The notes under the pieces: generated by a model
Seen by the model: the letters and a program-made list of their open reading frames with translations, nothing else
The model's database searches: none
What the model was told of the DNA's origin: nothing
DNA from: Raillietiella orientalis
Lineage: Eukaryota
Assembly: GCA_036172245.1 (NCBI GenBank)
Contig: JAYWIR010000107.1
Coordinates: 1 to 64,000 of the forward strand
Length of the DNA stretch: 64,000 nt
Direction of reading: 5' to 3'
Position numbers and translations under genes: made by a program
Part shown: in pieces, positions 1-64,000 of the stretch
Layout of the letters: every line of letters begins with the position of its first letter
Position numbering within the stretch: the first letter of the stretch is position 1

Positions 1-869
1 GCGGACTGCCGGCTTCTGCTTCTTCGGAGCCGCCTTGTTAATTCGTTTTACCTCCTTGACGGGGGCCTTCTTCTTTTTCACCACCTTCTGCCAACCTTCC
101 TCGTTCTCGGCGCTTTCTTCAGCTGGTTGTTCGCTGGAGGATGGCTGAGCAGCGGGTTGGTCGGCAGGGCGGGATGCTGCCAGTTGTTGCCTTCGGTCCT
201 TTTCCTTCGGCGTCTGTTCCTTTCTCGCGCCTGACGGAACGGACTTTTTTCGGTTGGGGCACATCCGCCTGATGTGCGTGAACCGTTACAAATTGCTGCA
301 GCGCTGTGCGAACCTGTTCTTTCCGCATCCGTGTTTTCACACCTAATACGTGGACCACCATGCTGCGGTCCACCGTAATGGAGAGGAGCCTGCTAGTCCC
401 CATCACTACGAAGGTTTTGAGCAGTCGTTTGGCCAGCTCTGTTTGTTTGCAGATGACCTCAATGTACTGATTCCCGCTGGGAATGGTCATAGCGCTGAGC
501 TTTTCCTCTTTGACATCGAGAGCACGGATTCCCTTCGAAAAGGCGTGCGCACTCTCTGAAAAATATAAATTGCCTACCTTGTAGAGCAATGTGGGGTTAT
601 ACCACTCCTCCACGTAGGCTGACAATTCTGCCGCGGCTGCAGGTGACATCGCCGCCACGACGGCGCTCGAAGCCCGGCTGCAATGGGGACCGATTTTGTA
701 TGGGCGGATGCTCCCATCACCTTCGCCTCTGGGGCGACGCTGCCGCCGTCCACTGGCACTCGCTGGTGGTCGTGTCAGACATCGCTCTCTGATCGACCAC
801 GGAACCACTGAACACTTCGCCCTAAGGGGAGGGTTTCCGGCACTGAGGAGCACCAAGAAAACTAAAGCC
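1..869 (-). mobile_element. Element A: 5' part (5' UTR and degenerate ORF1 N-terminus) of an L1/Tx1-type LINE, subfamily I; continues off the left edge
   Basis: ORF 119..856 contains AELSAYVEEWYNPTLLYKVGNLY...DRSMVVH, homologous to ORF1 of C (16965+) and D (34351-34620). The 5' end gaggagcaccaagaaaac matches D's gaggagcaccgagaaaac, with the ACGTCC core deleted. Confidence 0.85.
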
Positions 870-1092
870 AGGCGTTCTACTGCGTGAATCGGGATCTCTT
901 TCTGGAGTTCCTAGAACGTCTCGGTCTCTTGGTACCCTATGTGGCCTATTTGCCAACTCGCTGGTGTCACGCGCTGATTTCCATCTTTTTCAACGGCTGC
1001 CACGTGTACAGCGTGCTAATATAGCGGTGTATCAGGCAGTGCTACAGTTACATAACCTTGCTCTTCAGCATTTTAATTGAGTTGGTTCGAAG
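870..1092 (+). pseudogene. Decayed RT fragment of a LINE ORF2 (host of element A)
   Basis: Manual translation AFYCVNRDLFLEFLERLG...RCIRQ...LLFSILIELV matches KAFDCVNQELLLELLERLG...GIRQG...LLFSIYFELV in the other copies. Confidence 0.8.
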
Positions 1093-4000
1093 TTTTTTTT
1101 GCGACATTTTCTGTTACGTTTTTTTCCCATATGAAGTTCAGTTTTCATTACAAGTTTCGAATTTCAGTTTCGCTGGAACTGAAAGTCTTTGAGTACATAG
1201 TTGTTAATGGAAAGTATTTTAATTAGTCTTTTGTATCTGAGTCGTCTTCAGAGAGCTGTTAGTACCTGGATAGCTCTTACTATTAGAAATGTAGTAGAGC
1301 CTTCGTAAATGTTGTCATCTGTTGGCGGATCTATACTGGAATCTGAGTGGATTTGTGTTTCCTCTCGAGATACAGAAAATGGCTCTGTGTGTGCTTGGTC
1401 CAGGTTCTCATGGTGGAGACTTCCTTCAAGGTTTCCCGTTGGATAATCAGGAGGTTTGGGCTTAGAGATATGATTGAGGTATATGTCCCTGGAGAACTTT
1501 ATAATTTGGATGCATAGGTGTCAGGAAATCGAGGCAATTGTTCTGTGAGGGATGCCGAGCAATTTTGAGAGTTTGTCGTTTTCGGAATTCCATGACCCAA
1601 GCACCCCGATCACAAAGGCTTGGTTGATGGTTCATAGGTCTTGTTGCCTAAGCGCCGCTTGGATCTTCGCATATTTACGGATTTTGCCTTCTCGAGCATG
1701 CTCTAGAGATGATGCACTATTTTGAAAACAGATCACAACGTCAATTATCAAAGATGCATACGCATTTTGTAGATAAATGTTGGGAGGGAGGGTGTAGTTC
1801 AGCACATCGACTCAGCGGATGTTTCTAGGCAACAGGCCATAGAGAGGAGAGAATCTCGTACAGTGTGTCGACATCAAAGTCATGTATTCGGGTGATCGTT
1901 GTTCCAAGTTGGATTGGACAATGACACAGAACATGGGCCAATGTTTCTTTCAGATAACCACAATTTGGACATTGTTCAAGGTCACACGTTTTACTCGATT
2001 TCCGTTAAGAAATAATTGGTTAAGCAGGGTGCGGTGTATGAAACGCCAGACTGCAAAAACGGAATCCATCACATGAGGGTGGGAATGACATGGAGACTTG
2101 GTGGAGGGCTACACATTCGATTGTCTTCTCTTGGTCTGGTTAGGCTTGAAGTGATAATCCTTTTTGCTCTTTAAACTGAGCACGTATCGTTTGTGCTACT
2201 TGTCTACGTTGTGGGAACGATAGATTTTTAAGGTTCTCATGCTCAGGAAAGGAAATACAGAGCGTCACATTATTATCCTCAAAGTTTTACGTTATAGATA
2301 GAGGCTACTTTGCTTCCTGTAATGCGAACCGCATCGTGTAAAATCACCACTTGGGAGATCTAAAGAAGACGAAGAGCATCCATTGAGGTATCGCGCAAAG
2401 AGAAGTAGGTCGGGTAGAGCTTGAGCCTTTCTACGTACAGCATTGGAAAGGTCGAAAAGGCAAGATCGGTCACTTGGAAATCCGTGCATGTTAACAGCTT
2501 AAACGCAGAGTCAGCTATCATGGTTCGTGCTTCTTCGACGCGGTGCATTATCCCAAAGCATCCATCACGGACACTTTCGTAAAGGTATTCGTTGGATGAG
2601 CGTTGAGTAAGGGAAGAATAAGTTGCTTAAACGCATTCCGTATTACTTTGTCAATCTTGGCCCTAGACGATTTGGGTTTTGTACAGAGGCGTGAGTCGTT
2701 TACAAAAGATGGCAGGAAAAGGGTTCTAATTTCATCTACTTTCTGCCATGGAGCTAACGAGGATTCTGCAATAATTTTGAAGCGCGTAATGAACGTATCT
2801 TCGATTCCATCATGCATAAGGTTTCTAAAACCAATCGGTTTTCCTAGATAGTTATACGTTTCTTGGAAGGAAAGAGACGGAATTGGTGCACCAATCGCAG
2901 ACAGCGATGTATTTTGCACATGGGTTGAGACGAGCCGCATTTATTGGGGTTGATTTGTAAGTTTGCAGCACGGGTTGCATCAGCAAATACGGTGATGGCA
3001 AGTTGTAGCTCGTCTATGGAGCATGCTATCTGCATATGCAATTGAGATGATAGAGGGGTGTTGGTGCCTCAGGATTTTGAGAAAAGGTTCGAGCGCGATG
3101 TTAAATAATAAACCACATTTCTGGCACCCTTGGAGTACTCCGGAAAGGATTGGAATCAGGAAAGTAGTTCCTTCCGTGCTTACAATTATTGTTGTAGATT
3201 CCGAATACATCACGGATATGATACAATGAAATTGATGACCAGCCCCTAGTAAGGTCAACGTGTCTAAGATGAGCTGGTGAGCGATGGAGGAAAACGCGTC
3301 TTTAAAGTCTATCCACACGATGGCAATGTCATTGTGGTGGACACTTTAGCGCTCGACTAGAGTAGTCAGAACAAAGTTTTGTTCTAAAACACCATCATAA
3401 AGAAGAAATTCCTTCTGATGATGTCCAAAGATTCCAATGTTGAGGATCCACGTTCGCAACCGTTTCGCGAGGGTGTTACAGAACAGTTTGCCCATGGTGT
3501 TGAAGATGGCGATGGGACGAAATTGTGTTACATCTGTAAGGTCATATACTCCAGATTTCAGAATCAAAAATGTACGTGAACACTTCCAGTCTTTAGAGAT
3601 TCGCAAGTGGTGAATACAAACATTGTAAAGGGTGACAAGACAAGATCCGTCTAGATCAGCTGTTAGGAGGAAGGAGTGGGAGATTACATCATTTCCAAGG
3701 CCAGTGTCCTGAGCGATCCGTAATGTGAACATAACTTCCTGAGAGGTAATGTTCGTGCAGTTAAGTTCCCAAAGAGCTGGAGTTGAAGGACTTTTCTGAA
3801 GAATTTCGGTATTAATATTCTTTGCTGAAAATTTTGTCAAAGAATTCGTATAGTAACGACTTTTTGGTTCTCGATGTGTGCCATGTGTTGTCCGATTGTG
3901 CGTAGAGAGGTAGCTTTTACGGTCGAAGCTGGATGCACAGGACGGGCACGGATATTTGAGTTTTTTCAGGGAACCAGGAAGCTTCACATTTCGAATTGAG

Positions 4001-4130
4001 TGGGTACATTTATGAGAGTCAGAGGAATAGTGGAACAGGTCCGCAGTAAAATCGCATTGGTCACAAAAGCAAGTAGAACATTGGGGATTTACAACATGCA
4101 TACTTGTCAGATTTCTTTCAGGTTACGTGA
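1093..4130 (-). mobile_element. Decayed R2-group non-LTR retrotransposon (NeSL/Utopia-like): C2H2 fingers, RT, CCHC, restriction-like endonuclease
   Basis: Frameshifted pieces: CPSC..FDRKSYLSTHNRTTH, FRPIAI, WIDFKDAFSSI.H, GVLQG, AYAD, YNYLG, LAPWQK. Manual translation of ~2050-1550 gives WRFIHRTLLN, CPNCGYLKETLAHVLCHC, IIDV..., AREGKIRKY and VIGVLGSW..END. A T8 run at 1093-1100 fits a poly(A) tail. The 5' limit is uncertain. Confidence 0.85.
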
Positions 4131-7100
4131 ACGATTGTGCCTTCGGATTAGGATGCGAATTTACAGTCAGGAATAGGGCATGGGCAAGGTTCTTTAAGGT
4201 CTTTCCACGTGGACGTGAAAACGAAATGCAAATGAATAAACCACGGATACCGTGTAAAAAGGAGCATTCCAAAGTTTGTTCTAGAACTTTTATGGATTCA
4301 AGGAATCTTTGCTCTCATTTAATTCAAATAATGGGGAATTTTCCACGAAAGAGCGCTAAGGCAGGTACAGGAGGGAATGCAAGCACGGCGTGGGGGGTAC
4401 AGGATCAACTCCAGTCACCTTGCGCGCAGCAAGAGCTTGCCATATGCGCGCAACGTGGTCGCGACGCCATATTTAAAACTCAGTATGGCAAATAAAAAAA
4501 AAAATTTACTAACAGATCGAAAATTTCGGCTTGCGCAATGTTCCAGAAAGCGAAGAAAGTGCTAGCTGTTGCTTGTATTGATAATTGTAGCTCGTAAAAA
4601 AGAGTTCGGATCCAGGAATGCTATGCGACAGTAACTATTGTGCATCCATTCACCCATTGCACTGACAATTTTGCTGAAGATACAATGCCCCCCCCCAAAA
4701 AAAAGATTTCCGAAAAGATGGAGCACTTTTTCGAAAAAAATAAGGTCCAAACAAACATGGAAATAAGCCGAATTCCCCAACATCCTTAGCGTGGACATCC
4801 TATTGCCAGATTAAAGGCAGGCTCAAGTTCATGAATCTCAGCACAATCAGACAACTGATGGATGCTGAAACAGGTGGTGCACTGGAACGAGGACAGCAAC
4901 GCTCAAGCGAGCAGCGCGGTATTGCTAGCACCATTCCTGAAGAGAACCAGAGATTGCAGGAATAGAGTCACCCTACCTTACCAGATGCAGATCCACATTA
5001 GCCTTTAAATTTTCTCTGCAGCTTGTGTTCAACGCCATTGGACGGAGAAGACGGTGAGCTCGGACGAACCCGATTGCGCGGAGAGTACATCCTTCTTACG
5101 CCGCCTTTTGAACTCAGTAGCTTTTTGGCACATTGAAGAACGCATTGGGGCAATTGTAGGAACCCTAGTGGACAGACCAAGTACGTTCTACGTTACTTCT
5201 TTTCGGTGAAGGCCAAGAAGCCAGTCGGGACGGAGTAACACGTTCCTTCATAAGAAAGATCGCACCAGCGTAAAAAGAGAGAAAACAGAAGGAAACGATC
5301 CAGCTTTCAGGGCGTATAGTAAAGGTGCGCCCGATTAACCTATCTGAGAGTATCTGTATGGAGATAGCCAACGAATCCTTTTAGGTTTGTAGGAGACTCC
5401 CTGAAGTAAGATATGCCGATATATCGTGAGTTGACAAACTTGTTTCACTTCAATATTTATCTTCTTCCATTCCTAAAAAGTTTTGGTGGGATGTTTGCTT
5501 GACCATCAGAGTTGAAAGTGAGAGGTATGCTTAATAAGCTTTCTGACTTGAGCGAAAAACTTCTCTACAGATCACTGTACAAAAGTTTGCAACAGCATGT
5601 ACTTGCGACTTCCACCTTCCTTGCGTGGAAATGCGGGACATCACGTTCTGCTGACAAGCAAGTGCGCGGCTCCAAATCTGCATTTGCAGAAGACGCGATA
5701 TATCACGGAAGGATGCAAAATCTCTTTCTCAACAAAGAATCTGTCCTTGTTGGTGCATCACACGTTTGACAGTTTTTGCATACGAAAGAGGAGTGGCCAT
5801 GAATTCTCTTGGAAAGCGACACGTCTCGCATGCTACGAGCACATTCGAACTACGAAGGAAGATTTCGGAAGACGGAAAGTTGGCCGTTTGTAGTTACAGT
5901 CGCCAATCAAAAAAAGGCAGGCTTTCTGCATACTGAATATCGCCAAACTGTAAACTGTTTTGTAATGCATGTATGAGTCAAAGAACAGCAGACATTGCGA
6001 TGACTAGAAGCAACTGTCTGAGTCATTGGTGCCCGTTCGATGATCACAAAGTCCACATTGGGAGAGTGCATCCTAAAGGTGCCGCTCTAGGAAGGCATGG
6101 ACAGTCCACGGTCCTTGCAAGAGAAACTTACCTGCACGAGCAAAATGCTTTCAATTTCGATTCTTGTTCGTGAGCTGATGCCGCCCACACTTGGAGAAGA
6201 GTTGAAACGCCTGAATCCAGCCTCCACTGCAGGCGCATGTAGCTTTCCAGCAGAAATGAAGATTCTTAGCGTGCGCATAAGACGGAAGCTAGCGGGCAAT
6301 GAAATGTTGCTTGTCCTGCAACGGGGCTTCTCCCATGCAGCAAGCTTTTGGGAATTTCCGGGAAACACTCATGTGATCTTCTGCGTTGCAGCACAGCGGC
6401 AATCCTCCGTCATGGTGACAGAAACAGTGCCTGGTGCTGTTGCATCGCCGAGAAATTCCGTGAAAACGCAGCGCCTGCACTGCACATAGCAGAGTGAGGA
6501 TGATGGCGCTAGGCGTGCCAAAAGACAGACACAGACGAAACTGACCATTGACAGAGTTTTACTTGAGCCTCTATGTGTACGCTTGGCGATACCGCTCTAA
6601 ATGCCCTATATCAATGCCGCAGACATTGTGAAGCTTCCTTTCGCTCGTGAAGCGCACCTGCTAGTCCCCCGCGGAGCAGATACTTACCTCATGCTGAGGG
6701 CACGCGCAGTCTGCAAACAGAAACGGTCAACACAAAGGAGGTTGAACTATCCATCTGGAGTGTCAGAAATTGTATCCAATCTTCAACCAATGAACCCGTC
6801 GTAGTCGAACACACTGTCAACCTTTTGCAATCTCGCAACAAACATTTTGAATTTGTTTTATGCATAGTTTTATTCGATTTTTCGTGCGTGTACTAATCAG
6901 ACCGTTAGTAAAAAGCGGGAGAAACCATTTTTTCCGTGGACGTGATCGTGTAGAGTTTCGCAACACGCTTGAATGTATTTCCTCCTCTGTTTCTAAGAAA
7001 CGCTATGCAGGAATCGAAAGAATTTCGAATGTTGACCTGACGTTGAAACCAGTCTGCTGCTATGGAAAGTGAGGAACGCGTTGCTATGGACGGGGAGGTG

Positions 7101-7853
7101 TCCTACGGCAAACGTTGTTGAGAATATCCCTCATTAGGCGGCAGAAGTCTGGGTACTTTTGTATAAGGCGAAAAAAAGAGGTCGTGGGAGAGACGCACAA
7201 TATCACTGAAAGGGCGCAACACCATCCATATTTTTAGTTGGCACGCAAGAAGAGAGGAGCATTCGGGAATTTGATCGCGTTCAAAGCGCAAAAGAATACG
7301 AAGCAAAGAGGTAAACCGTAAGAAAACATCAGATGCGGTGTCCTTCTTTGGCAACCATGAAAATACATACCATTGACAGAGTTCCGTGGCAGCGCCTCGT
7401 TCCTCAAGCAGCATTCAGTGCTATAGGGATCCATTCCTCCCGACTCCTCACTCAAACAGGCAACCGGTAGGAGTGACACATACAAGCTGCTTTTATGTTA
7501 GGGAGAAGATGCTATCATCGGAAGTGGTAGCCTAGGTTACCCAGCATGAATGCTCGTTTCAGACGTCATTGATCCGCAAGGTGTGATGCGAGCGCATCAA
7601 CAAATCGTCGAAATTTTCAGTTTTCCTAGAAGATACCTCAAGTACGCCGCTTGTCTGGAAACAATGAAGATGTGGCAGGAGTCAGAGATGTTTCGTTCGT
7701 CTCGTTCATACACAATGAATGGCAATAGGTTTTGCTTAGTAAAAAGGTGAATTGGAAACCTGTTGAAATGTGGCACAACAAAAAGTGGTGAGGCACAGAG
7801 AAACCTTTTTAGGCTTCATGATCAACTTTGTATGGGCTTTATTTGTCAGAATG

Positions 7854-8138
7854 TCAAGATGAAACTTCAATTTTAAAATATGACTGGTAACACACAATGG
7901 TTTGTGAGTTCTGCTGGATATTCAGGGTAGCGAAGTAATCGCCTTTTGAAAAAGTGATTCCCGACACATCGATTTCAAACTGGTGATCAAATTGGTGAGG
8001 TGATAAAGGACATTCTCCGAGGACTCCAACTATTGAATAGAACGTGCAGATGTCCTCATATTCGTAAACGTAGAATTCATCCTGGTAAGCTGTTTTAGTC
8101 AGTTGGTCAACTTCATATCTCGACACATATATAACGAC
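7854..8138 (-). CDS. Terminal exon of a host ML-domain (GM2 activator/MD-2-related lipid-recognition-like) gene
   Basis: Acceptor ttctgattacAG precedes 8138. In-frame VVIYVSRYEVD...EDICTFY...GECPLSP...KGDYFATLNIQ...IVCYQSYFKIEVSS* has ML-type Cys spacing and is phase-compatible with the upstream exon. Confidence 0.7.
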   Translation of the reverse strand, partial: VVIYVSRYEVDQLTKTAYQDEFYVYEYEDICTFYSIVGVLGECPLSPHQFDHQFEIDVSGITFSKGDYFATLNIQQNSQTIVCYQSYFKIEVSS

Positions 8139-8271
8139 CTGTAATCAGAAATGCATAAGTGAAATCTGCTTCCCATACTGGAATCGGAATTTTACTCAAC
8201 AAACTGCGCACTCAGATCGTTCGCTTGGTTTAGAAAGGATTGAAGATGTGGGAACATGGAATGACCCTTAC

Positions 8272-8401
8272 CGATAAGCTACTATTGATCTCAATTTTCT
8301 GGTCGCCACTCAGCTGAAAGTGAATAGTTCCTGGGATTTGTATCGGATCTGGTTCGACCAGAAGATTTGCATCAAGAACATCCCTAGTTTTTGGACTGCA
8401 A
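8272..8401 (-). CDS. Internal exon of the same GM2-activator-like gene
   Basis: Bounded by tctttgacAG and GTaagg; 130 nt encoding CSPKTRDVLDANLLVEPDPIQIPGTIHFQLSGDQKIEINSSLS. The L.VEPDPI.IPG motif is characteristic of GM2 activator proteins. Phase-0 junction to the next exon. Confidence 0.72.
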
Positions 8402-11400
8402 CTGTCAAAGACGAAGTCACTCTGGAAGCAAAGAAGATTCAGTTGAATTGGTCAACTGCATTGAGTACACTCTTTTCTTTCTTACTATCATTCTCTCCTT
8501 AACGGTTTACGCTTTTCAACATGCATTCGACGCAACACATCGCTAGTCCTGCAGCAAATTTTCCAGACTTCCCCGAAGCCGCAAGTGCATTTTTCTAACT
8601 TGAAAACGCTACATGTATCGAACAAGAGGCAGAGAAATTCGCTTCCTTGCCTACGGCAGACGGTGTTTCACCATCGGTACATCGCAAACCGGCCACATTC
8701 AGATTGGAAATCCCGAAAACAACTCATACCTTCGGAGGATTGATGCCATGTATCCAGTTTTTAAGTTTTATCTGACCACGTTTAGCGGTCCATCCACAGG
8801 ACCCTATGATGAACAGCGACATTAAGAGATAGCGAATCATCTTCAATAGTTCAGCCGATTTTAGTTCACAAACAATAAGTGTCCTTTTGCAAATGCTGCT
8901 TGCCTTAGCAACGCCTGCAAGCGAGTATATAAAGAATTTTTCTTATCACAATGGGGTACACGCATCGGACGCCTGGAGTAAACATGGCACGGCCATGGAT
9001 CGTCTCAGCACGGATGATTAACCTTTTCCGAATCCTACCGACTGAAGAATAGTGCCGAAATTACAAGCGGTGTATTCCCAGGAACTGTGCACCTAAAGAT
9101 GCTTCTCAGGCGCAACCAATACAGGCGCCTCAACTAACATGAGTAATGTATGGAAGGCTGCACATTGAAATTCCGCTTGAAACTGGGACGAAACCAATGT
9201 ACTTGAGAAGATGGAACACGTGCGACCGTGCGAAGGCGCTGATTTCTTTTGCTGTTCGTTGGGATTAAATTTAAGAGAAGAATGGAAACCAGTTTTTTCC
9301 AATCACCAGATCCGCCTATTTCTCACCTAGGATACGGACTTCTTGACGCAGATGTTAATTAGAGGATCACAGGCGTATGATCTTCAGACAGCGCAAGAAC
9401 AGGAAAAGTGAAAACAAGGATGCTGGACTGCGCTTTTGGTGCAAAAATTCAAAAGCACTCATGGAGTTTCGCCAAGGAAGAAGAATCGCCCATACTGCGA
9501 ATCCCACTATATTATCTCTGAAAGCGCGGAAACTTCGAAAGCAGCATCAATCTTCGTCCTGCCTTTCAAAAAAGGATCGTGTAAATGATATTCCTGAACA
9601 CGAGAAGCAGTTTCTCGTTTTCAGTTATTCCTGCATTCCATGGCCATTAGGTTCGGATTTATCTGGTATGGAGAGAATGCTTGACTCGTTCGGGGACCAA
9701 AACATCATCTCCACGATTACGACTACACGGTAACCATTGGTCGTCGAATTCGTGTTAGCGGAAACGAGCGCGCATGCTGTCCTAAGTATACACTGTTTCA
9801 AGAGCAGAATGGTTACGCTGACCTCTTCTTTTTGCAAAGCAAAGGCTTATAATATGTTGATGGCAACAACACGAACTCCAGGAAAACGTGGAGATGGAAA
9901 ACCACCGCAGGCAACGACTGATTGTAAAACCCTACTCCAAAACAAAAAAATCGTTATCCTTTTTACTATTAACACTCAAAACCACTGGTTAAAGTATCTC
10001 TGCAGAATGCATTTATCCACAAGACTCGTATGGTGATTACGCGATCTCCGCGTTTGCGGATGCATCGCATAGCTGCATGTTTTGACAACGAAAGGTGTGG
10101 TCTTCTCTTCCAGGATATATTCTAGGAAAATCCATAGAGACTTTTCTATTCATCCTTGAGCGCCTATTGAGAATTGTGGTGGCATTGGCTTTAAACGCGC
10201 GCAAAATTCATCTGTCTCTTGAGAAAAAGGCTCGTCAGAAGTAAAAGGTTTGCTTTTGAGACACCTCAACGAAACTTGTGACGATTATGTTACTTGCAAT
10301 TCGACGCACTGCAGAAGTACTGGCATGAAGCTTGCGTATGCAAACACCTACGGCAAGTAGGGGATTGTGGAGCGTTACCCGAAAGGCGATGGGTTTCGTT
10401 GACAAACTCCTTCATCAATGGCAAAACCGGTTATGTTAACTCCCGAGCTGCGAATGACAGCTAAACCGGAGAGTCTGAAGTGGCACTTCATCTAGCACTG
10501 ATGCATATTTTCATATTTCGAATTTGCTCAAATCCTATAAACTTAAATTTCTAGATGCAATAAGAAAACAGAAAGTTGAAAGGGCACGTAAAGAGAGCTG
10601 AAGACTATTTCGCTAATGAAAACCTCGTATCCAATTGGGGCCTCTCTATTGCGCATGGGATGTGACGACATTTCGCTGTGCCGCCGTCATCGTATTGCTT
10701 CATTCGGAACGCAACTAGCATCAATGCCATTATTTACATCATTGGTGACACATCGCTGCTGATTTGAAAAAACCGAGGTTCATAGCACGTGGCAGTGAAG
10801 CTACATCCGGATGACTATGTTAAGGTTCAGTTCTTTTTTGTTTCTCCTTCTTACCGACTCCAGCATGGTGTAAAAGGTCTCAAGAGACAACGGACAATGA
10901 TCCTTATGGAAATGAGGTGACGAGAAGGGATATTCGCTTTTTATAACGACGCCCTTTGCGATATGAAAACTGTTCCCACAAAACCCCGAAAAATCTGTTA
11001 TTGAAATAGTGTCATGCAGTACGGCGTGCCTCCCTATGCATGTGAGCTCGTTCCCACGCAGACAGTCGTCCTCGGATGATGAAACGGTACTCGAACTCAA
11101 GCAGTAGTTTCAGTTGATCATCCAGTTGCATTAGAAAATGCGGATGTCACTACCGCTGTCTCTGAGTCACTCATCAATCATCGGAAGCCTGGAGACAAAA
11201 TTTCTTTCATCCACACATTAATCTGTGGTGTTTGTGTTCCATTGCGGAAAGCAGAAAAAATTCTGAGTGCCTCTTTCCAACGTTGGAAGCAATGCAACAG
11301 TGAATACCAAACCAAAGCAATCAGTCAGGCTTGAGAAACTCCTTGCGATCACCAAGGTACACGAAGAAATCCTTCTGTGGAAAAGGTGGTTGTGTTGACA

Positions 11401-13064
11401 GTTTCTGAAAATGGATTTCCTACGCAGGTTAGTTTCAGGTGCTGATAGCACTGATAGAACGCTCATAAGAGTGAACGTCCACCGACTGTGCACTCTAAAT
11501 CATAGGACACATGGAAACGCTCTCCAAATCACAAACAGAGCAACGCTTCAAAGTCCTTGCGAAAATGAAAGGAAAGGCACTTTTCGTTGTCTGTTTTACA
11601 TACGAAAATAGGTTTGCTTGTTGCGAATGTGCAATTTCCACGCTTGCGACAGAGGCACCGTGTGAGATTTCCTTCCCAAGCAGCGAACACATTCTGAGAA
11701 CAAGGAAAATATGTGATCTTGAGGGCAGGGTAGTCGTCTGTTGCAAAACTTGCATCCCATTCTCTCGGGTGCGCACCACAACATTCGGCGACTACGTTTC
11801 CTCTATCACAGATCTATACATGAATTGCGTGCTAGCAATCAGAGAATTCTTTTCTGTAAGACGAAGCCGTCTGGGTATTCGATTGCACTACAGATTTGTT
11901 AGCTACCGGGTGGATACAGCTTTCCCGACCTTTCTGAATGCGATTTGTGCAAATAGATAGTCACCACTACTGTGAAATCTCCGTACATTGTTCCGTGAAA
12001 ATCTGTTAATGTACGAAGTGAAGAGTTCACATGGTGAGAAACATTCTGTTCAGCAATGTGTCTTGATTTCAACGGATTCTCATTATCCATAGCATCCTAT
12101 GTACTTGTCGAAACGGATCACATCGCAAACTCTGTATTAAATAGCTGCGGCAGCACCAAGTTTTGTATGCACTTTGCTTAGCATACGTGAATTCCTGACG
12201 TTAGATTATTGGAAAGTTTGCTATCACAGCCACTCTTCCTCAACAACAAAAAATTGCGCAATCACCAAATGATTCCCTTCGCCTTATTTTATCTCGTAGA
12301 TTATACCAGTATTTCCAATTTGGATTTGATATTCCACGTAATAAATTCGTATTAAGCGTGAGATGCATGCATGAATTCCTTGTACAAATAGATGCACAGT
12401 CACGTGTGCATGCTCCTACGGCATCAGGTGAGCACTTTCACACCATCTATCTTGCTTTCTACAACGTTTGCATGTCCCACGTAAAAACTTATGGAACGCC
12501 AGAAGAAAACTTTTATCCAGTTCAGCTGAAGATGTTTAGTTGATCTGGAGAACCAGAAAACGTCACTATTTTTCATGGAAGCATGAAGACATCGTGAGAC
12601 TCCCAGCGAGCCCTTGTGAATCTCTCAACAAATATTATCCGTGAGTCCTTTGCACACTTTTAGTACGATATTTCTTGAAGATAGTCGCTGTTCGAAAACT
12701 AGAAAAGAGAATGAATTGATGAAAAACATCTAAAATATGAATTTGGATCGCAACTGTTGGCGCAGCATATGCAATCTGTCCCCCCAGCTTCCTTAGCTCT
12801 CACGCCGGCACGGGAATTTCAAAGGAAAGAAGGAAACAAGTTTGAGAGGCAGTTCGCGTCAAACAGAAAATGTTCAAAATAATTTAGTCTCTGTCACGTC
12901 GGTCTGTTTTCAGGAGGATGCAATGGGACACTGAGCAGATGAAGAAAAGAGGTGAAAGTGCTCTTCGTCTTTGTCTTGGAACCAGCTCAGGGTGACAGCA
13001 ACCCCTTTGTTCACTACTGGATCCAGGTGAAGCCACTTGGAGCAGACTTCCAAGTGCGCAAGCG

Positions 13065-14775
13065 CTGCAGTAGGTGGTGACGCGCCTACCTGTTGGCCCT
13101 CCTCCTTGGGGGCGGTTTTGTTCAGGCAAGGCGACTGCAGGGAGGGTTTTGCCCCCCTGCTAACCCTCCTCCATGGGTGTGGCCTGCTCGACAGCTTCCG
13201 AGCGTGGGAGTTCCTCCTCCGGGGTTTCCACGCTGGCGACCGCTTCCGTCTTCTCCTTGCTAGTGGAGGGGAGGCGCCTCCTGGGCTTCTGGGACTTGGG
13301 TCTCGACTTCCTGGGGGTGCCTCCGAGGGGGAGTATGTGCTTCCGGCCTCCAGGTCCAACTCACCGGGGGGGTCTTCTTTGCCGGAGCCGGCATTCGCAC
13401 GGCCTTGCGAGAAGAGTTCTCACTCTCGACCAGCGTGGCCGCGAGCTCATCCGCCGCCTGCGCGAAGGCGGCTTCCTCGCTGTCGGGTCCCGCGTCGCAC
13501 TGCTCACCCTCTGTTTGCACAGAGGGTTCGCCGTCGCGAGCCTCGGACGCAGCGTAAACGACGAGGGGAGGCTTGTCGCCCCGGGTGGCCGCCTCGGGAA
13601 TGGCAATGCGTTCATGTGCCACCGTGCACTGCCGCAGAGTTTCTGAGAGCGGCCCAGGTTTTTTCGCCTTACCGGCCGGCTTTTTCTCTTCTTTCGCGGG
13701 TTCCTCGTTCGGAACCTTTTTTTCCTTTCGGATTTTTACAGCCTGCCAGCCCTCTTCCCCTTCCACTACTTTGGAAGTTCTTTCCTCCGAATTATGCGTC
13801 GAAGTTTGAGGGCTGGCAGCCTCTGCATGTCACTTTCAACTTTAGGTCTTGCGTCCGTCTTCACCTTTTTATCTGCGCCTTTTTGGCGGCAGGTGGCAGC
13901 GGAATGAGGCGCTTGGGGCACACGCGTTGAACGTGGCCACGCTCCCCGCACAGGTGGCACTGTATATTCGGGCATCTCTTGCAGAAGTGTCCTACTGTGT
14001 AACAGTACCCAGAGTAGCGGGGTTTCCCTACGTACCAGAGGTCTACCGGCTCTTGGCAGCCCTACAGCTTGTGAGATAGCGCTCCACCCTCTTTCACGGT
14101 GACACGCGCGGCGGTCTGCCCCCTGAAAAGGCTATTGTAGTCCTCGAAGGTAGTGGCGTTTGGCCACAGCGCGTGTACCTCACCGAACTACTTCAATTCT
14201 TCACCAACCGCAGACCGCGTCATGCGGCTGGTGATGCCGGTCAGATATTCCACTACGGAGCGGTCCATCGTGACTGGCAGGATCTTGTGCCCATCCATGC
14301 TTAGCAGGGTGATGATCAGAGTTTGCGCCAAGGTAATGTCCTTACAGACAACCTCGACGCGTTGACCCCCACTAAGCACAGATAAGCCGTCAAGATCCTT
14401 TTCTAGTACGTTGGCGTTCTGCAGAGCCTTCGTAAAGGCGCGTGCAGTTCGCCCATCAAAAAGATTGCCTACCTGGTATATTAAGCTAGGCTTGTACCAA
14501 GCTGCCCGGTAGGCGGCCATCTCCGCCATGGCTTCCGCGCTAGGCGCGGCCACCACGGCCCTCCATGCTCTCGGCGAGGCCGGGGATGACCTAGGGACGG
14601 ATGCTCCATATCCAGTAGGCTGTGGGGGTGGACAAGCCTACCACACACCTACCTCCATCGTGATGTCCTCAGGCAAGGCTGCTATCGGACATCAACGATA
14701 TTCCGCCCTAGAAAACCACTGAGATGAAGCCTACCTACTACTATCTTGGGAGCGAAGGAAAAACACGTCCGCCCA
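13065..14775 (-). mobile_element. Element B: 5' end and frameshifted ORF1 of a subfamily II LINE; 3' part missing
   Basis: MVAAPSAEAMAEMAAY...YQVGNLFDG, EEGWQ.VK and AADELAATL motifs in broken ORFs 14188..14556 and 13260..13766; GGACGTGTTTT at 14770-14760. Confidence 0.85.
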
Positions 14776-14783
14776 GCGGTGGT

Positions 14784-16896
14784 TGACACCCGGGTACGCC
14801 CGGGGCGTTTATTGGAAAAACTCTACATAAACGTGGTACGAGGCCCCACTAACGGCCACACAACACCGGACTTGCCGGGACGCCGGGACGCAGCCCGGCG
14901 TGAGGCTCCTCGGCAGTGGAGAAGGATAGGGATCAAAACAAAAAGAAAAAATAAAGATGAAGAAAACAAAAAAAGAGTTCGCAGGGAAAGGAAGGGATCA
15001 CAATCCACTGAGAGGAGGGCCCATCCTTCGCAGGATGCCCTCCAGGTCCATCTTCATGCTTCCCAGATGGGGACATCTCGCAGCTCTCTGCATGAAGCAG
15101 ACTGCATACGGGATGACATCTCTCGCGTTGGCTTCCACTCCTTCGTCGCGAATGTCGCTCCAGGCCGCCACGATGCCCCGGATGCAGCAGAGGGCTGCGA
15201 GGGCTGCGGCGGGCTGCAGGGCGTCCCGCACGAAGAGGGGCCGAAGAACGTCTCTGGGCGCGCTGCCCATTGGGAGCCCGAGGGTCGTTCCGAACCGTTC
15301 CCACAGGGGTCGGAGGACAGCACAATCAACAAGTATGTGGAGGAGCGAATCCCGCTCTCCGCACCTGGCACACGCAGGATCCACAGCTCCCCTCGTCCAG
15401 TGGAAGCGGCGCGCGTTGCCGGGTACACCCCAGTGCAACAGCAGCAGCGCCGACTCTTGCCACTTCAGGGGGAGAAGCCTGGATCCTATTAATATTGGGG
15501 GCCACTTCAGGTCATCCGTCGGGATGCCGAGCAGCTCGCCCCATCGACGAAGTCCACGCGGGAGGGCACTCGGGGTCGTGGCATCTGCCAGTTCTCCCAT
15601 GGTCCAACCGCTCATCTTCTTTTCCTTGCCTGCGATTCGGCAGGAGACTTGCCACTTTGGCTTGCGGCCGCTGGTTAAAGCCCTTCGTAGAAAGGGCAGG
15701 GTCGAAGCTAGAGTGGTAGTCTCCGCCCCCGTGCTCCTGGCGGGACACTCCAGAGTATTCCACAGTGTGCAGCAGGCGTTGGGGCCGAATCGCAGGCGGT
15801 TCCAGTCCGGGGAAGTCTGGAGGTTCAGCTTGGCCCACTTCGCAACGGATTCCTCCATCCAGGCGGAGAAGTTGGCATGGCTGCATACCGTCCAGCCGTT
15901 GTCTCTCACCAGGGCTTCCATGCGCCCACGGAGAAGGCCGCATCTTCTGACCTTCCTGCCAGAGCACAGAAGGTACGACGCGAGTCCTTGCGTCCTGGAC
16001 ACACGGCAGGCGAGGATGCGGGCCGGAACGCACCAAGAGGTGCACCATGACTTTGCTGCGATGCCGAGGGTGCGCCATCGCAGCTGTATGTCCAGGCGCT
16101 CCAGCGTCAGGAGGCCGAGACCGCCGTCCCGACGAAAAGCGTATAAGTCATCTAGAGGCACACTAGGCCTCCCGCTGCCCCAGAGGGCGATGCGCAGTAG
16201 GAACTTGGTCCTCTTTTTAATGTCACGGGGGACGGGGCAAACAAAAAGCAGGGGGCGGAGGATGGAAGCCGCGAACGCGTTCCACACCGTAGCCCGTTCC
16301 GGCAGAAGGAACTTGCCTTCCAGGAACGGGACGATTGCCAACTCTACCTTTTGGAGACGACCTGACCGGGACTTCTGCCTCGCAGAAGTCCCCCAACGGG
16401 ACACCCCTGTACTTCAGGTACCTGGCCGCGGGGATCCCCAAGCAAATCCAGTCGGGCCGTCCGACCCACGTCGCACCCACCGGTACGACCGACGACTTCG
16501 CCTTGTTTACCCGAAGTCCAGTCCCACGACTTAGCAGGTCGAAGAAATCCTCGACTTCGGCTGCCGGGGCGGACATGGGCAACATGAGCAGAAGGTCGTC
16601 GGAGTATGCTGCTACGGCGGGCGTTCCGGGGCACGAGCTTAGCAGGGCAGCCAAAGTCACCCTGTATGCTCTCAGCACCAACTCAAAGTAGGTGCTAAAG
16701 AGCAGGGGACTGAGGCTATCGCCCTGACGTATGCCCGCCGCAACGGCACGCCGTACACCTGTGGGCTAGAAAAGCAGATGTTAACGATGGCGTTGCGCCA
16801 GCACGAGCGTAGGAAGGAGAGAAGGGAGGGTGGGAAGCCAGTGCGACCCAGGAGCTCCAACAGTACCTCCTGGTCAACGCATTCGACCGCCTTGTG
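14784..16896 (-). mobile_element. Element B2: 3' half of a LINE (RT from HKA onward, C-terminal Zn motif, 3' terminus); frameshifted
   Basis: HKAVECVDQ, AYSDDLL and CARCGERDSLLHILVDC motifs; terminal AATAAA plus hairpin at 14813-14786. Confidence 0.88.
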
Positions 16897-18808
16897 CGCT
16901 CTAGTGCGGACGTGTTTTCTCGGTGTTCCTTGTGCCAAGAAGTCTCCCCCAGTACTAGCGTCGTGTGGGTCGGTGGTCGATCAGGCAGCGATGCCTGACG
17001 CGACCACCAGGGATGCCAGGGGGCAACGTCAACGCCGCCCACAGAGGCGATGGAGGTGGGGGCATCCGCCCCAACAGAATCGGTCCCCGCTGCAGCGCCG
17101 GCGTGGATCGCCGTTGTGTCGGCGCCATCGCCATACCAGAGATCGACAATTCCGCCGCGCCAAAACCCGCGGCGGAATTGTCAGCCTATGTGGAGGAGGG
17201 GTATAACCCCTCATTGTTCTACAAGGTAGGCAACCTCTATTCTTTAGAGAGCGCGCGCGCCTTTTCGAAGGGCATGCGCGCTGTTGATGTGAAAGAGAAG
17301 GAGCTCAGCGCTATGACCATCTGCAGCGGGGGTCAGTACGCTAAGGACATCTGCAAGCATGCAGAGCTGGCCCAACGACTGCTCAAAACCCCTGTTGTGA
17401 TGGGAACGCGCAGGCTCCTCCCCGCTACGGCGGACCGCAGCATGGTGGTCCACCTGTTAGGTGTTACCGCGCGGATGCGCAAGGAACAGGTTCGCGCCGC
17501 GTTGGAGGAATACGGAACGGTCCACACGCAGTGGACGAAAGTTAGTCCTTTCGAGGACTACACGGGGCTGCAACACGGCCTCACGGCTGCGCTCGTGACC
17601 GTTCGGGAGAGCTGCACTCTTCCCCACAAACTGGTGATCGAAGGCGAAATCGTCGACCTCTGGTATGTGGGGAAGCCGAAATACTGTGGCTTCTGCAATA
17701 CGTCGGGCCACCTCAAAAAGAGGTGTCCCAACGTGCAGTGCCAAGTATGCGGCACAATGTGTAACACGAGGGAGGTGTGCCTTAAAGCAGCAGTGTGGGT
17801 GGTTTCCAAGAGAAACCTTAAAAAACGCGCCCGGCTTCTGCAGAAAAGGCTGGCGGCGAAAGCTACCGCGAAGCCTGTGCCACCCGCGCCCTAGGCCCAG
17901 ACCGCACCCAAGACCCCGGCGACCAACGCCGAAAAAGTTGAGAAAGCCGGCCAGGAGAGTGGGTGGCAATTGGCAACGGCCAAAAAATCAAAGAAGGAGA
18001 GGAGATTAGAGAAAAAAATCGCGTACCGCCAGAAAAAAAAGCAGGCAAGCGAGCAGATAAAAGAATGCAGCGTTGTCGTGGAACGTATTCCGGACCGCTG
18101 CGAGAAAGAAATCGCCGCTACCGACGACAACCCCTCAATTGACTCCGTCAACAGCGATTTGAGCGAGCCGGCGGCGGCGACCGCGCGTCATCGACACCAC
18201 CATCGATGACGTAGCCTTCGCGCAAGCTGCGGAGGAACTGGCTGCCTCGTTGCAGCCAGAACCCTCAAAGGCTGGAAAGAAGGCCGTAAGGCGTCCGGTC
18301 TCCACTCAGGTGTCCCCTACTTGCGACCCCGAGGTGGAAGCCGGAAGCTCAGCCTCCATTTCCACGGCAACGCGCAAGAAGGCTGGACGTAAGTCCACAA
18401 AGCCAAGGAAGCTCGTCTCCCCCGTCAAAGAGGAAGAGATGGCTTCCACAAGCGAGGGTCCCATGAGCGTGGGAAACTCTCGGGACCCGTCGCCCGAGAG
18501 ACTCCCACGCACGGACACGGAGGAGATGGAGGGGGTGGAGGCCGATCAGGTGCCTCAGGTGTCTGAGAAGGTCGAAACCACCATGGACATCCCGCCCGCC
18601 TCGCAAGAGGCGGGCTCCCCCACACCTTAATCTTCCCAGCAGTAATGCCGGGAATCTCCTCCCGCCGTCGTCTCCGCATCGCCGTTTGGAACGTGAACGG
18701 CATGACAGACGCCGGCAGGAGACAAGACATGGCAACCCTTCTGGAGTCCTACGACCTTGCGCTGCTGCAGGAGATCCACGTGATCTCCGCAGAACAAGCG
18801 CAAGAGAT
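16897..18808 (+). mobile_element. Element C: subfamily I LINE, 5' end, disrupted ORF1 and first 55 codons of ORF2
   Basis: GGACGTGTTTT at 16908; CGFCNTSGHLKKRC knuckle; TAATG overlap at 18643-18647; WNVNG and LQEIH EN motifs; interrupted after EQAQEI. Confidence 0.9.
16908..16918 (+). promoter_or_regulatory. Conserved 5'-terminal GGACGTGTTTT motif (DPE-like); representative of 9 copies
   Basis: Also at 14770-, 31168-, 33479-, 34914-, 40639-, 52475- (AGACGTG), 55603+ and 61184+. Confidence 0.7.
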
Positions 18809-20517
18809 TTCTCACCCGATCACGCCGGGACGTTTATTCCATATAACATAAACAAAAAACAATTATACAAAATCAACCAGCTGGGAACCAAAGTCCCAAC
18901 CGACGACTGAACAAGAATGAAGAGAATATTGCTGGCACGCAGGCCAGAGTAACAGTTTTGCGAACGGTGTGGGGGGGCGGGGAACACAAAGGAACCAAAA
19001 TAAAATAAAAACAATGAATAAGGAGGACGGGATAAGGGTCTTTGGGATCGCTCTGGAAGAAACGGGGATAAAAGCATGGGCACGGGAAATTTTACCGAGC
19101 GAACGGGTACGGGGCATGGGTGGGCGAGAGGTCGCAGGGGTCACCGGATTACGCCGTTCTCAAAGGTGTGTAAACCGGTGATGTCCTCTTTCACCTTGTC
19201 ACCAAGATGACGGCACCTTGAAGCCGTCTCCATGAATTGAGTTGCAAGGAGGTGAGTTTCCCTTCGCTGCGCTGACAACTCCAGGGCGTAGCGGGCCTTC
19301 ACGATGGCGCGAACGCAACACATGGTTGCGACAGTCGCGCCAACCGAAAGTCCATTTCTGCTGAAGAAGCGCCGAAACACATCAATGGCAGTGCCTCCTT
19401 GTGGCATGATGGCCCAAGTAAGCCTTCGCCACAGTTAACGGCGGTCACCGCAGTCCAGCAAAAGGTGCGGAAAAGACTCGGTCTCTCCGCACCTTAAACA
19501 GTTTGGCAAAGCAGTTCCCCCGGAAACGATGCTTCGCTGCCTATTACAGTGCAATGCACAATGTAAAAAGAGCAGCACATATTGTTTCCAGTTTAGGGGG
19601 AACACGGAGCTGTCCAAACAAACGGGGGGAACCACTATCTCTCCGGGGGGCACACTTAAATGCTTGCTCCACCGAAGCAGGCCCTTCGCCCGATTCCGAG
19701 GAGTGGCGGCTTGCACCAGCTCCTTTGTCGTCCAGCTGCCGAGGAGCTTACTGACTCCCGCTATTTTGCAGGAGAACTCCCATTCCGCCGGTAGGCAACC
19801 GTCGTTGCTTGCCCTGAGGGCAGACACCGCTGCGGCGAGTGGTGTGGCGGCCAGACGATCCGACAACTTCTTGTCCTGCATGACTTCGTCCATTTGATGA
19901 CTGAGGAGTAGTCGCAGGCGCCGAAGATCTTCCGGGCTCATTCCTTCGGAAGCTGCAACGATGAAAAAGATTCCTGCCGCCATGTTTTAATGTTCATGGG
20001 GCGGCAGGATATCCAGCTTTGGACTTCCAGCAGTGAGAACAGTGCCTCAGCGGAAAGCCATACCCTATTCTGGTGTGCCGAAAGTGGGGTAGCAACGAAA
20101 GCAGTCCCTCGCTTCCCGTGCAGCGCCTCAGTATAAGGCGTGCGGGTAAGCACCACGCCGTACACCACAGCTTGGCACAGAGCCGCAGCATGCGAAACTG
20201 CTCCTGCAGTTCGATGCTGTTTAAGTCGAGGATGCGCAAGCCTGCATCCTGACGCGGAGCCACTAAGTCTTTAAGTCTAACACGGGATCTTGCAGCGCCC
20301 CACAACGCTTTGCGTAGAAGGCGCTGCGGCCAGACTTTGACTTCCTGGGGGGGGTGGACAAACAAAAAACAGGGGGCGGAGGAGGGGGGCAACGAAGGTG
20401 TTCCAGATGCAGGCCCGTTCCGGCAAGACGAAGTCGCCTCCTGAAAACAGGCCAAGTGCACGCTCTGCCTTCCGAAGGCAGTCCGACCACGCTTCTGAGA
20501 TGCAGAAGTTGCCCAAC
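18809..20517 (-). mobile_element. Element K: 3' part of a subfamily III LINE (post-RT ORF2 and 3' terminus), decayed
   Basis: PLGNFCISEAWSDCL, CLRCGETESFPHLLLDC; AATAAA plus hairpin at 18838-18812. Confidence 0.85.
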
Positions 20518-21914
20518 GGGATCACAGTTGCTGATGGGGCCGTTGCATCCTTTGCAGGAAGCCGGCTAGCTCCTTCTGTATTCCCGGATCCAGGTGGGGC
20601 CGTAACGGCGAGCCTGCAGATAGGCACGTTCGTTACGTTCCCCGTCCCCGAATCCCGCAGGTAGGCGGTGCAGAGGGAACTGGTCGCAGAACTCCTGGAC
20701 CGACCGTTTAAAGCGGTCCCAATCCTGAAGTGTCCGCATCCTAAAGCTCCGTATAAACGTGCGGAGATGTTCCGTCGCGTCCGGGAGCTTCAGTTAGTCC
20801 CCTGGCAAACGTCACGCTGACGAGGGGGGGCCCCTGTCGCGCGGATGGATTCCAATCACGATTGGTCGATGGTCGGACAACTCGCACGGCAACTTGCAGC
20901 GCCTGTCCACACGAGTGCACAGGTGCTCGTCAAGGAACACGTGATCGATGTTGTCCTCCATTCCTGGTACACTGGTCAACAAATTACAAGTGTGCACCGC
21001 CGCGCACTCCTCGTTGACCAGGTCACGCTCGTGATTCGGTCTATCCGGTTTCAGACGAACGTTAAAATCGCCTGCAACCAGATTGCATTCCGCACGCCTG
21101 CCTCGGTCAACCAGTCGCGATGAAGGGCAAGGAAAACTTCTTTCCTGGCCCTCCTGTTCTTCAGGTCCGCTTCGCTCGGGGCGTAAACGTTCGTAACGAT
21201 CAGCTCGATCGAGTCGGACCAACTGAGAGTCAGCTGGCCGACACGACCGTGATCCTCGAACCGCACTCCATGGGCGGCAGCTTCGATGGCAGGCCAAAGC
21301 AGGAAGGCGACACCACAACTTCTCGATGTTCCACACCGATACTACAGCCGCAATCCGGAGATGCCTTCGATCTCCTGCGCTTGTTCTGCAGAGATCACAT
21401 GGATCTCCTGCAGCAGCGCAAGGTCGGACGATACTAGAATGGCGGCCATGTCTCGTCTCCCGCCGGCGTCTGTCATGCCGTTCACGTTCCAAACGGCGAT
21501 GCGCAGACGACGGCGAAAGGAGATTCCAGGCATAACTGCCGGGAAGATGACGGTGTGGGGGAACCCGCCTCTTCTGAGGCGGGTGAGATGACCATTAGGG
21601 TTTCCGCCTCCTCAGGCACCTTGGGTACCTTTCCGGCTTCACCCCCTCCATCTCCTCCGTGTCTGTGCGTGGTGGTCTCTCGATTGACGATTCCCAGGAT
21701 TCTCCCACGTTCATGGCACCCTCGCAGTTGGAAGTCATCTCCACGCCTTCGACCTCGAGAGGGGCTTTCCAGGGTTTGCTGGACTTGGTTCCAGCCTTCC
21801 GGCGGGGTGCCGCGGAGATGGAAACTTGGTTTCCGGCCTGCCCTTCGGGGTCGGAAGTTACCGACTCCTCGGTGGAGGCAGGACGCCTCACTGCCTTTTA
21901 TCCAGCCTTGGAGG
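20518..21914 (-). mobile_element. Element D (downstream part): ORF1 end, EN domain, then an internal deletion to the ORF2 C-terminal 84 nt
   Basis: MPGISFRRRLRIAVWNVNG, GDFN and SDH motifs; ...YLQARRY joins directly to PHLDPGIQKELAG...HQQL* at ~20602. Confidence 0.82.
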
Positions 21915-22131
21915 TTTACACCCGGGTACGCCCGGGGCGTTTATTTTTTAAAAAAACAACTCTACATCCGCGGTACAAGGCCCCGCTCACGGCCATATGC
22001 ACTGGACCTGCCGGGACGCCGGGACGCAGCCCATCGTAGCGTTCCTCAGCAGCGAAGGGGGATGGCGATAAAACAAAAAGAAAAATGAAAAACATAAACA
22101 GACAAAAAGAAGTTGGAGGGCAGGGAAGGGA

Positions 22132-25100
22132 TCACTGAACGCTGTGAGGAGGGCCCATCCGTTGAAGGAAGCCCTGGAGGTCCGTCCGTATATTCCCCAG
22201 TTGGGGCCATCCGGCAGCTCTCCGCATGAAGCGTTGGGCGTATGGGACGACATCCCTCGCGTGTGGACCCACTCCTTCGTTATTGGCGTCGCTCCATGCC
22301 GCCACGATGCCACGGACACAGCACAAGGCTGCGATGGCTGCGGCTGGCTGCATTGCGTCCTTCACGAAGAGGGGCCGAAGAACGTCTCTGGGGGTGCTGC
22401 CCGTAGGGAGCCCTAGGGTCGCCCCGAACCGTTCCCAGAGGGGTCGGATGGAAGCACAATCCACAATAAGGTGGGGAAGCGACTCCCGCTTCCCGCACCT
22501 GGCACACGCAGTTTCCACAGCTCCCCTCGTCCAGTGGAAGCGGCGCGCGTTGCAGGGTAGACCCCAGTGCAACAAAAGCAACGCCGACTCTTGCCACTTA
22601 AGGGGCAGGATCCTGGATTCCTTTAATACCGGGGGCCACTTCAGCACATCCGTAGGGATGGCGAGCAGCTCGCCCCATCTAATTAGTCCACGCGGCTGGA
22701 CGCTCGGGGTCGTGGCGTCCGCCAGTTCTCCTGTGGTCCAGCCGCTTAACATCTTCTCCCTGCCTGCGATCTGGCAGGTGACTTGCCACCTCGGCTTCTG
22801 GCAATCCTGAAGCGCCCTCAGGAGGTAGGGCATCGCCGTAGCAAGGGGGGTCGTCAACGCCCACCTGCGACTCCGAGGAAATTCCAGTATTTCCCGCAGG
22901 GTGCGGTTGGCGTATGGGCCGATTCGCAGGCAGTTCATGTGGTTTTCGCTCCTGCTGTTCAGCTTAGCCCATGTGCCAGCAGACTCCTCCAACCAGGCGG
23001 AGGAGTTGGAGGGGCCACAAACCATCCAACCGTTCGTCTTCGCCAAGGTTGCTATGCGTCCGAGCATAAGGCCGCATCTTCGGATCTTCCGGCCAAGGCA
23101 CAGAAGAAACGACGCGAGTCCTTCGCATCGGGACACACGCCTGGCGAGGTGGCGGGCCGAAACGAACCAAGGGGTGCTTCACATCTTCGCTGCGATGGCG
23201 AGGGTTCGCCACCGCAGCTGAATTTCCACGCGCTCCAGCGTCAGGAGGCCAAGGCCGCCGTCCCGACGCGGAGCGCACAAGTCCTGCAGAGGGACTCGGG
23301 GCCTCCCCTTGCCCCAAAGGGCGATGCGGAGGAGGTCCTTCGTCCTCTTTTTGCATTCTCTGGGGGCGGGGCATACAAAAAGCAAGGGGCGGAGGATGGA
23401 AGCCGCGAAGGCGTTCCAAACCGCGGCCCGTTCCTGCAAGTGAAACTTGCCTTCCAGGAACGGGCCGATCGCCGTCTCGACTTTTTGAAGACAGCTGGAC
23501 CACGCTTCCGCAGGGGAGTAGTCACCCAACGGCACACCAAGGTACTTGAGGCACCTCGCCGTGGGGATCCCCAGACGGACCCAGTCCTGCTGCCCTGCCC
23601 ACGCCGCACCTACTGGCACCACCGACGACTTCGCCCTGTTGACCTGCAGTCCGGTCCCACGGCTGAGCAGATCGAAGAAGTCTCCGACCGCCCTTGCCGG
23701 GGTGGACATAGGTAACAGGAGCAGAAGGTCGTCGGCATAGGCTGCTACGGCGGGCGTGCCGGGACACGAGCTAGGCAAGGAGGCCAAAGTCACCCTGTAG
23801 GCTCTCAGCACCAACTCAAAGTAGGTGCTGAAGAGCAGGGGACTCAGGCTATCTCCCTGCCTGATGCCCCGCCGCACCGGCACGCCATGGACCTTCTGAC
23901 CTCTGAAAGAGACGGAAATTATCGCATGGCGCCAGCAGGAGCGCAGGTAGTTGATCAAGGAGGTTGGGAAGCCCATGCGACCCAGGAGCTCCAACAAAAG
24001 CCCCTGGTCAACACAGTCGAACGCCTTATGGAGATCGACTGCGAGCGCTAAGGCCCCCTTCCCCGCTCGGGAGTCCATTCCCTGCCCTGCTGGCGGCCCC
24101 AAAGTGGGGTTGCCGATTTTTCCTTTCCCTTCCTTTTGACACCTCTGCGCGTGCATCCACGTGCTCGCGAAGGAGAGGTTGGCATCCATACTTCGCCCGG
24201 GAACAGCATATGTCTGCTCCGGGCTAATAATGGATTCTGCCACCTGCCCCAGACGCGAAGCCCATAGCCCGGCAACCAACTTGGCGTCCGTATTCACAAT
24301 CGTGATCGGACGCCAGTTGTTCAAATTCCTAAGGTCTCCCCCTTTCGGAAGGAGCCTCACTCTGGCTGACCGAAACGAGGCGGGAACATCGCCTTCGTCT
24401 CGGATCAGCCTTGTCAGCTGAAGCAGCAGGGGTGCCAGCTCTTCCGCGAAGCTCTGATAGAACTCCGCGGGCAAGCCGTCTTCCCCTGGAGCTTTCCGCC
24501 TCTTGAGCCTTTTGATACCGGCGAGAATTTCGCCGGTCGTAAAAGGCTCATCGAGGCTTAACGACACCTCCTCCCCTATTGCCGGGGCACCATCCGGCAG
24601 CAAGAGCCGAGAGGCATCTTGATCCGGGGGCGCCCTGGCGTAAAGGAAGGAATAATAGCTCCGCACGAGATGCCGTACCGACGCCGGGGACGAACATTCC
24701 CGGCCCTGGTCGTCCAGCAAGCTGGCCGACCCGGATTGCCAGGCTTGGCGTTTGGCCCCGGCGCGGTACTCGGCCAGGCGACGGACATTAGGGGTTCGCT
24801 CGTACCTACGGGCCTGTAAATAGGCCCGATGGTTGCGAGGACCCTCGCCGAATCCGGAGGGCAGGCGGTCCAGGGGGAACTGCTCGCAGAATTCCCGGAC
24901 CGATTCCTTAAAAAGGTCCCAGTCTTGGAGATTCCGGAGCGTGACGCCTCTCAGGTATTCGCGAAGGTGTTCCTTCGCAACTGAGAGTCGCGTCCAGTCC
25001 CCCGGCAGACGCCAGTCTCTGGATGGCGGTCCTTTGTCGCGAGGCCGCACCTCGAAAATTAACCGGGAATGGTCCGACAACGTGGACGCAACCCTCCCCC

Positions 25101-25268
25101 GTTTGCCGACCCGTGAACACAGGTCAGCGTCGAGGAAGACGTGGTCGATGCTGCGGACCATTCCCCTCTCACCCGCGAACAAGTTGCGCGCACGCATGGC
25201 GGCGCACAACTCGTTCATCGCGTTCACCTGTGTTTCCGGCTCACCTGTTAGCAAGCGGAGATTGAAAT
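22132..25268 (-). pseudogene. ORF2 of element E (EN C-half, RT, Zn motif); one stop near 23179
   Basis: ORFs 23179..25275 and 22132..23136 contain SDH, WRPIT, VDLHKAFD, GIRQGDSLSP, YADD and CARCGKRESLPHLIVDC. Confidence 0.9.
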
Positions 25269-25581
25269 TTATCACCCGGTCACGCCGGGGCGTTTATTAA
25301 TAATAATAAACTGGTCAGGGACAATGTCCCCAACCAAGAGAACGACAGAGAACATAGAAAAATTACCGGCACGCAGGCCTGGTAAACAAACCGCTCGCAG
25401 CGTGGGGGGAATGAGGGGAAACAAACAAAAATCAAAAACTGGAGGGAAGGGAAAAGGGTTTTTGGTTAGGCTCCGTACTCACGGGGATTTATACGATGAG
25501 CACCTAAAATGTTCCGGAGCCTATGGGGACCCGGGTGTAAAAAGAAAATACAAATTTAGTTTATGGAGGGTAGGGCAATGA

Positions 25582-28500
25582 TCACCGGGTTGGCCGCTGA
25601 TGAGGGTGTGTAAACCGGCGGTGTATTGCGGCGAGATTCCTCTTTGTCTCCTCTGTCAAATGAGGCCATCTAGCGGATGCTCCCATGTAGAAGGATGCTT
25701 TGCTGATTACCTCCTGGTGCTGTCCGTTGATTGCCAACGCCTGGCGGACGGAAACTATCGCGCGTATGCAACCGATGGTTGCAATCCTTGCGCTTAGTGA
25801 AAGCCCGCTCGGCGTGAAGAATCGTCGCAGCAAGTCTCTTGCGGTGTCCACGGGATGCAATAGTGCTGTTGCCAGCCTACGCCACAGTCCTTGTAGGACA
25901 CCGCAGTCCAGAAGTAGGTGCGGAATCGACTCCGTCGATCCGCACCGAACGCAGTTCGCAGACGCATGTCCCCCGGAGTCACGATGCCAACGCTCGTTGC
26001 ACTGAAAACCCCAGTGAACGAAAAGCAGCACGGCTTCTTTCCAAGCAAGGGGGAGCAGCGAACTGTCCATACACTGTGGAGGGACTACAAGTTCTTCGGG
26101 GGTGACAGCAAGTTCTTCTGCCCACCGGAGGAGTCCCTTTGCAGTAACACGAGGAGAGGCGGCGTCCGCCAACTCACTTGTCTTCCAGGTGCCAAGGAGT
26201 TTGGTTCTTCCCGCTATCGTGCAGGAAACCTCCCACCTCGCCGGTTGGTAACTGTCGTTTCTTGCCCTGAGGGCAGACAGCGCTGCGGCAAGAGGCGTGG
26301 CAGCCAGGGTAGAGAACTTCACCTCGTCCTGCAGTACTTCTTCCAAGGATCGTGGAAAAAATTGGCGCAGGGGGCGAAGATCTTCAGGGCGTATTCCTTG
26401 GAACGCCGCCCAGGATTCAACAGACTCCTGCCGCCAAGCTTCAAAGTTCATTGGGCGGCAGGAGATCCAAGAGTGTGCTTCCAGAAGTGCGGTCAACTGA
26501 CGAAATGGAAAACCGAAACCCCGCTTCCTGTATTGAGTGCCCGGCAAAAGCGAGAGAAATCCTCCGCTGCCGGCGCATCTCCGCAGGAGAATGCGAGCTG
26601 GCACACACAGGGGGGATGTCCATAGCTGGGCACACAGTGCCAGCAGTCGGAACTGCACCTGCAGTCCGATTCGCTCCATTGTAAGGATACCCAAACCAGC
26701 ATCCCGACGCGGAGCTCACAAATCTTTAAGGCGGATCCTGGATCTCGCCGGACCCCAGAGAGCGTTCCTGAGCAGGCGCTTAGCCCGCTGTTTTGCCGCA
26801 TAGGGGGGGTCCAAAACAAAAAACAGGGGACGGAGGAGGGGGCCACAAAGGTGTTCCAAATAGTCGCCCGTTCCTGCAAGGTAAACTTGCCGTTAAAGAA
26901 CGGGCTGATGGCCAACTCTGCTTTCTGAAGACAGTCCGCCCACGCTTCGGCTGCGCCGAAAGCGCTTAACGGAACGCCAAGGTACTTAAAGTACCCGCCC
27001 GTGGGGATCCCCAGGCGGATCCAGTCGGACTGCCCCTCCCACGACGTACCCACAGGAACGACCACGCTCTTCTCTCTGTTCACGCTCACGCCCGCTCCCC
27101 GACGAATCAGGTCGAAGAAATCCTCGACACTGGACGCCAGGGTGGACATGGGGAGCAGAAGAAGCAGGTCATCAGCGTAGGCGGCCACGGCAGGAGTTCC
27201 CGGGCAGGAGCTTGGCAAGTGAGAGAGCGTCAGCCTGTATGCTCTTAGCACCAACTCAAAGAAGATGCTGAAGAGCAACGGGCTTAAGCTGTCGCCCTGT
27301 CGGATGCCCCTACGAACGGGAATACCATACACGCGGCAGCCGCTAAAAGTGATGCAGGTTAGCGCGTGGCGCCAGCACGCGTGCAAATACAGCAGGAGTT
27401 GCGCCGGGAACCCAAGGCGTTCCATAAGCTCCAAAAGCAGCTTCTGGTTTACGCAGTCGAACGCCTTGTGGAGATCGACCGTGACCGCCAAGGCACCTGG
27501 CGATCACTCCTGCCGTCGGCGCCTGTTCTTTTTGCCTGCGGCAGTGACTTTCGCAGCAGCCTGGCTTTGCTGCGCCACAACTTCCTGCAGCTGCATCCAT
27601 GTACGCGCGAAAAGGATGTTCGCCTCCATGGATCGTCCCGGAACCGCGTAGGTTTGTTCCGGGCTCACCACAGATTCCGCTATTCTTCCTAACCGCGCGA
27701 CCCACAGCTTGGAAAACAACTTGACGTCCGAGTTCACCAAGGTGATCGGACGCCAGTTGTTACGTTGGCGCAAGTCTCCGCCTTTCGGCAGGAGACGCAC
27801 CTTCGCTGAGCGGAAGGAATCAGGGACATTCCCGGATTCACTCATCAGCGTCGCGAGTTTAAGCATCAAGGGAATGAGCTCCACTGCAAAGCACTGATAA
27901 AACTCTGCAGGGAGCCCATCCTTGCCTGGCGCCTTTCGTCTCTTCAGCCCAGCGATGGCGGACGAAAATTCATCCGCCGTGAAGGGCTCGTCGAGACGTT
28001 CGCGTTCCTCCTCGCCGACAACACGAGCATCCTGAGACAGGAGTATCTCAGAAAGAATATCCTCCGTCGGGGATTCCGCGTAGAGCGAGGAGTAGTAGCG
28101 TCTCACAATGCGGCGTACTTCGGCTGGGGCCGAACATTCCTGGCCCTTGTCGTCCAACAGGCATGCTGCTCCGGACTGCCAGACCTGGCGCTCGGCCCTC
28201 GCCTTGTACTCTGCGAGACGCCCGACATCCGCGCGTCTCAAAAACGTGCGGGCCTGCAGAAAGTCTCTACTGTTGGCCACGCCCTCTCCGAAACCGCGTG
28301 GAAGCCGCTGCAAGGGGAATTGGCAACACAACTCGCGGACAGATTTTCTGAGATCGTCCCAGTCCGCAAGTTCTTGGATGGCAAAGCCCCGGAAGTATCC
28401 ACGTAGATTCTCCGCAGCCTCCGGTTGGCTAAGCCAATCCGCCTGCATCCTCCAGCTTTGCAACGGAGGCCCCCTGCCTGGCGGAAGGATCTCAAACTCC

Positions 28501-29174
28501 AACCTGTGGTGGTCAGAAAGCTCAGTCAACAATCTTCCTCTCCTACCCACACGCGAATGCAGGTTTTCATCGAAGAAAACGTGATCGAGCGATCTTTCCA
28601 TTCCAGGTTCGCTGACCATCAAGTTGGCGGCGTGCACGGACGCGCACATCTCGATGGGCAGCGCGCGCTCCCTCGGGCGACTCCAATCGTCGGAGAGCAG
28701 GCGGACGTTGAAGTCCCCAGCGACGAGGTGCGCCACTTGGAAGCCGGAGTTGTTGAGCCACTGGCTCTGCACCTCACCAAAGAAAGCTACTCTTTCTTCG
28801 AGGTAGCGAGAGCCACTCGGCGCGTAGACGTTCGTAACGACGAGATCGATGGACTCGGACCACTTGATGACAAGCTGGCCTATCCGTCCGTTGTCATCGA
28901 AACGAACACTACGCACCGCTTCCGCCATTTTTCCTCTTACGAGGAACGCGACGCCGCACGTGTGTACGCCGCCGCACCGCCAATGTAGCGTTCCGCCTGC
29001 GCGCTCCTCGATTTCGGCTGCCTGCTCGTCGGAGATTACGTGAATCTCCTGCAGCAGCGCGAGGTCGAAGGGGCGCAGGGCGTTGGCTACTAATCGCCTC
29101 TTCTCGTCGTTCTGCAGTCCGTTCACGTTCCAACACGTTACGGACAGACGACGAGAAGACGCGATTCCCCGCAT
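25582..29174 (-). pseudogene. ORF2 of element F (APE-RT-Zn), frameshifted near 27500 and 26830
   Basis: ORFs 27504..29174, 26493..27491 and 25582..26694 give consecutive EN, RT (YADD) and C-terminal parts. Confidence 0.9.
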
Positions 29175-31096
29175 TACTGCTGGGAAGGTGGCGGCTTTTT
29201 GCTCGCTTTATCCGGCGAGCAGACGGCGAGCAGCACGACTGGCTTGAGGGGACGGTCGCCACCGTCCTCTGTCGTGCTGCATGCATGTAATGCCTCCACG
29301 CCAGGCTGAACCCCGTCGGGTTTCGTGGAGACTTCGCGTTGCTTCGCGGCGAGCGTTGCCTGGCTGCCTACTTTTGATCGGCGCGCACACGCTTTCGAAC
29401 GAGTTGTCCTCGTCTCGGTGATCGGAACGGCATCCATTTCGGAGTCCGACCGGCGCATGTTCGATCGGGTTTCGGCCTTCCGCGAAGCAGTGACAGGTTC
29501 TTCTAGATTGACAGCTGTCCTGTTTTCGTTTTCCGTCACCAGAGCATCGCTTTTGGTGACGGCTGCTTTCCCGGCGCGCGCGTTTTCAGCGTGCTCACGC
29601 GCAGTTGCACGAGGGACCTTTGCTGAAGTCTTCTTTACTTCATTACGGTACCTCACTCCGCGTGGCGCCGTAAATGGAGATTGTGCTCCATGGCCATCTT
29701 TGAAGTCATCCGCGTCTTTAAACGGGAGCACTTTCGATGGCTCCGACACGCTCGTCATGGACGCTGCTTTCGGAAGGGCTTTTAATCCCTTCGTTGGCAT
29801 GGCATCCGCGCCAGTCGAGAGCTTGCTCTCCGACTGCGACGGCGTGAGATTTTTCTCCGCTCTCGCGGTGTTGGATCGCGACGCGGATTTTTTTTTGCCG
29901 ACTTTCGAAGTCGACACGGCACAACCCTTCTTACCCGATTTGGGCTTCTCAGCCACTGCAGGAGGTGAAGGGATGGATCTGACGGTACTGGAAGTGTCCT
30001 TACCGCCGTTGTCCATTGGCGTCCCCGCCGGTTGCTCGAACTCCGAGAGAGCCGGGCGTGCTTGGGAAGGACAGCTATTGCGCCTAGGGGGACTTACGAT
30101 TGCCCCGGATTCCCCGCACCCTTTCTTTTGCGGCTCCCCTGCCGCGAGAGGGGGTGCGCAGGGCTTCGCGTGCGAGGTTTCCTGCTGCTTTGGGGCGACA
30201 TTCCGCCTCGCGTTTTTACCGAATTTCTGCAGTGGGGTCTCCAGGTTGTTCGCAGATTTTTTCTTTTTATCCGCGCTTTGTTTTTTAAAATGGAGCTCCG
30301 CGGCTGCCTTTTTTCGCAAAAGTTCCGGGCAATTTTTCAATTGGTGCCCGGATAGTTTGCAATAACGGCATTTTCCAGAGGGGCATTTATCCAAACAATG
30401 CCCCTCCTTCCCGCATTGCTCGCACGTTTTTACTTTGCCCACGAACCACAGGTGAACGACCGTGTCTTTCACCTGTAGTTTGGGGGGCAGCAGACGGCGG
30501 TCCGGCATTGTAAGCCGGACTCCAGCGACTCCGCTGTGTATGGACGGGAAGTCCTTGAGGTTGCTACGCACCCTCCACCGCGCATGGACCGTGGCGAATT
30601 TCGCCAACGCGTTCCGAATATCAGTATCGGAGATTTCCGACTCGATGTCGAAAATCTCCACCACAAATGAGTCGTCCATGGCGGCCGGGAAGACCTTCTG
30701 GCCACGGATCGACAACGGGGTGCGCAGTAAGCGTTGCACAAGTGCAGCGTCTTTGCAACGCACCTTGAAATAGCCCATGTCTTTTACGGGCATAATGGCA
30801 AGAAGGTCCTCCTCCCGCACGCCAACACGGGTCAGTTCATCGTTGAACTGATTCCCTTCGCGCGCAGAAAGAAAACCACTCACCTTATATCGGAGAGCAG
30901 GTCTATAGCCTTGGGCTACGTATGCCCGCAACTCCGACTCGTCGAGTGGTTTCCCTTTGACGGCTGCTGTGGCAGCAACGTCAGCACAACTCCTCTCCAT
31001 TGGCGAGAAAGACGAAGTGGAGGCGGCCGTCGGTTCCGCGATTGCAGATCCGGATGCTGTTCCTCCAACTTCAGTAGCTTCAAGTTGTGTCGACAT
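29174..31096 (-). CDS. ORF1 of element F: gag-like nucleic-acid-binding protein with two CCHC knuckles; open
   Basis: CEQCGKEGHCLDKC and CRYCKLSGHQLKNC; first ATG at 31096; stop overlaps the ORF2 ATG (TAATG). Confidence 0.88.
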   Translation of the reverse strand: MSTQLEATEVGGTASGSAIAEPTAASTSSFSPMERSCADVAATAAVKGKPLDESELRAYVAQGYRPALRYKVSGFLSAREGNQFNDELTRVGVREEDLLAIMPVKDMGYFKVRCKDAALVQRLLRTPLSIRGQKVFPAAMDDSFVVEIFDIESEISDTDIRNALAKFATVHARWRVRSNLKDFPSIHSGVAGVRLTMPDRRLLPPKLQVKDTVVHLWFVGKVKTCEQCGKEGHCLDKCPSGKCRYCKLSGHQLKNCPELLRKKAAAELHFKKQSADKKKKSANNLETPLQKFGKNARRNVAPKQQETSHAKPCAPPLAAGEPQKKGCGESGAIVSPPRRNSCPSQARPALSEFEQPAGTPMDNGGKDTSSTVRSIPSPPAVAEKPKSGKKGCAVSTSKVGKKKSASRSNTARAEKNLTPSQSESKLSTGADAMPTKGLKALPKAASMTSVSEPSKVLPFKDADDFKDGHGAQSPFTAPRGVRYRNEVKKTSAKVPRATAREHAENARAGKAAVTKSDALVTENENRTAVNLEEPVTASRKAETRSNMRRSDSEMDAVPITETRTTRSKACARRSKVGSQATLAAKQREVSTKPDGVQPGVEALHACSTTEDGGDRPLKPVVLLAVCSPDKASKKPPPSQQ

Positions 31097-31642
31097 CGTC
31101 GTCAAAATGTACGACGCCAAGATGAAGCGGATGAAAGCACGGAGACGAGAGCGAAGAAAAACACGTCCGCACTCGATTGAAATCTCCCGCTATCAGGTGA
31201 GCCTTCCGCACGCTCGTGTTCGCCAGCCAGTCGCGCTTCAGGGATTCAAGCAGCCTGGTACGGTTGCTGTAACCCTTTTGATCGGTTGGGGCGTACACAT
31301 TCGTGACGCTCAGATCGATCGAGTCGGACCAGCCGAGAGTCAGCTGACCGACCCGACCGTCGTCATCGAAGCGCACGCCCTTCACGGCAGCGTCGATGGC
31401 CGGCTTCACGAAGAACGCGACCCCGCAGGTGTTGCGGATGCCGCATTGCCAGTACAGCCGACCCCCCGCGATCGTCTCGATCTCCTGGACGTCGGCCGCG
31501 GTGATCACGTGGATCTCCTGCAACAGGGCCAGGTCGAACTCCCGCAGGGTGTCGGCTGTATCTCGCCTGTTACCGTCGTCGCGCAGCCCGTTGACATTCC
31601 AACAGGCCGCGCGAATCCGACGGCGACTGGCGAGCCCAGGTG

Positions 31643-33393
31643 TTACTCCTGGGAAGATGGCAGTGCGGCGTCCGCCACCTGCTGGGGCGGGACGCTAGGT
31701 GGAGCAGGGGGGTCAGGTGCTGAAGGCACCTGGTCCCCCTCCTCCATCGGTGCCGGCGCGTCGGCCGGATCACCCGCAGGTGGAGTCGCGCCTACCTGTT
31801 CGCCCTCCTCCATGGGGGCGGGCTGTTCAGGGTCGGCGCCTGCAGGGGGGACTTCACCCCCCTGTTCACCCTCCTCCATGGGGATGGCCGCATCGACGGC
31901 TTCCGAGCGTGGGAATTCCTCCTCCGAATTTCCCACGCTGGCGACGGCTTCCGTCTTCTCCTCCTCGCTGGTGGAGGGGAGGCGCCTCCTGGGCTTCTGG
32001 GACTTGCGTCCCGACTTCCTGGGGGTGCCTCCGAGGAGGAGGATGTGCTTCCGGCCCCCAGGTCTAACTCACCTTTGGGGGCCTTCCTCGCCGGAGCCGG
32101 CCTTCGCACGGCCTTGCGCGAGGGGTTCTCACGCTCGGCCAGCGTGACCGCGAGCTCCTCCGCCGCCTGCGCGAATGCGGCGTCCGCGGCTTCGACCGCC
32201 GCTATGTCGCGCGGCTCACCCTCTGTGTAAACAGAGGGTTCGCCGTCGCGAGCCTCGGGCGCAGCGGAAACGGCAAGGGGAGGATCGACGCTCCGGGTGG
32301 CAAACTCGGGAACGACGATTCGTTCCAGTGCCACCGTGCACTCGCGCAGAGTTTTCGAGCGCGGACCGGGTTTTTTCGGCTTACCGGCCGTCTTGCGCTC
32401 TTTGCTCTCCGCGGGTGGGAGTTTCCTCGGCTTTCTGGCCTCTACAAGCTGCCATCCCTCTTCGCCTTCCACCGTTTCAGAAGGTTTATCCTCCGGCTTA
32501 CGCGCCGGAGGTTGAGGTGTTGGCTGCTTGTGCTGGCCCTTTTCTACTTTAGGTCTAGAGACCTTTGAAGCACGTTTCCCCTGCGCTTTTTTCGCGGCAG
32601 GGGGAACCGGGGTGGGGCGTTTGGGACACACGCGCCGAACGTGGCCCCGCTCCCCGCACAAATGGCATTGTATATTGGGACACCGTTTACGTAGGTGTCC
32701 CACGGTATCACAATGCCCGCAATACCGGGGCTTCCCTACATACCACAGGTCGACGTTTTCTTGCGCCACCTGTAGTTTGTGGGGAAGCCCACAAGTCTCC
32801 CGTACGGTGACCCGCGCTGCAGCCTGCCCACCAAAAAGGCTATCGAAGCCGTCGAAAATGGAGGGTTTCGGCCACAGTGCGTGCACCTCACCGTACTTTC
32901 TCAATTCCTCACCAACCGCTGACCGCGTCATGCGGCTGGTGATGCCAGTCATGTGGACCACCACGGAGCGGTCCATGGATACTGGCAGGATCTTTCGGCC
33001 GTCTACGTTCAGCGGCGCATGGATAAGGCGGTGAGCCAAGGTGACATCTTTGCAGACCACCTCGACCCGCTGCTTGCCGCTGAGGACGGAGAGGCCGTCT
33101 AGATGCTTCTCTGTGACATTCGCGTCCTTCAACGCTTTGCTGAAGGCGCGCGCTGTCCGGCCGTCGAACAAGTTGCCTACCTGGTAGACAAGCGAAGGCT
33201 TGTACCCGGAGGCCTTGTATGCGGCCATCTCCGCCATGGCTTCTGTGCTGGGCGCGGCCACCATGGCGCTCAATGTCCTCGGCGTGGCCGGGGATGATTC
33301 CGGGGCGACTGCCCCTGCTCCAGTAGGCTGTGGGGGCGAACTAGCCTCCCCCACTCCCACCTCCATCGCGGTGTCCTCTGGCGTCGTGACCAT
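31643..33393 (-). pseudogene. ORF1 of element E (one frameshift in the C-terminal low-complexity part)
   Basis: MVTTPEDTAMEV..., CGHCDTVGHLRKRC and CHLCGERGHVRRVC; the C-terminus continues in ORF 31643..31936. Confidence 0.85.
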
Positions 33394-33486
33394 TGGACAC
33401 CGACGATGTACACAAAACACCACACAGAAGAAAAAGCGCTTTTCTACTACTCTTTGGGGAGTGAAGGAAAAACACGTCCTCCTACT

Positions 33487-34925
33487 AGCCTTGGAGGGGG
33501 CTGGCTGCAACGATGCAGCTAGCTCCTCCGCCGCACACTCAAAGGCGGCGTCATCGATCACGGTCTCGATGACGGACGCTTCCGCCGGTTCGTTCCTCAC
33601 GCTGTTGACATTTTCAACAGTGTGTTGCTCGTCGTTAGCTACGATTTCTACCTTGCGGCGTTCGGCGAGGACGCGTTCCACGACGACGCTGCATTCTTTT
33701 AAATTCTCGCTAACCTGCTCTTTTTTATTTTGGTAGGCGAGCTTTTTTTCAATTCGTCGTTCTTTCTTCGTCTTTTTCTTTTCCGCTGTAGCTTCTCGCC
33801 ATTCCGACACCTGACCGCTTTTGTCGATCTTTTCGGCATTCGTTGCCGCAGTGTCGGCTGAGGCCTGGACCACGGGAGTGGGTGGCACAGCGTGAGCCGC
33901 AGCCTTTGCAGCTAGCCTTTTCTGTAGCAGCCGCGCGCGTTTTTTTAGGTACCTCGCGGAAGCCACGCGCACAGCGGATTGTTGACACACTTCCTTCGTG
34001 TGGCCCATTGTCCCGCATACCTGGCACTGTACGTTGGGGCACGTCCTTTTGAGGTGTCCCGACGTGTTGCAGAAGCCACAGTATTTGGGCTTCCCCACGT
34101 ACCAGAGGTCGACGCTTTCTCCGCCGACCACCAGTTTGTGGGGAAGGGTAGAGCCCTACCGAACGGTTGCACGGGCAGCCGTGAGGCCGCACTGAACAGT
34201 GGTATAGTCCTTGAAAGGACTAGGCTTGGTCCATACTGTATGGATTGTGCCTTCCTTTCCCAACGCGGCGCGTAACTGTTCTTACCGCATCCGCGCGGAA
34301 ACTCCTAAAAGGTGGACCACCATACTGTGGTCCGCCTTAACGGGAAGGAGCTAGCGTGTCCCCATTACCACTGGGGTTTTAAGCAGACCTTGGGCCAGAT
34401 CTGCATGTTTGTAGATCACCTCTACGTACTGCCCCCCGCTACGAATGGAAATAGCGCAGAGCTCCTCTTCTTTAACATCGATAGTGCGCATCCCTTTCGA
34501 GAAGGCGCGCGCACTCTCAGCAGAATACAAATTTCCTACCTTGTAGAATAGTGATGGGTCATACCCCTCTTCCACATAGGCAGATAATTCCGCCGCGGCT
34601 GCAGGCGATGGCGCCGACACGACGGCGCTCCACGCCCGCGATGCTGCGGGGACCGGTTTTGTATGGGGCGGACGCCCCCACCTCCTTCGCCACGGAAGGC
34701 GACGTTGCCGCCGTCCCCTGGCACTCCACCTTTTCTAGAGGCGACGTTGCAGCCGCCACCTGGCACTCCATTTCTTCAGAAGGCGACGTTGCCACCGTCC
34801 CCTGACACGTACTGGTGGTCGCGTCAGGCATTGCTGCCTGATCGACCACCACCACACACGAAGATTACACCTAGGGACGGTTCCCTGCACGAGGAGCACC
34901 GAGAAAACACGTCCGCTCTAGCCGA
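33487..34925 (-). mobile_element. Element D (upstream part): subfamily I 5' end and ORF1 N-terminal two-thirds
   Basis: AELSAYVEEGYDPSLFYKVG, CGFCNTSGHLKRTC; GGACGTGTTTT at 34914-34904; continues at 21914 across the TSD. Confidence 0.9.
34690..34806 (-). repeat. Three 42-nt coding repeats (CQxxxATSP, 14-aa period) near the D ORF1 start
   Basis: ggcgacgttgc recurs at ~34698, 34740 and 34782; A and C appear to carry one unit. Confidence 0.8.
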
Positions 34926-37032
34926 CATAAAGCTTTCGACTGCGTCGACCAGGAACTCCTTCTGGAGCTCCTGGAACACTTGGGATTCCCGGCCTCATTA
35001 GTGGCCTATCTGCGCTCCTGCTGGCGCGACACGCTCATCAACGTTACTTTCAGCGGGCAGACCGTGCACGGCATACCGGTGCGACGCGGCATACGGCAGG
35101 GAGACAGCCTGAGCCCCTTGCTCTTCAGTACCTACTTCGAGCTGATAATGAGAGCGTACAGGGTAACTCTAGCGCACCTCCCTTGCAACTATCCCGGTAC
35201 GCCCGCGGTGTCAGCAAATGCGGACGACCTTCTTCTGCTCCTCCTTATGTCCATCCCGGCATCGGCGGTCGAGGAGTACTTCGACCTGCTGCATCGGGGA
35301 ACAGGACTTACGGTGAACAGTGTGAAGTCGTCCGTGATGCTAGTTGGTGCGACGTGGGCAGGGCAGCAGGACTGGGTCGGTTTGGGGATCCTCACGGTGA
35401 GGTACTTTCAGTAACTCGGCGTACCGATGGGGGATTATCTTCCTTCGGATGCGTGGTCCAGCTGCCTTCAAAAGGTAGGGACGGCGATCGGCCCGTTCCG
35501 AGGCCGCAGGTTTTTCCTGCCTAAACGGGCCGCGGTTTGGAACATGTTCGCGGCTCCTCTCCTCCGCCTCCTGCTTTTGTTTGTCTCACTACAGAGAGGA
35601 TTAAAAAGCGGAGAAAGGACCTCCTCCGTATCGCCCTTTGGGGCAACCGGAGTGCCCGAGTACGCGTAAAGGACTTGTGCGCTGCTCGTCGGGACGGTGA
35701 CGTGGGCCTCCTGACGCTGGTGCGGCTCCAGCTTCAGCTCCAGTTCCGAATGTCGGCACTTGTTCCAGAGTTGTGGTGCACGTGTTGGTGCGTCGCTGCA
35801 AGCCTCCATCTCCAGCAAGCCACCGGCAAGACGGGACTGACGTCGTTTCTTGCACTCCGTCGCCGCGTCAATCGATGCGGACTCCAGCTACGGAGGGTGG
35901 CTTCGCTGTCACGGAAAAACCCAGTATTGGTCACCTGTCGCTCATTCAACGGTAGTGCCTGGTTGCAGGAAGCCGTTCGAACGTGGGGACAGTTCGGCTT
36001 GCAACGCTTTCAACAGGAACGAAGGTTCCTGTTCCAGGGTTACAGAAGTTGCACGCTTCGCGAGATCCTGGAGAACCCAAAGAAGAGAGCGTGGGCAGGG
36101 AGAACCCCCCTCGCTGCTGCGCTGCCCTCCCTGATGGAAGATCTGAACAGCGATGTTTCGGCGAAGTGGGAGGTTTCAGTTACAATCTTCGGGAAGGAGA
36201 AGTAGATAGGAGAGTGGAAGACAGGTCAGCTGACTGACGCTGCCACCGCGGGAACGCCTCCCAATGGACTTCTTCGCTGGGGCGCGCTGTTCGATGTTCC
36301 CATTGAACATCTAAAGTGGCCCCCGGTGCTCATGAACACTTCCGCCCTCCCCTTAAAATGGCAGGAGTCGGCTCTCCTGTTGCAGCACTGGGGACTCCCC
36401 TGCAACGCCCGCCGACACCACTGGACCTGGGGAGCGGTGGACCCCAATTGCGTCAGGTGTGGGGAACGGGAGTCCCTCCCCCACCTGCTAGTGGATTGTT
36501 TTGCCTTTCGGCCCCTTTGGTTTCGCTTTGCTGCGGTCATCGGAATCTTCTGCGGCAACCCCAGGGACGCACTGAAAGCCTTCTTTGTTGCCGACGCCCT
36601 TCGGCCCGCGGCCTCGTTAGCAGCTTTGTGCTGCCTACGCGGGCCCGTCACCGCCTGGAGCAAGGCAACGGGAGGAAAACGCATCCAGGGAGCCATCCAG
36701 CCAGCCTACCAATTCCTGAGGAAGGCGTCCTTATGGCCCCACCTGGATCCAGGAATACAGAAGGAGCTTGCCGGCATCCTGCAAAGGATGCAACGGCTCC
36801 ACCAACAACTGTGATCCCTTCCCTTACCCTCCCAACTTTTCTTTTCTTTTTTGTGTTGTTTTTTGTTTTTCCCACTTCCCCCTGCTGCCGTGGTGGACCG
36901 TACCGGTCTGTGAACCGGTGACCCGGCAGGCTCTGCGTTTGTTCGTGCGTGGCTGGAGCAATGGTCCAGCCACTGCACGTCATTGTAAATGTTTATTAAA
37001 CAATACACGCCCCGGCGAAATGAGGGTGAAAA
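34926..37032 (+). mobile_element. Element L: 3' half of a LINE from HKAFD to the 3' terminus, decayed
   Basis: GIRQGDSLSP, NADDLL, CVRCGERESLPHLLVDC; degenerate terminal motif AATACACGCCCCGGCGAAATGAGGGTG at 37002-37028. Confidence 0.88.
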
Positions 37033-40000
37033 TCGAACGCTTTATGAAGATCAGCTGCGATCGCTAGGGCACCCATACCCGTTCGGCTCTCCCCACCCTG
37101 ACCAGCGCTCACCCTTTAATTGGGGTAGCCGAGAGATCCCTTGCGTTCTTGATTTCCTTGTTGCGCATGGAACCATGTGCGGGCGAGGAACAGGTTAGAC
37201 TCCATACTTCGCCCGGGAACAGTGGATGTCTGTTCCGGGCTAATTATGGATTCGGCTACCTGTTCGAGCCGCGCAGCCCACAGTTTCGCCACCAACTTGA
37301 CGTCCGTATTCACGACAGTGATCGGACGCCAGTTGATTAGCTTACGGAGGTCTCCTCCCTTAGGAAGGAGCCTCATCCTAGCTGACCGGAACGAGGCGGG
37401 AACATCGCCTTCTTTCCGGATCAGCTGTGTCGATCTGTGCACCAAATGGGTTAACTCTGCCGCGAAGCCTTGAAAAAACTCCGCGGGCAGGCCGTCCTCC
37501 CATAGTTCATTCCTCCTCTTGAGCCCTTTCATCGCGGTGACGATTTCACCGGTTGTAAAATGCTCGTCAAGGCTTTCTTTCTCTTCCTCTCCTATGACCG
37601 GGGCTCCTTCCGGGAGCAACAGTCGCGAGGCGTCCTGCTCGGGAGGCGCCCTGTCATACAGGGAGGAATAAAATTTTCTCATAATGTGTCGAATCGCTGA
37701 CGGGGCCGAGTGTTCGCGGTCTTGGTCGTCCAGCAGGGTGGGCGGCCCGGAGTGCCAAGCTTGGCGCTCAGCCCCGGCTCGGTAGTCGGCCAGGCGACGG
37801 ACGTTGGGGGTTCTCGCGTAACGACGTGCGTATGGAAAAGCCCTTTCGTTGCGAGTCCCTTCCTCCAACCCGGAGGGTAGGCGCCCCAGGGGAAACTCCT
37901 CACAGAACTCGCGGACCGAACGCTCGAAAACGTCCCAATCCTCGAGATTCCGGTGGGTGACGCCTCTCAGGAATTGGCGAAGATGATCCGCCTCACCTGG
38001 GAGCCTCGTCCAATCTCCCGGTAGACGCCACGCCCTGGATGGGGGTCCCTTATTGCGTGGCCAGACATCGATCATCAGACGGAAATGGTCGGACAGCGTC
38101 GACAGGAGCCTTCCTCGTATACCGACACGAGTAGACATGTCGTGGTCGAGGAAGACGTGGTAGATGCTGTTCTCCATTCCCGGGTGTCCCTCCATCAAGT
38201 TGCGCGCGCGCATGGCGGAGCACAACTCGATCGGCACGTTGTTTTGAGTGCAGCACGCACCTGAGAGCAAGCAGATGTTAAAGTCCCCGGCTATCAGGTG
38301 GGCCTTGCGCACTCCTGCATCCGTCAGCCAGTCGCGCTTCAGGTACTGGAAGAACTGAGTTCTTCCTGCGTACCCTTTGCTGCCGCTCGGAGCATACACG
38401 TTCGTAACGATGAGATCGATCGTGTCAGACCAGCATAGTCATCTGTCCAACACGACCGTTGTCATCGAAGCGTACGTTCCTCACGGAGGCGTCGACGGCT
38501 GGCTTCAGGAAGAACGCGACACCGCAGGTGTTACGGTCGCCGCATCGCCAATACAACCGAAACCCTGCGATCCTCTCGATCTCCTCGACTTCTCTTGCAG
38601 TGATCACGTGGATCTCCTGCAAAAGCGCCAGGTCGAATTCTCGCAGGGTGTCAGCTGTATCTAGCCTGTTGCCGTCGTTGCGCAGCCCGTTGACATTCCA
38701 ACAGGCAACGCGGATCCTTCGGCGACAGGCGAGCCCAGGGGTTATTCCTGGGAACGTGGCAGTGCGGTTCCCGTCACCTTATCGGGCGGGACGGATGGAG
38801 GAGGGGGTGCATCGCGCTCCAGTTCTTCCTCCTCCATCGAGGCCGATTCGGATACAGGCCTCATCGCGGTGGGCAGGCAGGTATCTCCTACCTGCGCTCC
38901 CTGCTACATGAGGTACAATTCGCCGGCTGGGACGGTCGGTGGAAGTAGGAGGTTGTCACCTACCTGCTCCCCCTCCTCCATCGGGGTTGACAGCTGCTCG
39001 GTCGCGGGGAGTGGAATATTAGCTCCCTCCGTTACCGCGCTGTCGGCTCCCCCTCCGGCTGCCGGTGCGTCCTCATTCTCGTTCTTTGTCGGGAGTCGCT
39101 TCCTAGGATTCTTGGACTTGCGTTCCGTCTTCTTTGGAGGCGCCTCCGCGGAGAAGGACGCACTACCGGCATCCGGATCAGTATCACCTTCTTCAGGTGC
39201 CTTCACCGCGGCCGGCCTTCTCAAGGCTTTTCGCGCGAAAATCTCGTGGCCGACAAGTGCAGCCTCGAGCTCTTCCGCCGCCTGCTCGGAGGCGGCGTCC
39301 TCGATTACGGACAGCGCGTCGTAAGGCTCCACCTCTGTTGTCAGAGAGGGTTCTCCTTCGGTGATCGCGGCTTCCACGCAAACGAGGCGGGGGATGTCTT
39401 CCCCGGTGGTGACCTCTAAGGCCTCCACGCGCTCCAAAGTGACCGAGCTTCCGCGGAGTAGTGCGTGGCGCTCTCTCCTATTCAGAGGTTTCGCCGCTGG
39501 CTTCGCTTTCGTGGCTACGGTTTGCTTTGGTTTCTTTTGCTTCACCGTCCGCCAACCTTCCTCATCAGCGCAGTCGGGAGTTTTCTCGACCGGCGTTTGC
39601 TGAGAGGTTTCGAGGCCTGGCTTCTGGCTACGCCTTGCTGTAGCCTCCTTTGGATCCGAAGTTTTATCCGCGCGTGTCACCTGAGCTTTCTTCAAAGCGG
39701 GGCGACCCAAAGTTACGCGCTTTGGGCACACTTTCCGGAGGTAGTCCTTTTCTCCGCACGAGAAACACTAGATGTGGGGGCACCGTTTTTTCAGATGCCC
39801 TGTCGCATCGCAGTGTCCACAGAACTTGGATTTCCCCACGTACCAGATATCGACCTTTTCGTTGGCGATGTCTAGCTTGTGGGGTAACGAACCGTTCTCA
39901 TGCACGGTTACACGCGCTGCGGCCATGACACTAAACAGCCTTCCATAGGACTGTAAGACGTTGGGCTTGCTCCAAAGCGCGTGAACCGTGCCGAACTTGC

Positions 40001-40648
40001 TGAGTTCCTCCTACACGCCCTCCGTCGACATGCGGAGGGTAACTCCCGTGAGGTGTGCCACTACCGAGCGGTCCTCAGTTACAGGGAAGAGCTTTCTGCC
40101 TTCAAGCGTAATAAAGGTGTTTAGCAGGCGTCGAGCCAGGCTTGCATCCTTACAAGTCAACTCCACCCGCTGACCACCGCTTAACACTGAAAGACCTTCC
40201 AACTCTTCTTCTTTAACATTAAGCCGCTGCAACTCCCTCTCAAAGTTGCGAGCGGTATTTCCAACAAAGATATTGCCAACCTTATAGATGAGGTACGGCT
40301 TGTACCCTTGTTCTTTATAGGCTGTTTGTTCGGCCATGGCATCAGCGGATGGTGCTGCAGCCAATGCGCTTTAAGTCCTCATCGTTGCCGAGGATGGCTC
40401 CGAGGACACGCTTGCACGCTTTTTCAAGGGAAACGATGACCTCGCCTCTGTGTAGGCAATCGCCCGCTCCACCATGAGCTGGGGAGAGGCACTAGCCTCT
40501 CCTACTCCAATCTCCATCGCGGTGTCCACTGGCATTTCTGCCATGGGACACCGACGATGGGCCACACACTCTCTCAAACGGAAAGAAATAAAGGAGACTT
40601 CCCAAGCTGAAGCGGTAAGAGTGCAGGATAAACACGTCCAAACAGTTG
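37033..40648 (-). mobile_element. Element G: 5' half of a subfamily II-like LINE, ending exactly at ADLHKAFD
   Basis: GGACGTGTTT at 40639; MAAAPSADAMAEQTAY; EN motifs; ORF 37116..38399; manual translation of 37115-37033 gives GALAIAADLHKAFD. Confidence 0.88.
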
Positions 40649-41707
40649 CACGAGAAAGGTCGTGTGGGTCAACTTGTCCTCAAGTGGTCCGAATCGATCG
40701 AACTGGTCGTAACGAACATCTACGCGCCTAGCGGCGGCCGGCATAACGCCCAGCAACTCGCATTCCTGGGTGGCCTGCGCAGCCGCTGGCTCGCCGACTC
40801 CGGCCCTAACGTGGCGCACTTCCTTACAGGAGACTTAAACGTCCACCTGCTAGCAGAGGAGAGATGCCGCTTGAGGGAGAAGCAACTGGTGAGCGAGGTA
40901 TGCTCTTCCGTGCGCGTGCAAAACTTGCTTACTGGTGCGCCCGGGGTGGAGAGATCGCCGTACCATGCGTTTCTCGATGAACACCTGCTTTCATGAGTAG
41001 GTCGGAGAAGGCGCCTGCTGTCCGCGATTTCGGATCATCGGAGACTGGAGTTCGAGCTCCTCCCGCCTGGCAAAGGGCCTCCGATGAATGTCTGGAGGCT
41101 GCCAGCCGACTGGATTAGCAATTCGGAGGCTGCGGAGCATCTTCTTCATCACCTCCGGGGCTTCGTCATCCGTGAACTCGAGGACTGGGACGATCTGAAA
41201 GAAACGGTCCGCGAGTTCTGCTGCCCTTTCCCCTTGCACCTGCTTCTCCGCGGCTTCGGGAAGGGTGTCGCGAATAGCAGAAACTTTCTGCAGGCGCGTA
41301 CCTTCTCTCGATGCCCAGACGTCCGGCGTTTGGCGGAGTACAAGGTCAGAGCCGAGCGCCAGGTTTGGCACTCTGAAGCGGCTTGTCTGCTCGATCACGC
41401 TGGCCAGGAATGCTCGGCTGCAGCCGACGTACACCGCGTAGTCAAGTTTTTCTACTCCTCGTTGTACGCGGAGGAGCTCACGGAACGCAGTCTCTCCGAG
41501 CTGCTTCTTCCGACGGGCAACCCTGCTATCGATGAGGAGGAGCGCGCCAGATTGGATTGGCCCTTCACGGCGGAGGAAGTATCTTCCTCCATAGAGGGCC
41601 CGAAGAGGCGTGAGGCGCCTGGGGAGGATGGCCTGCCCGCGGAGTTCTTTCAGTGCTTCGCGGCGGAGCTCGTCATCCTGACGCTAAGCCTTTCCTCGCT
41701 GATGCGT
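40649..41707 (+). pseudogene. Element J: internal ORF2 fragment (EN to RT start) of a subfamily III LINE
   Basis: GRVGQLVLKWSESIELVVTNIYAP, GDLN, PGEDGLPAEF; cut by G on the left and H on the right. Confidence 0.85.
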
Positions 41708-44700
41708 TTTGAACCCGGCTGCGCCGGGACGTTTATTTGTTAAAACGAACCACAATCTTCAAGGCAAATTTATCCTTTCGAGACACAAGAAACGCCCATA
41801 CAGTAAGTTCAGTTCAGAAAGATCACCGGCACGCAGGGTGCCTTCCAAAAGAAAGGAACGGAGGGTGAGGTATGAAGAATAAACAAAACATAAGGGAACA
41901 AACAAAAAAAAACAGTGGAGGGTGGGGTCAGGGATCTTTGGTAGTAAACGTTCCTAATCTTTCTAGAAGCGCTCTTTGACAATGGCGAATTCCCTGGAGA
42001 CTTTTCTGGGCAGATGAGGCCACCTGACATCTGCTCTCATAAGGTTTGCAGCGATTCTGGCGGCGTCCGTTCGCTGCGAGCTTCCTTCTAGTTTACGGCG
42101 GGCGATCACGATGGCGCGGATGCAAGAGATTATTGCGATAACAGCGCCTTTATCCAGTCCGTCTTTGCTGAAGAAGCGTCGAAGCAGGTCTGTGGCAGTG
42201 TCCTGAGGACGACGAAGTGCCGAAGCAAGTCTCCGCTATAACTCCCGCAAGTCACTACACTCAAGGAGCAGGTGCGTAAGCGATTGTATCGCCCCGCACC
42301 TGAGGCAGTTCGGGGAGACGACTACCCCTGTAACCAAGTTTCTGCGCTTATTGCACTGCAATCCCCAGTGCAGAAAATGAAGAACATCCTGTTTCCATCG
42401 AAGCGGGAACACGGAGCTGTCCACACACAAGGAAGGGACCACGAGATCTTCGGGGAGTAATCCAAGAACCTCACTCCAACGAAGAAGTCCCTTTGCCAGG
42501 TAACGAGGAGTGGCAGCGTCTACCAACACGCTCGTTCTGCAGCCGCTCAGCAGTCTTCTCACTCCTGCAATGCTGCAGAAGAACTCCCACCTTGCCGGTT
42601 GGCTACTGTCGTTGTTTGCCCTGAGAGAAGACAGCGCTGCGGCGATGGGTGAGACGACTATCCGGGACCAAAGCGACCAGTCCTGTAGGATCACTCCTAG
42701 CGGTTTGCGTAAGAGGCCCTGTAAGGGTCGCAGTTGCTCTGGGCGCACATCCAAAGTGGACGTCCCGTGCTCCAGAGCTTCTTGCTGCCAAGCATTTTAA
42801 TTGGAGAAGAGGCAGGAAATTCAGGAATGGGCTAACAGCAACTAGGACAAGTGCCTCAGTGGGTAGCCAAATCCAGTTCTCCGGCGAAGGTTGCGCGGCA
42901 GCAACGAAAGCAATCCTGCACTGCCGACACATCGCTGGAGAATATGGCGAGCCGGAGCACACCAGTGACTAGACCACAATTTCCCACATAGGGATAGAAG
43001 CCGGAACTGCACTTGCAGTCCAATCTTCTGGATGGTCAGGATGCACAGGCCTGCGTCCTGGCATGGCGCCACCAAATCTTTGAGGCGAACCCTGGATCGC
43101 GCAGCGCCCCACAAGACCTTACGTAGGAGACGCTGCGCCCGGAGTTCAACCACATAGGGAGGCGGGCAAACAAAAAATAAGGGGCGGAGGAGGAGGACAA
43201 GGAAAGTGTTCCATATGCACGCCCTTTCCGGCAAGACGAACTTGCCTTCCAGGAACGGGCCTATAGCCATCTCTGCCTTTTGAAGACAGGCCGACCACGA
43301 TTCAGACGAGCAGAAGTCGCCCAACGGTACGCCAAGGTACTTGAAGTACCTGACCGTGGGGATCCCCAGGCGGATCCAGTCGGCCTGTCCCTCCCACGAC
43401 GCACCCACCGGCACGACGGAGCACTTCGACCTGTTAACGCTCATGCCCGCTCCACGACGGATCAGCTCGAAGAAGTCTTTGACCGAGTCCGGCGGAGTAG
43501 ACATGGGCAACAGAAGCAGAAGGTCGTCGGCGTATGCTGCCGCGGACGGAGTGCACGGAGAGGCGCTGGGCAGGACGGCCAGCGTCAGCCTGTACGCTTT
43601 TAGCACCAACTCAAAGTAGATGCTGAAGAGCAACGGGCTTAAGCTGTCGCCCTGTCTGATGGCTTTGCGCACGGCCACTCCGTACACACGGGAGCCACTG
43701 AAATACAAGTTGATAATCGCGTGGCGCCAGCAGGAGCGCAAGTACAGCAGAAGATGATTCGGAAGCCCAAGACGCTCCAGGAGCTCCAAGAGGAGTTCCT
43801 GGTTTACGCAGTCGAATGCTTTGTGCAAATCTACTGCTACTGCCAAGGCTCCCGGCCTTTCTGCCGTCCGTCGGCACTGACGAACGCAGCTGGCAGAACG
43901 TCTTGCCGCTGTTCGGCTATCCGCCGCAACGCGCTCTTGAAGCTGCCACCAGGTGCGCGCGAAAAGAAGGTTTGCATTCATGGCTCTACCCGGTAGAGCA
44001 TAAGGCTGCTCCAGGCTTACCACTAACTCCGCGACTTTCCATAAACGCGTGACCCACAGCTTCGAAAACAACTTGACGTCCGAATTCACTAATGTGATCG
44101 GACGCCAGTTGTTGAGTTGGCGCAGATCCCCTCCTTTTGGAAGGAGACGCACCCTTGCTGAGCGGAAGGAAGAAGGGACATCGCCCGTCACCCTAATCAG
44201 CGTCGAGATTCTAAGAACCAGTGGGGCGAGTTCCGCCGCGAAGCTCTGATAGAACTCCGCGGGCAGTCCGTCCTCACCTGGCGTCTTCCGTCTCTTGAGT
44301 CCTGCGATGGCAAAAGAAACTTCCTCCAACGTGAAGGGCTCGTCGAGACGATCGCGTTCCTCCTCGCCGATGCCATGTGCATCTTGCGGCAAAAGTAGTT
44401 CGGAGAGGACTCTTTCCGTCGGGGAATTAGCGTAGAGCAAGGAGAAGTGACGCTTTAGTGCTCGCAGCACTTCGGCAGGAGCCGTGCATTCCCGGCCTTG
44501 GTCGTCGAGCAGAATAGCCGCTCCACACTGCCAGACCTGGCTCTCGGCCCTCGCCTTGTACTCTGCGAGTTGCCGGACTTCCGCACGTCTCGAGAAGGTG
44601 CGCGCCTGCAGAAATGCTCTGCTATTGGCCACGCCTTCCCCGAAGCCGCGTGGTAGCAGGTGCAGGGGGAACCGGTCGCAAGACTCGCGAACCGATCTTT

Positions 44701-46268
44701 TAAGATGGTCCCAGTCTGCGAGTTCCCGGATGGCAAAGCCGCGAAGGAACTGGCGAAGATGCTCCGCCGCTTCCGGGTGACTCAGCCAATCCGCCGGCAT
44801 CCTCCAAACATTGTTTGGAGGTCCCTTCCCCGGCGGGAGTAGCTCGAACTCCAGCCTTTCATGGTCCGATAACGTGGATGGCACCCTGCCTCTCCTTCCC
44901 ACTCGCGAGAGTAGGTGTTTATCGAGGTAGAGGTGATCCACGCACCTTTCCAGTCCAGGCTCGCCGGCTTCCAAGTTACGCGCGTGCACCGACGCGCATG
45001 CCTCTTCCACCCGCGACCGTTCCGCCAGGGACCGCGTCTCGTTGGAAAGCAGGTGGACGTTGAAGTCCCCTGCGAAAAGATGCGCCACTCTGGCTCCAAA
45101 GTTTCAGAGCCATTGGCTCTCCAGCACGTCAAAGAACTCGATTCTTTCGACACGTCGATGAAAGCCGCTCGGCGCGTAGACGTTCGTCACGACGAGGTCG
45201 ATTGAATCTGACCACTTGAGTAAAAGTTGGCCCATTCGCCCTTCCTGGTCGAATCGAACGCTGCGCACCGCTCCCGCCATCCTACTATTGACGAGAAAAC
45301 CGACTCCGCACGATTGTGCAGAACCTTCTCGCCAGTGCAGGGTGCCACCCGCGCGCTGTTCGATTTCGGCAACCTCCGCATCGGAGATGTAATGCCTCTC
45401 CTGAAGGATCGCCAAATCGAAATGTCGCAGGGTGTCTGACACGTCGCGCCTCTTTCCGTCCCTGCGCAGCCCATTGACGTTCCAACAGGCTACGCTGAAT
45501 CGACGAAAAGTGGCGACTTCCTGCATTAAGGCTGGGAAGGTGAGCACAGATTTCTCGCCTTGTCCGGCGAGTGGTCACGAGACAGAGCGGTCGAACTCGC
45601 AGACTGGACATCTCCATTCGAAGCCGCACTGCTTGTTGCCGGTAGCTCAGAGGTGAGGTCCTTTTCCTCCTCTTTGCTCCCCAGCAACAGTTCCTCCTCG
45701 GCAACCACGCGCTTGCGGGTCTTAGGGAGGCGATTGCGCGGTTTCGGGCGGTTGTCGCGCTGTGTGCTCATTCTGTCGGACTCTGGATCAGAATCCGACA
45801 GTAGAGGGCTTGCCAGGCGCTGCTGCTGTTTCCCGGCAATAGGGAAATCGTTCGCTGCCTGTTTCCTAGCGCTTTCTGCAACTGCGGCTGGGACTTTCGT
45901 CCTTTTAGCCGCAGCAGCAGCTTCCCGCTCCAACCGCGACAGGACGACTGCGCAGGAGGAAAGAATCGCAATCTTTTTCTGGGAAGGTTTTGCGGGTTGC
46001 TTTCGCCCACACACCTTCACACAGAGCTGCGAAGACCTTGATGGTTTCTTTCTAATGATCTTTCTCACCTGCATACAGCCGTCTTCCTTCGCGTCGCAGT
46101 TATCTTTGCCATCCTGAAATGGCGCTGCTTCCACGGATGTGAGGGGCGTTGCCTTGGCTGCCTCTTGGAGTGCTGACTCCACGAAGGCGTAAGCAACTCC
46201 TTTAGCGATCGCGAGAGCCTTGCGCACGGGCTGTATCGCCGCCGCAGAACGAAAGGGAGGCGTGATTA
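41708..46268 (-). mobile_element. Element H (downstream part): subfamily III ORF1 C-terminus, ORF2 with frameshifts, 3' terminus
   Basis: TAATG at 45528-45524; ORFs 45104..45547, 42842..45088 and 42236..42754; hairpin at 41737-41711. Confidence 0.9.
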
Positions 46269-46364
46269 TTGCTAGTTTAAAACTATACCCAATACCCCGC
46301 AAAGGCAGTGTTTAAAACCACTGCCAAGGCAATTTTTGAGTGCCTTGAGAGGGCAAGTGTTTGA

Positions 46365-48237
46365 GTGAACGCCAGTGTGGAAAGAGTGCAACCGGGGACC
46401 ATCATCAGCAGCAGCAGCAGCGCCGAGAAGTCCACGGTGGAAGTCCTGCAGTCGTCCCGAGCAGCCGGAACAGCTGCCAGGATGCAGGCATCTGGAGTTG
46501 GAGGAGTGGTGAGGCCATCGTCCCCCATGGAAGCCATGGAGGTAACGTGCGGCAACGGCGAGGTGGCGGCAGGCATGCCGAGGATCGCGCCCGCGGCGGG
46601 CTTTGCTGCGCCAGCGGCGGTGATGCCAAGGGTCGTGCCCGCGGCGACGACGGCGAAGGTCGTGCCCGCGGCGGGGAAGGTCGCGCCTGCGGCGGCGATG
46701 CCGAGGGTGCCGCCCGCGGCGGCAACGGTGGCGACGTCGAGGGTTGCGCTCGCGGCGGCGGCGTCCCAGGCAGGACCCGCGGGCGTCCACGCGGTTCAGG
46801 GCGACACGCCATCTTGTTCGGCTGCGGCGGCGCAGCCCTTTTCCTATGCGTCGGTGGCGGCTGGACAAGCGAGTGTCCACCCACCAAGAAAATTCGGGAA
46901 GCCGCTATGCGGTAAAGTCCAAAAGGTGGATCGACCGATCGTGGAGTTAGGGCCGAATGTAAAGCCCATCATTTTCAAGACTAGGCTGATCAAGTTCAAT
47001 AATATCAGGGAGGTGTATCTGTCCCTCGATAAAACGGACATGAATTTTGATCGCATACAGGCGATCATACCAGCAAACAACGGGTTCACAGTCTTCACAG
47101 ACTGTGAAGAGATTAGAGAGCGATTGATCCAGAAGGGGATCAATATACAAGGACGGATGGTTTGTGGTATTGGCGAGATGCCATACACAACCGTCTTTTT
47201 AAACGGCATCTCCATCCTCACACCGCAACTAGCGGTGTGGAATTACTTGGAGCAGTTTGGAGAAGTTCTGGACCTTGATTTTCAGAACTTCTCTGGAAAC
47301 ATATTTTCTGGCGACATGATCGCAAAGATGAAGTTGAGGGAGGGAGCGGTGATCCCTGGATTGGCCGTTATTGACGAACAATCCCAGGGAGTGAATGTGC
47401 GTTACCGGCAACAACCGGTATTCTGCACCGGGTGCAAGCAGTTCGGCCACAGGGCCGGCGCTTGCCCAACTTGCCGCTGCTTTCGCTGCGGCAAAGTAGG
47501 ACATCGAGTCCGAAACTGCCCGCAGCCGGAGGTGTGCTCCTTCTGCAAAAAACACGGACATGCAAAATGGAACTGTCCGGAGTTTGAAAACTGCAGAAGG
47601 ATTCGAGGTCTCTCGAGGTTCGAGAAACATCAAGGAGGCCGAACAGCCTCAGAAGGCAGGAAGGCCGAAGAAGGTGAAAGAAGCCGTCCCGGTGTCGGCG
47701 GACGGCTTCATAGAAGTGGGAAAGAAGGGAAAGAGGAGGATGCTCGTCAAGGAGCAAGGAACTCCTCAAATCCTGGAAGCAGCAGAGCAGGAAGGCGAGA
47801 AGATGGAGGTAGCGCAAAAAGGCGCGAAGGAAGAGAGACAGGAAGCCACTAAAGTGTCGCAGGAGGCTCTGCAGACCACGGAGGAGTTGGCAACACTGGC
47901 GGAGATCATAGATGTGCAGAGCGGTCCTCAACAAGAGAAAATCTTGCAGAAGATCTGCACTGCACAAGAGAACATCAACCAGGTTGTAAAGGTCGCTGAA
48001 CGCGAGAAGTTAGAGGAACAGCTTCTCGACGTGAAGGCGAACTTCTGCGCCAAGGTCGAGATAGAGGCGCTATCTCGAAAATTGATCGCGCGGGCGGAAC
48101 ACTCTACGGAGGAGGCGGAAATTACCGACCTCACAGGTACGGAGAGTGACGCCGGCAGCGAGAAGCCCGCTGCTTCTTCGACATCTGGAAGAGCACGCTC
48201 TCCCAGACAGAAGAAGCTCAGGAAGGCCAAGAAATAG
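46365..48237 (+). pseudogene. ORF1 of element I, three CCHC knuckles, probable frameshift near 47600
   Basis: CTGCKQFGHRAGAC, CFRCGKVGHRVRNC and CSFCKKHGHAKWNC; the overlapping frame 47560..48237 carries DGFIEVGKKGKRR and ends 13 nt before the ORF2 ATG. Confidence 0.75.
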
Positions 48238-48250
48238 GTCTTCCCCTTTT

Positions 48251-51200
48251 ATGACCTCTTCCCTATCGACCGCCAGGAGGCTGAACATCGCCTCCTGGAA
48301 CGTAAACGGTGTGGTCGACCAGGGAAAAAGAAGAAGGAATGTGCGGACCATCGGACAACAAGACATCGTGTGCCTGCAGCAGACCCACAGGATGGGTCTC
48401 GAGATCAGCCAGCGAATGGAACGGCGATTCAACGGGCAGATGTTCGTCAGCGAAGGAGAACGGAACACGAAGGATGTGGCGGTGCTAATAAAGAACCACT
48501 TAGCCCCCACTATTCTGGAAGTGTTCTGTCCCCAACCCGGACGAACCATCGGCGTGCGACTGGCCTGGTCCGCAACTGTTCACCTCATCCTGATGAACGT
48601 GTACGGGCCGCACAGGCTAAAACATCGTTGTGCGGAGGCGCTGCATGCAGCACTCCGGCAAAAGGTCTCCCCTAAGGACGTCGTAATTGTTGCTGGCGAT
48701 CTCAACATCTTAGATCAGATCATTCATTCAGAAGACGCCAGAGGAAGGACGGCGTATCGGCGGTTATCGGACGAGTTCGGACTGGTCTGGCGAACAGCAA
48801 GCCACAAGCCGATCGATCACGTCCTGCACAGCACCGAACTTGGGAACCGCATCCAGGGGTTTCGCGACACTATGACTACGGTGTCCGATCACCCCCTGGT
48901 GCGGTTTTCCCTAAGAACGCAGAATCCTCGGCGGAGGCAAGGCCCCAGGGCGGCGCTCATCAGCATGCCCGCCTGGTTCGAAACCCATCCTGGACATCAG
49001 GCTGTCCTGGAGGCGATTCTGACGGCAACAACAATCCGAAGAGTCGCCGACTGGGACAGCCTGAAACACAGGATACACCTGTTTGCGCACATGCAGTTCG
49101 GGGATAGGCGCTTGAGGCAAGAGGCGTACCGGGAGCTGATCATCCAAGATCGCTCCCTCTCAAAGCACTTCTTTCAGTACGAGAGTCGGTACGTTTTCAA
49201 TAACATAAAAGGGGAAGTCGGCGTGCTGGAGAAGAGAAATCTGGCAACAGATATCTTCTGCATCCAGTACGACGGCCAAAAGCGACAGTCGTCTGAGGAC
49301 ATCGTGGATGCCTTTCACAGGCATTACACGAAACACTTCAGGCGACAACAGCTGTGTCGCTCTAGTCAACAGGCCTTCTTGAGCTATCTCGAGAATAGGA
49401 CCGACGACCTCCAGCGGAACAGACTGGAGGAGGAGTTCTCCGATGAAGAGGTGAAGACTGCGTTTGGGCAACTTCGCAAGGACGTGGCAGCGGGCCCTGA
49501 CAGTGTACCCATCACGCACTATCAGCGGTACCTGCACGCCTACCTGCGCTTGTTCTACCAGTTGACCCTTTGCATCCGGGAAGAAGGCAGACTACCTCAG
49601 TCCTTCTACGAGAGTCGGATGAGATTGCTGCCGGAAGGAGGCGACTCTACCCAGATCGCCCAATGGAGGCCAATCTCGATTCTAAACTCCGATGCCAAGT
49701 GGTTGGCGAAGATCTGGTCCAACCGCTTAGGCAAGGTCATGTCGAGGCTGATCTCTCCGGTCCAGACATGTGCAGTCCCAGGACGACACATGTCGGACAA
49801 TGTCAAGTGTGCCCAGGCCACTGTTGGACTCAGTCGATACGTCGGCGAGAACCTGGTGCTGGTGTTCACTGACATGGAGAAGGCTTTCGACTCCATCGAC
49901 CATGGGATGCTGCTGAAGGTTCTGGAGAAGCTAGGCCTTCCGGAACACTTTAGCAACTTCGTGAGGGTGGTACTCCAGAACCAGTGCTGCCAAATCAAAA
50001 TCAACGGCCAGGAGACGGCAGCAATCCGGATGGAACGGGGAGTACGGCAGGGCGATTCGCTAAGTCCGATGCTGTTCGTCATCTACATGGAGGCGTTGTC
50101 GTCCTTTATCGAGAAGAGCGGACGACTGAGCGGGATTACCATCGATGGCCAGCGTCTTACCCATCTGGCATACGCCGATGATCTACTCTCCTTCATCAAG
50201 GGAGAGAAAAATCAGCGTGCGTTTCTGGATGTGGTGGACCTGATGGAACAGGGCTTGGGATTAAAAATCAATTCCCAGAAGAGCCAGCTTTTGCCCGTCG
50301 GAATCCTGAACCTCTCCACTCTAACGGGTAGTGGATTCCGTACGGTGGACACGGCCAAGTACCTGGGTGTCTACATCGGCGACGACTCTGCGTTGAAGCT
50401 GCTGTGGACGGAAATCCTGGGGAAAACGGCCAAGGAAGCAGCCAAGTACACCCGAACGGACCTTGGGATGAAGCGAAAGGCCAACATATGGAACGAAGTA
50501 CTCCTTCCGAAAGTGCTCTTTGGGGCGGCCTTTGCGACGATGAACAAGGACACTTCTAGGGAGTTCGACAAGCTGCAAAGAAAAACACTGTGGGGCCACT
50601 ATCGCCCAAGAGTAAGACCGAAACCCCAGTGTCGTCCCAGGGAAGAAGGCGGTTCCGGGATGAAGTCGCTTGCACACTCCATAGAAATCATGGATACGCG
50701 ACACATCCTGGACATTGCCACTCACTGGGATGACTGGCCGTATGCGGCGCACAGGGCCTACGCGTTGTTGCTTAACAACTCGAAAGGCCTGATGACTGCG
50801 CTGCTAGGCAAAGTTGGGGAATGCATAACAATCGACCCGACCTGGAGGAGGATGCAACGGCTGGTGCGGAAGCACCGAATCAAGATCGTGCCGCGAAGCA
50901 GGGAACTCTGGCAGGACGAGTCCATCCTGGTGATCCCTTGGATGCTTCCTGTGCCGCCGGACACGAGAAGCTGGATCTACCAGCGGTCCAGAGTTACCCT
51001 ACTGCAAATCCAGGAGTGGAGGCGAGGAGGCTACCTACATCAAACTCGTATACTTCGGTATACAGAGATGATGTTAGGAAGGTTTACCCACAGGACCCGC
51101 GAAGTGTGGTTCAACCACAACGACTTCGCATGGTCGAGGGTAACCAGAACAAACCTCCGAAGGCTTATCCAAGAAAGCGACCGTGACACCAGTGCCCTCC

Positions 51201-51709
51201 AGGAAGCCACCGAACGCTACGGGAGTGAACGGTTCAACCTGTTAGCGATCGGCACGACGCTCTGGAGGAGTGATCTTCCGCCGGGCACCCAGGATGACCT
51301 CCTGATGTTTTATCACGGAGGAATCCAGAGCGGGTCCCGATTGCAGCACTTCACAGGAAGACGGGAAGACCAAGACTGCGCAGCATGTGGAGACGACGAC
51401 ACGAGACTTCACGTCTTGACGTGTCCCACACTGCTGCATGACTGGCTGATCCTGAAAAGGATCATAGGACTTACCAACAAGTCCGTTATGGAGATCCTCG
51501 CCGGGATGTTTCATGGGGATGGTAATGTTCTCTGTTACAATCCCATGGTGAGGACGACCATAGCCCTCTTCATCACCGCCATACTTGTGCGGTGGTCGAA
51601 AATGAGGAAAGCCAGGAGAGCCGCACCACCGATGGAGATCCTACAAGGGCTCCTGAAGAGGGAAATCGGTATTAGAAACTGTGGGAAAATCCAAGCCTGG
51701 ACGTACTGA
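48251..51709 (+). CDS. ORF2 of element I: APE endonuclease, reverse transcriptase, C-terminal Zn motif; uninterrupted
   Basis: SWNVNG, NVYGP, GDLN, IDH, SDH, WRPIS, DMEKAFDSI, GVRQGDSLSP, YADD, YLG and CAACGDDDTRLHVLTC motifs. Confidence 0.93.
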   Translation: MTSSLSTARRLNIASWNVNGVVDQGKRRRNVRTIGQQDIVCLQQTHRMGLEISQRMERRFNGQMFVSEGERNTKDVAVLIKNHLAPTILEVFCPQPGRTIGVRLAWSATVHLILMNVYGPHRLKHRCAEALHAALRQKVSPKDVVIVAGDLNILDQIIHSEDARGRTAYRRLSDEFGLVWRTASHKPIDHVLHSTELGNRIQGFRDTMTTVSDHPLVRFSLRTQNPRRRQGPRAALISMPAWFETHPGHQAVLEAILTATTIRRVADWDSLKHRIHLFAHMQFGDRRLRQEAYRELIIQDRSLSKHFFQYESRYVFNNIKGEVGVLEKRNLATDIFCIQYDGQKRQSSEDIVDAFHRHYTKHFRRQQLCRSSQQAFLSYLENRTDDLQRNRLEEEFSDEEVKTAFGQLRKDVAAGPDSVPITHYQRYLHAYLRLFYQLTLCIREEGRLPQSFYESRMRLLPEGGDSTQIAQWRPISILNSDAKWLAKIWSNRLGKVMSRLISPVQTCAVPGRHMSDNVKCAQATVGLSRYVGENLVLVFTDMEKAFDSIDHGMLLKVLEKLGLPEHFSNFVRVVLQNQCCQIKINGQETAAIRMERGVRQGDSLSPMLFVIYMEALSSFIEKSGRLSGITIDGQRLTHLAYADDLLSFIKGEKNQRAFLDVVDLMEQGLGLKINSQKSQLLPVGILNLSTLTGSGFRTVDTAKYLGVYIGDDSALKLLWTEILGKTAKEAAKYTRTDLGMKRKANIWNEVLLPKVLFGAAFATMNKDTSREFDKLQRKTLWGHYRPRVRPKPQCRPREEGGSGMKSLAHSIEIMDTRHILDIATHWDDWPYAAHRAYALLLNNSKGLMTALLGKVGECITIDPTWRRMQRLVRKHRIKIVPRSRELWQDESILVIPWMLPVPPDTRSWIYQRSRVTLLQIQEWRRGGYLHQTRILRYTEMMLGRFTHRTREVWFNHNDFAWSRVTRTNLRRLIQESDRDTSALQEATERYGSERFNLLAIGTTLWRSDLPPGTQDDLLMFYHGGIQSGSRLQHFTGRREDQDCAACGDDDTRLHVLTCPTLLHDWLILKRIIGLTNKSVMEILAGMFHGDGNVLCYNPMVRTTIALFITAILVRWSKMRKARRAAPPMEILQGLLKREIGIRNCGKIQAWTY

Positions 51710-51880
51710 TTCATCCTGAAGAGAATAGAAGACGACGCCCGGGACCAAACAGCAGGAAACCCACCATGAGTGCAGAACTTGTGAGAACCCAAGGACTTCA
51801 TAGTGTTAAAAAAAAGTGCTTATGGTATGGATGAGATTGTAGTGTGAATGGTTTTATAGAAAAATTTTAGAAAAATAAAT

Positions 51881-52485
51881 TTACCGCACCCCTCGTAGGA
51901 CTTGGGGAAAACTGCCGAGTCGGCGATGGAGCGACTGCATGCAGCGTGCTTTTGCTCGTCGCGACGCTGCTTTTTACGGCTTTCGTGGCCTTTGCAGAGG
52001 GGCCTGCGCTGCAGTTGGGCTGTCCGGAACTCGGAAGGGAGAACGGAACGGGGCAATAAGTCTTCGCACTGTTGCGATCTTCCTGTTTTCCTACCTTTCC
52101 CTCCATGGTGTTACGCAGATTTCCTGGTTCCTGGCTCGGAGAGGTGCCTGAGTGTTCGGCAGCGAGGGAGTGCACGGCACGCGTCAAATCCTCGCGCCCC
52201 TTTTTAATTGGCTTCCCCGCCGTGACTTCCCCCTTTCGCGACGTTGCGGGCGGGGATGCTTTCTTTTCATCCGCGGATCGCTCGTTTTTTTTTGCCTAGT
52301 TTTTGCAAACGACGTTTTCTATTGCATCCAGTGGCTTGCTCCTCCACACTATCCTGTGTACTCACCATGTTGTACTATGCTACTTGGCAGATACCACAGG
52401 AACACACAAGTGCAAGCTAAAACGCAGGCACAAAGTTGCCCGATCGTTGGCGCCGATGGACGCGCAAACACGTCTGCACTGTACG
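51881..52485 (-). mobile_element. Element H/K upstream part: 5' end plus mid-ORF1 (knuckle region apparently deleted)
   Basis: AGACGTGTTT at 52475-52466; LQKLGKKNERS...GKPIKKG resembles F ORF1 LQKFGKNARR...GEPQKKG. Confidence 0.7.
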
Positions 52486-52632
52486 AGCGCAAAAGATCGG
52501 ACAGATCTCCGGAGGGCGGCTATGGTACAGGTGTGGGAGACCGAAAAGTTGCGGTGTTGCCTACCTGATTCGGCCAGGCGTCAAGGCCGCGGCTCGGGGC
52601 GTGCGGTTCGACGATCACGGTCGTGTAAGCCA
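52486..52632 (+). pseudogene. P0: EN fragment of a subfamily I element (possible continuation of C)
   Basis: AQKIGQISGGRLWYRCGRPKSCGVAYLIRPGVKAAARGVRFDDHGRV follows on from where C stops (EQAQEI). Confidence 0.8.
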
Positions 52633-55580
52633 TTCACACCCGGGTGTGCCGGGGCATTTATTTCTTGGAAATAAAAATACATGGAATATCGCGTGGCGAA
52701 CTCGAAGGTTCACCACTCCAAAACAGCTTGCTGGTTACCGGCTCCATGCCGGAGAGGTCCTTCCGATGCGCGGGGATGGGAAATAAAGAAAAACAAAAAG
52801 AAACAAAAAGTTCAAATGTGGGGGAGGGACCAAATGTTGTAGGGGTGGGAGGGCCGGGAAGGGATCACGGTGCGCGTGGAAAGGTCCTCTAGATCCTATT
52901 CAGGATCCGCACAAGCTGAGTCCTTTCAGCGCCCAAGTGGCGCCACTTGCAGACACTGCGCGCGAAAAGGCGAGTCCAGTGTAAGGCGTTGCCGGTTGGC
53001 TGACGCCTTCTTCTGGTGGCGTTCCAAGCCGCCACTATTCCTCTGATGCAGCAGAGGACTGCTACACTAGGGGGCAGGGACAAGGCGTCACTACAGAAGA
53101 GGCGCCTGAAAACGTCCTTCGGGCCGCATCCACGCAAGTCCAGGATCGCCGCGAGACGATCCCACAGAGGGCGGAGGGCGCTACACTCAAGGAGAAGGTG
53201 GAGGAATGTTTCTTTTTCCCCACACCGGTCACAATTGGGATCCACAGCCCCCCGGGTGGTGTGGTGCAGGCGTGCTTTGAATGGTAATCCCCAGAGTACC
53301 ACAAGCAACGCCACATCCTGCCATTTCAGAGGAAGGGATGCACTGTTCCAGGAAGCTGGGGGCCACTTCATCTCCTCCGGAGATAGTCCGAGTAGCTCAC
53401 CCCAGCGTCGAATTCCGTTGGACGGGACGCTCGGCGTCGCAGCGTCAGCTAGCTGCCGAGATGTCCACGCCTTTATCGATTGTGTCCTGCCGCCTATAGT
53501 GCAGGACACGGTCCATTTCCTCTGCTCGCTACTGTCCCTGGCATTCACAAGGAAGGGCAGCACTGGGGCGAGGGGGGTTATCAAGGCCCACAGAAGCTTG
53601 TCGTGGGACTGCACGATCTCCTGCAGCGTCCAGCGGGCGTGCCTTTTCATACAAGTGTTCCTTGTGCCCGCCGGAACGTGGATCTTTTCCCAGGTGGAGA
53701 CTGACTCGTGCAACCAGGCGGAGTAGTTCCCTGGGAGGCAGGAGATCCAGGCGTTCTCCCGGACCGCAACGAAGATGCGTCGCAGCATAGAGCCACAGTA
53801 TGGTCTTCTGCAGACGCGCGCAGACAGAAACGACAAAAGTCCGCCGATTCCGCAGGCTCGTTGGGCCAGGAGGCGTGCTGGAACGCACCAAGGCGTGTCC
53901 CACAATTCCGCCACAAGGGCAAGAGTCCTGAATCCAAGTTGTAGTTCCATGCGCTCCAGCGTAAGTACGCCAAGTCCACCGTCCTTACGTGGAGCGCACA
54001 AGTCTTTGAGCCTCACACGGGACCTCCCTTTGCCCCAAAGGACTGTCCTCAGGAGGCCCGCTGCTCGTTTTCGGATAAAATAAGGGGCGGGGCAAACAAA
54101 AAGTAGGGGGCGAAGGAGGGGAGCCGCGAACGCGTTCCACACCGCGGCCCGTTCCTGCAAGTAGAACTTGCCTTCTTGGAACGGACTGATCGCCAACGCT
54201 GCCTTTTGGAGACGGTCGGACCAGGCTTCTGCTGCGCAGAAGTCCCCCAACGGTACGCCGAGGTACTTGAAGCACCTGCCCGTGGGGATCCCCAAACGGA
54301 TCCAGTCCGACCGTCCAGCCCACGCCGAAGCGACGAAGACCATGGACGACTTCGCCCTGTTCACCTCCAGGCCCGTCCCGCGGCGCAGCAACTCGAAGAA
54401 GTCCTCGAGTGCACTCGCCGGGGTGGACCCGGGAAGCAGCAGCTGAAGATCGTCTGCATAGGCCGACACGGCAGGCGTGCCGGCACACGAGCTCGGCAGG
54501 GCTGCCAGAGTTACCCTGTATGCCCTCAGCACCAACTCAAAGTAGATGCTGAAGAGCAAGGGGCTCAGGCTGTCACCCTGCCGGATGCCGCGGCGTACGG
54601 GCACGCCGTACACGTGCCGGCCGCTGAAACCAATATTGATTGACGCGTTGCGCCAGCAGGAGCGCAGGTAAGATTGAAGCACGGCAGGGAAACCCATGCG
54701 TTCCAGGAGCTCCAGAAGGAGATCCTGGTCGACGCAGTCGAATGCTTTGTGCAAATTGACCGCGACGGCAAAGGCTCCCGCCGAGTCCATCCCACCCTCT
54801 GCCCGATCTTCTTGGTCAGAGGGGGGCGCGAGGCTCCCTTGACCGTCCTGTGCAACGCGTTGTCGCAACTGCCACCATGAGCTGGCGAGGAGCAGGTTGG
54901 CCTCCATGGTTCGTCCGGGAACAGCATAGGTCTGCTCGGGACTCACCACGGAAGCGGCCACCCGCCCCAAACGCTCAGTCCACAACTTAGCATACAACTT
55001 TGCGTCCGCATTCACTACTGTGATGGGACGCCAGTTGCCAATGTTGCGTAAGTCTCCTGACTTCGGCAGGAGACGTACTTTAGCTGACCGGAACGAGGCT
55101 GGAACTTCGCCGTGTTCGCGGATCAGCGCACTTAACCTGAGCACCAGGGGGGCCAGCTCTGGCGCGAAGCGATGGTAAAACTCCGCGGGCAGGCCGTCCT
55201 CCCCTGGTGCCTTCCTTCTCTTGAGCCTGTTGATGGCGGAGATGATCTCCGCCATCGTGAACGGTTCCGCCAATCTGGAACGGTCCTCCTCCTTGAGTGC
55301 GGGAGCACCATCCGGCAGCAGGCGCTGCGCGAAATGGCGCTCAGGTGTTAGTGGCGCGTACAAGGAGGAATAAAACTCCCGCACGATGCGGCTTACCTGG
55401 GCTGGGCTGGAGCGTTCTTGGCCCTGATGATCCAGCAGGCAGGCCGAGCCTGACTGCCAGGCCTGCCTCTCCGCCTCAGCCTTAAATTCAGCCAGGCGAC
55501 GGACGTCGGGACGCCGGGAATAACGGCGCGCCTGGAGGTACGCCCGCTCGTTCCTGACACCCTTACCGAAGCCCGTGGAC
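52633..55580 (-). mobile_element. Element M1: ORF2 from GFG through RT and Zn motif (open to 52889) plus 3' terminus
   Basis: ORF 52889..55750 from GFGKGVRNER onward; YADD; CDRCGEKETFLHLLLEC; hairpin at 52662-52636. Confidence 0.9.
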
Positions 55581-55621
55581 GCGACCAAAAGACACGTCCG
55601 ATGGACGTGTCTTTTGGTCGC
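55581..55621. repeat. Perfect 19-bp inverted repeat (3-nt spacer) formed from the 5' end of element P1
   Basis: gcgaccaaaagacacgtcc-gat-ggacgtgtcttttggtcgc. Confidence 0.97.
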
Positions 55622-55698
55622 TCCGCCAACGCCTGTCTGGGAAGCAACCGGAGTTTTTTTAGTGTAGTCAGGTGTTAAGTGTGGGTTGTCGGTGTCCG

Positions 55699-57450
55699 AT
55701 GGCAGCCGTGCCAGAGGACACGGCGATGGATGTGGTTGTGGGGGAGGCAAGTCCTACCACAGGACCTACATCTATGGGGGCAATAGTCCCTGGAACGTCT
55801 TCGCAGCCGGCGAAGACTTGGAGTGAAATGGTCGCCGCCCCCAGTGCGGAGGCCATGGCAGAGGAAGCCGCCTATCGGGCCTCTGAATACAAGCCATCGC
55901 TTGTATACAAGGTAGGCCCTTTGTTTGAAGGAAACACGGCGCGCTCTTTCAGCAGAGCGCTACAAAATGCTAATGTCCGTGAGGAAGATCTGGACGGTCT
56001 GTGCGTGCTCAGCGGGGCGCAGCGGGTTGAGCTGGTGTGCAAGAGCATCAGCCTAGCCGATCGCCTTATAAATACCCCGCTGATCATGGACGGCCGTAAG
56101 ATCTTCCCGGTGTCAATGGACCACTCGGTAGTGGTCCACTTGACAGGAATATCCAAGCGCATGACGCGCACTGCCGTAAAAGCAGAATTAAGTAAGTACG
56201 GGGACGTACACGCGCTGTGGCCGAAGCCCACAATCTTTGAGGGCTACGGACGCCACTTCGGGGGCTTGGCTGCGGCACGCGTAACCCCAAAAAACGAAGC
56301 GAAGCTACCCCACAAACTTGAGGTCGCGGGAGAACTAGTAGACCTCTGGTATGCTGGCAAGCCACGGTATTGCGGCTACTGCGATGCGGTCGGACACATC
56401 CGTAAGAGGTGCCCGAACATCGTATGCTACTTGTGCGGGGAGAAGGGACACGTCCGTCGCGTGTGCCCTAAACGCCCCACCCCAATTTCCTCGGCCGCCA
56501 AAAAGGCGCAAGCGAAACGCGCGGGGAAAGAAAAATTAGAAAACCGTGAAACTGGCCGAGAAAAGCTGCCAATAACCCAAGCTTCAAGCGCAGCATCGGA
56601 GAAAAATCTTCCCGAAACCGCAGAGGGTGAACAGGGCTGGCAGCTAGTCAAAGCCAAAAAAGAAAAAAAGGACAAGCATGTCCCGAAGAAAGGAGAGAAG
56701 GCGGCGGCCGGAACAAAAGCTCAATCCGTGTCGCGCGTAAAAACTCTCCGAGAATGCACGGTTACGCTGGAGCGCATTGACGTTCCCGCCGACACCACCG
56801 GAGGCGATACGGCTTCGATCGATTTTCCCGCCGCGACGAATGCGCGCGAAAACCCACCCCCCGTTTGCGAAGAGGGTCAGCCGGACGACAAAATCGCCGA
56901 AACCAAGGACGCAGCCTTCGAGAAGGCCGCCGAGGAGCTTGCGGCAACGCTTGCCGAACGCGAGAACCCTTCGCGAAAGGGGTTGCGTAGGCCGGCAGCG
57001 GCTAAAGTGGCCCCCGCAGGTGAGTCGGACCGGGAGGCCGGAAGTGCATCCTCCTCTGCGGAAGCACCACCAAGGAAAGCGGGGCGAAAATCCCAGAAAC
57101 CCCGAAGGTGCATTGCGCCTCCGCGCGAGGGGGATGCAATGGTGGAGGAACCAGTGGATGGCAGCGTGGGAGCCCAAGTCGGGCATCACCCACGTGCGGA
57201 AGCCGAAGAGGAGGCGACTCCAATGGAGGACGGTAACCAAGGGTCAGCAATGCCCTCTGAAACCGCCGAACCTGAACCACCCGCACCAATGGATGTGGGC
57301 CAACAGGTACGAACAACACCCCCTTCGCACGGGCAGCCGGAGACGTCGGCACGAAAGAAGGATGGGGAGTTGGTGGGCAAGACGCCAACCCCGTCCAGCG
57401 ACCCGCCCCAAAAGGTGGCGGGAGCTCCACCGCCAGGTTCCCAGGAATAA
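55699..57450 (+). CDS. ORF1 of P1 (two CCHC knuckles); open
   Basis: CGYCDAVGHIRKRC, CYLCGEKGHVRRVC; first ATG at 55699. Confidence 0.88.
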   Translation: MAAVPEDTAMDVVVGEASPTTGPTSMGAIVPGTSSQPAKTWSEMVAAPSAEAMAEEAAYRASEYKPSLVYKVGPLFEGNTARSFSRALQNANVREEDLDGLCVLSGAQRVELVCKSISLADRLINTPLIMDGRKIFPVSMDHSVVVHLTGISKRMTRTAVKAELSKYGDVHALWPKPTIFEGYGRHFGGLAAARVTPKNEAKLPHKLEVAGELVDLWYAGKPRYCGYCDAVGHIRKRCPNIVCYLCGEKGHVRRVCPKRPTPISSAAKKAQAKRAGKEKLENRETGREKLPITQASSAASEKNLPETAEGEQGWQLVKAKKEKKDKHVPKKGEKAAAGTKAQSVSRVKTLRECTVTLERIDVPADTTGGDTASIDFPAATNARENPPPVCEEGQPDDKIAETKDAAFEKAAEELAATLAERENPSRKGLRRPAAAKVAPAGESDREAGSASSSAEAPPRKAGRKSQKPRRCIAPPREGDAMVEEPVDGSVGAQVGHHPRAEAEEEATPMEDGNQGSAMPSETAEPEPPAPMDVGQQVRTTPPSHGQPETSARKKDGELVGKTPTPSSDPPQKVAGAPPPGSQE

Positions 57451-58252
57451 CACCTGGACTCGCCTGTCGCCGTCGGATCCGCGCGGCCAGTTGGAATGTT
57501 AACGGGCTGCGCGACGACGGAAACAGACGAGATACAGCAGCCACCTTGCGAGATTTCGACCTGGTACTTTTGCAGGAGATCCACGTGATCACCGCAAAAG
57601 ACGCCCAGGAGATCGAAACGATTGCGGGAGGGCGGTTGTACTGGCGATGCGGCGCCCGCAACACTTGTGGGGTCGCGTTCTTCCTAAAGCCAGCCATTAA
57701 CGCGGCCGTGAAGGGCGTGCGCTTTGGGGACGACGGACGGATCGGCCAACTGATTCTCAGATGGTCCGATTCGATCGACCTCATCGTCACCAATGTGTAC
57801 GCTCCTAGCGGTAAACAGGGATACCAGCAGCGCAACGCGTTACTGGAAACCTTGAAGCGCGAATGGCTGGTGGACGCGGACGTGCGAAAGGCGCATCTGA
57901 TAGCAGGGGATTTCAACGTCCGTCTGCTCTCAGATCAGCCCGGAGCACAGGGTAACGCGATCAACGAGTTGTGCGCCGCCATGCGCGCGCGCAACTTGTT
58001 GACAGAAATAAGCGGGATGGTCAGCAGCGTGGACCACGTCTTCCTCGACGAAGACCTGTGCACACGGGTCGGAAAACGAGGGACACTTGGATCGACGCTG
58101 TCGGACCATTCCCGGTTAATTTTCGAGATGCGGCCTCGCGAAAAAGGACCGCCATCCAGGGACTGGCGTCTGCCGGGAGACTGGACGCGACTCTCAGGTG
58201 CGAAGGAACACCTTCGCGAATACCTGAGAGGCGTCACGCTCTGGAATCTCCA

Positions 58253-61172
58253 TTGAAACCCGGGTGCGCCGGGACGTTTATTCTCACGAATAAACCTGTA
58301 CAACCTGTGACTGGACCAGTAGCCCAGCCACGCCCTGGAAAGATATAGCTTGCCGGGCTACCGGTGCGCAGACCGACGCGGTCGACCTCAGCAGCAGAGG
58401 GGAGGAAGAACGAAACAAAAAGAAAACAGAAAATAAACAAAAATCAGGGAGGGAGCGGGAAGGGATCACACTCTGCTGGGAGGGTCCGTCATCCTCTGGA
58501 GGATGCCGGCAAGCTGTTTCTGCTTGTGTGGTTCCAGATGGGGCCATCGCGTCGCCATCCTGAGGAAACGGGCGGCATACACGTTGGCATCCCTGTCGCT
58601 GGATCCTCCCGTCGCTTTGCTCCATGCCACGACGATCCCGCGTAGGCAGCACAGGGCTGCAAGCGAGGCCGTTGGAGGCAGGGCGTCACGGACGAAGAGG
58701 GGGCGCAAAGCGTCTCTAGGGTTGCCTCCGGGGATCCCCAGGGCTGCGGCAAAGCGTTCCCACAAGGGACGGAGGGCAACACAATCCACTAACAGGTGGG
58801 GGAGGTATTCCCTCTCCCCGCACCTGACACAATTAGGGTTGACACCCCCCCGCGTCCAGTGGTGTCGGCGGGCGTTGCAAGGAAGCCCCCAATGCAACAC
58901 CAGCAGTGCCGACTGTTGCGACTTCATGGGGAGGGTGCGCGAGTCCATGAGCACCGGGGGCCACTCGAGATGTTCCTCTGGAACATCCAGTAGCCCTCCC
59001 CAGCGCAACAGTCCATTTGGGGTGGTCCTCGGGGTCGCAGCGTTGGTGAGCTGACCCGTTCTCCAATCCCCGATCTTCTTTGCCCTGCTGGCGATCTTGA
59101 CAGTAACCTCCCATTGTGCCGCGACGTCGCTGCCCAGATGTTCCCGTAGGGTAGGCAGTACCGCAGCAAGGGAGGTTCTTTGTGCCCACGCTCTCCTTCG
59201 GGGATTCTCGATGATTTCTCGGAGCGTGCGGTGGACATGCGGCCAGAACAGAGCTATTCGCTCGTGTTGCGGGCTCTGCTCCTGAATCATCGCCCACGTG
59301 CGGACGGTTTCCTGCAACCAGGCAGGACCGTTCGCGGGGCGTACGAGGATCCGCGCCGAGTTGTTCTTCACGAGCTTGGCCGCCCTCCGAAGTTGAAGTC
59401 CGCAGTGGCAGATGGGGCTTCGGAGTGCAAAGTAGGACGAGAGTCCCGCATTGCCGGTGGCCCCCTCGACGAGGAGACGTGCAGGGAGGCACCAAGGGGT
59501 GCACCAATTTTCTGCCATAAAGGCAACAACTTGGAACTGGAGCTGTAGCTCCAGCCGCTCCAACGTTACGAGGCCCAGACCACCATCCCGACGAGAAGCG
59601 CACAAGTCCGAAAGACGGACTCGGGGCCTCCCTCTGCCCCAAAGGGCGATCCTCAGGAGGTCCTTCGTCCTCTTCTTTGACTCCGCTGAGGGGGGGCTAG
59701 CAAAAAGCAAGGGGCGAGGGAGGGGAGCCGCAAACGCGTTCCACGCCGCGGCCCGTTCATGCAGGAAGAACCTGCGGTCCTGGAACGGGCCGATCGCCGC
59801 CTGAGCCTTCTGAAGGCAGCCGGACCACGCTTCCGCAGGGGAGTAATCCCCCAACGGCACACCAAGGTACTTGAAGTACCTCACCGTGAGGATCCCCAAA
59901 CGGACCCAGTCCTGCTGCCCTGCCCACGCCGCTCCGACTGGCATTACGGACGACTTCGCCCTGTTCACCGTCAGTCCTGTTCCCCGACTCAGCAGGTCAA
60001 AGAAGTCCTCGACCGCCGAGGCCGGGGTGGACATAGGCAGCAGCAGCAGCAAGTTCGTCCGCGTACGCCGAAACCGCAGGCGTACCGGGACAATCGCACG
60101 GCAGGCGCGCCAGAGTCTTCCTGTACGCTCTCAGCACCAATTCGAAATAGGCGCTGAAGAGCAAGGGGCTGAGGCTGTCTCCCTGCCGTATGCCGCGTCG
60201 CACCGGTACGCCGTACACGGTGGATCCACTAGAAAGAACATTAATAAGCGCGTAGCGCCAGCTGGAGCGCTGGTAAGCCTGCAAAGAGGCCGGGAATCCC
60301 AAGCGTTCCAGAAGCTCCAGAAGGAGATTCTGGTCGACGCAATCGAATGCTTTATGCAAATCGACTGCGACCTTGAGGGCTCCTCTCCCCTCCCGACCAT
60401 CCCGTCCCCCACCGACGGACGCACCGGAATTCCGGTTGCTTATTATGTTCCTTCCTTGTTGGAGCTCTAACCATGTGGAAGCGTGGAACAGGTTCGCCTC
60501 CATACTTCGCCCGGGATCAGCATATGTCTGTTCCGAGCTGATGAAGATGTTGGCGACCCGTCCCAGGCGCTCTGCCCACAGCTTGGCTAGCAACTTGGCG
60601 TCCGCATTCACTATTGTGATGGGACGCCAGTTGTTCATGCTCCTAAGGTCTCCTCCCTTAGGGAGGAGCCGCACCTTTGCTGAACGAAACGAGGTGGGAA
60701 CGTCACCTGTTTCGCGGATCAGCAAGGTGAGCTGATGTACCATGGGAGTAAGCTCTGCCGCGAAAGTTTGATAAAACTCCGCAGGCAGGCCGTCCTCTCC
60801 TGGAGCCCTTCGCCTCTTGAGCTTTCCGATGGCCGAGATGATCTCGCCCATCGTAAAAGGCTCGACGAGGTTCCTTTTCTCCTTCTCCCCGATTGCTGGA
60901 GCACCTTCCGGAAGCAGGAGTCGTGAGACAGTATGCTCCGAAGGCGCCCTGGCGTACAGGGAGGAGTAAAATTTCCTCACTATCCTGCGTTTCCAAGCGA
61001 GAACCGAGTGCTCCCGGCCCTGGTCGTCCAGCAAGCTGGCCGACCCGGATTGCCAGGCTTGCTTCTCGGCTCCCGCTCGATACTCTGCTAACCTGCGCAT
61101 GTCGGGGGTTCTCGCGTAACGTCGGGCCTGAAGATAGCACCTTTCGTTACGCGGCCCCTCCCCAAATCCCTC
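58253..61172 (-). mobile_element. Element M2: ORF2 from GFG to the 3' terminus, one frameshift just after YAD
   Basis: ORFs 59997..61409 (from GFGEGPRN) and 58466..60052; hairpin at 58282-58256. Confidence 0.9.
58256..58282 (-). terminator. Conserved 3'-terminal AATAAA plus CCCGG-loop-CCGGG hairpin; representative of 8 copies
   Basis: AATAAACGTCCCGG-CGCAC-CCGGGTT; equivalents at ~14786, 18812, 21918, 25272, 37002, 41711 and 52636. Confidence 0.8.
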
Positions 61173-61272
61173 TCCTCGAGAGCGGACGTGTTTTTCCGGC
61201 GCTCCGCGAACGAGCAGCGGAAAGCGGTTTTTTTTTGGTTCAGTGTGTGCTTTTTCACATCGTTGGTGTCCG

Positions 61273-63027
61273 ATGGCATCGCTGCCAGAGTACACCACGA
61301 TGGAGGTAGTCGTAAGGGAGGCTAGCCCCCCCCCCCCACGACCTACAGAATCAGCGGCATCCGCCCCGGAATCGCCCTCGTCGCCCAAGACGAGGAGCTG
61401 GAGCGCCATGGTCGCCGCGCCTAGCGCGGAAACCTTGGCTGAGCAAGCGGCCTACAGGGCCTCCGGATATAAATCATCCCTGGTTTATAAGGTAGGAAAC
61501 CTGTTCGACGGTCGCACCGCGCGTGCCTTTAGCAAGGCACTACAGGAATTTCCCGTGCGTGAGGAGGATCTTGACGGCCTCGCCGTACTCAGCGGGGGGC
61601 AACGCGTGGAGGTCGTCTGCAAAGACGTAGCCCTAGCGCAGCGCCTCATCAACACCCCGCTGAATGTGGCTGGCCGAAAGATCCTACCCGTTAGCATGGA
61701 CCGCTCCGTAGTGGTTCATCTAACGGGGATCACGAACCGCATGACGCGTTCTGCGGTGAACGCGGAATTGAGGAAATACGGAGATGTGCACGTGCTGTGG
61801 CCAAAGCCAACCATTTTAGACGGCTATAACAGCCTCTTTGGTGGCCAGGCAGCAGCGCGTGTCACTGTGAACGAGGGTGCCGGGTTACCCCACAAACTGG
61901 AGGTCGGGAAGGAGCCCGTCGACCTCTGGTACGTGGGGAAACCCCGCTATTGTGGCTACTGCGATGCAGTAGGGCATGTGCGCAGGCGGTGCCCGAATAT
62001 CGAGTGCCACTTGTGCGGGGAAAAGGGACACGTCCGTCGTGTGTGCCCTAAACGCCCCACCCCGGTGCCACCTGCTGCCAAAAAGGCACAGGCGAAAAAG
62101 ATGAATAAGGTCGAAAGACCTCATCGCGAGAATGGCCGGCCCCAGCAGCCTTCTCCTCCTCCTCGAACCCAGGCGGCGGCGGAAAAAACCGCGAAAGACG
62201 CGGGCAAGGAAGAAGGATGGACGCTCGTAAAGGCCAGAAAAGAACCCAAAAAGGGTTCGCAAGAGAAGGCGGAGAAAAAGACGGTCGCGAAGGCGAAAAA
62301 ACCTGGTCCGCGATCTAAAACTCTCCGCGAGTGCTCGGTAGCACTGGAGCGCATCAGCGTTCCCGAGGCTGCCACCCGGGGCGACGAGCCTCTTCTCGCC
62401 GTTTCCGCCGCGCCCGACGTTCGCGACGGCGAACCCTCTGTTTGCACAGAGGGTGAAACGCGCGACGCGCTCGCCACCGGCGAGGACGCCGCCTTCGCGA
62501 AGGCGGCGGAGGAGCTCGCGGCCACGCTGGCTGAGCGTGAGAACCCCTCGCGCAAGGCCGTGCGAAGGCCGGCTCCAGTAAAGAATGCCCCCGCAGGTGA
62601 GTTAGAACTGGGGGCCGGAAGTACATCCTCCTCCTCGGAAGCACCCCCCCGGAAGACGGGACGCAAGTCCCAAAAGCCGAGGAAGCGCCTCCCCTCCACG
62701 AACGAGGAGGAGAAGCAGGAAGTCGCCGGCAGCGAGGGAATCCCGGAGGGAGAGCTCCCTCGCGCGGAAGCGGTCGAGCAGGACACCCCCATGGAGGAGG
62801 GTGAGCAGGGGGGCGAAATCCCCCCTGCCGTCGCGGACCCTGAGGAGCCCACCCCTATGGAGGAGGGCCAGCAGGTAGGCGCGACCCCACCTGAGGGTGA
62901 ACCGCCCGACGCGCCGTCACCGATGGAAGAGGGTGACCAGGTGCTAGAGGCACCTGTCCCTCCTCCTCCACCTAGCGTCCCGCCCCAACAGGTGGCGGAC
63001 GCCGCACAGCCGATTTTCCAGGAATAA
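61273..63027 (+). CDS. ORF1 of P2 (two CCHC knuckles); open
   Basis: CGYCDAVGHVRRRC, CHLCGEKGHVRRVC; first ATG at 61273. Confidence 0.88.
   Translation: MASLPEYTTMEVVVREASPPPPRPTESAASAPESPSSPKTRSWSAMVAAPSAETLAEQAAYRASGYKSSLVYKVGNLFDGRTARAFSKALQEFPVREEDLDGLAVLSGGQRVEVVCKDVALAQRLINTPLNVAGRKILPVSMDRSVVVHLTGITNRMTRSAVNAELRKYGDVHVLWPKPTILDGYNSLFGGQAAARVTVNEGAGLPHKLEVGKEPVDLWYVGKPRYCGYCDAVGHVRRRCPNIECHLCGEKGHVRRVCPKRPTPVPPAAKKAQAKKMNKVERPHRENGRPQQPSPPPRTQAAAEKTAKDAGKEEGWTLVKARKEPKKGSQEKAEKKTVAKAKKPGPRSKTLRECSVALERISVPEAATRGDEPLLAVSAAPDVRDGEPSVCTEGETRDALATGEDAAFAKAAEELAATLAERENPSRKAVRRPAPVKNAPAGELELGAGSTSSSSEAPPRKTGRKSQKPRKRLPSTNEEEKQEVAGSEGIPEGELPRAEAVEQDTPMEEGEQGGEIPPAVADPEEPTPMEEGQQVGATPPEGEPPDAPSPMEEGDQVLEAPVPPPPPSVPPQQVADAAQPIFQE
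62785..62945 (+). repeat. Three ~66-nt coding repeats (PMEEGxQ, 22-aa period) at the ORF1 C-terminus
   Basis: TPMEEGEQGG / TPMEEGQQVG / SPMEEGDQV; the same triplet is in E (31730-31885) and degenerate in P1. Confidence 0.8.
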
Positions 63028-64000
63028 CACCTGGGCTCGCCTGTCGCCATCGAAACCGCGTGGTTAGTTGGAACGTCAACGGGCTGCGCGACGACGGCAA
63101 CAGACGAGATACGGCCGACACCCTGCGTGACTTCGACCTGGCCCTGCTGCAGGAGATCCACGTGATCACCTCGGCAGACGTCCAGGAGATCGAGGCGATC
63201 GCGGGGGGTCGACTGTATTGGCGATGCGGCGCCCGCAACACCTGCGGGGTCGCGTTCTTCGTCAAGCCGGCCATCGACGCTGCCGTGAAGGGCGTACGCT
63301 TTGATGACGACGGTCGGGTCGGTCAGCTGATTCTCAGCTGCTCCGACTCGATCGAATTGATCGTCACGAACGTGTACGCCCCGAGCGGAAAAGGGGGATA
63401 CAGCGACCGTACCAGGCTGCTGGAAACCCTGAAACGCGATTGGCTGGCAGACACGAATGTGCGGAAGGCACACCTGATAGCTGGAGTCTTCAATCTCCGT
63501 CTGCTGTCAGGTGAGCCCGAAGCACCAGAACGCACGGCCAACGAGTTGTGCGCTGCCATGCGCACGCGCAACTTGTTGGCAGACGCGGAGGGAATGGACC
63601 GCAGCATCGACCACTTCTTCCTGGATGTCGACCTGTGCTCGCGGGTCGGCAAACGGGGAAAAGTTGCGTCGACGCTGTCGGACCATTCCAGGATCATCGC
63701 CGAGGTTTGCCCGCGCGACAAAGGACCCCCGTCCAGGGCGTGGCGGCTGCCTGGGGACTGGACGCGGCTCTCAGGTGCGAAAGAACGCCTTCGCGAATTC
63801 CTGAGAGGCGTCACCCTCCGCAGTCTCCAAGACTGGGACCTCTTCAAGGCCTCGGTCCGCGAGTTCTGCGAGGAGTTTCCCCTGCAGCGCCTGCCCCCCG
63901 GATTCGGGGAGGGGGCTCGGAACCAGCGGGCTTATCTACAGGCCCGCCGGTACGAGAGGACCCCGAATGTCCGTCGCCTCGCGGAATATCGAGCCGGGGC

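Follow-up and report, generated by a model that had tools for sequence, protein, structure and literature searches.

The window, the whole 64,000-nucleotide stretch of DNA that we analysed, is free of Ns and contains a 51-kb nest of LINEs at positions 13,072-64,000, in which tiling with tblastn and blastn assigned nearly all of the sequence to GC-rich L1-type LINEs (Table 1). The GC content is ~44% at 1-12 kb and ~59% from 13 kb onward. Pieces of the nest are also found at positions 1-1,092, and no copy of these LINEs was found in the 12 kb of low-GC DNA that lies between the two parts. By arithmetic from the homology map, direct homology support is absent for only ~1.4 kb of 13,072-64,000, namely the 5' region of copy N (45,572-46,215 and ~51,880-52,465) and a U4 snRNA (46,216-46,352). 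A LINE nest of >50 kb beginning at 13 kb had been proposed from the letters alone (the sequence-only reading), and the Pfam scan and the tiling both bear this out; the pieces at 1-1,092 lie beyond the stretch it covered.

Fifteen of the 18 long ORFs scanned with Pfam contain RVT_1, Exo_endo_phos, zf-RVT or zf-CCHC domains, and their arrangement is that of the L1 superfamily (APE-type): an ORF1 with a CCHC knuckle lies upstream of an ORF2 in which an N-terminal APE endonuclease is followed by the reverse transcriptase (RT) and zf-RVT. Exo_endo_phos is paired with RVT_1 in X (E 8e-13 and 6e-33, respectively), I, and N; M1 has zf-RVT, and ORF1 matches zf-CCHC in P1 (E 7e-6) and X (1.6e-4) and, more weakly, in P2 and H. 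Target-primed reverse transcription (TPRT) with target-site duplications (TSDs), another property of the superfamily, is evident for H and I, and the sense strand is A-rich (AT skew), as in L1; the 3' poly(A) tail that is usual in the superfamily is absent at all eight mapped 3' ends. Long open frames survive, including 954 aa in M1 and ORF1s of 595 aa in P1 and 629 aa in P2.

The copies are 55-86% identical to each other, indicating several sublineages rather than one family. Tx1 is among the closest named relatives in the matches listed. In a quick IQ-TREE of 22 proteins, built without a curated reference set and with an unresolved backbone, the window LINEs and P0001 form a separate clade (SH-aLRT 99) and Xenopus Tx1 groups with a Danio protein (99) elsewhere; this tree does not place the window LINEs inside the Tx1 group and gives no support for membership of the Tx1 clade.

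Table 1. Parts of the LINE nest and associated features in the window. H3 and H5 denote reference coordinates within the H 3' part (21910..25266) and the H 5' part (31175..33484), respectively.
Part	Position	Strand	Description	Basis and remarks
a_i	1..865	-	E/G-type LINE 5' part (ORF1); site-1 junction with a_h	E ORF1 as tblastn query: 60.5% identity at 260-799 (190 aa); 74.5-77.6% identical to G and E in DNA; 5' end shortened by ~20 nt (junction alignment)
a_h	866..1092	+	Host LINE RT fragment, begins at motif-A codons (site 1)	Broken at ~1,092 by T-run end of an RLE-type LINE
A	13072..14775	-	H-type LINE 5' part; 5' end at 14,775; head-to-tail with C 3' end	76% identical to positions 1-1705 of the H 5' part; 5' terminus motif
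C	14778..16896	-	LINE 3' part, RT motif A (H3 1237) to hairpin 3' end	78.5% identity to H3 1237-3357; sister to H in tree, support 100
E	16897..18808	+	E/G-type LINE with full-length 5' end; antisense at C site 1	Interrupted by F at site 3a
F	18809..20520	-	3' part of I/N-like LINE; 3' end joins E at site 3a	
Filler, 80 nt	20521..20600	-	Between F (~H3 1735) and G (H3 466)	93% identical to D 36,736-36,815, inverted
G distal part	20601..21909	-	ORF2 start to H3 466	80% identity to E 18,260-18,808; reference alignments
H 3' part (H3)	21910..25266	-	3' part of H	Both ends and TSD
I	25267..31174	-	Full-length LINE, sense orientation in H	Insertion point in H: codons of APE motif LIAGDFN
H 5' part (H5)	31175..33484	-	5' part of H	H sits in G, sense orientation
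G 5' part	33485..34925	-	E/G-type, full-length 5' end; antisense at D site 1	
D	34926..37032	+	LINE 3' part, H3 1237 to 3' end; joins J at H3 1250	Sister to M2 in tree, support 100
J	37033..40645	-	LINE 5' part; 5' end at 40,645	Broken at H3 1250, codons D-L-H-K-A-F-D
L	40646..41706	+	Internal LINE fragment, ~H5 2115 (site 3b) to ~H3 866	
N	41707..46215	-	I-like LINE: 3' end, ORF2, part of upstream region	71% identity to I 1956-5360; 3' terminus
U4 snRNA	46216..46352	+	Complete, joined to X 5' side	Rfam RF00015, 83.3 bits, model positions 1-138 of 138
X	46353..51880	+	Divergent LINE, antisense inside N; 3' boundary approximate	Open frames: ORF1 495 aa, ORF2 1,207 aa
N 5' end region	51881..52480	-	Site-3a junction with P0 at the 52,480 terminus	No protein homology found
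P0	52481..52632	+	152-nt E/G-like LINE fragment, ~H5 1990-2142, with site 3a at one end and site 3b at the other	76% identity to G 21,235-21,384
M1	52633..55580	-	LINE 3' part, ~H3 410 to 3' end	954-aa open frame without defect
P1	55581..58252	+	Full-length 5' end (~55,600), ORF1, ORF2 up to H3 341	Begins with 19-nt inverted copy of own 5' end, then 3-nt spacer
M2	58253..61170	-	LINE 3' part, H3 412 to 3' end; joins P1 at H3 341	
P2	61177..64000	+	Full-length 5' end, antisense at M2 site 2	Runs off window

A motif scan located nine element 5' ends (ten matches, one of them an inverted copy) and eight 3' ends. The conserved 5' ends read ...GCGGACGTGTTT in nine copies, and the 3' ends read AATAAACGYCCCGG..CCGGGTNNNAA in eight, with a hairpin of five invariant pairs; all eight stop 20-25 nt past AATAAA with this GC hairpin and only 2-4 A. 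Every mapped terminus (17 of 17 within the 64-kb window) adjoins LINE sequence, where the sequence-only reading had allowed one exception; as given in PMC4494074, the criterion for a target preference is the same kind of sequence in >20% of flanks. The only simple TSD-flanked events are two sense insertions, H in G, with an 11-nt TSD identical at 11 of 11 positions (AGCCTTGGAGG at 21,899-21,909 and 33,487-33,497), and I in H, with a 9-nt TSD identical at 9 of 9 (GATTGAAAT). These differ from the sense events proposed previously (labelled there E in D and F in E); a TSD was also sought for X and none was found.

Fifteen of the 20 junctions between a terminus and another LINE are in opposite orientation, and the other five are in the same orientation (two for H in G, two for I in H, and the A/C tandem). 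Counted by events, there are 12-13 antisense versus 2 sense insertions plus one tandem pair, which agrees with the ~13 against 2 counted earlier, as does the alternation at the right end of the window: P0(+) at 52,481-52,632, M1(-), P1(+), M2(-), P2(+). A two-sided binomial test on 13:2 events gives p=0.007; when distinct target sites are counted instead (8 vs 2-3), p = 0.11-0.23, and the antisense excess is not significant when same-site events count once. The D 3' end is joined to the J sense strand ...TTCGA, and every antisense 3' junction places the primer nick on the sense strand of the host, in accord with the geometry first suggested for antisense insertion.

The junctions recur at particular positions of the host copies, with two to four junctions per recurrent site in this one 64-kb window. 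At site 1, the RT motif-A codons of the host, three 5' junctions fall on one host base, H3 1237 (16,896/7, 34,925/6, and 865/6), and the fourth, a 3' junction, falls at H3 1250 (37,032/3), implying a 14-nt staggered cut. All inserts at this site are antisense, and it exhibits independent insertions at the same target nucleotide in one orientation, as in sequence-specific LINEs. The inserts with 5' ends at site 1 belong to one sublineage: E, G, and a_i form a clade with 74.5-80.9% mutual identity and ≤55.6% identity to the other seven 5' parts. Site 2 is defined by M1 and M2, both broken at H3 410-412. Site 3a (17-nt overlap) is where the 3' end of F meets E and the 5' end of N meets P0, and the two copies struck there share sublineage-specific sequence at the site; site 3b (26-nt overlap) is where the 5' end of J meets L and the 3' end of M1 meets P0.

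Other positions are less regular. Intact site-1 sequences are still uninserted in H, I, N, M1, and M2, and M2, the sister of D in the 3'-part tree, itself inserted at H3 341 and not at site 1. The flanks of N lie at different positions of its hosts (3' junction in L, ~H3 866; 5' junction in P0, ~H5 1990), and those of G/F map to H5 2005 and H3 1237; as the flanks of several antisense inserts do not meet at one host site, later deletions or rearrangements must be assumed. C and J probably belong to one element, of which C would be the 3' half; the 14-nt duplicates that this predicts mismatch at 3 of 14 positions. No significant motif is common to the flanks of related inserts that lie at non-homologous positions, and hence no recognition motif emerges. 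In run X1, a G-like copy runs into AT-rich non-LINE sequence at one of the six loose ends listed (89 in total), indicating that targeting may not be exclusive.

The host copies are diverse. Their nearest copies are H for C (78%), M2 for D (74%), and I and M1 for a_h (64%), and a clade of C and D is rejected (log-likelihood difference 241, p-AU 6e-54). C and D are 62.5% identical, with 52% amino-acid identity, whereas their inserts E and G are 81% identical (65-69% amino-acid). We tested for equal divergence at all three codon positions in junction-sharing copies and observed a third-position excess instead: the C-D differences are.345,.297, and.545 at the first, second, and third positions (dN/dS 0.28), and dN/dS is 0.29 for M1-M2, 0.30 and 0.51 for E-G, and 0.25 for P1-P2. 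Because the junction-sharing pairs have been under purifying selection and the hosts belong to different lineages, the insertions are independent and are not copies of ancestral junctions.

Targeted insertion of LINEs into LINE sequence is supported by the fact that every terminus adjoins a LINE and that junctions recur to the nucleotide; this part of the active self-targeting envisaged in the sequence-only reading stands, while the RNA-homology mechanism attached to it is not supported. We think it probable that the LINEs target sibling LINEs in a lineage-specific, sequence-directed manner, with the orientation fixed by the site. The nest would have been built by repeated TPRT into older copies, each sublineage nicking specific short sequences in the ORF2 coding region of sibling lineages. 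An asymmetric recognition site would fix the orientation of the insert, which would be antisense for the sites used here. At site 1, the best documented of them, a nick following ...CATAAAGCNTTCGA (codons K-A-F-D in RT motif A) in the host sense strand would prime cDNA synthesis, and the other strand would be nicked 14 nt upstream. Insertion would destroy the host site yet supply a fresh copy of it, such that the newest element is struck next, resulting in Russian-doll stacks. We infer this order of events, and also that the site is read by the element's endonuclease rather than through RNA pairing or chromatin; fixed nicks 14 nt apart are as expected of a sequence-directed endonuclease.

The alternative proposed initially, that homologous RNA forms an R-loop and the host sense strand displaced by it is nicked, giving an antisense insert (in a variant, the RNA is the host copy's own transcript), accounts for the strand of the primer nick at each antisense 3' junction. 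The hosts were moreover largely intact, and possibly transcribed, when struck, and the site-1 14-mer, 11-13/14 identical between copies, may permit short guide-like pairing. We nevertheless regard this mechanism as unlikely: the hosts are only 55-65% identical to the insert sublineage over the flanking kilobases, and to each other, an identity too low to sustain a long RNA:DNA hybrid; the cuts in both strands lie at fixed positions; and one base was used in three hosts of different lineages, a nucleotide precision that an R-loop alone does not predict. The accompanying idea that the nest could yield dsRNA is weakened as well, since neighbouring antisense pieces are halves that do not overlap, and no inverted match within the window is better than 86% over 343 bp.

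It is less probable still that the LINEs landed at random in a LINE-rich region and that same-orientation nested copies were later lost by recombination. One internal deletion joint between same-orientation copies does exist (F/G, 20,520-20,601), and the orientation excess is not significant by distinct sites; recombinational loss, however, cannot explain why positions recur, with three junctions at one base and three more recurrent sites, nor does random landing fit the lack of these LINEs in the 12 kb of low-GC DNA between the nest parts. In human L1-in-L1 insertions the bias is opposite (21,559 sense vs 9,899 antisense, as reported in PMC2836564); the sense strand is A-rich here too.

Twin priming, in which an inverted 5' piece and the adjoining 3' piece derive from one RNA, with breakpoints set by homology to an antisense LINE target, ranks marginally lower. 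The geometry of M/P, C/E, and D/G, where the 5' end of the inverted piece abuts the internal break of the 3' piece, is that expected of such inversions; J/D/G fits well (1250 and 1237), and the M1/P1 junction has the 19-nt hairpin-like inverted copy. Twin priming predicts, however, that C and D are as close as E and G (62.5% vs 81% observed), leaves the reuse of breakpoints in independent events unexplained, and fails for P0/M1/P1, where the breaks at H5 2142 and H3 411 are 577 nt apart. A one-RNA origin of the inverted 5' and 3' segments was thus rejected, C and D being of different lineages and E and G close relatives.

Collapse or misjoining of repeats during assembly is very unlikely to have produced the nest: although run X1 consists of short contigs that are mostly 90-95% alike (152 of 262 pieces), repeat misjoins would give collinear chimeras, whereas in this N-free window exact termini meet internal sites of oppositely oriented copies, and the junctions show TSDs, filler nucleotides, and unique flanks. 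Finally, the locus is clearly rearranged in places and the M/P unit recurs as a 4.4-kb match of 71% identity (53,868-58,252 vs 59,472-63,829), but the copying of a few ancestral junctions by segmental duplication or inversion, followed by divergence, is barely credible given divergence concentrated at third codon positions (dN/dS 0.25-0.38), open frames of up to 954 aa kept at 29-37% divergence, and incongruent host and insert phylogenies in which the C+D clade is rejected.

Building on sequence-directed targeting of sibling LINEs, we propose more tentatively, and with slightly more doubt than belief, that sublineages of one L1-type clade home with nucleotide precision into the catalytic-motif codons of their siblings, a form of LINE-on-LINE hyperparasitism. 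The targets would be RT motif A and the APE region, where one insertion lies in the GDFN codons; constraint on these motifs would keep the host copy from escaping by mutation. Each strike would disable a potentially active competitor and offer the next target, making the nests self-perpetuating, in a manner analogous to homing endonucleases aimed at active-site codons. If confirmed, target-specific LINEs would be taking their relatives' catalytic-motif codons as a safe harbour, transposon competition would become direct insertional knockout, and dense LINE-only islands would be explained without host-encoded targeting, with centromere cores and small-RNA source loci as candidate outcomes of such islands. 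The elements would also provide, from nature, APE-type endonucleases whose staggered targets of 14-26 nt are defined and GC-rich, which makes them interesting for programmable insertion. Sequence-directed reading of the site offers a concrete, testable alternative to RNA-homology models of self-targeting.

The Zepp/ZeppL elements of green algae (Coccomyxa C-169 and Chlamydomonas) are L1-type LINEs described as forming nested clusters by insertion into existing copies (PMC3446292, PMC8226300, PMC9940879); the Zepp clusters are reported to be GC-rich relative to the C-169 genome (61% vs 53%; PMC3446292; PMC8226300, PMC9940879) and to consist of tandem arrays of mostly 5'-truncated 3' ends (PMC8226300). 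By these descriptions, the window resembles them in its localised GC-rich nested cluster (59% vs 44%) and differs in its nine full-length 5' ends, its mainly antisense junctions, and junction positions that recur to the nucleotide. Zepp has a poly(A) tail, in contrast to the hairpin with 2-4 A found here, and no algal name appears among the 120 homologues listed. Human TE-in-TE insertions are described as having hotspots along the targeted element and an orientation bias (Levy, Schwartz and Ast 2010, PMC2836564), with a sense bias of ~2.2-fold for L1-in-L1 that is explained there by A/T-rich endonuclease sites (PMC2836564). Clustered hotspots and orientation bias are thus shared with human nesting as described, whereas here antisense insertions predominate and particular sublineages use GC-rich coding motifs as their sites.

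Among target-specific LINEs, PMC4494074 describes members of the Tx1 clade, with Tx1L inserting into Tx1D, Tx1-Mar into Mariner-N4_AMi, and Tx1-8_Crp and Tx1-4_AMi into LTR retrotransposons; it documents that these LINEs insert specifically into DNA transposons and LTR retrotransposons, ascribes this to the endonuclease, and also describes Tx1-clade LINEs as gaining snRNA sequences at their 5' ends by template switching. The window LINEs are similar to those described in being APE-type, in having an snRNA (U4) on the 5' side of one copy (X), and in inserting in fixed orientation into a defined sequence of another transposon; unlike them, they target sibling LINEs within coding sequence (RT motif A and the APE region), not a DNA transposon or LTR element. 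The rDNA-specific R1 and R2 cut both strands of a conserved multicopy target with nucleotide precision and insert in fixed orientation; their target is a host gene, and R2 uses a restriction-like endonuclease. Nucleotide-precise positions and fixed orientation recur in the window, but here the target is the catalytic-motif codons of another retrotransposon, not a host gene. Nested self-targeting clusters and Tx1-type targeting were already known; what is new here is that the junction positions recur to the nucleotide.

GC content rises from ~44% at 1-12 kb to ~59% from 13 kb onward, and the whole of 13,072-64,000 is tiled by LINE pieces on both strands, as mapped by tblastn with element X (46.3-51.7 kb, the sole fully open element) and by blastn with reference copies; this confirms the nest that the sequence-only reading had placed from 13 kb on. 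RVT_1, Exo_endo_phos, zf-RVT and zf-CCHC domains occur in 15 of the 18 long frames scanned in the GC-rich part. DNA identity between copies is only 55-86%, and many frames are long (1,207, 954, 787 and 753 aa), indicating several divergent sublineages with few defects in most copies. No ORF1 homology was found in the 5' region of copy N, and a placement of the fragment P0 at H3 187-341 was rejected, as alignment puts it at H5 1990-2142 (H5 and H3 coordinates refer to the two halves, 5' and 3', of copy H, our reference).

Map of the LINE copies and pieces (letters) and other features; coordinates are good to about 2 nt
Feature	Coordinates	Strand
a_i	1-865	-
a_h	866-1,092	+
Low-GC block	1,093-13,071	
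A	13,072-14,775	-
C	14,778-16,896	-
E	16,897-18,808	+
F	18,809-20,520	-
80-nt filler	20,521-20,600	-
G	20,601-21,909 and 33,485-34,925	-
H (within G)	21,910-25,266 and 31,175-33,484	-
I (within H)	25,267-31,174	-
D	34,926-37,032	+
J	37,033-40,645	-
L	40,646-41,706	+
N	41,707-46,215 and about 51,881-52,480	-
U4 snRNA plus X (within N)	46,216 to about 51,880	+
P0	52,481-52,632	+
M1	52,633-55,580	-
P1	55,581-58,252	+
M2	58,253-61,170	-
P2	61,177-64,000	+

The low-GC block (about 12 kb, 43-49% GC) divides the nest in two. Its neighbors, a_h (about H3 1460) and A (H5 1705), are not halves of one host, and it contains no direct or inverted repeats of at least 40 nt and no Pfam domains besides the RT of an RLE-type LINE. 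That element, a decayed, low-GC R2/NeSL-like LINE with a restriction-like endonuclease, lies at about 1100-4200 on the minus strand (RT 3019-3750, RLE region 1551-1784; fish and mollusc proteins as tblastn queries, RVT_1). Its T-run (1094-1101) adjoins the RT fragment a_h, again antisense to a nest LINE.

Element ends were defined from alignment break points. The 5' ends (n=9) start …GCGGACGTGTTT…, with the terminus pattern …GGACGTGTTT…, and the 3' ends (n=8) read AATAAACGYCCCGG…CCGGGTNNNAA, a short GC hairpin of five invariant pairs, which accordingly show no covariation, and then no more than 2-4 A. Two elements, H and I, are complete and have exact target-site duplications, AGCCTTGGAGG and GATTGAAAT, respectively. 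H lies in G and I in H, each in the sense orientation of its host. I disrupts the codons of the APE (endonuclease) motif LIAGDFN in H (25258-25266, 31175-31183), a second insertion into a catalytic-motif codon block besides those in RT motif A. At the M1/P1 junction (55581-55621) there is a perfect 19-nt inverted copy of the P1 5' end with a 3-nt gap, a hairpin-like footprint at the 5' junction of P1.

Within the window, LINE sequence adjoins every mapped terminus, and 15 of 20 terminus/LINE junctions are in opposite orientation, the other 5 in the same. As events, this amounts to 12-13 antisense against 2 sense insertions, plus the A/C head-to-tail pair, reproducing both the earlier count of 13:2 and the alternating +/-/+/-/+ stack at the right end. 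Counted per distinct site, the ratio is 8 antisense to 2-3 and the excess is not significant; orientation may follow simply from the choice of sites used.

Junctions positioned on uninterrupted reference copies recur at a few sites. Site 1 falls within the codons of RT motif A (A-V-D-L-H-K-A-F-D). In three places (C/E, D/G and a_h/a_i) an antisense element abuts, with its 5' end, host sequence starting exactly at H3 1237, and the 3' end of D adjoins J, which stops at H3 1250; the two boundaries together define a 14-nt staggered target, CATAAAGCNTTCGA. The first nick would come after …TTCGA in the sense strand of the host, and the predicted nick in the opposite strand lies 14 nt upstream. At site 2, both M1 and M2 start at H3 410-412, where P1 and P2 abut them with their 5' ends. 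Site 3a is a 17-nt overlap immediately downstream of the APE 'LLQEIH' codons, where E stops against the F 3' end and P0 starts against the N 5' end. At site 3b, a 26-nt overlap, L starts against the J 5' end and P0 stops against the M1 3' end. Two positions were used once, H3 341 (M2 into P1) and about H3 866 (N into L). Across the family the site-1 14-mer hardly varies, since it encodes K-A-F-D, and at site 3a a sublineage-specific sequence is common to both copies hit. Where related inserts occupy non-homologous places in their hosts (H vs P1/P2; M1 vs M2 and N), their flanks had no significant motif in common: at best, a fraction of 0.05-0.07 of random windows scored equally high, compared with 0.0006 for the positive control, E vs G; no recognition motif emerged from these sites.

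Shared junctions could also be copies of a single one, multiplied as DNA. Three tests bear on this. Junction-sharing pairs differ mainly at third codon positions: for C-D, differences are.345,.297 and.545 at positions 1, 2 and 3, with dN/dS 0.28, and dN/dS is 0.29 for M1-M2, 0.25 for P1-P2 and 0.30 for E-G (0.51 on a 170-codon piece). The tblastn-based alignments may lower dN somewhat but leave the third-position excess unaffected, and that excess indicates that the copies diverged as functioning elements rather than as decaying DNA duplicates. The site-1 inserts E, G and a_i share 74.5-80.9% identity with one another and at most 55.6% with seven other 5' parts, while the nearest copies of their hosts are H for C (78%), M2 for D (74%), and I and M1 for a_h (64%). 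When seven 3' parts are placed in a maximum-likelihood tree, C+H, D+M2 and I+N each have support of 100, and forcing C and D together, a grouping chosen after the identities had been seen, costs 241 log-likelihood units (p-AU 6e-54). Together, these tests argue for independent insertions, so that one sublineage has entered three different host lineages at the same base.

Several observations fit this account less easily. H and I alone are simple insertions; the flanks of several antisense inserts (N; G together with F) map to different host sites, which calls for the assumption of subsequent deletions or rearrangements. A joint of this kind is visible between F and G at 20,520-20,601, where it holds the 80-nt filler. 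The filler (20521-20600) matches the D 3' region (36736-36815) in inverted orientation at 93% identity, far above any other copy pair in the window (at most 86%). L and P0 were considered as a single host of N and rejected, the host coordinates being in the wrong order. Between C and J, the presumed target-site duplication has 3 mismatches in 14 positions; intact, unhit site-1 sequences persist in five copies, and M2, though sister to D, used a different site. The evidence for targeting comes from one 64-kb window.

On balance, we consider site-directed LINE-into-LINE targeting probably the best explanation. The simplest account would be that the element endonuclease nicks a specific sequence and that the asymmetry of the site sets the orientation of the insert, as in known target-specific LINEs. 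The earlier proposal of self-targeting is partly supported, as far as recurrent LINE target sites are concerned; its mechanism, an R-loop formed by the homologous incoming RNA, is geometrically sound yet unsupported, as near the sites the lineages of insert and host share only 55-65% identity.

A complete U4 snRNA (46216-46352, plus strand; Rfam RF00015, 83.3 bits, model positions 1-138 of 138) sits 12 nt upstream of the opening of the X ORF1 frame (46365), and the two lie antisense within N, with no target-site duplication found around X. The fusion looks like a template-switch chimera, although X might conceivably target U4 as a habit. Template-switch chimeras are known for U6/L1. Tx1-clade LINEs gain 5'-end snRNA sequences by the same route, and the heads of the Tx1-related SINEU elements are described as comparable snRNA chimeras (PMC4494074).

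The one public sequencing run found to share words with the window, X1, contains 10% of those sampled; no RNA run was listed as sharing any. Its 262 aligned short contig pieces (26 at >=99%, 84 at 95-99% and 152 at 90-95% identity) are other copies or come from a relative. Contig depth is 31-61 over X (47000-51700) vs 0.2-13 in 19 of the remaining 21 bins, with a value of 31.7 in a single bin within D, and the loose ends listed beside X pieces are AT-rich; this suggests that X-type copies are more numerous and more widely scattered than the nest family. One contig passes from L-like sequence at 41427 through 7 other letters to an M1-like 3' end at 52637, a weak hint, with a shorter side of only 26 letters, that another copy or genome carries an antisense 3' junction at yet another point in the host. 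A metagenome scan with the 3'-terminus pattern brought up nothing related: none of its 8 loci matched a LINE protein, and 7 were the same unrelated GC-rich sequence.

Antisense insertion into codons for the catalytic motifs of sibling LINEs, specific to a sublineage and precise to the nucleotide, appears to be new. Our literature search for site-specific LINE-into-LINE targeting turned up work on Zepp, Tx1 and human nesting but no description of insertion into RT motif-A codons, which is no proof of absence. Hotspots of insertion of one transposable element into another are known in the human genome, where L1-in-L1 nesting (21,559 sense vs 9,899 antisense; PMC2836564, Table 3) has the opposite orientation bias, though the sense strand of the window LINEs is A-rich like that of L1 (AT skew). 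For Tx1-clade LINEs, insertion at specific target sequences is reported, DNA transposons and LTR retrotransposons among them (PMC4494074). The closest named proteins in the matches listed include Tx1; in a quick tree, however, the window LINEs, X included, join a metagenome protein of 65% identity in a separate clade. Nested, self-targeting clusters are on record for the green-algal LINEs Zepp and ZeppL (PMC3446292, PMC8226300, PMC9940879), and these clusters, as described, resemble the nest in contrasting in GC with the surrounding genome.

Follow-up and report, generated by a model that had tools for sequence, protein, structure and literature searches.

Why do three LINEs of one subfamily begin at the same codon of a reverse transcriptase (RT) on the opposite strand? 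Could the catalytic core of a related LINE be a place at which these elements prefer to land? The window, by which we mean the whole stretch of 64,000 nucleotides of Raillietiella orientalis DNA analysed here, contains from 13072 to 64000 a nest of GC-rich, tail-less LINEs that appear Tx1-like, with copies inserted into one another. Element names (I_A, beta, X, d and so on) are labels coined for the present analysis. In the GC profile of the window the LINE cluster reaches 55-65%, against a background of 41-49%; together with the element map, this profile describes a self-nesting, GC-rich cluster of like LINEs.

ORF1 of these elements carries a CCHC knuckle, and ORF2 encodes an APE-type endonuclease (EN) followed by the RT. 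The profiles PF03372 and PF00078 match gamma, kappa and family B, with E values for gamma of 3.3e-13 and 5.6e-05, respectively. PF13966 (zf-RVT), which many homologs carry, scores 25.6 bits in f, under its curated cut-off of 27.5. The nearest named proteins are of Tx1 type at about 27-31% identity (Xenopus TX1 149 kDa protein, 29%; Danio pol-like protein, 27%). Classed by similarity rather than by a tree that includes reference clades, the family is probably Tx1-like. Matches to the 5' motif GGACGTGTNTTT number 10 against 0.99 expected, and those to the 3' motif AATAAACGNCCCGG 9 against 1.3; because both exceed expectation, we take the ends named in the preliminary description as true element termini. 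Nine complete LINE 5' ends, in both orientations, are present in the window, and the 3' ends, which lack poly(A), have the sequence ...CCCGGGTG..AA. A metagenome scan with the 5' motif returned at least 120 loci, none of which, among the matches listed, was similar to these LINEs in protein or nucleotide sequence. The RT of P0001, the only close database relative (65% identity), is continuous across DLRKAFD and hence uninformative on the junctions.

The preliminary description had reported four such junctions, and all four are present. Three subfamily-I 5' ends meet an RT of the opposite strand at the H/K codon of HKAFD (865-869, 16896/16897 and 34925/34926; junctions A, C and D), and a LINE 3' end at 37032/37033 (junction L) adjoins an opposite-strand RT that ends in ADLHKAFD, with an overlap of 14 nt. 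Junctions C and D are exact to the nucleotide. To the left of D lies a LINE 5' end in reverse complement (...GAAAACACGTCCGCTCTAGCCGA); to its right the + strand reads CAT AAA GCT TTC GAC TGC (HKAFDC), and the RT continues to a LINE 3' end at 37032. At C, the left side is a - strand RT beginning CAC AAG GCG GTC GAA TGC (HKAVEC), and the right side is a 5' end on the + strand (CGCTCTAGTGCGGACGTGTTTTC). Junction A has the same architecture in degraded form. Here I_A, the 5' part of a subfamily-I LINE (1..868, - strand), continues past the window start; it has its 5' end at ~865-868 and a 10-nt deletion in the 5' motif. The host is a decayed RT (869..1081, + strand) that begins at the K codon (CAG GCG TTC TAC), ~3-4 nt farther in, and extends over only 73 codons, from K423 to ~aa495 (tblastn, 45% over 73 aa), before AT-rich DNA follows. 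At junction L, TCGAACGCTTTATGAAGATCAGC, which encodes ADLHKAFD in reverse complement, comes after a 3' end (...GAGGGTGAAAA). Every I-type 5' end in the window (3/3) thus lies at the antisense H422/K423 codon; these count as only two independent loci because C, D and L share one nest; L is the only 3' junction at HKAFD. Of the nine HKAFD sites that the window contains, five (beta, gamma, kappa, f and h) are intact.

Was a single host split at this site? An RT half on the - strand, a (14778..16896), opens with base one of codon H422 and continues to the element's 3' end. Another piece on the same strand, e (37033..40645), comprises a complete 5' end, ORF1 and EN up to ...ADLHKAFD and ends with the 14-mer CATAAAGCGTTCGA. 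As a reference we used the 3' part of beta (21915..25268, - strand), whose RT is uninterrupted across HKAFD. Its positions 24017-25224 align to 37033-38240 and 23205-24030 to 35750-34926; these alignments overlap at 24017-24030, so that the broken pieces have 14 nt in common. Both a and e are sister to beta (support 100/100 and 89/89), and they flank a block that opens on the left with a + strand 5' end and closes on the right with a + strand 3' end. The ~14-bp target site duplication proposed in the preliminary description is thereby supported, in that the overlap behaves as the duplication of one split host: the halves 14778-16896 and 37033-40645 fit a single element, X, of which a is the 3' half and e the 5' half, opened by a + strand insert. 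The length agrees with the 13- and 9-bp duplications of two copies nested in sense and checked against uninterrupted homologs. Full-length gamma (25269..31174, - strand) sits in the GDFN codons of beta with the 9-bp duplication ATTTCAATC. Beta, whose 5' part lies at 31175..33484 (- strand), sits in ORF1 of I_D with the 13-bp duplication CCTCCAAGGCT[A/G]G, for which I_C was the uninterrupted reference. Mismatches between duplicate copies grow with nesting depth, from 0/9 (gamma) over 1/13 (beta) to 3/14 (X). The e-beta divergence is deeper than that of a and beta (dS 0.71-0.90 versus 0.53), and together with 14-mers that differ at 3/14 positions this makes the a/e pairing compatible with the data, short of proof. 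One event thus has both of its junctions in the window (16896/16897 and 37032/37033, 14 bp); the 3' side of I_A lies beyond it.

Other assignments of these pieces were considered and rejected. That e and d are one element with an inverted 3' part conflicts with the tree, in which d is sister to h and e to beta; that e and mu are one host conflicts with the place of mu in the gamma/kappa clade. A repeat unit with fixed ends, consisting of antisense RT and I positions 1 to 1440, fails because I_C extends beyond 1440, the apparent end being the insertion of beta into I_D.

To which subfamily does the element ending at junction L belong? This piece, d (34926..37032, + strand), begins, like a, at base one of codon H422, reaches the 3' end, and has junction D at its left and L at its right. 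Its C-terminus is I-type, since nu, the C-terminal remnant of ORF2 of I_D, is identical to it at 78/84 nt (92.9%); other pairs reach 42-74% in the same stretch, including the sister pairs a-beta (74%) and d-h (69%).

From these relationships we infer the following order of events for 13072-40645. A beta-like X would have been resident on the - strand. A subfamily-I element, Y, now seen as I_C (16897..18808, + strand, complete 5' end to EN aa~110) at one end and d at the other, would have entered X antisense, nicking the sense strand of X at TTCGA^C and the antisense strand at TTRTG^ and duplicating the HKAFD-encoding 14 bp CATAAAGCNTTCGA. Another I-type element, Z, would then have inserted into Y in antisense, its 5' junction falling on the identical nucleotide. 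Z would be I_D, with an internal deletion of aa165-1029; its - strand parts are 33485..34925 (complete 5' end at 34925 to I-position 1440), 20602..21914 (I-position ~1440 to ORF2 aa164, with one copy of the 13-bp duplication of beta) and nu (20518..20601), which holds the last ~25 codons of ORF2, the stop and 4 nt and is joined directly to aa164. The insertion of mu (18809..20517, - strand), a 5'-truncated LINE of the gamma/kappa clade (aa587 to the 3' end) whose 3' end was primed in I_C at GAGAT^, would have been accompanied by a ~1.9-kb target deletion, to which we assume the 3' junction of Z was lost. Beta, then gamma, would have nested in sense with ordinary target duplications, and a third I-type 5' end, that of I_A, would have come to lie at the same codon of an older RT elsewhere in the window.

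Head-to-head junctions are found at further positions. Next to I_E (52473..52633, + strand), a fragment of I-type EN that is 75.6% identical to I_D 21392-21235 and ends where the 3' end of f starts, f (52634..55573, - strand) comprises the part of ORF2 that starts with base one of codon G147 (GFGKG) and reaches the 3' end, and it contains an open frame of 954 aa. The beta-type LINE g (55594..58252, + strand) extends from its complete 5' end to aa123 and is preceded by 19 nt that repeat its own 5' end in inverted orientation (55575-55593). In g the 3' end of h was primed (ATCTCCA^); h (58253..61169, - strand) likewise begins at the first base of its G147 codon (GFGEG), and is followed by the complete 5' end of the beta-type LINE i (61170..64000, + strand), which runs off the window end. 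Both f and h are therefore broken at the first base of the same codon, by 5' ends other than those of subfamily I. A third position is that of lambda (40646..41706, + strand), an ORF2 fragment from EN aa~150 to aa307 that lies head-to-head with the 5' end of X and is cut by the 3' end of kappa. By our own count, 8/10 LINE-in-LINE insertions are antisense (binomial P = 0.055).

Could these arrangements have arisen without any split host? Two cDNAs might be joined in a twin-priming-like manner, with template jumps, such that a full-length I cDNA is linked 3'-to-3' to a LINE cDNA that had stopped at H422, at a pause or at the end of a cut RNA; the recurrence would then reflect a stop in reverse transcription and not a DNA cut. 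Six of the seven antisense-facing 5'-truncated pieces (the RT at junction A, a, d, f, h and lambda) do directly face a complete LINE 5' end, head-to-head; kappa, the seventh, is separated from the 5' end of B by ~780 nt that include a U4 copy. The RT switches templates frequently: I_D passes from aa164 to aa1030..stop and on to aa587 of a different clade. A full-length U4 snRNA lies directly 5' of LINE B, a snap-back copy stands at the 5' end of g, and P (13072..14773, - strand, complete 5' end to ORF1 aa585) immediately follows the 3' end of a, in tandem. The 93% identity of nu and d would even permit one RNA as the source of both I_D and d, which would amount to twin priming. We nevertheless regard such joining as unlikely. 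The location of junction L, no more than 14 nt from the truncation point of d, would be coincidence; beta groups with a as well as with e, and the polarity of the block between these two is that of one insertion. Moreover, the joined partners stem from different lineages (h and i, pS 0.77 over 33 shared codons; g-beta dS 0.29 versus f-beta 1.1; a is beta-like), and the site tracks the subfamily of the partner, I-type ends occurring with H422 (3/3) and g and i with G147, a pattern that a generic pause would not produce.

How much of the recurrence could be a local echo of one event? A first insertion at HKAFD would have created inverted arms bordered at H422, a border that later breaks, recombination or insertion-linked deletions at this locus reused, with junction A as a coincidence. 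C, D and L do lie in one nest, as do both G147 junctions; after the insertion of Y the RT halves a and d would be inverted repeats that both end at H422; and successive nested insertions occupy homologous positions (H422, then H422; G147, aa123, G147). The arms, however, are only ~70% identical and thus poor substrates for pairing, the same subfamily is present at all three junctions, and A is a separate locus with the same codon. In 2,000,000 simulations, six 5' junctions formed by complete LINE 5' ends were assigned random positions along an element of 5667 nt. At least three adjacent gaps of no more than 4 nt arose in 1e-6 of simulations when the six junctions were treated as independent; once same-nest junctions are merged into 4 independent loci, coincidence to within 4 nt still has P = 0.009. 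An echo combined with chance is in our view quite improbable.

Are the hosts independent? Duplication of one ancestral composite was named in the preliminary description as a way in which its claim could fail; such a composite of an I 5' end and an antisense RT might have spread by segmental duplication or been retrotransposed as a unit. A single alignment does span junctions C and D (16028-17055 versus 35793-34766, 70.8%), and I_A and I_C have the terminal nucleotides GCTYTAG in common. But the RT sides are not sisters, a grouping with beta (78.5% identity over 2133 nt) and d with h, each at 100/100. The divergence of a and d (dS 1.28, dN/dS 0.29 over 619 codons) bears the mark of purifying selection, as for any two independent copies, and only ~2-5 disabling changes per copy per 1.9 kb are seen against 30% divergence between copies. 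On the I side, dS is 0.545 and dN/dS 0.27 over 297 codons (I_C-I_D), so that the depths of the two sides are incongruent; this comparison supports the view that I_C and I_D are distinct active lineages. I_A is 74-81% identical to I_C and I_D over its first 600 nt, and the host at junction A shows 56-65% nucleotide identity to all other copies, which are 65-84% identical among themselves. Duplication of one composite is thereby largely ruled out. Assembly artefacts are scarcely credible as the source of the inverted joins, for although the region is highly repetitive, the joined LINE 5' end and RT are mutually unrelated and lack long shared repeats at the junctions, nested insertions show exact target duplications, and the identical join occurs in three diverged copies.

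The reading we prefer is that I-type elements integrate preferentially antisense at HKAFD of related LINEs; we infer this preference with a probability of roughly 55%. The preliminary description had gone further and proposed a site-specific LINE whose target is HKAFD. The recurrent exact junctions and the independence of the hosts stand; strict specificity gives way to at least three antisense junction neighbourhoods (HKAFD, the G147 codon and EN ~aa150). The wider family shows no consensus among its 7 first-strand nick contexts, which leaves endonuclease specificity unsupported, and 6 second-strand break contexts likewise gave none. Beta, a close relative of the G147 partners (g-beta dS 0.29), inserted elsewhere with a normal target duplication, so exact recurrence alone is no proof of specificity encoded by the element. 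The pattern looks like preferred insertion into rival elements, for which the window alone is insufficient as proof.

What could determine the site? H422 forms the 5' edge of a nucleotide block that is among the best conserved in ORF2: mean pairwise conservation steps up there from 0.67 (20 nt upstream) to 0.86 (20 nt downstream), and this block places 39th among 3864 windows. Strong conservation was rejected as a general explanation of the hot spots, as it fits H422 whereas G147 ranks only ~1024th of 3864. An endonuclease motif common to the hot spots was also discarded, none being found at the compared sites. By eye, the junctions show no microhomology at zero offset; a 10/15 match of I_C at 1-nt offset is absent for I_D, and microhomology was set aside as a cause. 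So was a palindrome, AAAGCTTT, which occurs only in d and is missing from a, e and beta. Candidates for the determinant are recognition by the endonuclease or RNP and pairing of the incoming LINE RNA or cDNA with a homologous antisense copy.

Several consequences would follow if the preference is real. The target range of Tx1-like elements, which includes small-RNA genes, microsatellites and unrelated transposons, would widen to the catalytic core of related LINEs. Such a landing site would be a safe haven, harmless to the host genome, and arrival there could also eliminate competitors; siblings would be disabled on arrival, presupposing that the hosts were alive when struck. The preference would also offer a concrete growth mechanism for LINE-only, possibly centromere-like, clusters. 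More broadly, and only tentatively, LINE subfamilies of this genome may have evolved homing, always antisense, to fixed positions in ORF2 of rivals and siblings, subfamily I into HKAFD and a beta-type sublineage into G147 (GFGEG), with a third site in EN; each arrival would inactivate a competitor and build LINE-only nests. Read in this way, the pattern would be a conflict of transposon against transposon with single-nucleotide precision, for which pairing of the incoming RNA or cDNA to the resident copy, more than the endonuclease alone, is a possible guide. How the second-strand, or 5', junction is chosen is the least understood step of LINE integration. As the exact position recurs on the 5'-junction side, this family would be a natural system in which to study that choice, should the preference be real. 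A head-to-head LINE architecture would then also be possible without twin priming from the same RNA.

How does this compare with known systems? Twin priming, the 5' inversion of L1 reportedly described by Ostertag and Kazazian in 2001, likewise sets an inverted complete 5' end head-to-head against a 5'-truncated 3' piece. Here, in contrast, the pieces derive from different lineages in at least 3/4 testable pairs (a/I_C, f/g and h/i), the break position recurs, and there is a split host that shows a target duplication; an origin of inverted 5' and direct 3' pieces from one RNA was not found, the I_D/d pair being ambiguous in view of the 93% identity of nu and d. U6/L1 chimeras arise by RT template switching. 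The full-length U4 snRNA fused in sense to the 5' end of LINE B resembles such snRNA-LINE chimeras and shows that jumps from the template 5' end occur in this genome. A jump of this kind would add sequence in sense, however, and does not on its own account for an antisense RT at a fixed codon. To the same class belong the SINEU heads of PMC4494074.

Passages of two papers on Zepp and ZeppL of green algae (PMC3446292, PMC8226300) describe nested insertions into existing copies in GC-rich clusters, one per chromosome, with a GC content of 61% against a 53% background in Coccomyxa. As in those accounts, the LINEs studied here pile up inside their own kind in a cluster that is GC-rich against its background. 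Zepp arrays, according to the same passages, consist mostly of 5'-truncated 3' ends in tandem, whereas many copies here are full-length, most LINE-in-LINE insertions are antisense by our count, and junction positions recur to the nucleotide; neither poly(A) tails nor arrays of 5'-truncated 3' ends in one orientation, both Zepp-type features, were found in our nest.

An open-access literature search of titles and abstract openings yielded no description of a LINE that targets the RT motif of other LINEs. A close parallel is with Tx1-clade LINEs, with which our elements share the APE-type endonuclease and RT, the CCHC-knuckle ORF1 and the Tx1-type nearest proteins. Members of this clade target other transposons, as a section of PMC4494074 reports: Tx1L inserts into piggyBac-type Tx1D, Tx1-Mar into Mariner-N4_AMi, Tx1-8_Crp and Tx1-4_AMi into LTR retrotransposons, and Tx1-9_AMi into Harbinger elements. 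The elements described here resemble these target-specific LINEs in having another transposon as the apparently preferred landing site, at a fixed position. Unlike theirs, the preference proposed here is non-exclusive and lacks an endonuclease consensus, and the target is a related LINE, even of the same subfamily, entered antisense in the very codons of the RT catalytic motif.

LINE pieces fill positions 1-1087 and 13072-64000 of the window at 55-65% GC, and the GC profile gives 41-49% for the 12 kb between them. We mapped the pieces by blastn against a reference, by tblastn and by inspection of junctions. ORF1 of these LINEs has a CCHC knuckle; ORF2 combines an APE-type endonuclease (EN), a reverse transcriptase (RT) and a weak zf-RVT match. 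When the ORF2 of f (52634-55573, minus strand; codon G147 to 3' end) was used as query, 223 proteins among 8000 candidates reached E <= 0.001; the closest named proteins are Tx1-type (27-31% identity), and one metagenome protein is 65% identical. Piece f also holds a long intact frame of 954 aa (52889-55753, -). The 5' terminus, ..GCGGACGTGTTTTYC, is conserved among elements (search motif GGACGTGTTTT; 10 matches versus 0.99 expected). The 3' terminus is tail-less and reads AATAAACGYCCCGG..GGGTG..AA (9 matches versus 1.3 expected). A second LINE family, B, is intact from 46353 to about 51890 (+), with an EN+RT ORF2 of 1207 aa (frame 48086-51709, +); to judge from its sequence, this family at least may still be active. 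Directly 5' of B, on the same strand, lies a full-length U4 snRNA (46216-46352, +; RF00015, 83.3 bits, model 1-138 of 138); the pair is either a template-jump chimera or a LINE that landed just after U4 genes.

The AT-rich DNA (~1082-13071) contains, at 2980-3345 (-), part of an RT (PF00078, E 1.7e-10) from another, AT-rich kind of retroelement and is therefore not simply unique DNA. Its borders, 1081-1090 and 13066-13075, both truncate LINE pieces 3' (an RT fragment at aa495; P, 13072-14773, -, which runs from its 5' end to ORF1 aa585), which points to deletion or rearrangement.

Where do LINEs of subfamily I adjoin other LINEs? A preliminary description had reported four junctions at the RT motif HKAFD, and all were found. 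At junction D (34925|34926), the 5' end of I_D (part 1, 33485-34925, -; to I-position 1440) meets the opposite-strand RT piece d (34926-37032, +; H422 to 3' end), which reads HKAFDC. At junction C (16896|16897), the 5' end of I_C (16897-18808, +; to EN~110) meets the RT piece a (14778-16896, -; H422 to 3' end), reading HKAVEC. Junction A (865-869) is degraded: I_A (1-868, -), a 5' part that continues past the window start, has the 5' motif minus 10 nt, and the adjacent RT fragment (869-1081, +; to ~aa495) starts at the K codon, K423. At junction L (37032|37033), the 3' end of d is joined to the reverse complement of ADLHKAFD in e (37033-40645, -; 5' end to aa426). The 5' leader of I_D carries a 42-bp tandem repeat of 2.3 copies (34695-34792), which I_C and I_A lack.

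Some of the broken pieces may be the halves of one split host. Against the uninterrupted element beta, the alignment boundary is base 24017 for the piece at L and base 24030 for the piece right of D; the broken pieces thus overlap by 14 nt, in agreement with the ~14-bp target duplication implied earlier. Piece e, which ends in ...ADLHKAFD, and piece a, which starts with HKAVEC..., lie on the same strand, have a 14-mer in common, and are each sister to beta (e, 89/89 in region aa147-421; a, 100/100 in the 3' region). Assignment of e and d to one element was ruled out, because d is sister to another piece, h. The 20 kb that separate a from e start with a plus-strand 5' end (I_C) and finish with a plus-strand 3' end (d), the polarity that one antisense insertion would produce. 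The pairing of a with e carries the caveat of a dS of 0.71-0.90 for e-beta versus 0.53 for a-beta. The 14-mer copies of e and a differ at 3/14 positions; mismatches in target duplications grow with nesting depth (0/9, 1/13, 3/14), which fits the proposed order of events.

What is d? The ORF2 of I_D reaches aa164 (part 2, 20602-21914, -; from I-position ~1440) and skips to its last ~25 codons and stop (piece nu, 20518-20601, -; from aa1030); aa587 of mu (18809-20517, -; to 3' end), a copy of the gamma/kappa clade, comes next. I_D, nu and mu are thus linked by two non-homologous joins on one strand (20518-20605, -). Between nu and the C-terminus of d, 78/84 nt are identical; in the same stretch identity is 74% for a-beta, 69% for d-h and 42% for gamma-kappa. 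By this match d has an I-type 3' region, which makes L an I-type 3' junction. The identity also allows that I_D and d may derive from one RNA; with 6 mismatches, a rough estimate gives a likelihood ratio of ~3 for ~5% over 13% divergence, which is not decisive.

For 13072-40645 we propose the following history. The host X (e plus a) would already have been resident when Y (I_C...d) entered it, antisense, at HKAFD, with the 14-bp duplication. Z (I_D, internally deleted) would then have entered Y, antisense; the 5' junctions of Z and Y coincide to the nucleotide. Mu may have primed at GAGAT^ in the EN of Y and been joined just past the stop codon of Z, at a loss of ~1.9 kb; L1 insertion can bring large deletions. 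Beta, and later gamma, would have nested last. These two are textbook insertions: compared with uninterrupted homologs, beta (21915-25268 and 31175-33484, -) is sense-nested in I_D, within ORF1, and has a duplication of 13 bp (1 mismatch), and the full-length gamma (25269-31174, -) is sense-nested in the GDFN codons of beta's endonuclease motif (25260-25268 / 31175-31183), with the 9-bp duplication ATTTCAATC and 0 mismatches. This is a further case of insertion into a catalytic motif.

Is HKAFD the insertion target, as the preliminary description held? The recurrent, exact I-type junctions stood, but further hot spots, intact sites, the lack of a common motif and frequent template switching qualify the claim. 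A second exact hot spot is the G147 codon (GFGEG), at whose first base both f and h (58253-61169, -; to 3' end) begin. These are separate lineages (dS 1.0-1.3); f is head-to-head with g (55594-58252, +; to aa123) and h with i (61170-64000, +), both of which have a complete 5' end of beta type. The 3' end of h sits 72 nt upstream in g. Twin priming from the same RNA at the G147 junctions was ruled out by a pS of 0.77 for h-i (33 shared codons); a dS of 0.29 for g-beta versus 1.1 for f-beta also speaks against it. In a third neighbourhood, the 5' junction of X in lambda (40646-41706, +; EN~150 to aa307), next to kappa (41707-45571, -), and the 3' junction of f in I_E (52473-52633, +; an EN fragment) are separated by 26 nt when both are placed on homologous EN coordinates. 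Beta, which is close to g, inserted elsewhere with a normal duplication, so not all family members are site-bound. HKAFD sites are intact in 5/9 cases in the window, and comparison of 7 first-strand and 6 second-strand break contexts yielded no common motif. Nucleotide conservation steps up at H422, from 0.67 upstream to 0.86 downstream, and this block is 39th among 3864 windows; G147 has no comparable step or rank.

From one window and effectively two independent loci, we put at roughly 55% the probability that subfamily-I LINEs insert site-preferentially, antisense, into related LINEs at the codons for HKAFD, the reading we favour. HKAFD would be one among several such sites in this LINE family. 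The site may be chosen by the endonuclease or RNP, or by pairing of the incoming nucleic acid with a homologous resident copy.

The main rival, joining of cDNAs 3'-to-3' where reverse transcription stops, is fairly improbable. Template switching is frequent here; examples are the chimera of nu and mu, the tandem of a and P, the fusion of U4 to B, and the snap-back at g. The snap-back is a 19-nt inverted copy of the g 5' terminus at the f|g junction (55575-55614; GCGACCAAAAGACACGTCC / GGACGTGTCTTTTGGTCGC, 3 nt apart), which looks like synthesis turning back at an RNA end. At 14770-14780, ~6-9 nt separate the 3' end of a from P, whose 5' end is complete and which lies on the same strand; the two form a head-to-tail tandem with no recognisable target DNA between.

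Local echo plus chance is less probable again. At least three adjacent gaps of <=4 nt among six 5' junctions have P = 1e-6, and at least five adjacent gaps of <=30 nt among eleven antisense junctions P = 5e-5; for any pair within 4 nt among four independent loci, P = 0.009. Antisense orientation in at least 8/10 LINE-in-LINE insertions, a count taken from the map, gives P = 0.055.

Could the junctions descend from one inherited composite? The earlier view that the events were independent was borne out, as host clades differ and so do the depths of the RT and I sides. In maximum-likelihood trees built on the 3' region of the RT, a joins beta and d joins h (both 100/100); nucleotide identity is 78.5% over 2133 nt for a-beta, 74.5% over 2110 nt for d-h and 69.5% over 1388 nt for a-d. 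The dN/dS of a-d, 0.29 (dS 1.28; 619 codons), falls within the 0.15-0.37 of every other independent-copy pair, and disabling changes are few: piece a has 4 frame-shifting indel runs and no stop, and d has 2 stops plus 3 frame-shifting runs of its own. For I_C-I_D, on the insert side, dS is 0.545 and dN/dS 0.27 (297 codons). Both sides diverged as living lineages, to unequal depths; the joins formed more than once, and common inheritance is very improbable. An assembly artefact behind these junctions is harder still to credit.

How does the proposed site-preferential insertion at HKAFD compare with known systems? Among open-access titles and abstract openings, we found no description of LINE insertion targeted to the RT motif of another LINE. 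Tx1-clade LINEs are known to target other transposons (PMC4494074), whereas the preferred target proposed here is the HKAFD codons in related LINEs. Zepp and ZeppL are LINEs known to insert into existing copies of themselves (PMC3446292, PMC8226300), and the elements of this window likewise nest in their own kind.

Follow-up and report, generated by a model that had tools for sequence, protein, structure and literature searches.

How the second open reading frame of a LINE comes to be translated is a long-standing open question, and reviews still call the mechanism unknown. The DNA considered here, a window of 64,000 nucleotides, poses this question as a natural experiment: sister lineages lie side by side, one with the textbook UAAUG where ORF1 ends and ORF2 begins, the other with no AUG at that place and with an endonuclease under selection. 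The region from 13 to 64 kb is a nest of GC-rich L1/Tx1-like LINEs, in which four copies that bear the junction belong to subfamily II (P1, P2, E and G) and four copies with an ATG at the junction belong to subfamily I (C, D, F and H). The features on which the comparison is built are the following.

55699 to 57450, forward strand: ORF1 of P1, 583 codons from the ATG at 55699, with zinc knuckles (zf-CCHC, E 7e-6) and the stop TAA at 57448-57450.
57447 to 58256, forward strand: endonuclease part of P1 ORF2 (Exo_endo_phos, E 1.8e-13), open up to the truncation of the copy at 58256.
57450 to 57452, forward strand: ACA codon of P1, opposite the subfamily I ATG in the alignment; the ORF2-frame codon before it is ATA (57447-57449).
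61273 to 63027, forward strand: ORF1 of P2, with the stop TAA at 63025-63027.
63024 to 63998, forward strand: endonuclease part of P2 ORF2, with ACA at 63027-63029, open to the window end; GVFN replaces GDFN.
31161 to 31646, reverse strand: junction and endonuclease start of E, with TAA at 31643-31645 and ACA at 31641-31643; element F interrupts the copy after GDFN.
38740 to 38744, reverse strand: junction TAACC of G, a decayed copy with frameshifts.
18643 to 18647, forward strand: TAATG of the subfamily I comparator C.
29172 to 29176, reverse strand: TAATG of the subfamily I comparator F, a copy intact in ORF1 and over the first 556 codons of ORF2.
45524 to 45528, reverse strand: TAATG of the subfamily I comparator H.

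The elements have the organization of L1/Tx1-like, APE-type LINEs, with a reverse transcriptase (RT) behind an apurinic-type endonuclease at the N-terminus of ORF2, and a CCHC zinc-knuckle ORF1 upstream. In Pfam searches, Exo_endo_phos was found in P2 as well as in P1 (E 2e-9 for P2), and Exo_endo_phos and RVT_1 were both found in the ORF2 of F, of H and of K, a member of a third family; the zf-CCHC match of P1 ORF1 is above the Pfam cutoff and those in P2 and E are weaker, and zf-RVT stays under its cutoff in the ORF2 fragment at 52889-55753 (reverse strand). The E copy continues beyond element F at 25149-22291, which gives the sole view of the subfamily II RT part. Compared with PDB entries, K ORF2 matches human L1 ORF2p best (E 4.8e-50, against 4.6e-25 for R2), and L1 endonuclease chains are the best matches of the P2 endonuclease (E 4e-6); by sequence similarity, the nearest solved relatives appear to be L1 ORF2 proteins, not R2 or group II RTs.

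The difference between the subfamilies described in the first-pass annotation is borne out at the junctions, which read TAATG in C (18643), F (29176, reverse) and H (45528, reverse), TAACA in P1 (57448), P2 (63025) and E (31645, reverse), and TAACC in G (38744, reverse). A ninth ORF2 start, in the C-like copy D (21535, reverse), has the pentanucleotide TTATG, with the stop lost and the ATG retained; in K, a TAG (48235-48237) is followed by a 13-nt spacer and the ATG at 48251. ORF2 lies in the -1 frame relative to ORF1 in every copy, and the ACA or ACC codon of subfamily II aligns gap-free to the ATG of subfamily I, so that an ORF2 AUG overlapping or abutting the ORF1 stop, as in SART1, is found in C, F and H and not in subfamily II. 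The first in-frame ATG of P1 and P2 does fall, as had been noticed, behind the GDFN-position motif, at codon +177 as against +152 for GDFN/GVFN; in G it is codon +100, and E has no in-frame ATG over its 204-codon ORF2-frame stretch, which extends into the inserted F after GDFN (+152). On the 5′ side of the ACA or ACC codon, the ORF2 frame of P1 is open for 58 codons and that of the other three copies for 12-17, again with no ATG. Thus, an ATG is absent at all four subfamily II junctions in the window; since these copies share descent, the common ACA represents one inherited state and not four events. The motif TTC(C)CAG, reported to precede the stop in all subfamilies, is less general: TTCCCAG stands at six of the nine ORF2 starts, but its place is taken by TTTCCAG in P2 and by TTCCCGG in D, and K is devoid of the motif.

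The endonuclease dN/dS is 0.25 between P1 and P2 (267 codons), 0.22 between P1 and E (159) and 0.34 between P2 and E (160), and endonuclease and ORF1 values together lie at 0.2-0.34 across dS of 0.3-1.3. This endonuclease is under purifying selection, and the proposal considered beforehand, that subfamily II might be decayed or non-autonomous with an unselected endonuclease, fails. The ORF2 frame is uninterrupted for 326 codons in P1 and 341 in P2, counted from the stop that precedes the frame up to where P1 is truncated and, in P2, up to the last position of the window; together with the dN/dS values, these open frames indicate that the lineages diverged as coding, selected elements without the ATG. 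The persistence of the ATG-less state over dS of 0.3-0.6 in the endonuclease and about 1.2 in ORF1, with the endonuclease under purifying selection, is beyond chance.

A possible route to ORF2 is suggested by a consensus 5′ splice site, MAG/GTGAGT (the slash marks the exon boundary), present in P1, P2 and E at 427-428 nt upstream of the ORF1 stop and in phase 1.

57017 to 57025, forward strand: putative 5′ splice site of P1, CAG/GTGAGT, 8.6 bits; exon 1 would end at 57019, in phase 1.
57020 to 57444, forward strand: putative alternative intron of P1, 425 nt, GT..AG; in unspliced RNA it encodes the ORF1 C-terminal tail.
62597 to 63021, forward strand: putative intron of P2, 425 nt, with the donor CAG/GTGAGT and the acceptor TTTTCCAG.
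31649 to 32072, reverse strand: putative intron of E, 424 nt, with the donor AAG/GTGAGT at 32072.
13305 to 13424, reverse strand: copy A, subfamily II ORF1 only, with the homologous donor CCG/GTGAGT (G at 13364).

The donors of P1 (57020), P2 (62597) and E (32072, reverse) are at homologous positions, with exon 1 lengths of 1321, 1324 and 1321 nt, all in phase 1; copy A also retains GTGAGT there, and the homologous position of G (39187, reverse) reads AAG/GTGATA, a weak site of less than 4 bits. When the donors are joined to TTCCCAG/G, the resulting frames contain no stop in 710 (P1), 767 (P2) and 603 (E) codons and continue into WNVNG. The sequence therefore has the features of a spliceosomal GT-AG intron, namely, a consensus 5′ site, a 3′ YAG with a pyrimidine-rich tract and an open joined frame, although no clear branch point was found in the putative intron. 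The tract before the acceptor CAG/G has a pyrimidine fraction of 0.65-0.76, which ranks in the 81st-96th percentile among 6525 AG sites; at acceptor position +1, subfamily II has G where subfamily I has C. The putative intron of E has lost one nucleotide, so that the unspliced ORF1 stops at codon 533, compared with about 583, but the spliced frame is intact.

Sites of this strength are rare in the window. The octamer AGGTRAGT occurs seven times on both strands of the whole window, three of them being the donors of P1, P2 and E; with a donor weight matrix that does not come from the host of this DNA, in a test devised after inspection of the data, only four of 5507 GT sites (13-64 kb, both strands) reach at least 8 bits, and three are again these donors (8.4-8.6 bits). 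The fourth, F 30883, is in phase 0; removal of all ORF1 by splicing in subfamily I was considered on its account and rejected, since this donor lies inside ORF1 coding sequence and its phase leads to an immediate stop. The ATG-bearing copies have no donor comparable to that of P1, P2 and E: none of at least 4 bits occurs within 600 nt upstream of the stop in C and D, none of that strength in phase 1 within 780 nt in H, and the sole phase-1 sites of F score 4.2 and 4.7 bits. The donor is built from minority codons (GGT, 18% of Gly; GCA, 18% of Ala; TTA, 5% of Leu). In the 12-codon windows starting at codons 436 and 440, the third base is the same in P1 and P2 at seven of seven codons for identical residues, and the agreement across ORF1 is 0.52 (n=348); the donor lies, at the same time, in a generally conserved block with 83% mean column identity.

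The ORF1 stop and the putative 3′ splice site are also close to predicted RNA structure, given here for P1.

57398 to 57425, forward strand: upstream hairpin SL1 (MFE fold), with an equivalent predicted in 7/8 subfamily I/II copies.
57441 to 57457, forward strand: hairpin SL2, CCAGG, a 7-nt loop with the UAA, and CCTGG; its 5′ arm overlaps TTCCCAG (57438-57444), the putative 3′ splice site.

In all eight subfamily I/II copies, the ORF1 stop is placed in the apical loop of a predicted hairpin, and the stem sequences vary between lineages. The folding energy of the junction windows is unexceptional within these GC-rich elements (ranks 5/97, 8/101 and 24/137). RNAalifold on the gap-free alignment gives a weak consensus of -6.72 kcal/mol with double changes in 4 of 17 pairs, for which column-wise covariation is no fair test because the hairpin registers differ between lineages.

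These signals lead us to propose, tentatively and with a confidence that stops just short of even, that subfamily II expresses ORF2 through an alternative spliceosomal intron giving an ORF1-ORF2 fusion. The unspliced RNA would yield the full-length ORF1 protein and also serve as the transposition template; a fraction of the transcripts would lose the 424-425-nt intron, from MAG/GTGAGT to TTCCCAG/G, three bases before the ORF1 stop, which would place ORF2 in frame behind about 440 codons of ORF1. At the joint, the final G of exon 1 and the GA after it would make a Gly codon, and the ORF2 frame would continue with I/V-T-P-G-L-A and on to WNVNG; ORF2 would be made from the ORF1 AUG, joined to the N-terminal, RNA-binding part of ORF1, as a gag-pol-type fusion obtained through splicing. 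With a splice route available, the old restart codon UAAUG, kept in the sister subfamily I, would be free to drift and may in this way have become ACA or ACC. The hairpin, which encloses the stop and, in subfamily II, also the CAG/G, may keep splicing inefficient and the ORF2 level low. The putative intron is coding and selected in the ORF1 frame (dN/dS 0.36 over 140 codons of the C-terminal tail, in the unspliced frame), so splicing could only be alternative. A wider claim, held with a little less confidence, is that this would be a LINE needing the host spliceosome, in which splicing replaced the ancestral UAAUG restart and the hairpin-embedded TTCCCAG was co-opted as a 3′ splice site. Use of TTCCCAG as an acceptor was among the options of the first-pass annotation; the in-phase consensus donor in P1, P2 and E, with none comparable in the ATG-bearing copies, gives it substance, but the conservation of the motif is left unexplained, since subfamily I has the same TTCCCAG without a donor and splicing does not account for it there. 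Trans-splicing to TTCCCAG was also considered and set aside, as it would not itself supply an in-frame AUG.

The usual cis preference of LINE proteins for the RNA that encodes them argues against splicing, since a protein translated from a spliced transcript would then copy the spliced form. Because genomic copies retain the putative intron, the fusion would need to assemble in trans with unspliced RNA coated by ORF1; the intron is present in the four junction-bearing subfamily II copies of the window, with no intron-less copy (n=4 only). The presence of the intron in all four copies, the weak donor of G, the location of the donor in a conserved block and that of the 3′ splice site in a predicted stem all speak against splicing. 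DNA run X1 (13% of sampled words), from which 743 contigs were placed on 44001-64000, is uninformative on splicing either way; no 425-nt skip is found among 15 of the 43 joints, and no P1 or P2 junction among those joints and 40 of the 3154 differences listed. Precedents for functional introns come from LTR elements: in Ogre of Medicago and EVADE of Arabidopsis, a functional intron is reported to persist in the genomic copies and the required mRNAs to arise by alternative splicing (PMC12786077), although these elements, unlike LINEs, package their RNA into particles. In human L1, spliced transcripts and SpIREs likewise use internal donors and acceptors and are described as retrotransposable, but splicing inhibits retrotransposition and the spliced copies are presented as dead ends (PMC5860796); splicing is harmful there, whereas here it is proposed as a productive route to ORF2 that creates an in-frame fusion.

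Reinitiation without an AUG, to which we give a smaller but still substantial chance, would dispense with the intron. Ribosomes would end ORF1 at the UAA, stay on the unspliced RNA, held by conserved local structure, and begin again in the -1 frame, at the stop or next to it, either on the AUA that overlaps it as AUAA or on another codon, much as in the UAAUG coupling of SART1 and of subfamily I. The aligned UAAUG of C, F and H and the ATG that D keeps without the stop fit this idea, and so do the hairpins predicted around and upstream of the stop, the near-cognate AUA at position -1 in three of the four subfamily II copies, and the unspliced state of all observed copies, as predicted for a cis-acting route from unspliced RNA. 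SART1, a telomeric LINE of silkworm, is described as bicistronic, with an ORF1 stop that overlaps the ORF2 start and nearby RNA structure that affects ORF2 translation (PMC3894237, PMC5972666); subfamily I has exactly its UAAUG, but subfamily II is without an AUG at or near the overlap, and SART1 is reported to need downstream structure, while the hairpins predicted here lie upstream of and around the stop. Human LINE-1, from the superfamily to which the best match of K ORF2 points, is reported to make ORF2 in an AUG-independent manner (PMC11485995), with any sense codon tolerated (PMC1965478); nevertheless, an AUG is naturally present there, after a 63-nt spacer between the ORFs (PMC5972666), and its dispensability was shown by mutation, whereas the loss in subfamily II is natural and maintained over long divergence. 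The TURBS of caliciviruses and influenza B also combine a stop/start overlap (UAAUG, AUGA) with a structured upstream element, and near-cognate starts are described as tolerated at low efficiency, up to 45% of wild type (PMC10275272), although these viral, non-LINE systems are defined by a motif complementary to 18S rRNA. On the other side, the ATG is kept by all four subfamily I copies, in three deeply diverged lineages, which suggests that the AUG is important in this family; ACA and ACC are two positions away from AUG; no near-cognate codon is common to the four copies, E having GUA at -1; the L1-like Zorro3 is reported to require its ORF2 ATG (PMC1965478); and the junction folding energy is, as stated, not exceptional. 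The in-phase consensus donor would have to be a coincidence, estimated at roughly 1 in 100 from the motif density of the window. Non-AUG restart, one of the options of the first-pass annotation, is thus a serious rival to splicing.

A -1 ribosomal slip at the stop would instead fuse the whole of ORF1 to ORF2: while UAA occupies the A site, the tRNA-Glu on GAA or GAG in the P site would re-pair on the overlapping GGA, and translation would go on with AUA ACA. ORF2 is in the proper frame for this, and G_GAR_UAA occurs in 4/4 subfamily II copies and not in subfamily I, where CAG or CCU precedes the stop. The re-pairing would probably need one G-U pair in the middle position. However, no X_XXY_YYZ slippery heptamer was found in the overlap at any of the seven junctions scanned, so the frameshift suggested earlier has no canonical site; the one conserved hairpin predicted close to where the overlap ends surrounds the stop, enclosing the slip site and not lying 5-9 nt downstream, and is no classical stimulator. 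No precedent for such a slip in LINEs was found, a review of frameshifting mentioning just HeT-A gag and open questions on TART and L1 (PMC5009743), and we regard the slip as very improbable. Ribosome hopping was discarded, since by eye no matching GAA or GAG landing codon is common to the copies. The least remarkable explanation, that the copies are dead relics or that subfamily II owes its mobility to ATG-bearing relatives acting in trans, its own ORF2 being untranslated, is hardly more probable than the slip: each of the four copies is damaged (P1 ends prematurely at 58256, GVFN replaces GDFN in P2, E is split by F and has the 1-nt loss, and G is frameshifted), but the dN/dS values and the long open ORF2 frames in P1 and P2 oppose it.

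If the alternative-intron route is true, this would be, as far as the literature search shows, the first LINE known to depend on an intron, none having been found in that search, and it would run counter to the picture drawn from human L1, in which LINEs are only harmed by splicing; the intron might also help the element evade host silencing of intron-less mobile DNA (HUSH). If reinitiation is true, AUG-independent ORF2 translation would be a natural, evolutionarily stable state and not just a laboratory result.

Protein searches found no close relatives. The P1 endonuclease has one weak match among longer proteins (E 1.5e-4), and an R2-like ORF of the window has none; the RT region of K has 322 protein matches from mixed taxa, with about 31% identity in the best rows and at most 37% (partial coverage) among the 120 listed. 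A metagenome scan with the endonuclease alignment gave 267 relatives, of which 80 were kept, with a top identity of 30%; 79 of these look like exonuclease III genes, by their scores and long contigs, and the other (L001) is an unrelated L1-like element having its own ATG.

LINE copies of either orientation lie nested in the window from about 13 kb to its end, where the G+C content is 51–64% (43–49% in the first 12 kb). Each element has two ORFs, ORF1 with CCHC zinc knuckles and ORF2 with an apurinic-type endonuclease (EN) and a reverse transcriptase (Pfam; a weak zf-RVT match in one ORF2 fragment). The intact ORF2 of K, a third LINE family (48251–51706, 1152 residues), has human L1 ORF2p as its best solved-structure match (E 4.8e-50; R2, E 4.6e-25), and the elements are therefore placed in the L1/Tx1 group. 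Protein searches of sequence collections found no close relatives, the top matches having about 31% identity, and at most 37% with partial coverage, among the matches listed. Searching the window for the motif that codes for WNVNG located nine ORF2 starts, with the following ORF1/ORF2 junctions:

57448 (+), P1, subfamily II: TAA then CA
63025 (+), P2, subfamily II: TAA then CA
31645 (-), E, subfamily II: TAA then CA
38744 (-), G, subfamily II: TAA then CC
18643 (+), C, subfamily I: TAATG
29176 (-), F, subfamily I: TAATG
45528 (-), H, subfamily I: TAATG
21535 (-), D, subfamily I: TTATG, ATG retained and stop gone
48235–48237, K: TAG, 13 nt, then ATG at 48251

The ACA or ACC of subfamily II coincides with the subfamily I ATG in DNA and protein alignments without gaps at this point, and the ORF2 frame is -1 relative to ORF1. 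Upstream of this codon the ORF2 frame is open for 17 codons in P2 and E, 12 in G and 58 in P1, with no ATG; downstream, the first in-frame ATG lies at codon +177 in P1 and P2, beyond GDFN/GVFN at +152, and at codon +100 in G, and E has none in a 204-codon ORF2-frame stretch that continues into the inserted F after GDFN (+152). The pattern search, the alignments and the frame scan bear out the first-pass annotation, which had described TAACA/TAACC in place of TAATG and a methionine only after GDFN in P1 and P2.

The missing start codon might indicate that the subfamily II copies are non-functional relics or mobilised in trans, and indeed all four copies with a junction are damaged: P1 is truncated at 58256, E is broken by the F insertion and the loss of one base, G carries frameshifts, and P2 has GVFN at ~63483–63494 (+), where P1, E and F have GDFN. 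The GDFN motif is catalytic in this endonuclease family, and given GVFN the P2 endonuclease is probably inactive. Pairwise Nei–Gojobori comparisons between subfamily II copies argue in the opposite direction.

Pairwise divergence between subfamily II copies
EN, P1–P2: 267 codons, dN/dS 0.25, dS 0.58
EN, P1–E: 159 codons, dN/dS 0.22, dS 0.59
EN, P2–E: 160 codons, dN/dS 0.34, dS 0.30
ORF1, P1–P2: 579 codons, dN/dS 0.24, dS 1.2

The first-pass annotation had named an EN free of purifying selection as grounds for rejecting its reading; with EN ratios of 0.22–0.34 the lineages instead diverged under selection, which makes relics or trans-mobilised copies an improbable account. The ACA/ACC common to subfamily II is most simply read as its ancestral state, and from this, together with the divergence under selection, it follows that the EN has long been kept functional while lacking its own start codon. 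In the ORF1 zinc-knuckle region (codons 235–263; P1 ~56404–56490), P1 and P2 share 83–97% nucleotide identity in 12-codon windows and a third-position identity of 0.8–0.9 versus 0.52 over ORF1, which could reflect RNA-level constraint or gene conversion.

Three subfamily II copies carry a consensus splice donor at homologous positions, 427–428 nt upstream of the ORF1 stop:

57020 (+), P1: G of CAG/GTGAGT; putative exon 1 of 1321 nt, putative intron of 425 nt; joined frame of 710 codons
62597 (+), P2: CAG/GTGAGT; putative exon 1 of 1324 nt, putative intron of 425 nt; joined frame of 767 codons
32072 (-), E: AAG/GTGAGT; putative exon 1 of 1321 nt, putative intron of 424 nt; joined frame of 603 codons

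All three are in phase 1; putative exon 2 opens with GA after TTCCCAG, the motif just before the ORF1 stop, a Gly codon spans the joint, and the joined frames run in the ORF2 frame to WNVNG without a stop. AGGTRAGT occurs seven times in the whole window on both strands, three of these being the P1, P2 and E donors, and in a post hoc test with a generic metazoan matrix, not host-derived, four of the 5507 GT sites in 13–64 kb reached at least 8 bits: the same three and one in F, in phase 0. Copy A (ORF1 only) retains GTGAGT, and the decayed G has GTGATA at the homologous position, likewise in phase 1. In subfamily I, no donor of at least 4 bits was found in the 600 nt that precede the stop in C and D, nor any phase-1 donor within 780 nt in H, and the phase-1 candidates in F score just 4.2 and 4.7 bits. 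A real donor and acceptor are favoured by several sequence features: identical-residue codons of P1 and P2 share the third base in 7/7 cases in the 12-codon windows from codons 436 and 440 (0.52 ORF1-wide); minority codons spell the donor (GGT 18%, GCA 18%, TTA 5%); the putative acceptor reads CAG/G in subfamily II versus CAG/C in subfamily I, with a subfamily II pyrimidine tract in the 81st–96th percentile of AG sites; and the 1-nt loss in E falls inside the putative intron, where it disrupts ORF1 in unspliced RNA and leaves the spliced frame unharmed.

When the 75 nt surrounding each stop are folded separately by minimum free energy (MFE), both subfamilies show two plausible predicted hairpins: SL1, upstream, in 7/8 copies (absent from the fold of G), and SL2, whose apical loop holds the ORF1 stop in 8/8. 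Stem sequences vary by lineage, SL1 being CCCGCCUC/GAGGCGGG in C and D, UGCUCGC/GCGAGCA in F, CUCGCC/GGCGAG in H and CCCGCC/GGCGGG-like in subfamily II. In subfamily I, SL2 pairs UUCCC to GGGAA, with an inner 3-bp stem including the UG of AUG; in subfamily II it pairs (C)CCAGG to CCUGG(G) around a 7-nt loop containing UAA, a register shift that accompanies the loss of AUG. The RNAalifold consensus on the gap-free alignment is weak because the hairpin registers differ, and the folding z-score of the junction windows is unexceptional within these structured, GC-rich elements (rank 5/97, 8/101 and 24/137 windows).

Taken from the sequence, these features suggest, tentatively and with a little less than even confidence, that subfamily II ORF2 is made by alternative splicing to an ORF1–ORF2 fusion. 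The ancestral element would have been of the UAAUG type, its hairpin-embedded TTCCCAG already resembling a 3' splice site; gain of the donor would have given a fusion whose translation starts at the ORF1 AUG, leaving the restart codon to drift. Under splicing, both the in-phase donor and the loss of ATG in subfamily II alone follow. Non-AUG termination–reinitiation, by comparison, is somewhat unlikely: on its own it leaves the in-phase consensus donor as a coincidence, with odds of roughly 1 in 100 judging by how often the motif occurs in the window, and it must explain an ATG kept in three deeply diverged subfamily I lineages and not in subfamily II. Related systems are on record: SART1 couples its ORFs through UAAUG, and human L1 ORF2 is translated independently of AUG in a termination-linked manner (PMC3894237, PMC5972666, PMC11485995, PMC1965478); TURBS-type restart takes place at near-cognate codons at reduced efficiency (PMC10275272); Zorro3 requires its ATG (PMC1965478). 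As to -1 frameshifting, also proposed in the first-pass annotation, an X_XXY_YYZ heptamer is found in the overlap of none of the seven junctions scanned; what stands is a non-canonical -1 slip at the ORF1 stop, at the G_GAR_UAA present in 4/4 subfamily II copies, where tRNA-Glu in the P site might in theory shift onto GGA by forming one G-U pair. Such a slip is highly improbable.

Splicing itself meets several objections. The putative intron is present in all four junction-bearing subfamily II copies, the donor lies within a generally conserved block, and a full-text literature search found no LINE dependent on an intron or making an ORF1–ORF2 fusion via splicing; the missing LINE precedent and the retained intron pull the other way. 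Retrotransposition of human L1 is inhibited by splicing, and its spliced copies are dead ends (PMC5860796); functional introns are described for the LTR elements Ogre and EVADE (PMC12786077). The putative intron region is, moreover, coding and under selection in the ORF1 frame (dN/dS 0.36, 140 codons), so that splicing could only be alternative. The earlier suggestion that TTCCCAG serves as an acceptor gains an in-phase consensus donor in P1, P2 and E, but subfamily I, lacking a donor, conserves the motif just as well, and there it must have another role. Splicing and reinitiation could both operate, and readings other than these two, the slip and relics take up the remainder.

The nesting of copies suggests that the elements insert into one another. 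F (31160 to ~25270 (-)) lies inside the E endonuclease directly after the GDFN codons, with its ORF1 from 31096 downwards and its ORF2 at 29174–27507, and E ORF2 picks up again at ~25268; E is preceded, in the same frame, by an ORF1 fragment resembling subfamily I (33393–34668 (-)), which stops about 10 codons short of where the subfamily II donor has its homologous position. In the host-like flank, a decayed AT-rich retroelement of a different kind (2548–4122 (-)), with C2H2 zinc-finger and reverse transcriptase motifs, looks R2-like by eye, and a protein search with its ORF found no relatives; the same AT-rich flank has AGGTAAGT at 6133 and 6689 (-), two sites with the look of ordinary 5' splice sites belonging to a minus-strand host gene.

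A complete U4 snRNA gene (46216–46352 (+); Rfam, 83 bits) lies directly upstream of K ORF1 and indicates a eukaryotic source that has a spliceosome. Some Tx1-group LINEs target snRNA genes, and contigs of X1, a DNA sequencing run compared with 44001–64000 of the window, connect position 51911, the 3' end of K, to 46254/46257 within U4, with 18–21 other letters between; K may stand in tandem with U4 genes or target them. K ORF1 (46365–48237 (+)) is broken into two overlapping frames (46365–47852 and 47500–48237) beside the intact ORF2, and X1 contigs, in which K is the best-covered element, have small insertions at 47900–47905; a frameshift may have arisen recently in this copy.

What the first reader, a model, noticed from the sequence alone, without database searches (positions are those of the whole stretch)
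61160..61190. Subfamily II reuses a second site: antisense just before GFG in the EN-RT linker
Seen: the 5' ends of P1 (~55580) and P2 (~61173) both abut an opposite-strand ORF2 that begins within a few nt of the codon before GFG (xGFGKGVRN and EGFGEGPRN). The two hosts, M1 and M2, are clearly different copies. P2 itself continues past its own GFG (~63900), which argues against a twin-priming inversion of one element. Subfamily II also occurs at other sites (E in ORF1, G in EN), so this is a preference rather than an absolute rule. Inference: subfamilies partition target sites along a shared host element.
Basis: partly seen in the sequence, partly recalled or inferred. Interest (0 to 1): 0.8.

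Follow-up and report, generated by a model that had tools for sequence, protein, structure and literature searches.

The report
LINE copies homing antisense into LINEs
In a dense island of LINE retrotransposons, two independent full-length copies sit head-to-head against older copies cut at the same "GFG" codons, which points to site-preferring insertion of LINEs into other LINEs rather than chance or a single inverted element.

Summary
Two full-length plus-strand LINE copies (P1, P2) each abut a minus-strand ORF2 copy (M1, M2) cut within 0-5 nt of the first G codon of GFG, in the EN-RT linker.

The two junctions are independent events. M1/M2 and P1/P2 differ by about 28% in nucleotides, with dN/dS 0.24-0.32, so they diverged as active lineages. 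They are not decayed duplicates.

A single inverted element (twin priming) is rejected for both units: neither M matches the lineage of its P.

The window holds a parallel case that shows the mechanism. Copies of another subfamily (D, J, S) abut antisense ORF2 copies cut at the RT motif HKAFD. There a 3' junction lies 15 nt away, and the host's other half lies beyond the insert, as expected for a nested antisense insertion with a target-site duplication.

The best reading is site-preferring, orientation-fixed insertion of LINE sub-lineages into conserved coding motifs of related LINEs, which builds Russian-doll nests.

Limits: n = 2 for GFG. The matching 3' junctions lie beyond the window. No genome and no close relatives could be searched, so genome-wide enrichment is untested.

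I rate it a new variant of a known kind: target-specific L1/Tx1-like LINEs and Zepp-like nested islands.

The parts
52469..52632 (+). R: EN fragment (EN aa ~62-116), cut where M1's 3' terminus is attached; the outermost visible host of the right-hand nest.
   Evidence: tblastn; 75.6% identical to F; end defined.
52633..55573 (-). M1: ORF2 copy from GFG (55565-55573) to its 3' terminus (52633). The reading frame is open over the whole GFG-to-stop stretch (894 aa, 52892-55573) and stays open a further 60 codons into P1's antisense 5' region.
   Evidence: Pfam RVT_1 and a weak zf-RVT match.
55574..55602 (.). Junction-1 filler: 55574-55580 is of uncertain origin (a possible 5-nt host match). 55581-55599 is a perfect inverted copy of P1 nt 1-19, followed by the loop 55600-55602. 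It looks like a snap-back at the cDNA end.
55603..58252 (+). P1: begins at the conserved 5'-terminal GGACGTGT but lacks the usual 8-nt prefix. It has an intact ORF1 (583 aa) and EN up to aa 285, and is cut 71 nt before its own GFG by M2's 3' terminus.
58253..61169 (-). M2: ORF2 copy from GFG (61161-61169) to its 3' terminus (58253), with one frameshift near 60000-60130.
61170..61175 (.). Junction-2 filler of 6 nt; its first 5 nt are the inverted complement of nt 3-7 of P2's 5' prefix.
61176..64000 (+). P2: full 5' terminus (prefix 61176-61183, GGACGTGT from 61184), intact ORF1, and EN that reads through its own GFG (63900-63908) to the window end.
16894..16915 (.). Sister hotspot, 5' junction: C (minus) starts at the HKAFD codons and abuts D's 5' terminus (prefix 16900-16907, GGACGTGT from 16908).
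34907..34940 (.). Sister hotspot, 5' junction: J's 5' terminus (minus strand, 34907-34922), a 3-nt filler, then K (plus strand) starting at the HKAFD codons (34926).
37024..37046 (.). Sister hotspot, 3' junction: K's 3' terminus ends at 37031, and L (minus strand) ends right after its HKAFD codons (37032-37046). This implies a 15-bp target-site duplication.
733..917 (.). S|T: a degenerate third junction of a D/J-type 5' end with an antisense RT copy starting at HKAFD (about 862).
21916..33504 (-). Clean nested controls. G (21916-25266) and I (31176-33504) are one element of P2's lineage, inserted in sense into ORF1 of J/F with an 11-bp TSD. It is itself split at EN aa 172/173 by the full-length element H (25280-31175) with an 8-bp TSD.

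Best explanation
P1 and P2 are two separate, recent, full-length insertions of one LINE clade. Each went in antisense into the EN-RT linker of an older ORF2 copy of another lineage, at the GFG codons. The mechanism is target-primed reverse transcription (TPRT) with a strong site and strand preference.

Shown:
- The family is an ORF1(CCHC) + APE-endonuclease + RT LINE with fixed termini. The 5' end is GGACGTGT followed by a T-run, usually after an 8-nt prefix. The 3' end is a GC hairpin ending in ..AA, with no poly(A).
- It makes short target-site duplications (8 and 11 bp in two clean nested cases).
- Both GFG junctions are at the same place to within 5 nt.
- The four copies come from lineages that diverged under purifying selection.
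- Neither M is the continuation of its P.

Inferred:
- The P-clade RNP nicks the host's sense strand some 8-15 nt downstream of the start of GFG and primes its cDNA there.
- The second cut falls just before GFG.
- The host's EN/ORF1 half therefore lies, antisense, beyond P's 3' end, to the right of the window.

The inference rests on the sister site HKAFD (RT motif A region). There, 5' junctions and a 3' junction lie 15 nt apart, and both host halves flank the insert.

Because the targets are protein-constrained motifs, they stay recognisable in diverged lineages and are best preserved in young copies. This would explain the Russian-doll order R > M1 > P1 > M2 > P2 on the right, and L/C > D/K > J/F > G/I > H on the left.
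For: Junction anatomy.

Independence: dN/dS is 0.24-0.32 for M1 vs M2 and 0.24-0.27 for P1 vs P2, 0.18 for D vs J and 0.19 for K vs C. ORF1 is intact in P1, P2, I and H, with 0 stops, and M1 has no stop from GFG to its stop codon (894 aa).

Lineage mismatch: P1 is 86% and P2 82% identical to G upstream of GFG, but M1 is 62/68% and M2 68/73% identical to G downstream (100/400 nt). Uninterrupted pairs keep or raise their likeness across GFG: P2-G 82 to 83, L-G 73 to 75, H-N 70 to 82. P2 and M2 overlap directly at only 71%.

TPRT signature: H lies in G/I with an 8-bp TSD. G/I lies in J/F with an 11-bp TSD, and the D coordinates of the two J/F halves overlap by 13 nt.

Sister site: 3 of 3 D/J/S-clade 5' ends abut antisense copies that start at HKAFD. 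K's 3' end abuts L, which ends right after HKAFD. In both evaluable cases the host's upstream half sits on the far side of the insert in the right orientation (L for C, D for K). K carries an 88-nt stretch 92% identical to J/F, which fits D and K being one subfamily-I element.

Clustering beyond chance: P = 0.001.

Subfamily-site association: ORF1 tree.
Against: There are only two GFG junctions, and both are 5' junctions. No 3' junction at GFG exists among the 8 3' termini in the window.

I (the G/I element) lies inside the P1-P2 clade but sits in sense in ORF1 of J/F. B, placed with that clade only by nucleotide likeness, follows C's 3' end. So at most 2 of 3-4 clade members use GFG.

Seven copies with an intact GFG site are uninserted.

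The target sequences at GFG, HKAFD and the other junctions share no evident nick-site motif; I judged this by eye.

The presumed TSD of the L/C host matches at only 11 of 15 positions.

M2's 3' end enters P1 71 nt before GFG, not at it.

Parts of the island do not resolve into simple nests: nothing of O is found beyond N's insertion, B's 3' part is missing at 13072, and there is a D-K gap that needs an assumed 1.7-kb target deletion by E.
Confidence: 0.6

Rival explanations
1. Head-to-head co-insertion in one event (twin priming with two different RNAs). Both ends of one staggered break prime cDNA, M from one end and P from the other, and the two cDNAs are joined in the middle. M would then be a truly 5'-truncated copy with no other half.
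For: The M|P order and polarity are those of a twin-priming product. In unit 1, P1 stops 71 nt before GFG while M1 starts at GFG, as in an inversion with a small deletion. The fillers and the 19-nt snap-back show that a cDNA 3' end was joined there.
Against: It does not explain why M is cut at the same codon twice, nor why C, K and T are all cut at HKAFD. Seven copies read through GFG, so there is no general RT stop there. At HKAFD the 'truncated' copies do have their other halves beyond the insert (L for C, D for K), and K's 3' end lands 15 nt from the cut. This model would have to call that coincidence. P1's end at 58252 is M2's 3' junction, not a free inversion end.
Confidence: 0.15
2. Host hotspot rather than insert specificity. 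GFG and HKAFD are places where LINE DNA is easily nicked or broken (through structure, transcription or repair), and any LINE lineage can use such breaks. The subfamily-site link would be a small-sample accident.
For: No common nick-site motif is visible among the junctions (by eye). I, a P-clade member, and B, its near relative by nucleotide likeness, sit elsewhere. There may be a third cluster of junctions at EN aa ~107-117: L's 5' end at O and M1's 3' end at R, about 30 nt apart.
Against: Sites and clades match perfectly for the 5 junctions at the two sharp sites: 3 D/J/S at HKAFD and 2 P at GFG. Orientation is always antisense. The TSDs and defined termini are those of ordinary EN-driven TPRT.
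Confidence: 0.13
3. One ancestral M|P composite was copied at the DNA level (tandem duplication of a 5.6-kb unit), and the copies then diverged.
For: 53868-58252 aligns colinearly with 59472-63829 through the junction at 71%. The units lie in tandem.
Against: The divergence carries a strong signature of purifying selection (dN/dS 0.24-0.32, dS > 1), and the frames are open: M1 has no stop over its 894 codons from GFG to its stop codon, and ORF1 of P1 and P2 is intact. The fillers differ completely (29 nt with a snap-back vs 6 nt). P1 stops before GFG, while P2 runs through it.
Confidence: 0.05
4. Each M+P pair is a single element inverted by classical twin priming on one RNA. The same test covers the alternative pairing in which P1+M2 would be one element with an inverted 3' half.
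For: In unit 1 the break positions nearly match (GFG-71 and GFG).
Against: Lineage mismatch across the junction for M1/P1, M2/P2 and P1/M2, judged against controls that keep their likeness across GFG. The P2/M2 overlap is only 71% identical. The same break recurs in independent events.
Confidence: 0.03

Closest known systems
Zepp (Chlorella/Coccomyxa) and Zepp-like ZeppL (Chlamydomonas) L1-clade LINEs that form nested, putatively centromeric clusters
   Same: A dense island of nested LINE copies that is much more GC-rich than the flank: 55-64% against 43-49% here, compared with Zepp at 61% against 53% (PMC3446292, passages read). New copies go into old copies. The published work calls the structure of these regions in need of further study (PMC9940879, passages read).
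   Different: Membership is untested because no Zepp sequence was available. From recall, Zepp copies carry poly(A) tails; these copies have none. I found no statement in the passages read that Zepp insertions use fixed codons and a fixed antisense orientation. The two primary Zepp papers are not held, so such a statement could exist there.
Target-specific APE-type LINEs: the Tx1 group of the L1 clade (Tx1L in the Tx1D transposon, elements in snRNA, 5S and tRNA genes) and R1, TRAS and SART
   Same: Same enzyme layout: APE EN, RT and a zinc-binding C-terminal region. Xenopus Tx1 is among the database relatives. Insertion is at a fixed position and in a fixed orientation in a multicopy target, and different lineages use different sites.
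   Different: Here the target is the coding sequence of related LINEs themselves, on the antisense strand. The preference is not absolute. What I say about the Tx1-group targets is recalled; the papers in the listing were seen only as titles and abstracts.
L1 twin priming (5' inversion)
   Same: Head-to-head arrangement of a 5' part and a 3' part, with filler and a small deletion at the joint.
   Different: The two parts come from different lineages, and the break recurs at the same codon in independent events. The description of twin priming is recalled.
Cnl1 subtelomeric LINE arrays of Cryptococcus
   Same: A LINE that accumulates in arrays of its own copies (bioRxiv 10.1101/2021.08.11.455996, passages read).
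   Different: The passages read describe no codon-level site or antisense rule. The arrays are subtelomeric. Relatedness was not tested.

Membership tests
APE-type non-LTR retrotransposon (L1/Tx1-like) | ORF2 with an APE endonuclease followed by a reverse transcriptase | tested here: met
   PF03372, E = 2e-9, on P2 62976-63998. PF00078, E = 1.3e-20, on M1. Both lie in one frame in P2 and in G, H, L and N.
APE-type non-LTR retrotransposon (L1/Tx1-like) | C-terminal zinc-binding domain (zf-RVT), typical of the L1/Tx1 group | tested here: inconclusive
   PF13966 scores 25.8 bits, below the curated cut-off of 27.5. Most database relatives carry it.
APE-type non-LTR retrotransposon (L1/Tx1-like) | ORF1 with CCHC zinc knuckle(s) | tested here: inconclusive
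   PF00098 scores 20.5 bits against a cut-off of 20.8. Two CX2CX4HX4C motifs are visible in the translations.
APE-type non-LTR retrotransposon (L1/Tx1-like) | Target-site duplications flanking insertions | tested here: met
   8 bp for H in G/I. 11 bp for G/I in J/F.
APE-type non-LTR retrotransposon (L1/Tx1-like) | Poly(A) or simple-repeat 3' tail | tested here: not met
   All 8 of 8 3' termini end in a GC hairpin plus 4-5 nt ending in AA, with no A-run.
Target-specific LINE | Most copies of a lineage sit at one target position in one orientation | tested here: inconclusive
   P clade: 2 of 3 visible 5' ends at GFG antisense (2 of 4 with B). D/J/S clade: 3 of 3 at HKAFD antisense. The numbers are small and come from one window.
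Target-specific LINE | Matching 5' and 3' junctions with a constant TSD at the site | tested here: inconclusive
   HKAFD: the 5' and 3' junctions lie 15 nt apart, and the L/C duplication matches at 11 of 15 positions. GFG: the 3' junctions are outside the window.
Target-specific LINE | The endonuclease cleaves the target sequence specifically | not testable with these tools
   Needs a biochemical nicking assay.
Zepp / ZeppL | Phylogenetic placement within the Zepp clade of L1 | not tested
The closest database protein is an unnamed metagenome fragment at 65% identity.
Zepp / ZeppL | Clusters of nested copies, GC-rich relative to the genome | tested here: met
   Nests up to five deep. GC is 55-64% in the island against 43-49% in the flank.
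Zepp / ZeppL | One cluster per chromosome / centromeric location | not testable with these tools
   No genome is held.
Twin-priming inversion | The inverted and direct parts derive from one RNA | tested here: not met
   Lineage mismatch across both junctions, and a P2/M2 overlap of 71%.

The most novel reading that the evidence does not exclude
Sub-lineages of one LINE family have each evolved to home, in antisense, into a different protein-constrained motif of the family's own ORF2: the GFG linker, HKAFD in RT motif A, and perhaps a GRVGQ stretch in EN. Each new copy would then preferentially split the youngest intact copy of a rival or sister lineage. This would give a self-confining mechanism that builds Zepp-like (possibly centromeric) LINE islands. 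It would also be a form of competition between transposon lineages in which conserved codons serve as homing sites.
Probability: 0.4. Interest if true: 0.75.

Novelty: new variant of a known kind. Interest (0 to 1): 0.6.

Why it matters
Nested LINE islands such as the Zepp and ZeppL clusters are known, and some are thought to mark centromeres. How new copies find old ones is not explained in the work I could read. A codon-level, strand-specific and lineage-specific site preference would give a concrete, testable mechanism for how such islands arise and stay confined.

It would also be an example of transposons using one another's conserved coding motifs as safe landing sites. Finally, it would offer a natural set of related APE endonucleases with different target preferences.

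Tried and rejected
No genome is held for the window, so the 3' junctions and a genome-wide table could not be obtained.

Earlier scan notes by place and by sequence returned nothing.

The ORF1 alignment gave 83 pattern matches, none confirmed. The RT alignment gave 6 loci, all only 25-38% identical and so not the same family. They were not analysed further.

The only close protein relative, P0001 (65% identical), is an internal RT fragment that reads through HKAFD and says nothing about junctions.

One sequencing run (X1) holds 18% of the sampled words. Its short contigs (mostly about 300 nt, 90-99% alike) were laid on 50000-64000. The tables shown do not say whether any contig bridges 55573/55603 or 61169/61184, so the run neither supports nor questions the junctions. 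Its uneven depth was not interpreted.

I tested whether the 5' UTRs of P1, P2, D and J share homology with either strand of the target regions, which could give a homology-driven 5' junction. All 14 comparisons scored within the range of shuffled controls, so I rejected this.

Also rejected: single-RNA twin priming, the pairing P1+M2, and DNA-level duplication of a composite.

Two rows of the ORF1 tree (B and L) were translated in the wrong frame and are ignored. B's affinity to P2 and I rests on nucleotide identity of 74-76%. One dN/dS row (P2 vs I) was out of frame and was redone. The K vs M2 row may be misaligned and is not used.

Literature searches found no description of codon-specific antisense insertion of LINEs into LINEs. 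The two primary Zepp papers are not held, so I cannot say that it is not in print.
Full report
WHAT THE WINDOW IS

From about 13.07 kb to its right end, the window is a dense island of non-LTR retrotransposon copies. GC is 55-64% in the island and 43-49% in the left flank.

The elements carry three coding parts:
- an ORF1 with two CCHC knuckles;
- an APE-type endonuclease (PF03372);
- a reverse transcriptase (PF00078), followed by a weak zf-RVT match.

The nearest named database relatives are L1/Tx1-type elements, all at 31% identity or less (Xenopus Tx1 28%). One unnamed metagenome fragment reaches 65%. No genome is held for the window.

I labelled the copies from a tblastn map. Protein coordinates follow two reference translations: P2's EN, where GFG is at aa 309-311, and M1's RT, where GFG is at aa 61-63.

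TERMINI AND INTEGRATION SIGNATURE

A motif scan listed 17 matches. Eight are full 5' termini: D, P1, P2, L, J, I, H and B. All eight begin GGACGTGT followed by a T-run. Most have a similar 7-9-nt prefix upstream.

Eight 3' termini (K, M2, M1, N, H, G, E, C) end in a GC hairpin plus a few bases ending in AA. None has poly(A).

Two nested insertions are clean:
- H, a full-length 5.9-kb copy, splits one element into G and I at EN aa 172/173 with an 8-bp duplication.
- The G/I element sits in ORF1 of J/F with an 11-bp duplication. The two halves of J/F map to overlapping positions of the related copy D.

The family therefore integrates as expected for target-primed reverse transcription, with short TSDs.

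THE OBSERVATION

Junction 2:
- M2's GFG codons are 61161-61169 on the minus strand.
- Six filler bases follow.
- P2's 5' terminus then starts at 61176, with GGACGTGT at 61184.

Junction 1:
- M1's GFG is 55565-55573.
- The filler is 55574-55602. It contains a perfect 19-nt inverted copy of P1's first 19 nt and a 3-nt loop. I read this as a snap-back of the cDNA end.
- P1 starts at 55603.

Against six copies that run through GFG, M2's homology begins at the first G codon and M1's begins 0-5 nt before it. A seventh uninterrupted copy is F. P2 reads through its own GFG at 63900 to the window end. Its coordinates for the two 5' ends are slightly off.

ARE THE TWO JUNCTIONS INDEPENDENT?

The two M|P units align colinearly through the junction at 71%, which raised the possibility of a duplicated composite. 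The divergence, however, carries the mark of purifying selection:
- M1 vs M2: dN/dS 0.24-0.32, with dS above 1.
- P1 vs P2: dN/dS 0.24-0.27.

The frames are also open. M1 has no stop over its 894 codons from GFG to its stop codon, and ORF1 of P1 and P2 is intact. The fillers are unrelated. The four copies therefore come from long-separated active lineages and were inserted separately.

ONE INVERTED ELEMENT?

For uninterrupted pairs, likeness upstream of GFG is matched or exceeded downstream:
- P2-G: 82% then 83%.
- L-G: 73% then 75%.
- H-N: 70% then 82%.

The M|P units do not behave this way. P1 is 86% and P2 82% identical to G upstream. M1 is only 62/68% and M2 68/73% identical to G downstream (100/400 nt). 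P2 and M2 overlap directly at 71%. So neither M is the continuation of its P, and M2 is not the continuation of P1. Classical twin priming on one RNA is rejected.

THE SISTER SITE THAT SHOWS THE MECHANISM

D, J and a degenerate copy S form one ORF1 clade. P1, P2 and I form another. All three 5' ends of the D/J/S clade abut an antisense ORF2 copy that starts at the codons for HKAFD, in the RT motif A region:
- C at 16894;
- K at 34926;
- T at about 862.

D vs J and K vs C also diverged under selection (dN/dS 0.18 and 0.19).

K's 3' terminus ends at 37031. It abuts L, a minus-strand copy that runs from its 5' end to just after its own HKAFD codons at 37032-37046. The 5' and 3' junctions are thus 15 nt apart, as for a 15-bp TSD.

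The host halves lie where a nested antisense insertion puts them. L is the upstream half and C the downstream half of one host. D is the upstream half and K the downstream half of the next.

Two caveats apply:
- The L/C duplication matches at 11 of 15 positions.
- The D-K gap needs one assumed event: insertion of the 5'-truncated copy E with about 1.7 kb of target deletion.

An 88-nt stretch of K that is 92% identical to J/F supports K belonging to D's subfamily.

STATISTICS

I placed eight junctions uniformly on a 5.6-kb element in two orientations. Two or more coincident pairs within 10 nt occur in 0.1% of trials. With nine junctions, four or more pairs occur in about 0.001%.

Overall junction tally:
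- 5' ends: 6 of 9 (the eight plus S) abut antisense LINE copies, 2 abut sense copies, and 1 follows another copy's 3' end.
- 3' ends: 5 of 8 abut antisense copies.

BEST EXPLANATION

P1 and P2 are nested antisense insertions with a site preference for the GFG codons of other lineages' ORF2.

Predicted but not seen: the host's EN/ORF1 half, and a short repeat of the GFG codons, beyond each P's 3' end. On the same reading, M2's 3' end is an antisense insertion into P1, 71 nt before P1's GFG. That gives the nest R > M1 > P1 > M2 > P2.

The left nest, L/C > D/K > J/F > G/I > H, shows the same tendency for each newcomer to enter the previous newcomer. This fits a sequence-dependent target, because intact young copies keep the best sites. 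That last step is inference.

WHAT SPEAKS AGAINST IT, AND WHAT IS OPEN

- There are only two GFG junctions, and both are 5' junctions.
- Within the P clade, I is inserted elsewhere and in sense. B, a near relative by nucleotide identity, sits elsewhere too.
- Seven intact GFG sites are unused.
- I see no shared nick-site motif between sites (by eye).
- The 5' UTRs share no homology with the targets, so the junction is not homology-driven.
- Parts of the island do not resolve into simple nests.
- A possible third cluster of junctions lies at EN aa 107-117 (L's 5' end at O, M1's 3' end at R). It is loose, with about 30 nt of overlap.

Rivals kept:
- Head-to-head co-insertion of two RNAs.
- A host hotspot independent of the insert's lineage.

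EXTERNAL EVIDENCE

None helped. Two metagenome scans found no close relatives. One coded run held part of the sequence, but its short contigs do not settle the junctions. Earlier scan notes were empty.

COMPARISON WITH WHAT IS KNOWN

Nested, GC-rich LINE islands are described for Zepp in Coccomyxa (PMC3446292, passages) and for ZeppL in Chlamydomonas (PMC8226300 and PMC9940879, passages). [quoted passage not shown]

Target-specific APE-type LINEs are well known. What I say about Tx1-group targets and about twin priming is recalled, not read here.

In the passages read and in four searches, I found no report of lineage-specific antisense insertion into conserved codons of related LINEs. The two primary Zepp papers could not be read.

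I rate the finding a new variant of a known kind, with interest 0.6. The pattern is striking and independent of chance duplication, but it rests on one window and small numbers.

Noticed in passing
window 55581-55621: A perfect 19-bp inverted repeat with a 3-nt loop, exactly at P1's 5' end. The left arm is an inverted copy of P1 nt 1-19. It looks like a snap-back of the first-strand cDNA before joining. Junction 2 has a 5-nt version of the same thing (61170-61174 against 61178-61182).
   Followed up: partly
window 40632-40660 and 52600-52646: A possible third recurrent site in EN (aa ~107-117, around GRVGQ). L's 5' end abuts O, which starts there. M1's 3' end abuts R, which ends there. The overlap is about 30 nt, looser than at GFG and HKAFD.
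   Followed up: partly
window 20518-20605 and 36731-36818: An 88-nt stretch at the end of J/F is 92% identical to K's ORF2 end, while other copies are about 70% alike. J/F jumps from RT aa ~78 straight to this stretch, which is an internal deletion of about 2.5 kb. It is then cut by the 5'-truncated copy E.
   Followed up: partly
window 14771-14783: C's 3' terminus is followed, after 12 filler bases, by B's full 5' terminus in the same orientation (tail-to-head). B itself stops at 13072 in ORF1, where the island ends. B has 11 stop codons and looks old.
   Followed up: no
window 46968-51619 (+), with 46579-46728: Q is a near full-length LINE of a different, distant family: 24-28% protein identity to the island's ORF1, EN and RT. 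It has a 75-nt tandem duplication upstream. The stretches 45575-46500 and 51900-52469 match nothing else in the window.
   Followed up: no
window 2548-4122 (-): In the AT-richer flank there are degenerate open frames with a C2H2-like zinc-finger motif and RT-like motifs. This looks like the remnant of yet another non-LTR element.
   Followed up: no
window 59997-61451 (-): M2's frame stays open for about 94 codons upstream of GFG, running antisense through P2's 5' UTR and the start of ORF1, and includes a Met. M1's frame likewise extends 60 codons into P1. This is probably a by-product of GC-rich antisense sequence.
   Followed up: no
run X1 laid on window 50000-64000: One contig of the coded run joins a P2-like EN position (63208) to an M2-like 3' terminus (58258) with 13 other letters between them. 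That is close to where E's 3' end enters D (EN aa 72) in the window. It may be another recurrent site in a related genome.
   Followed up: no
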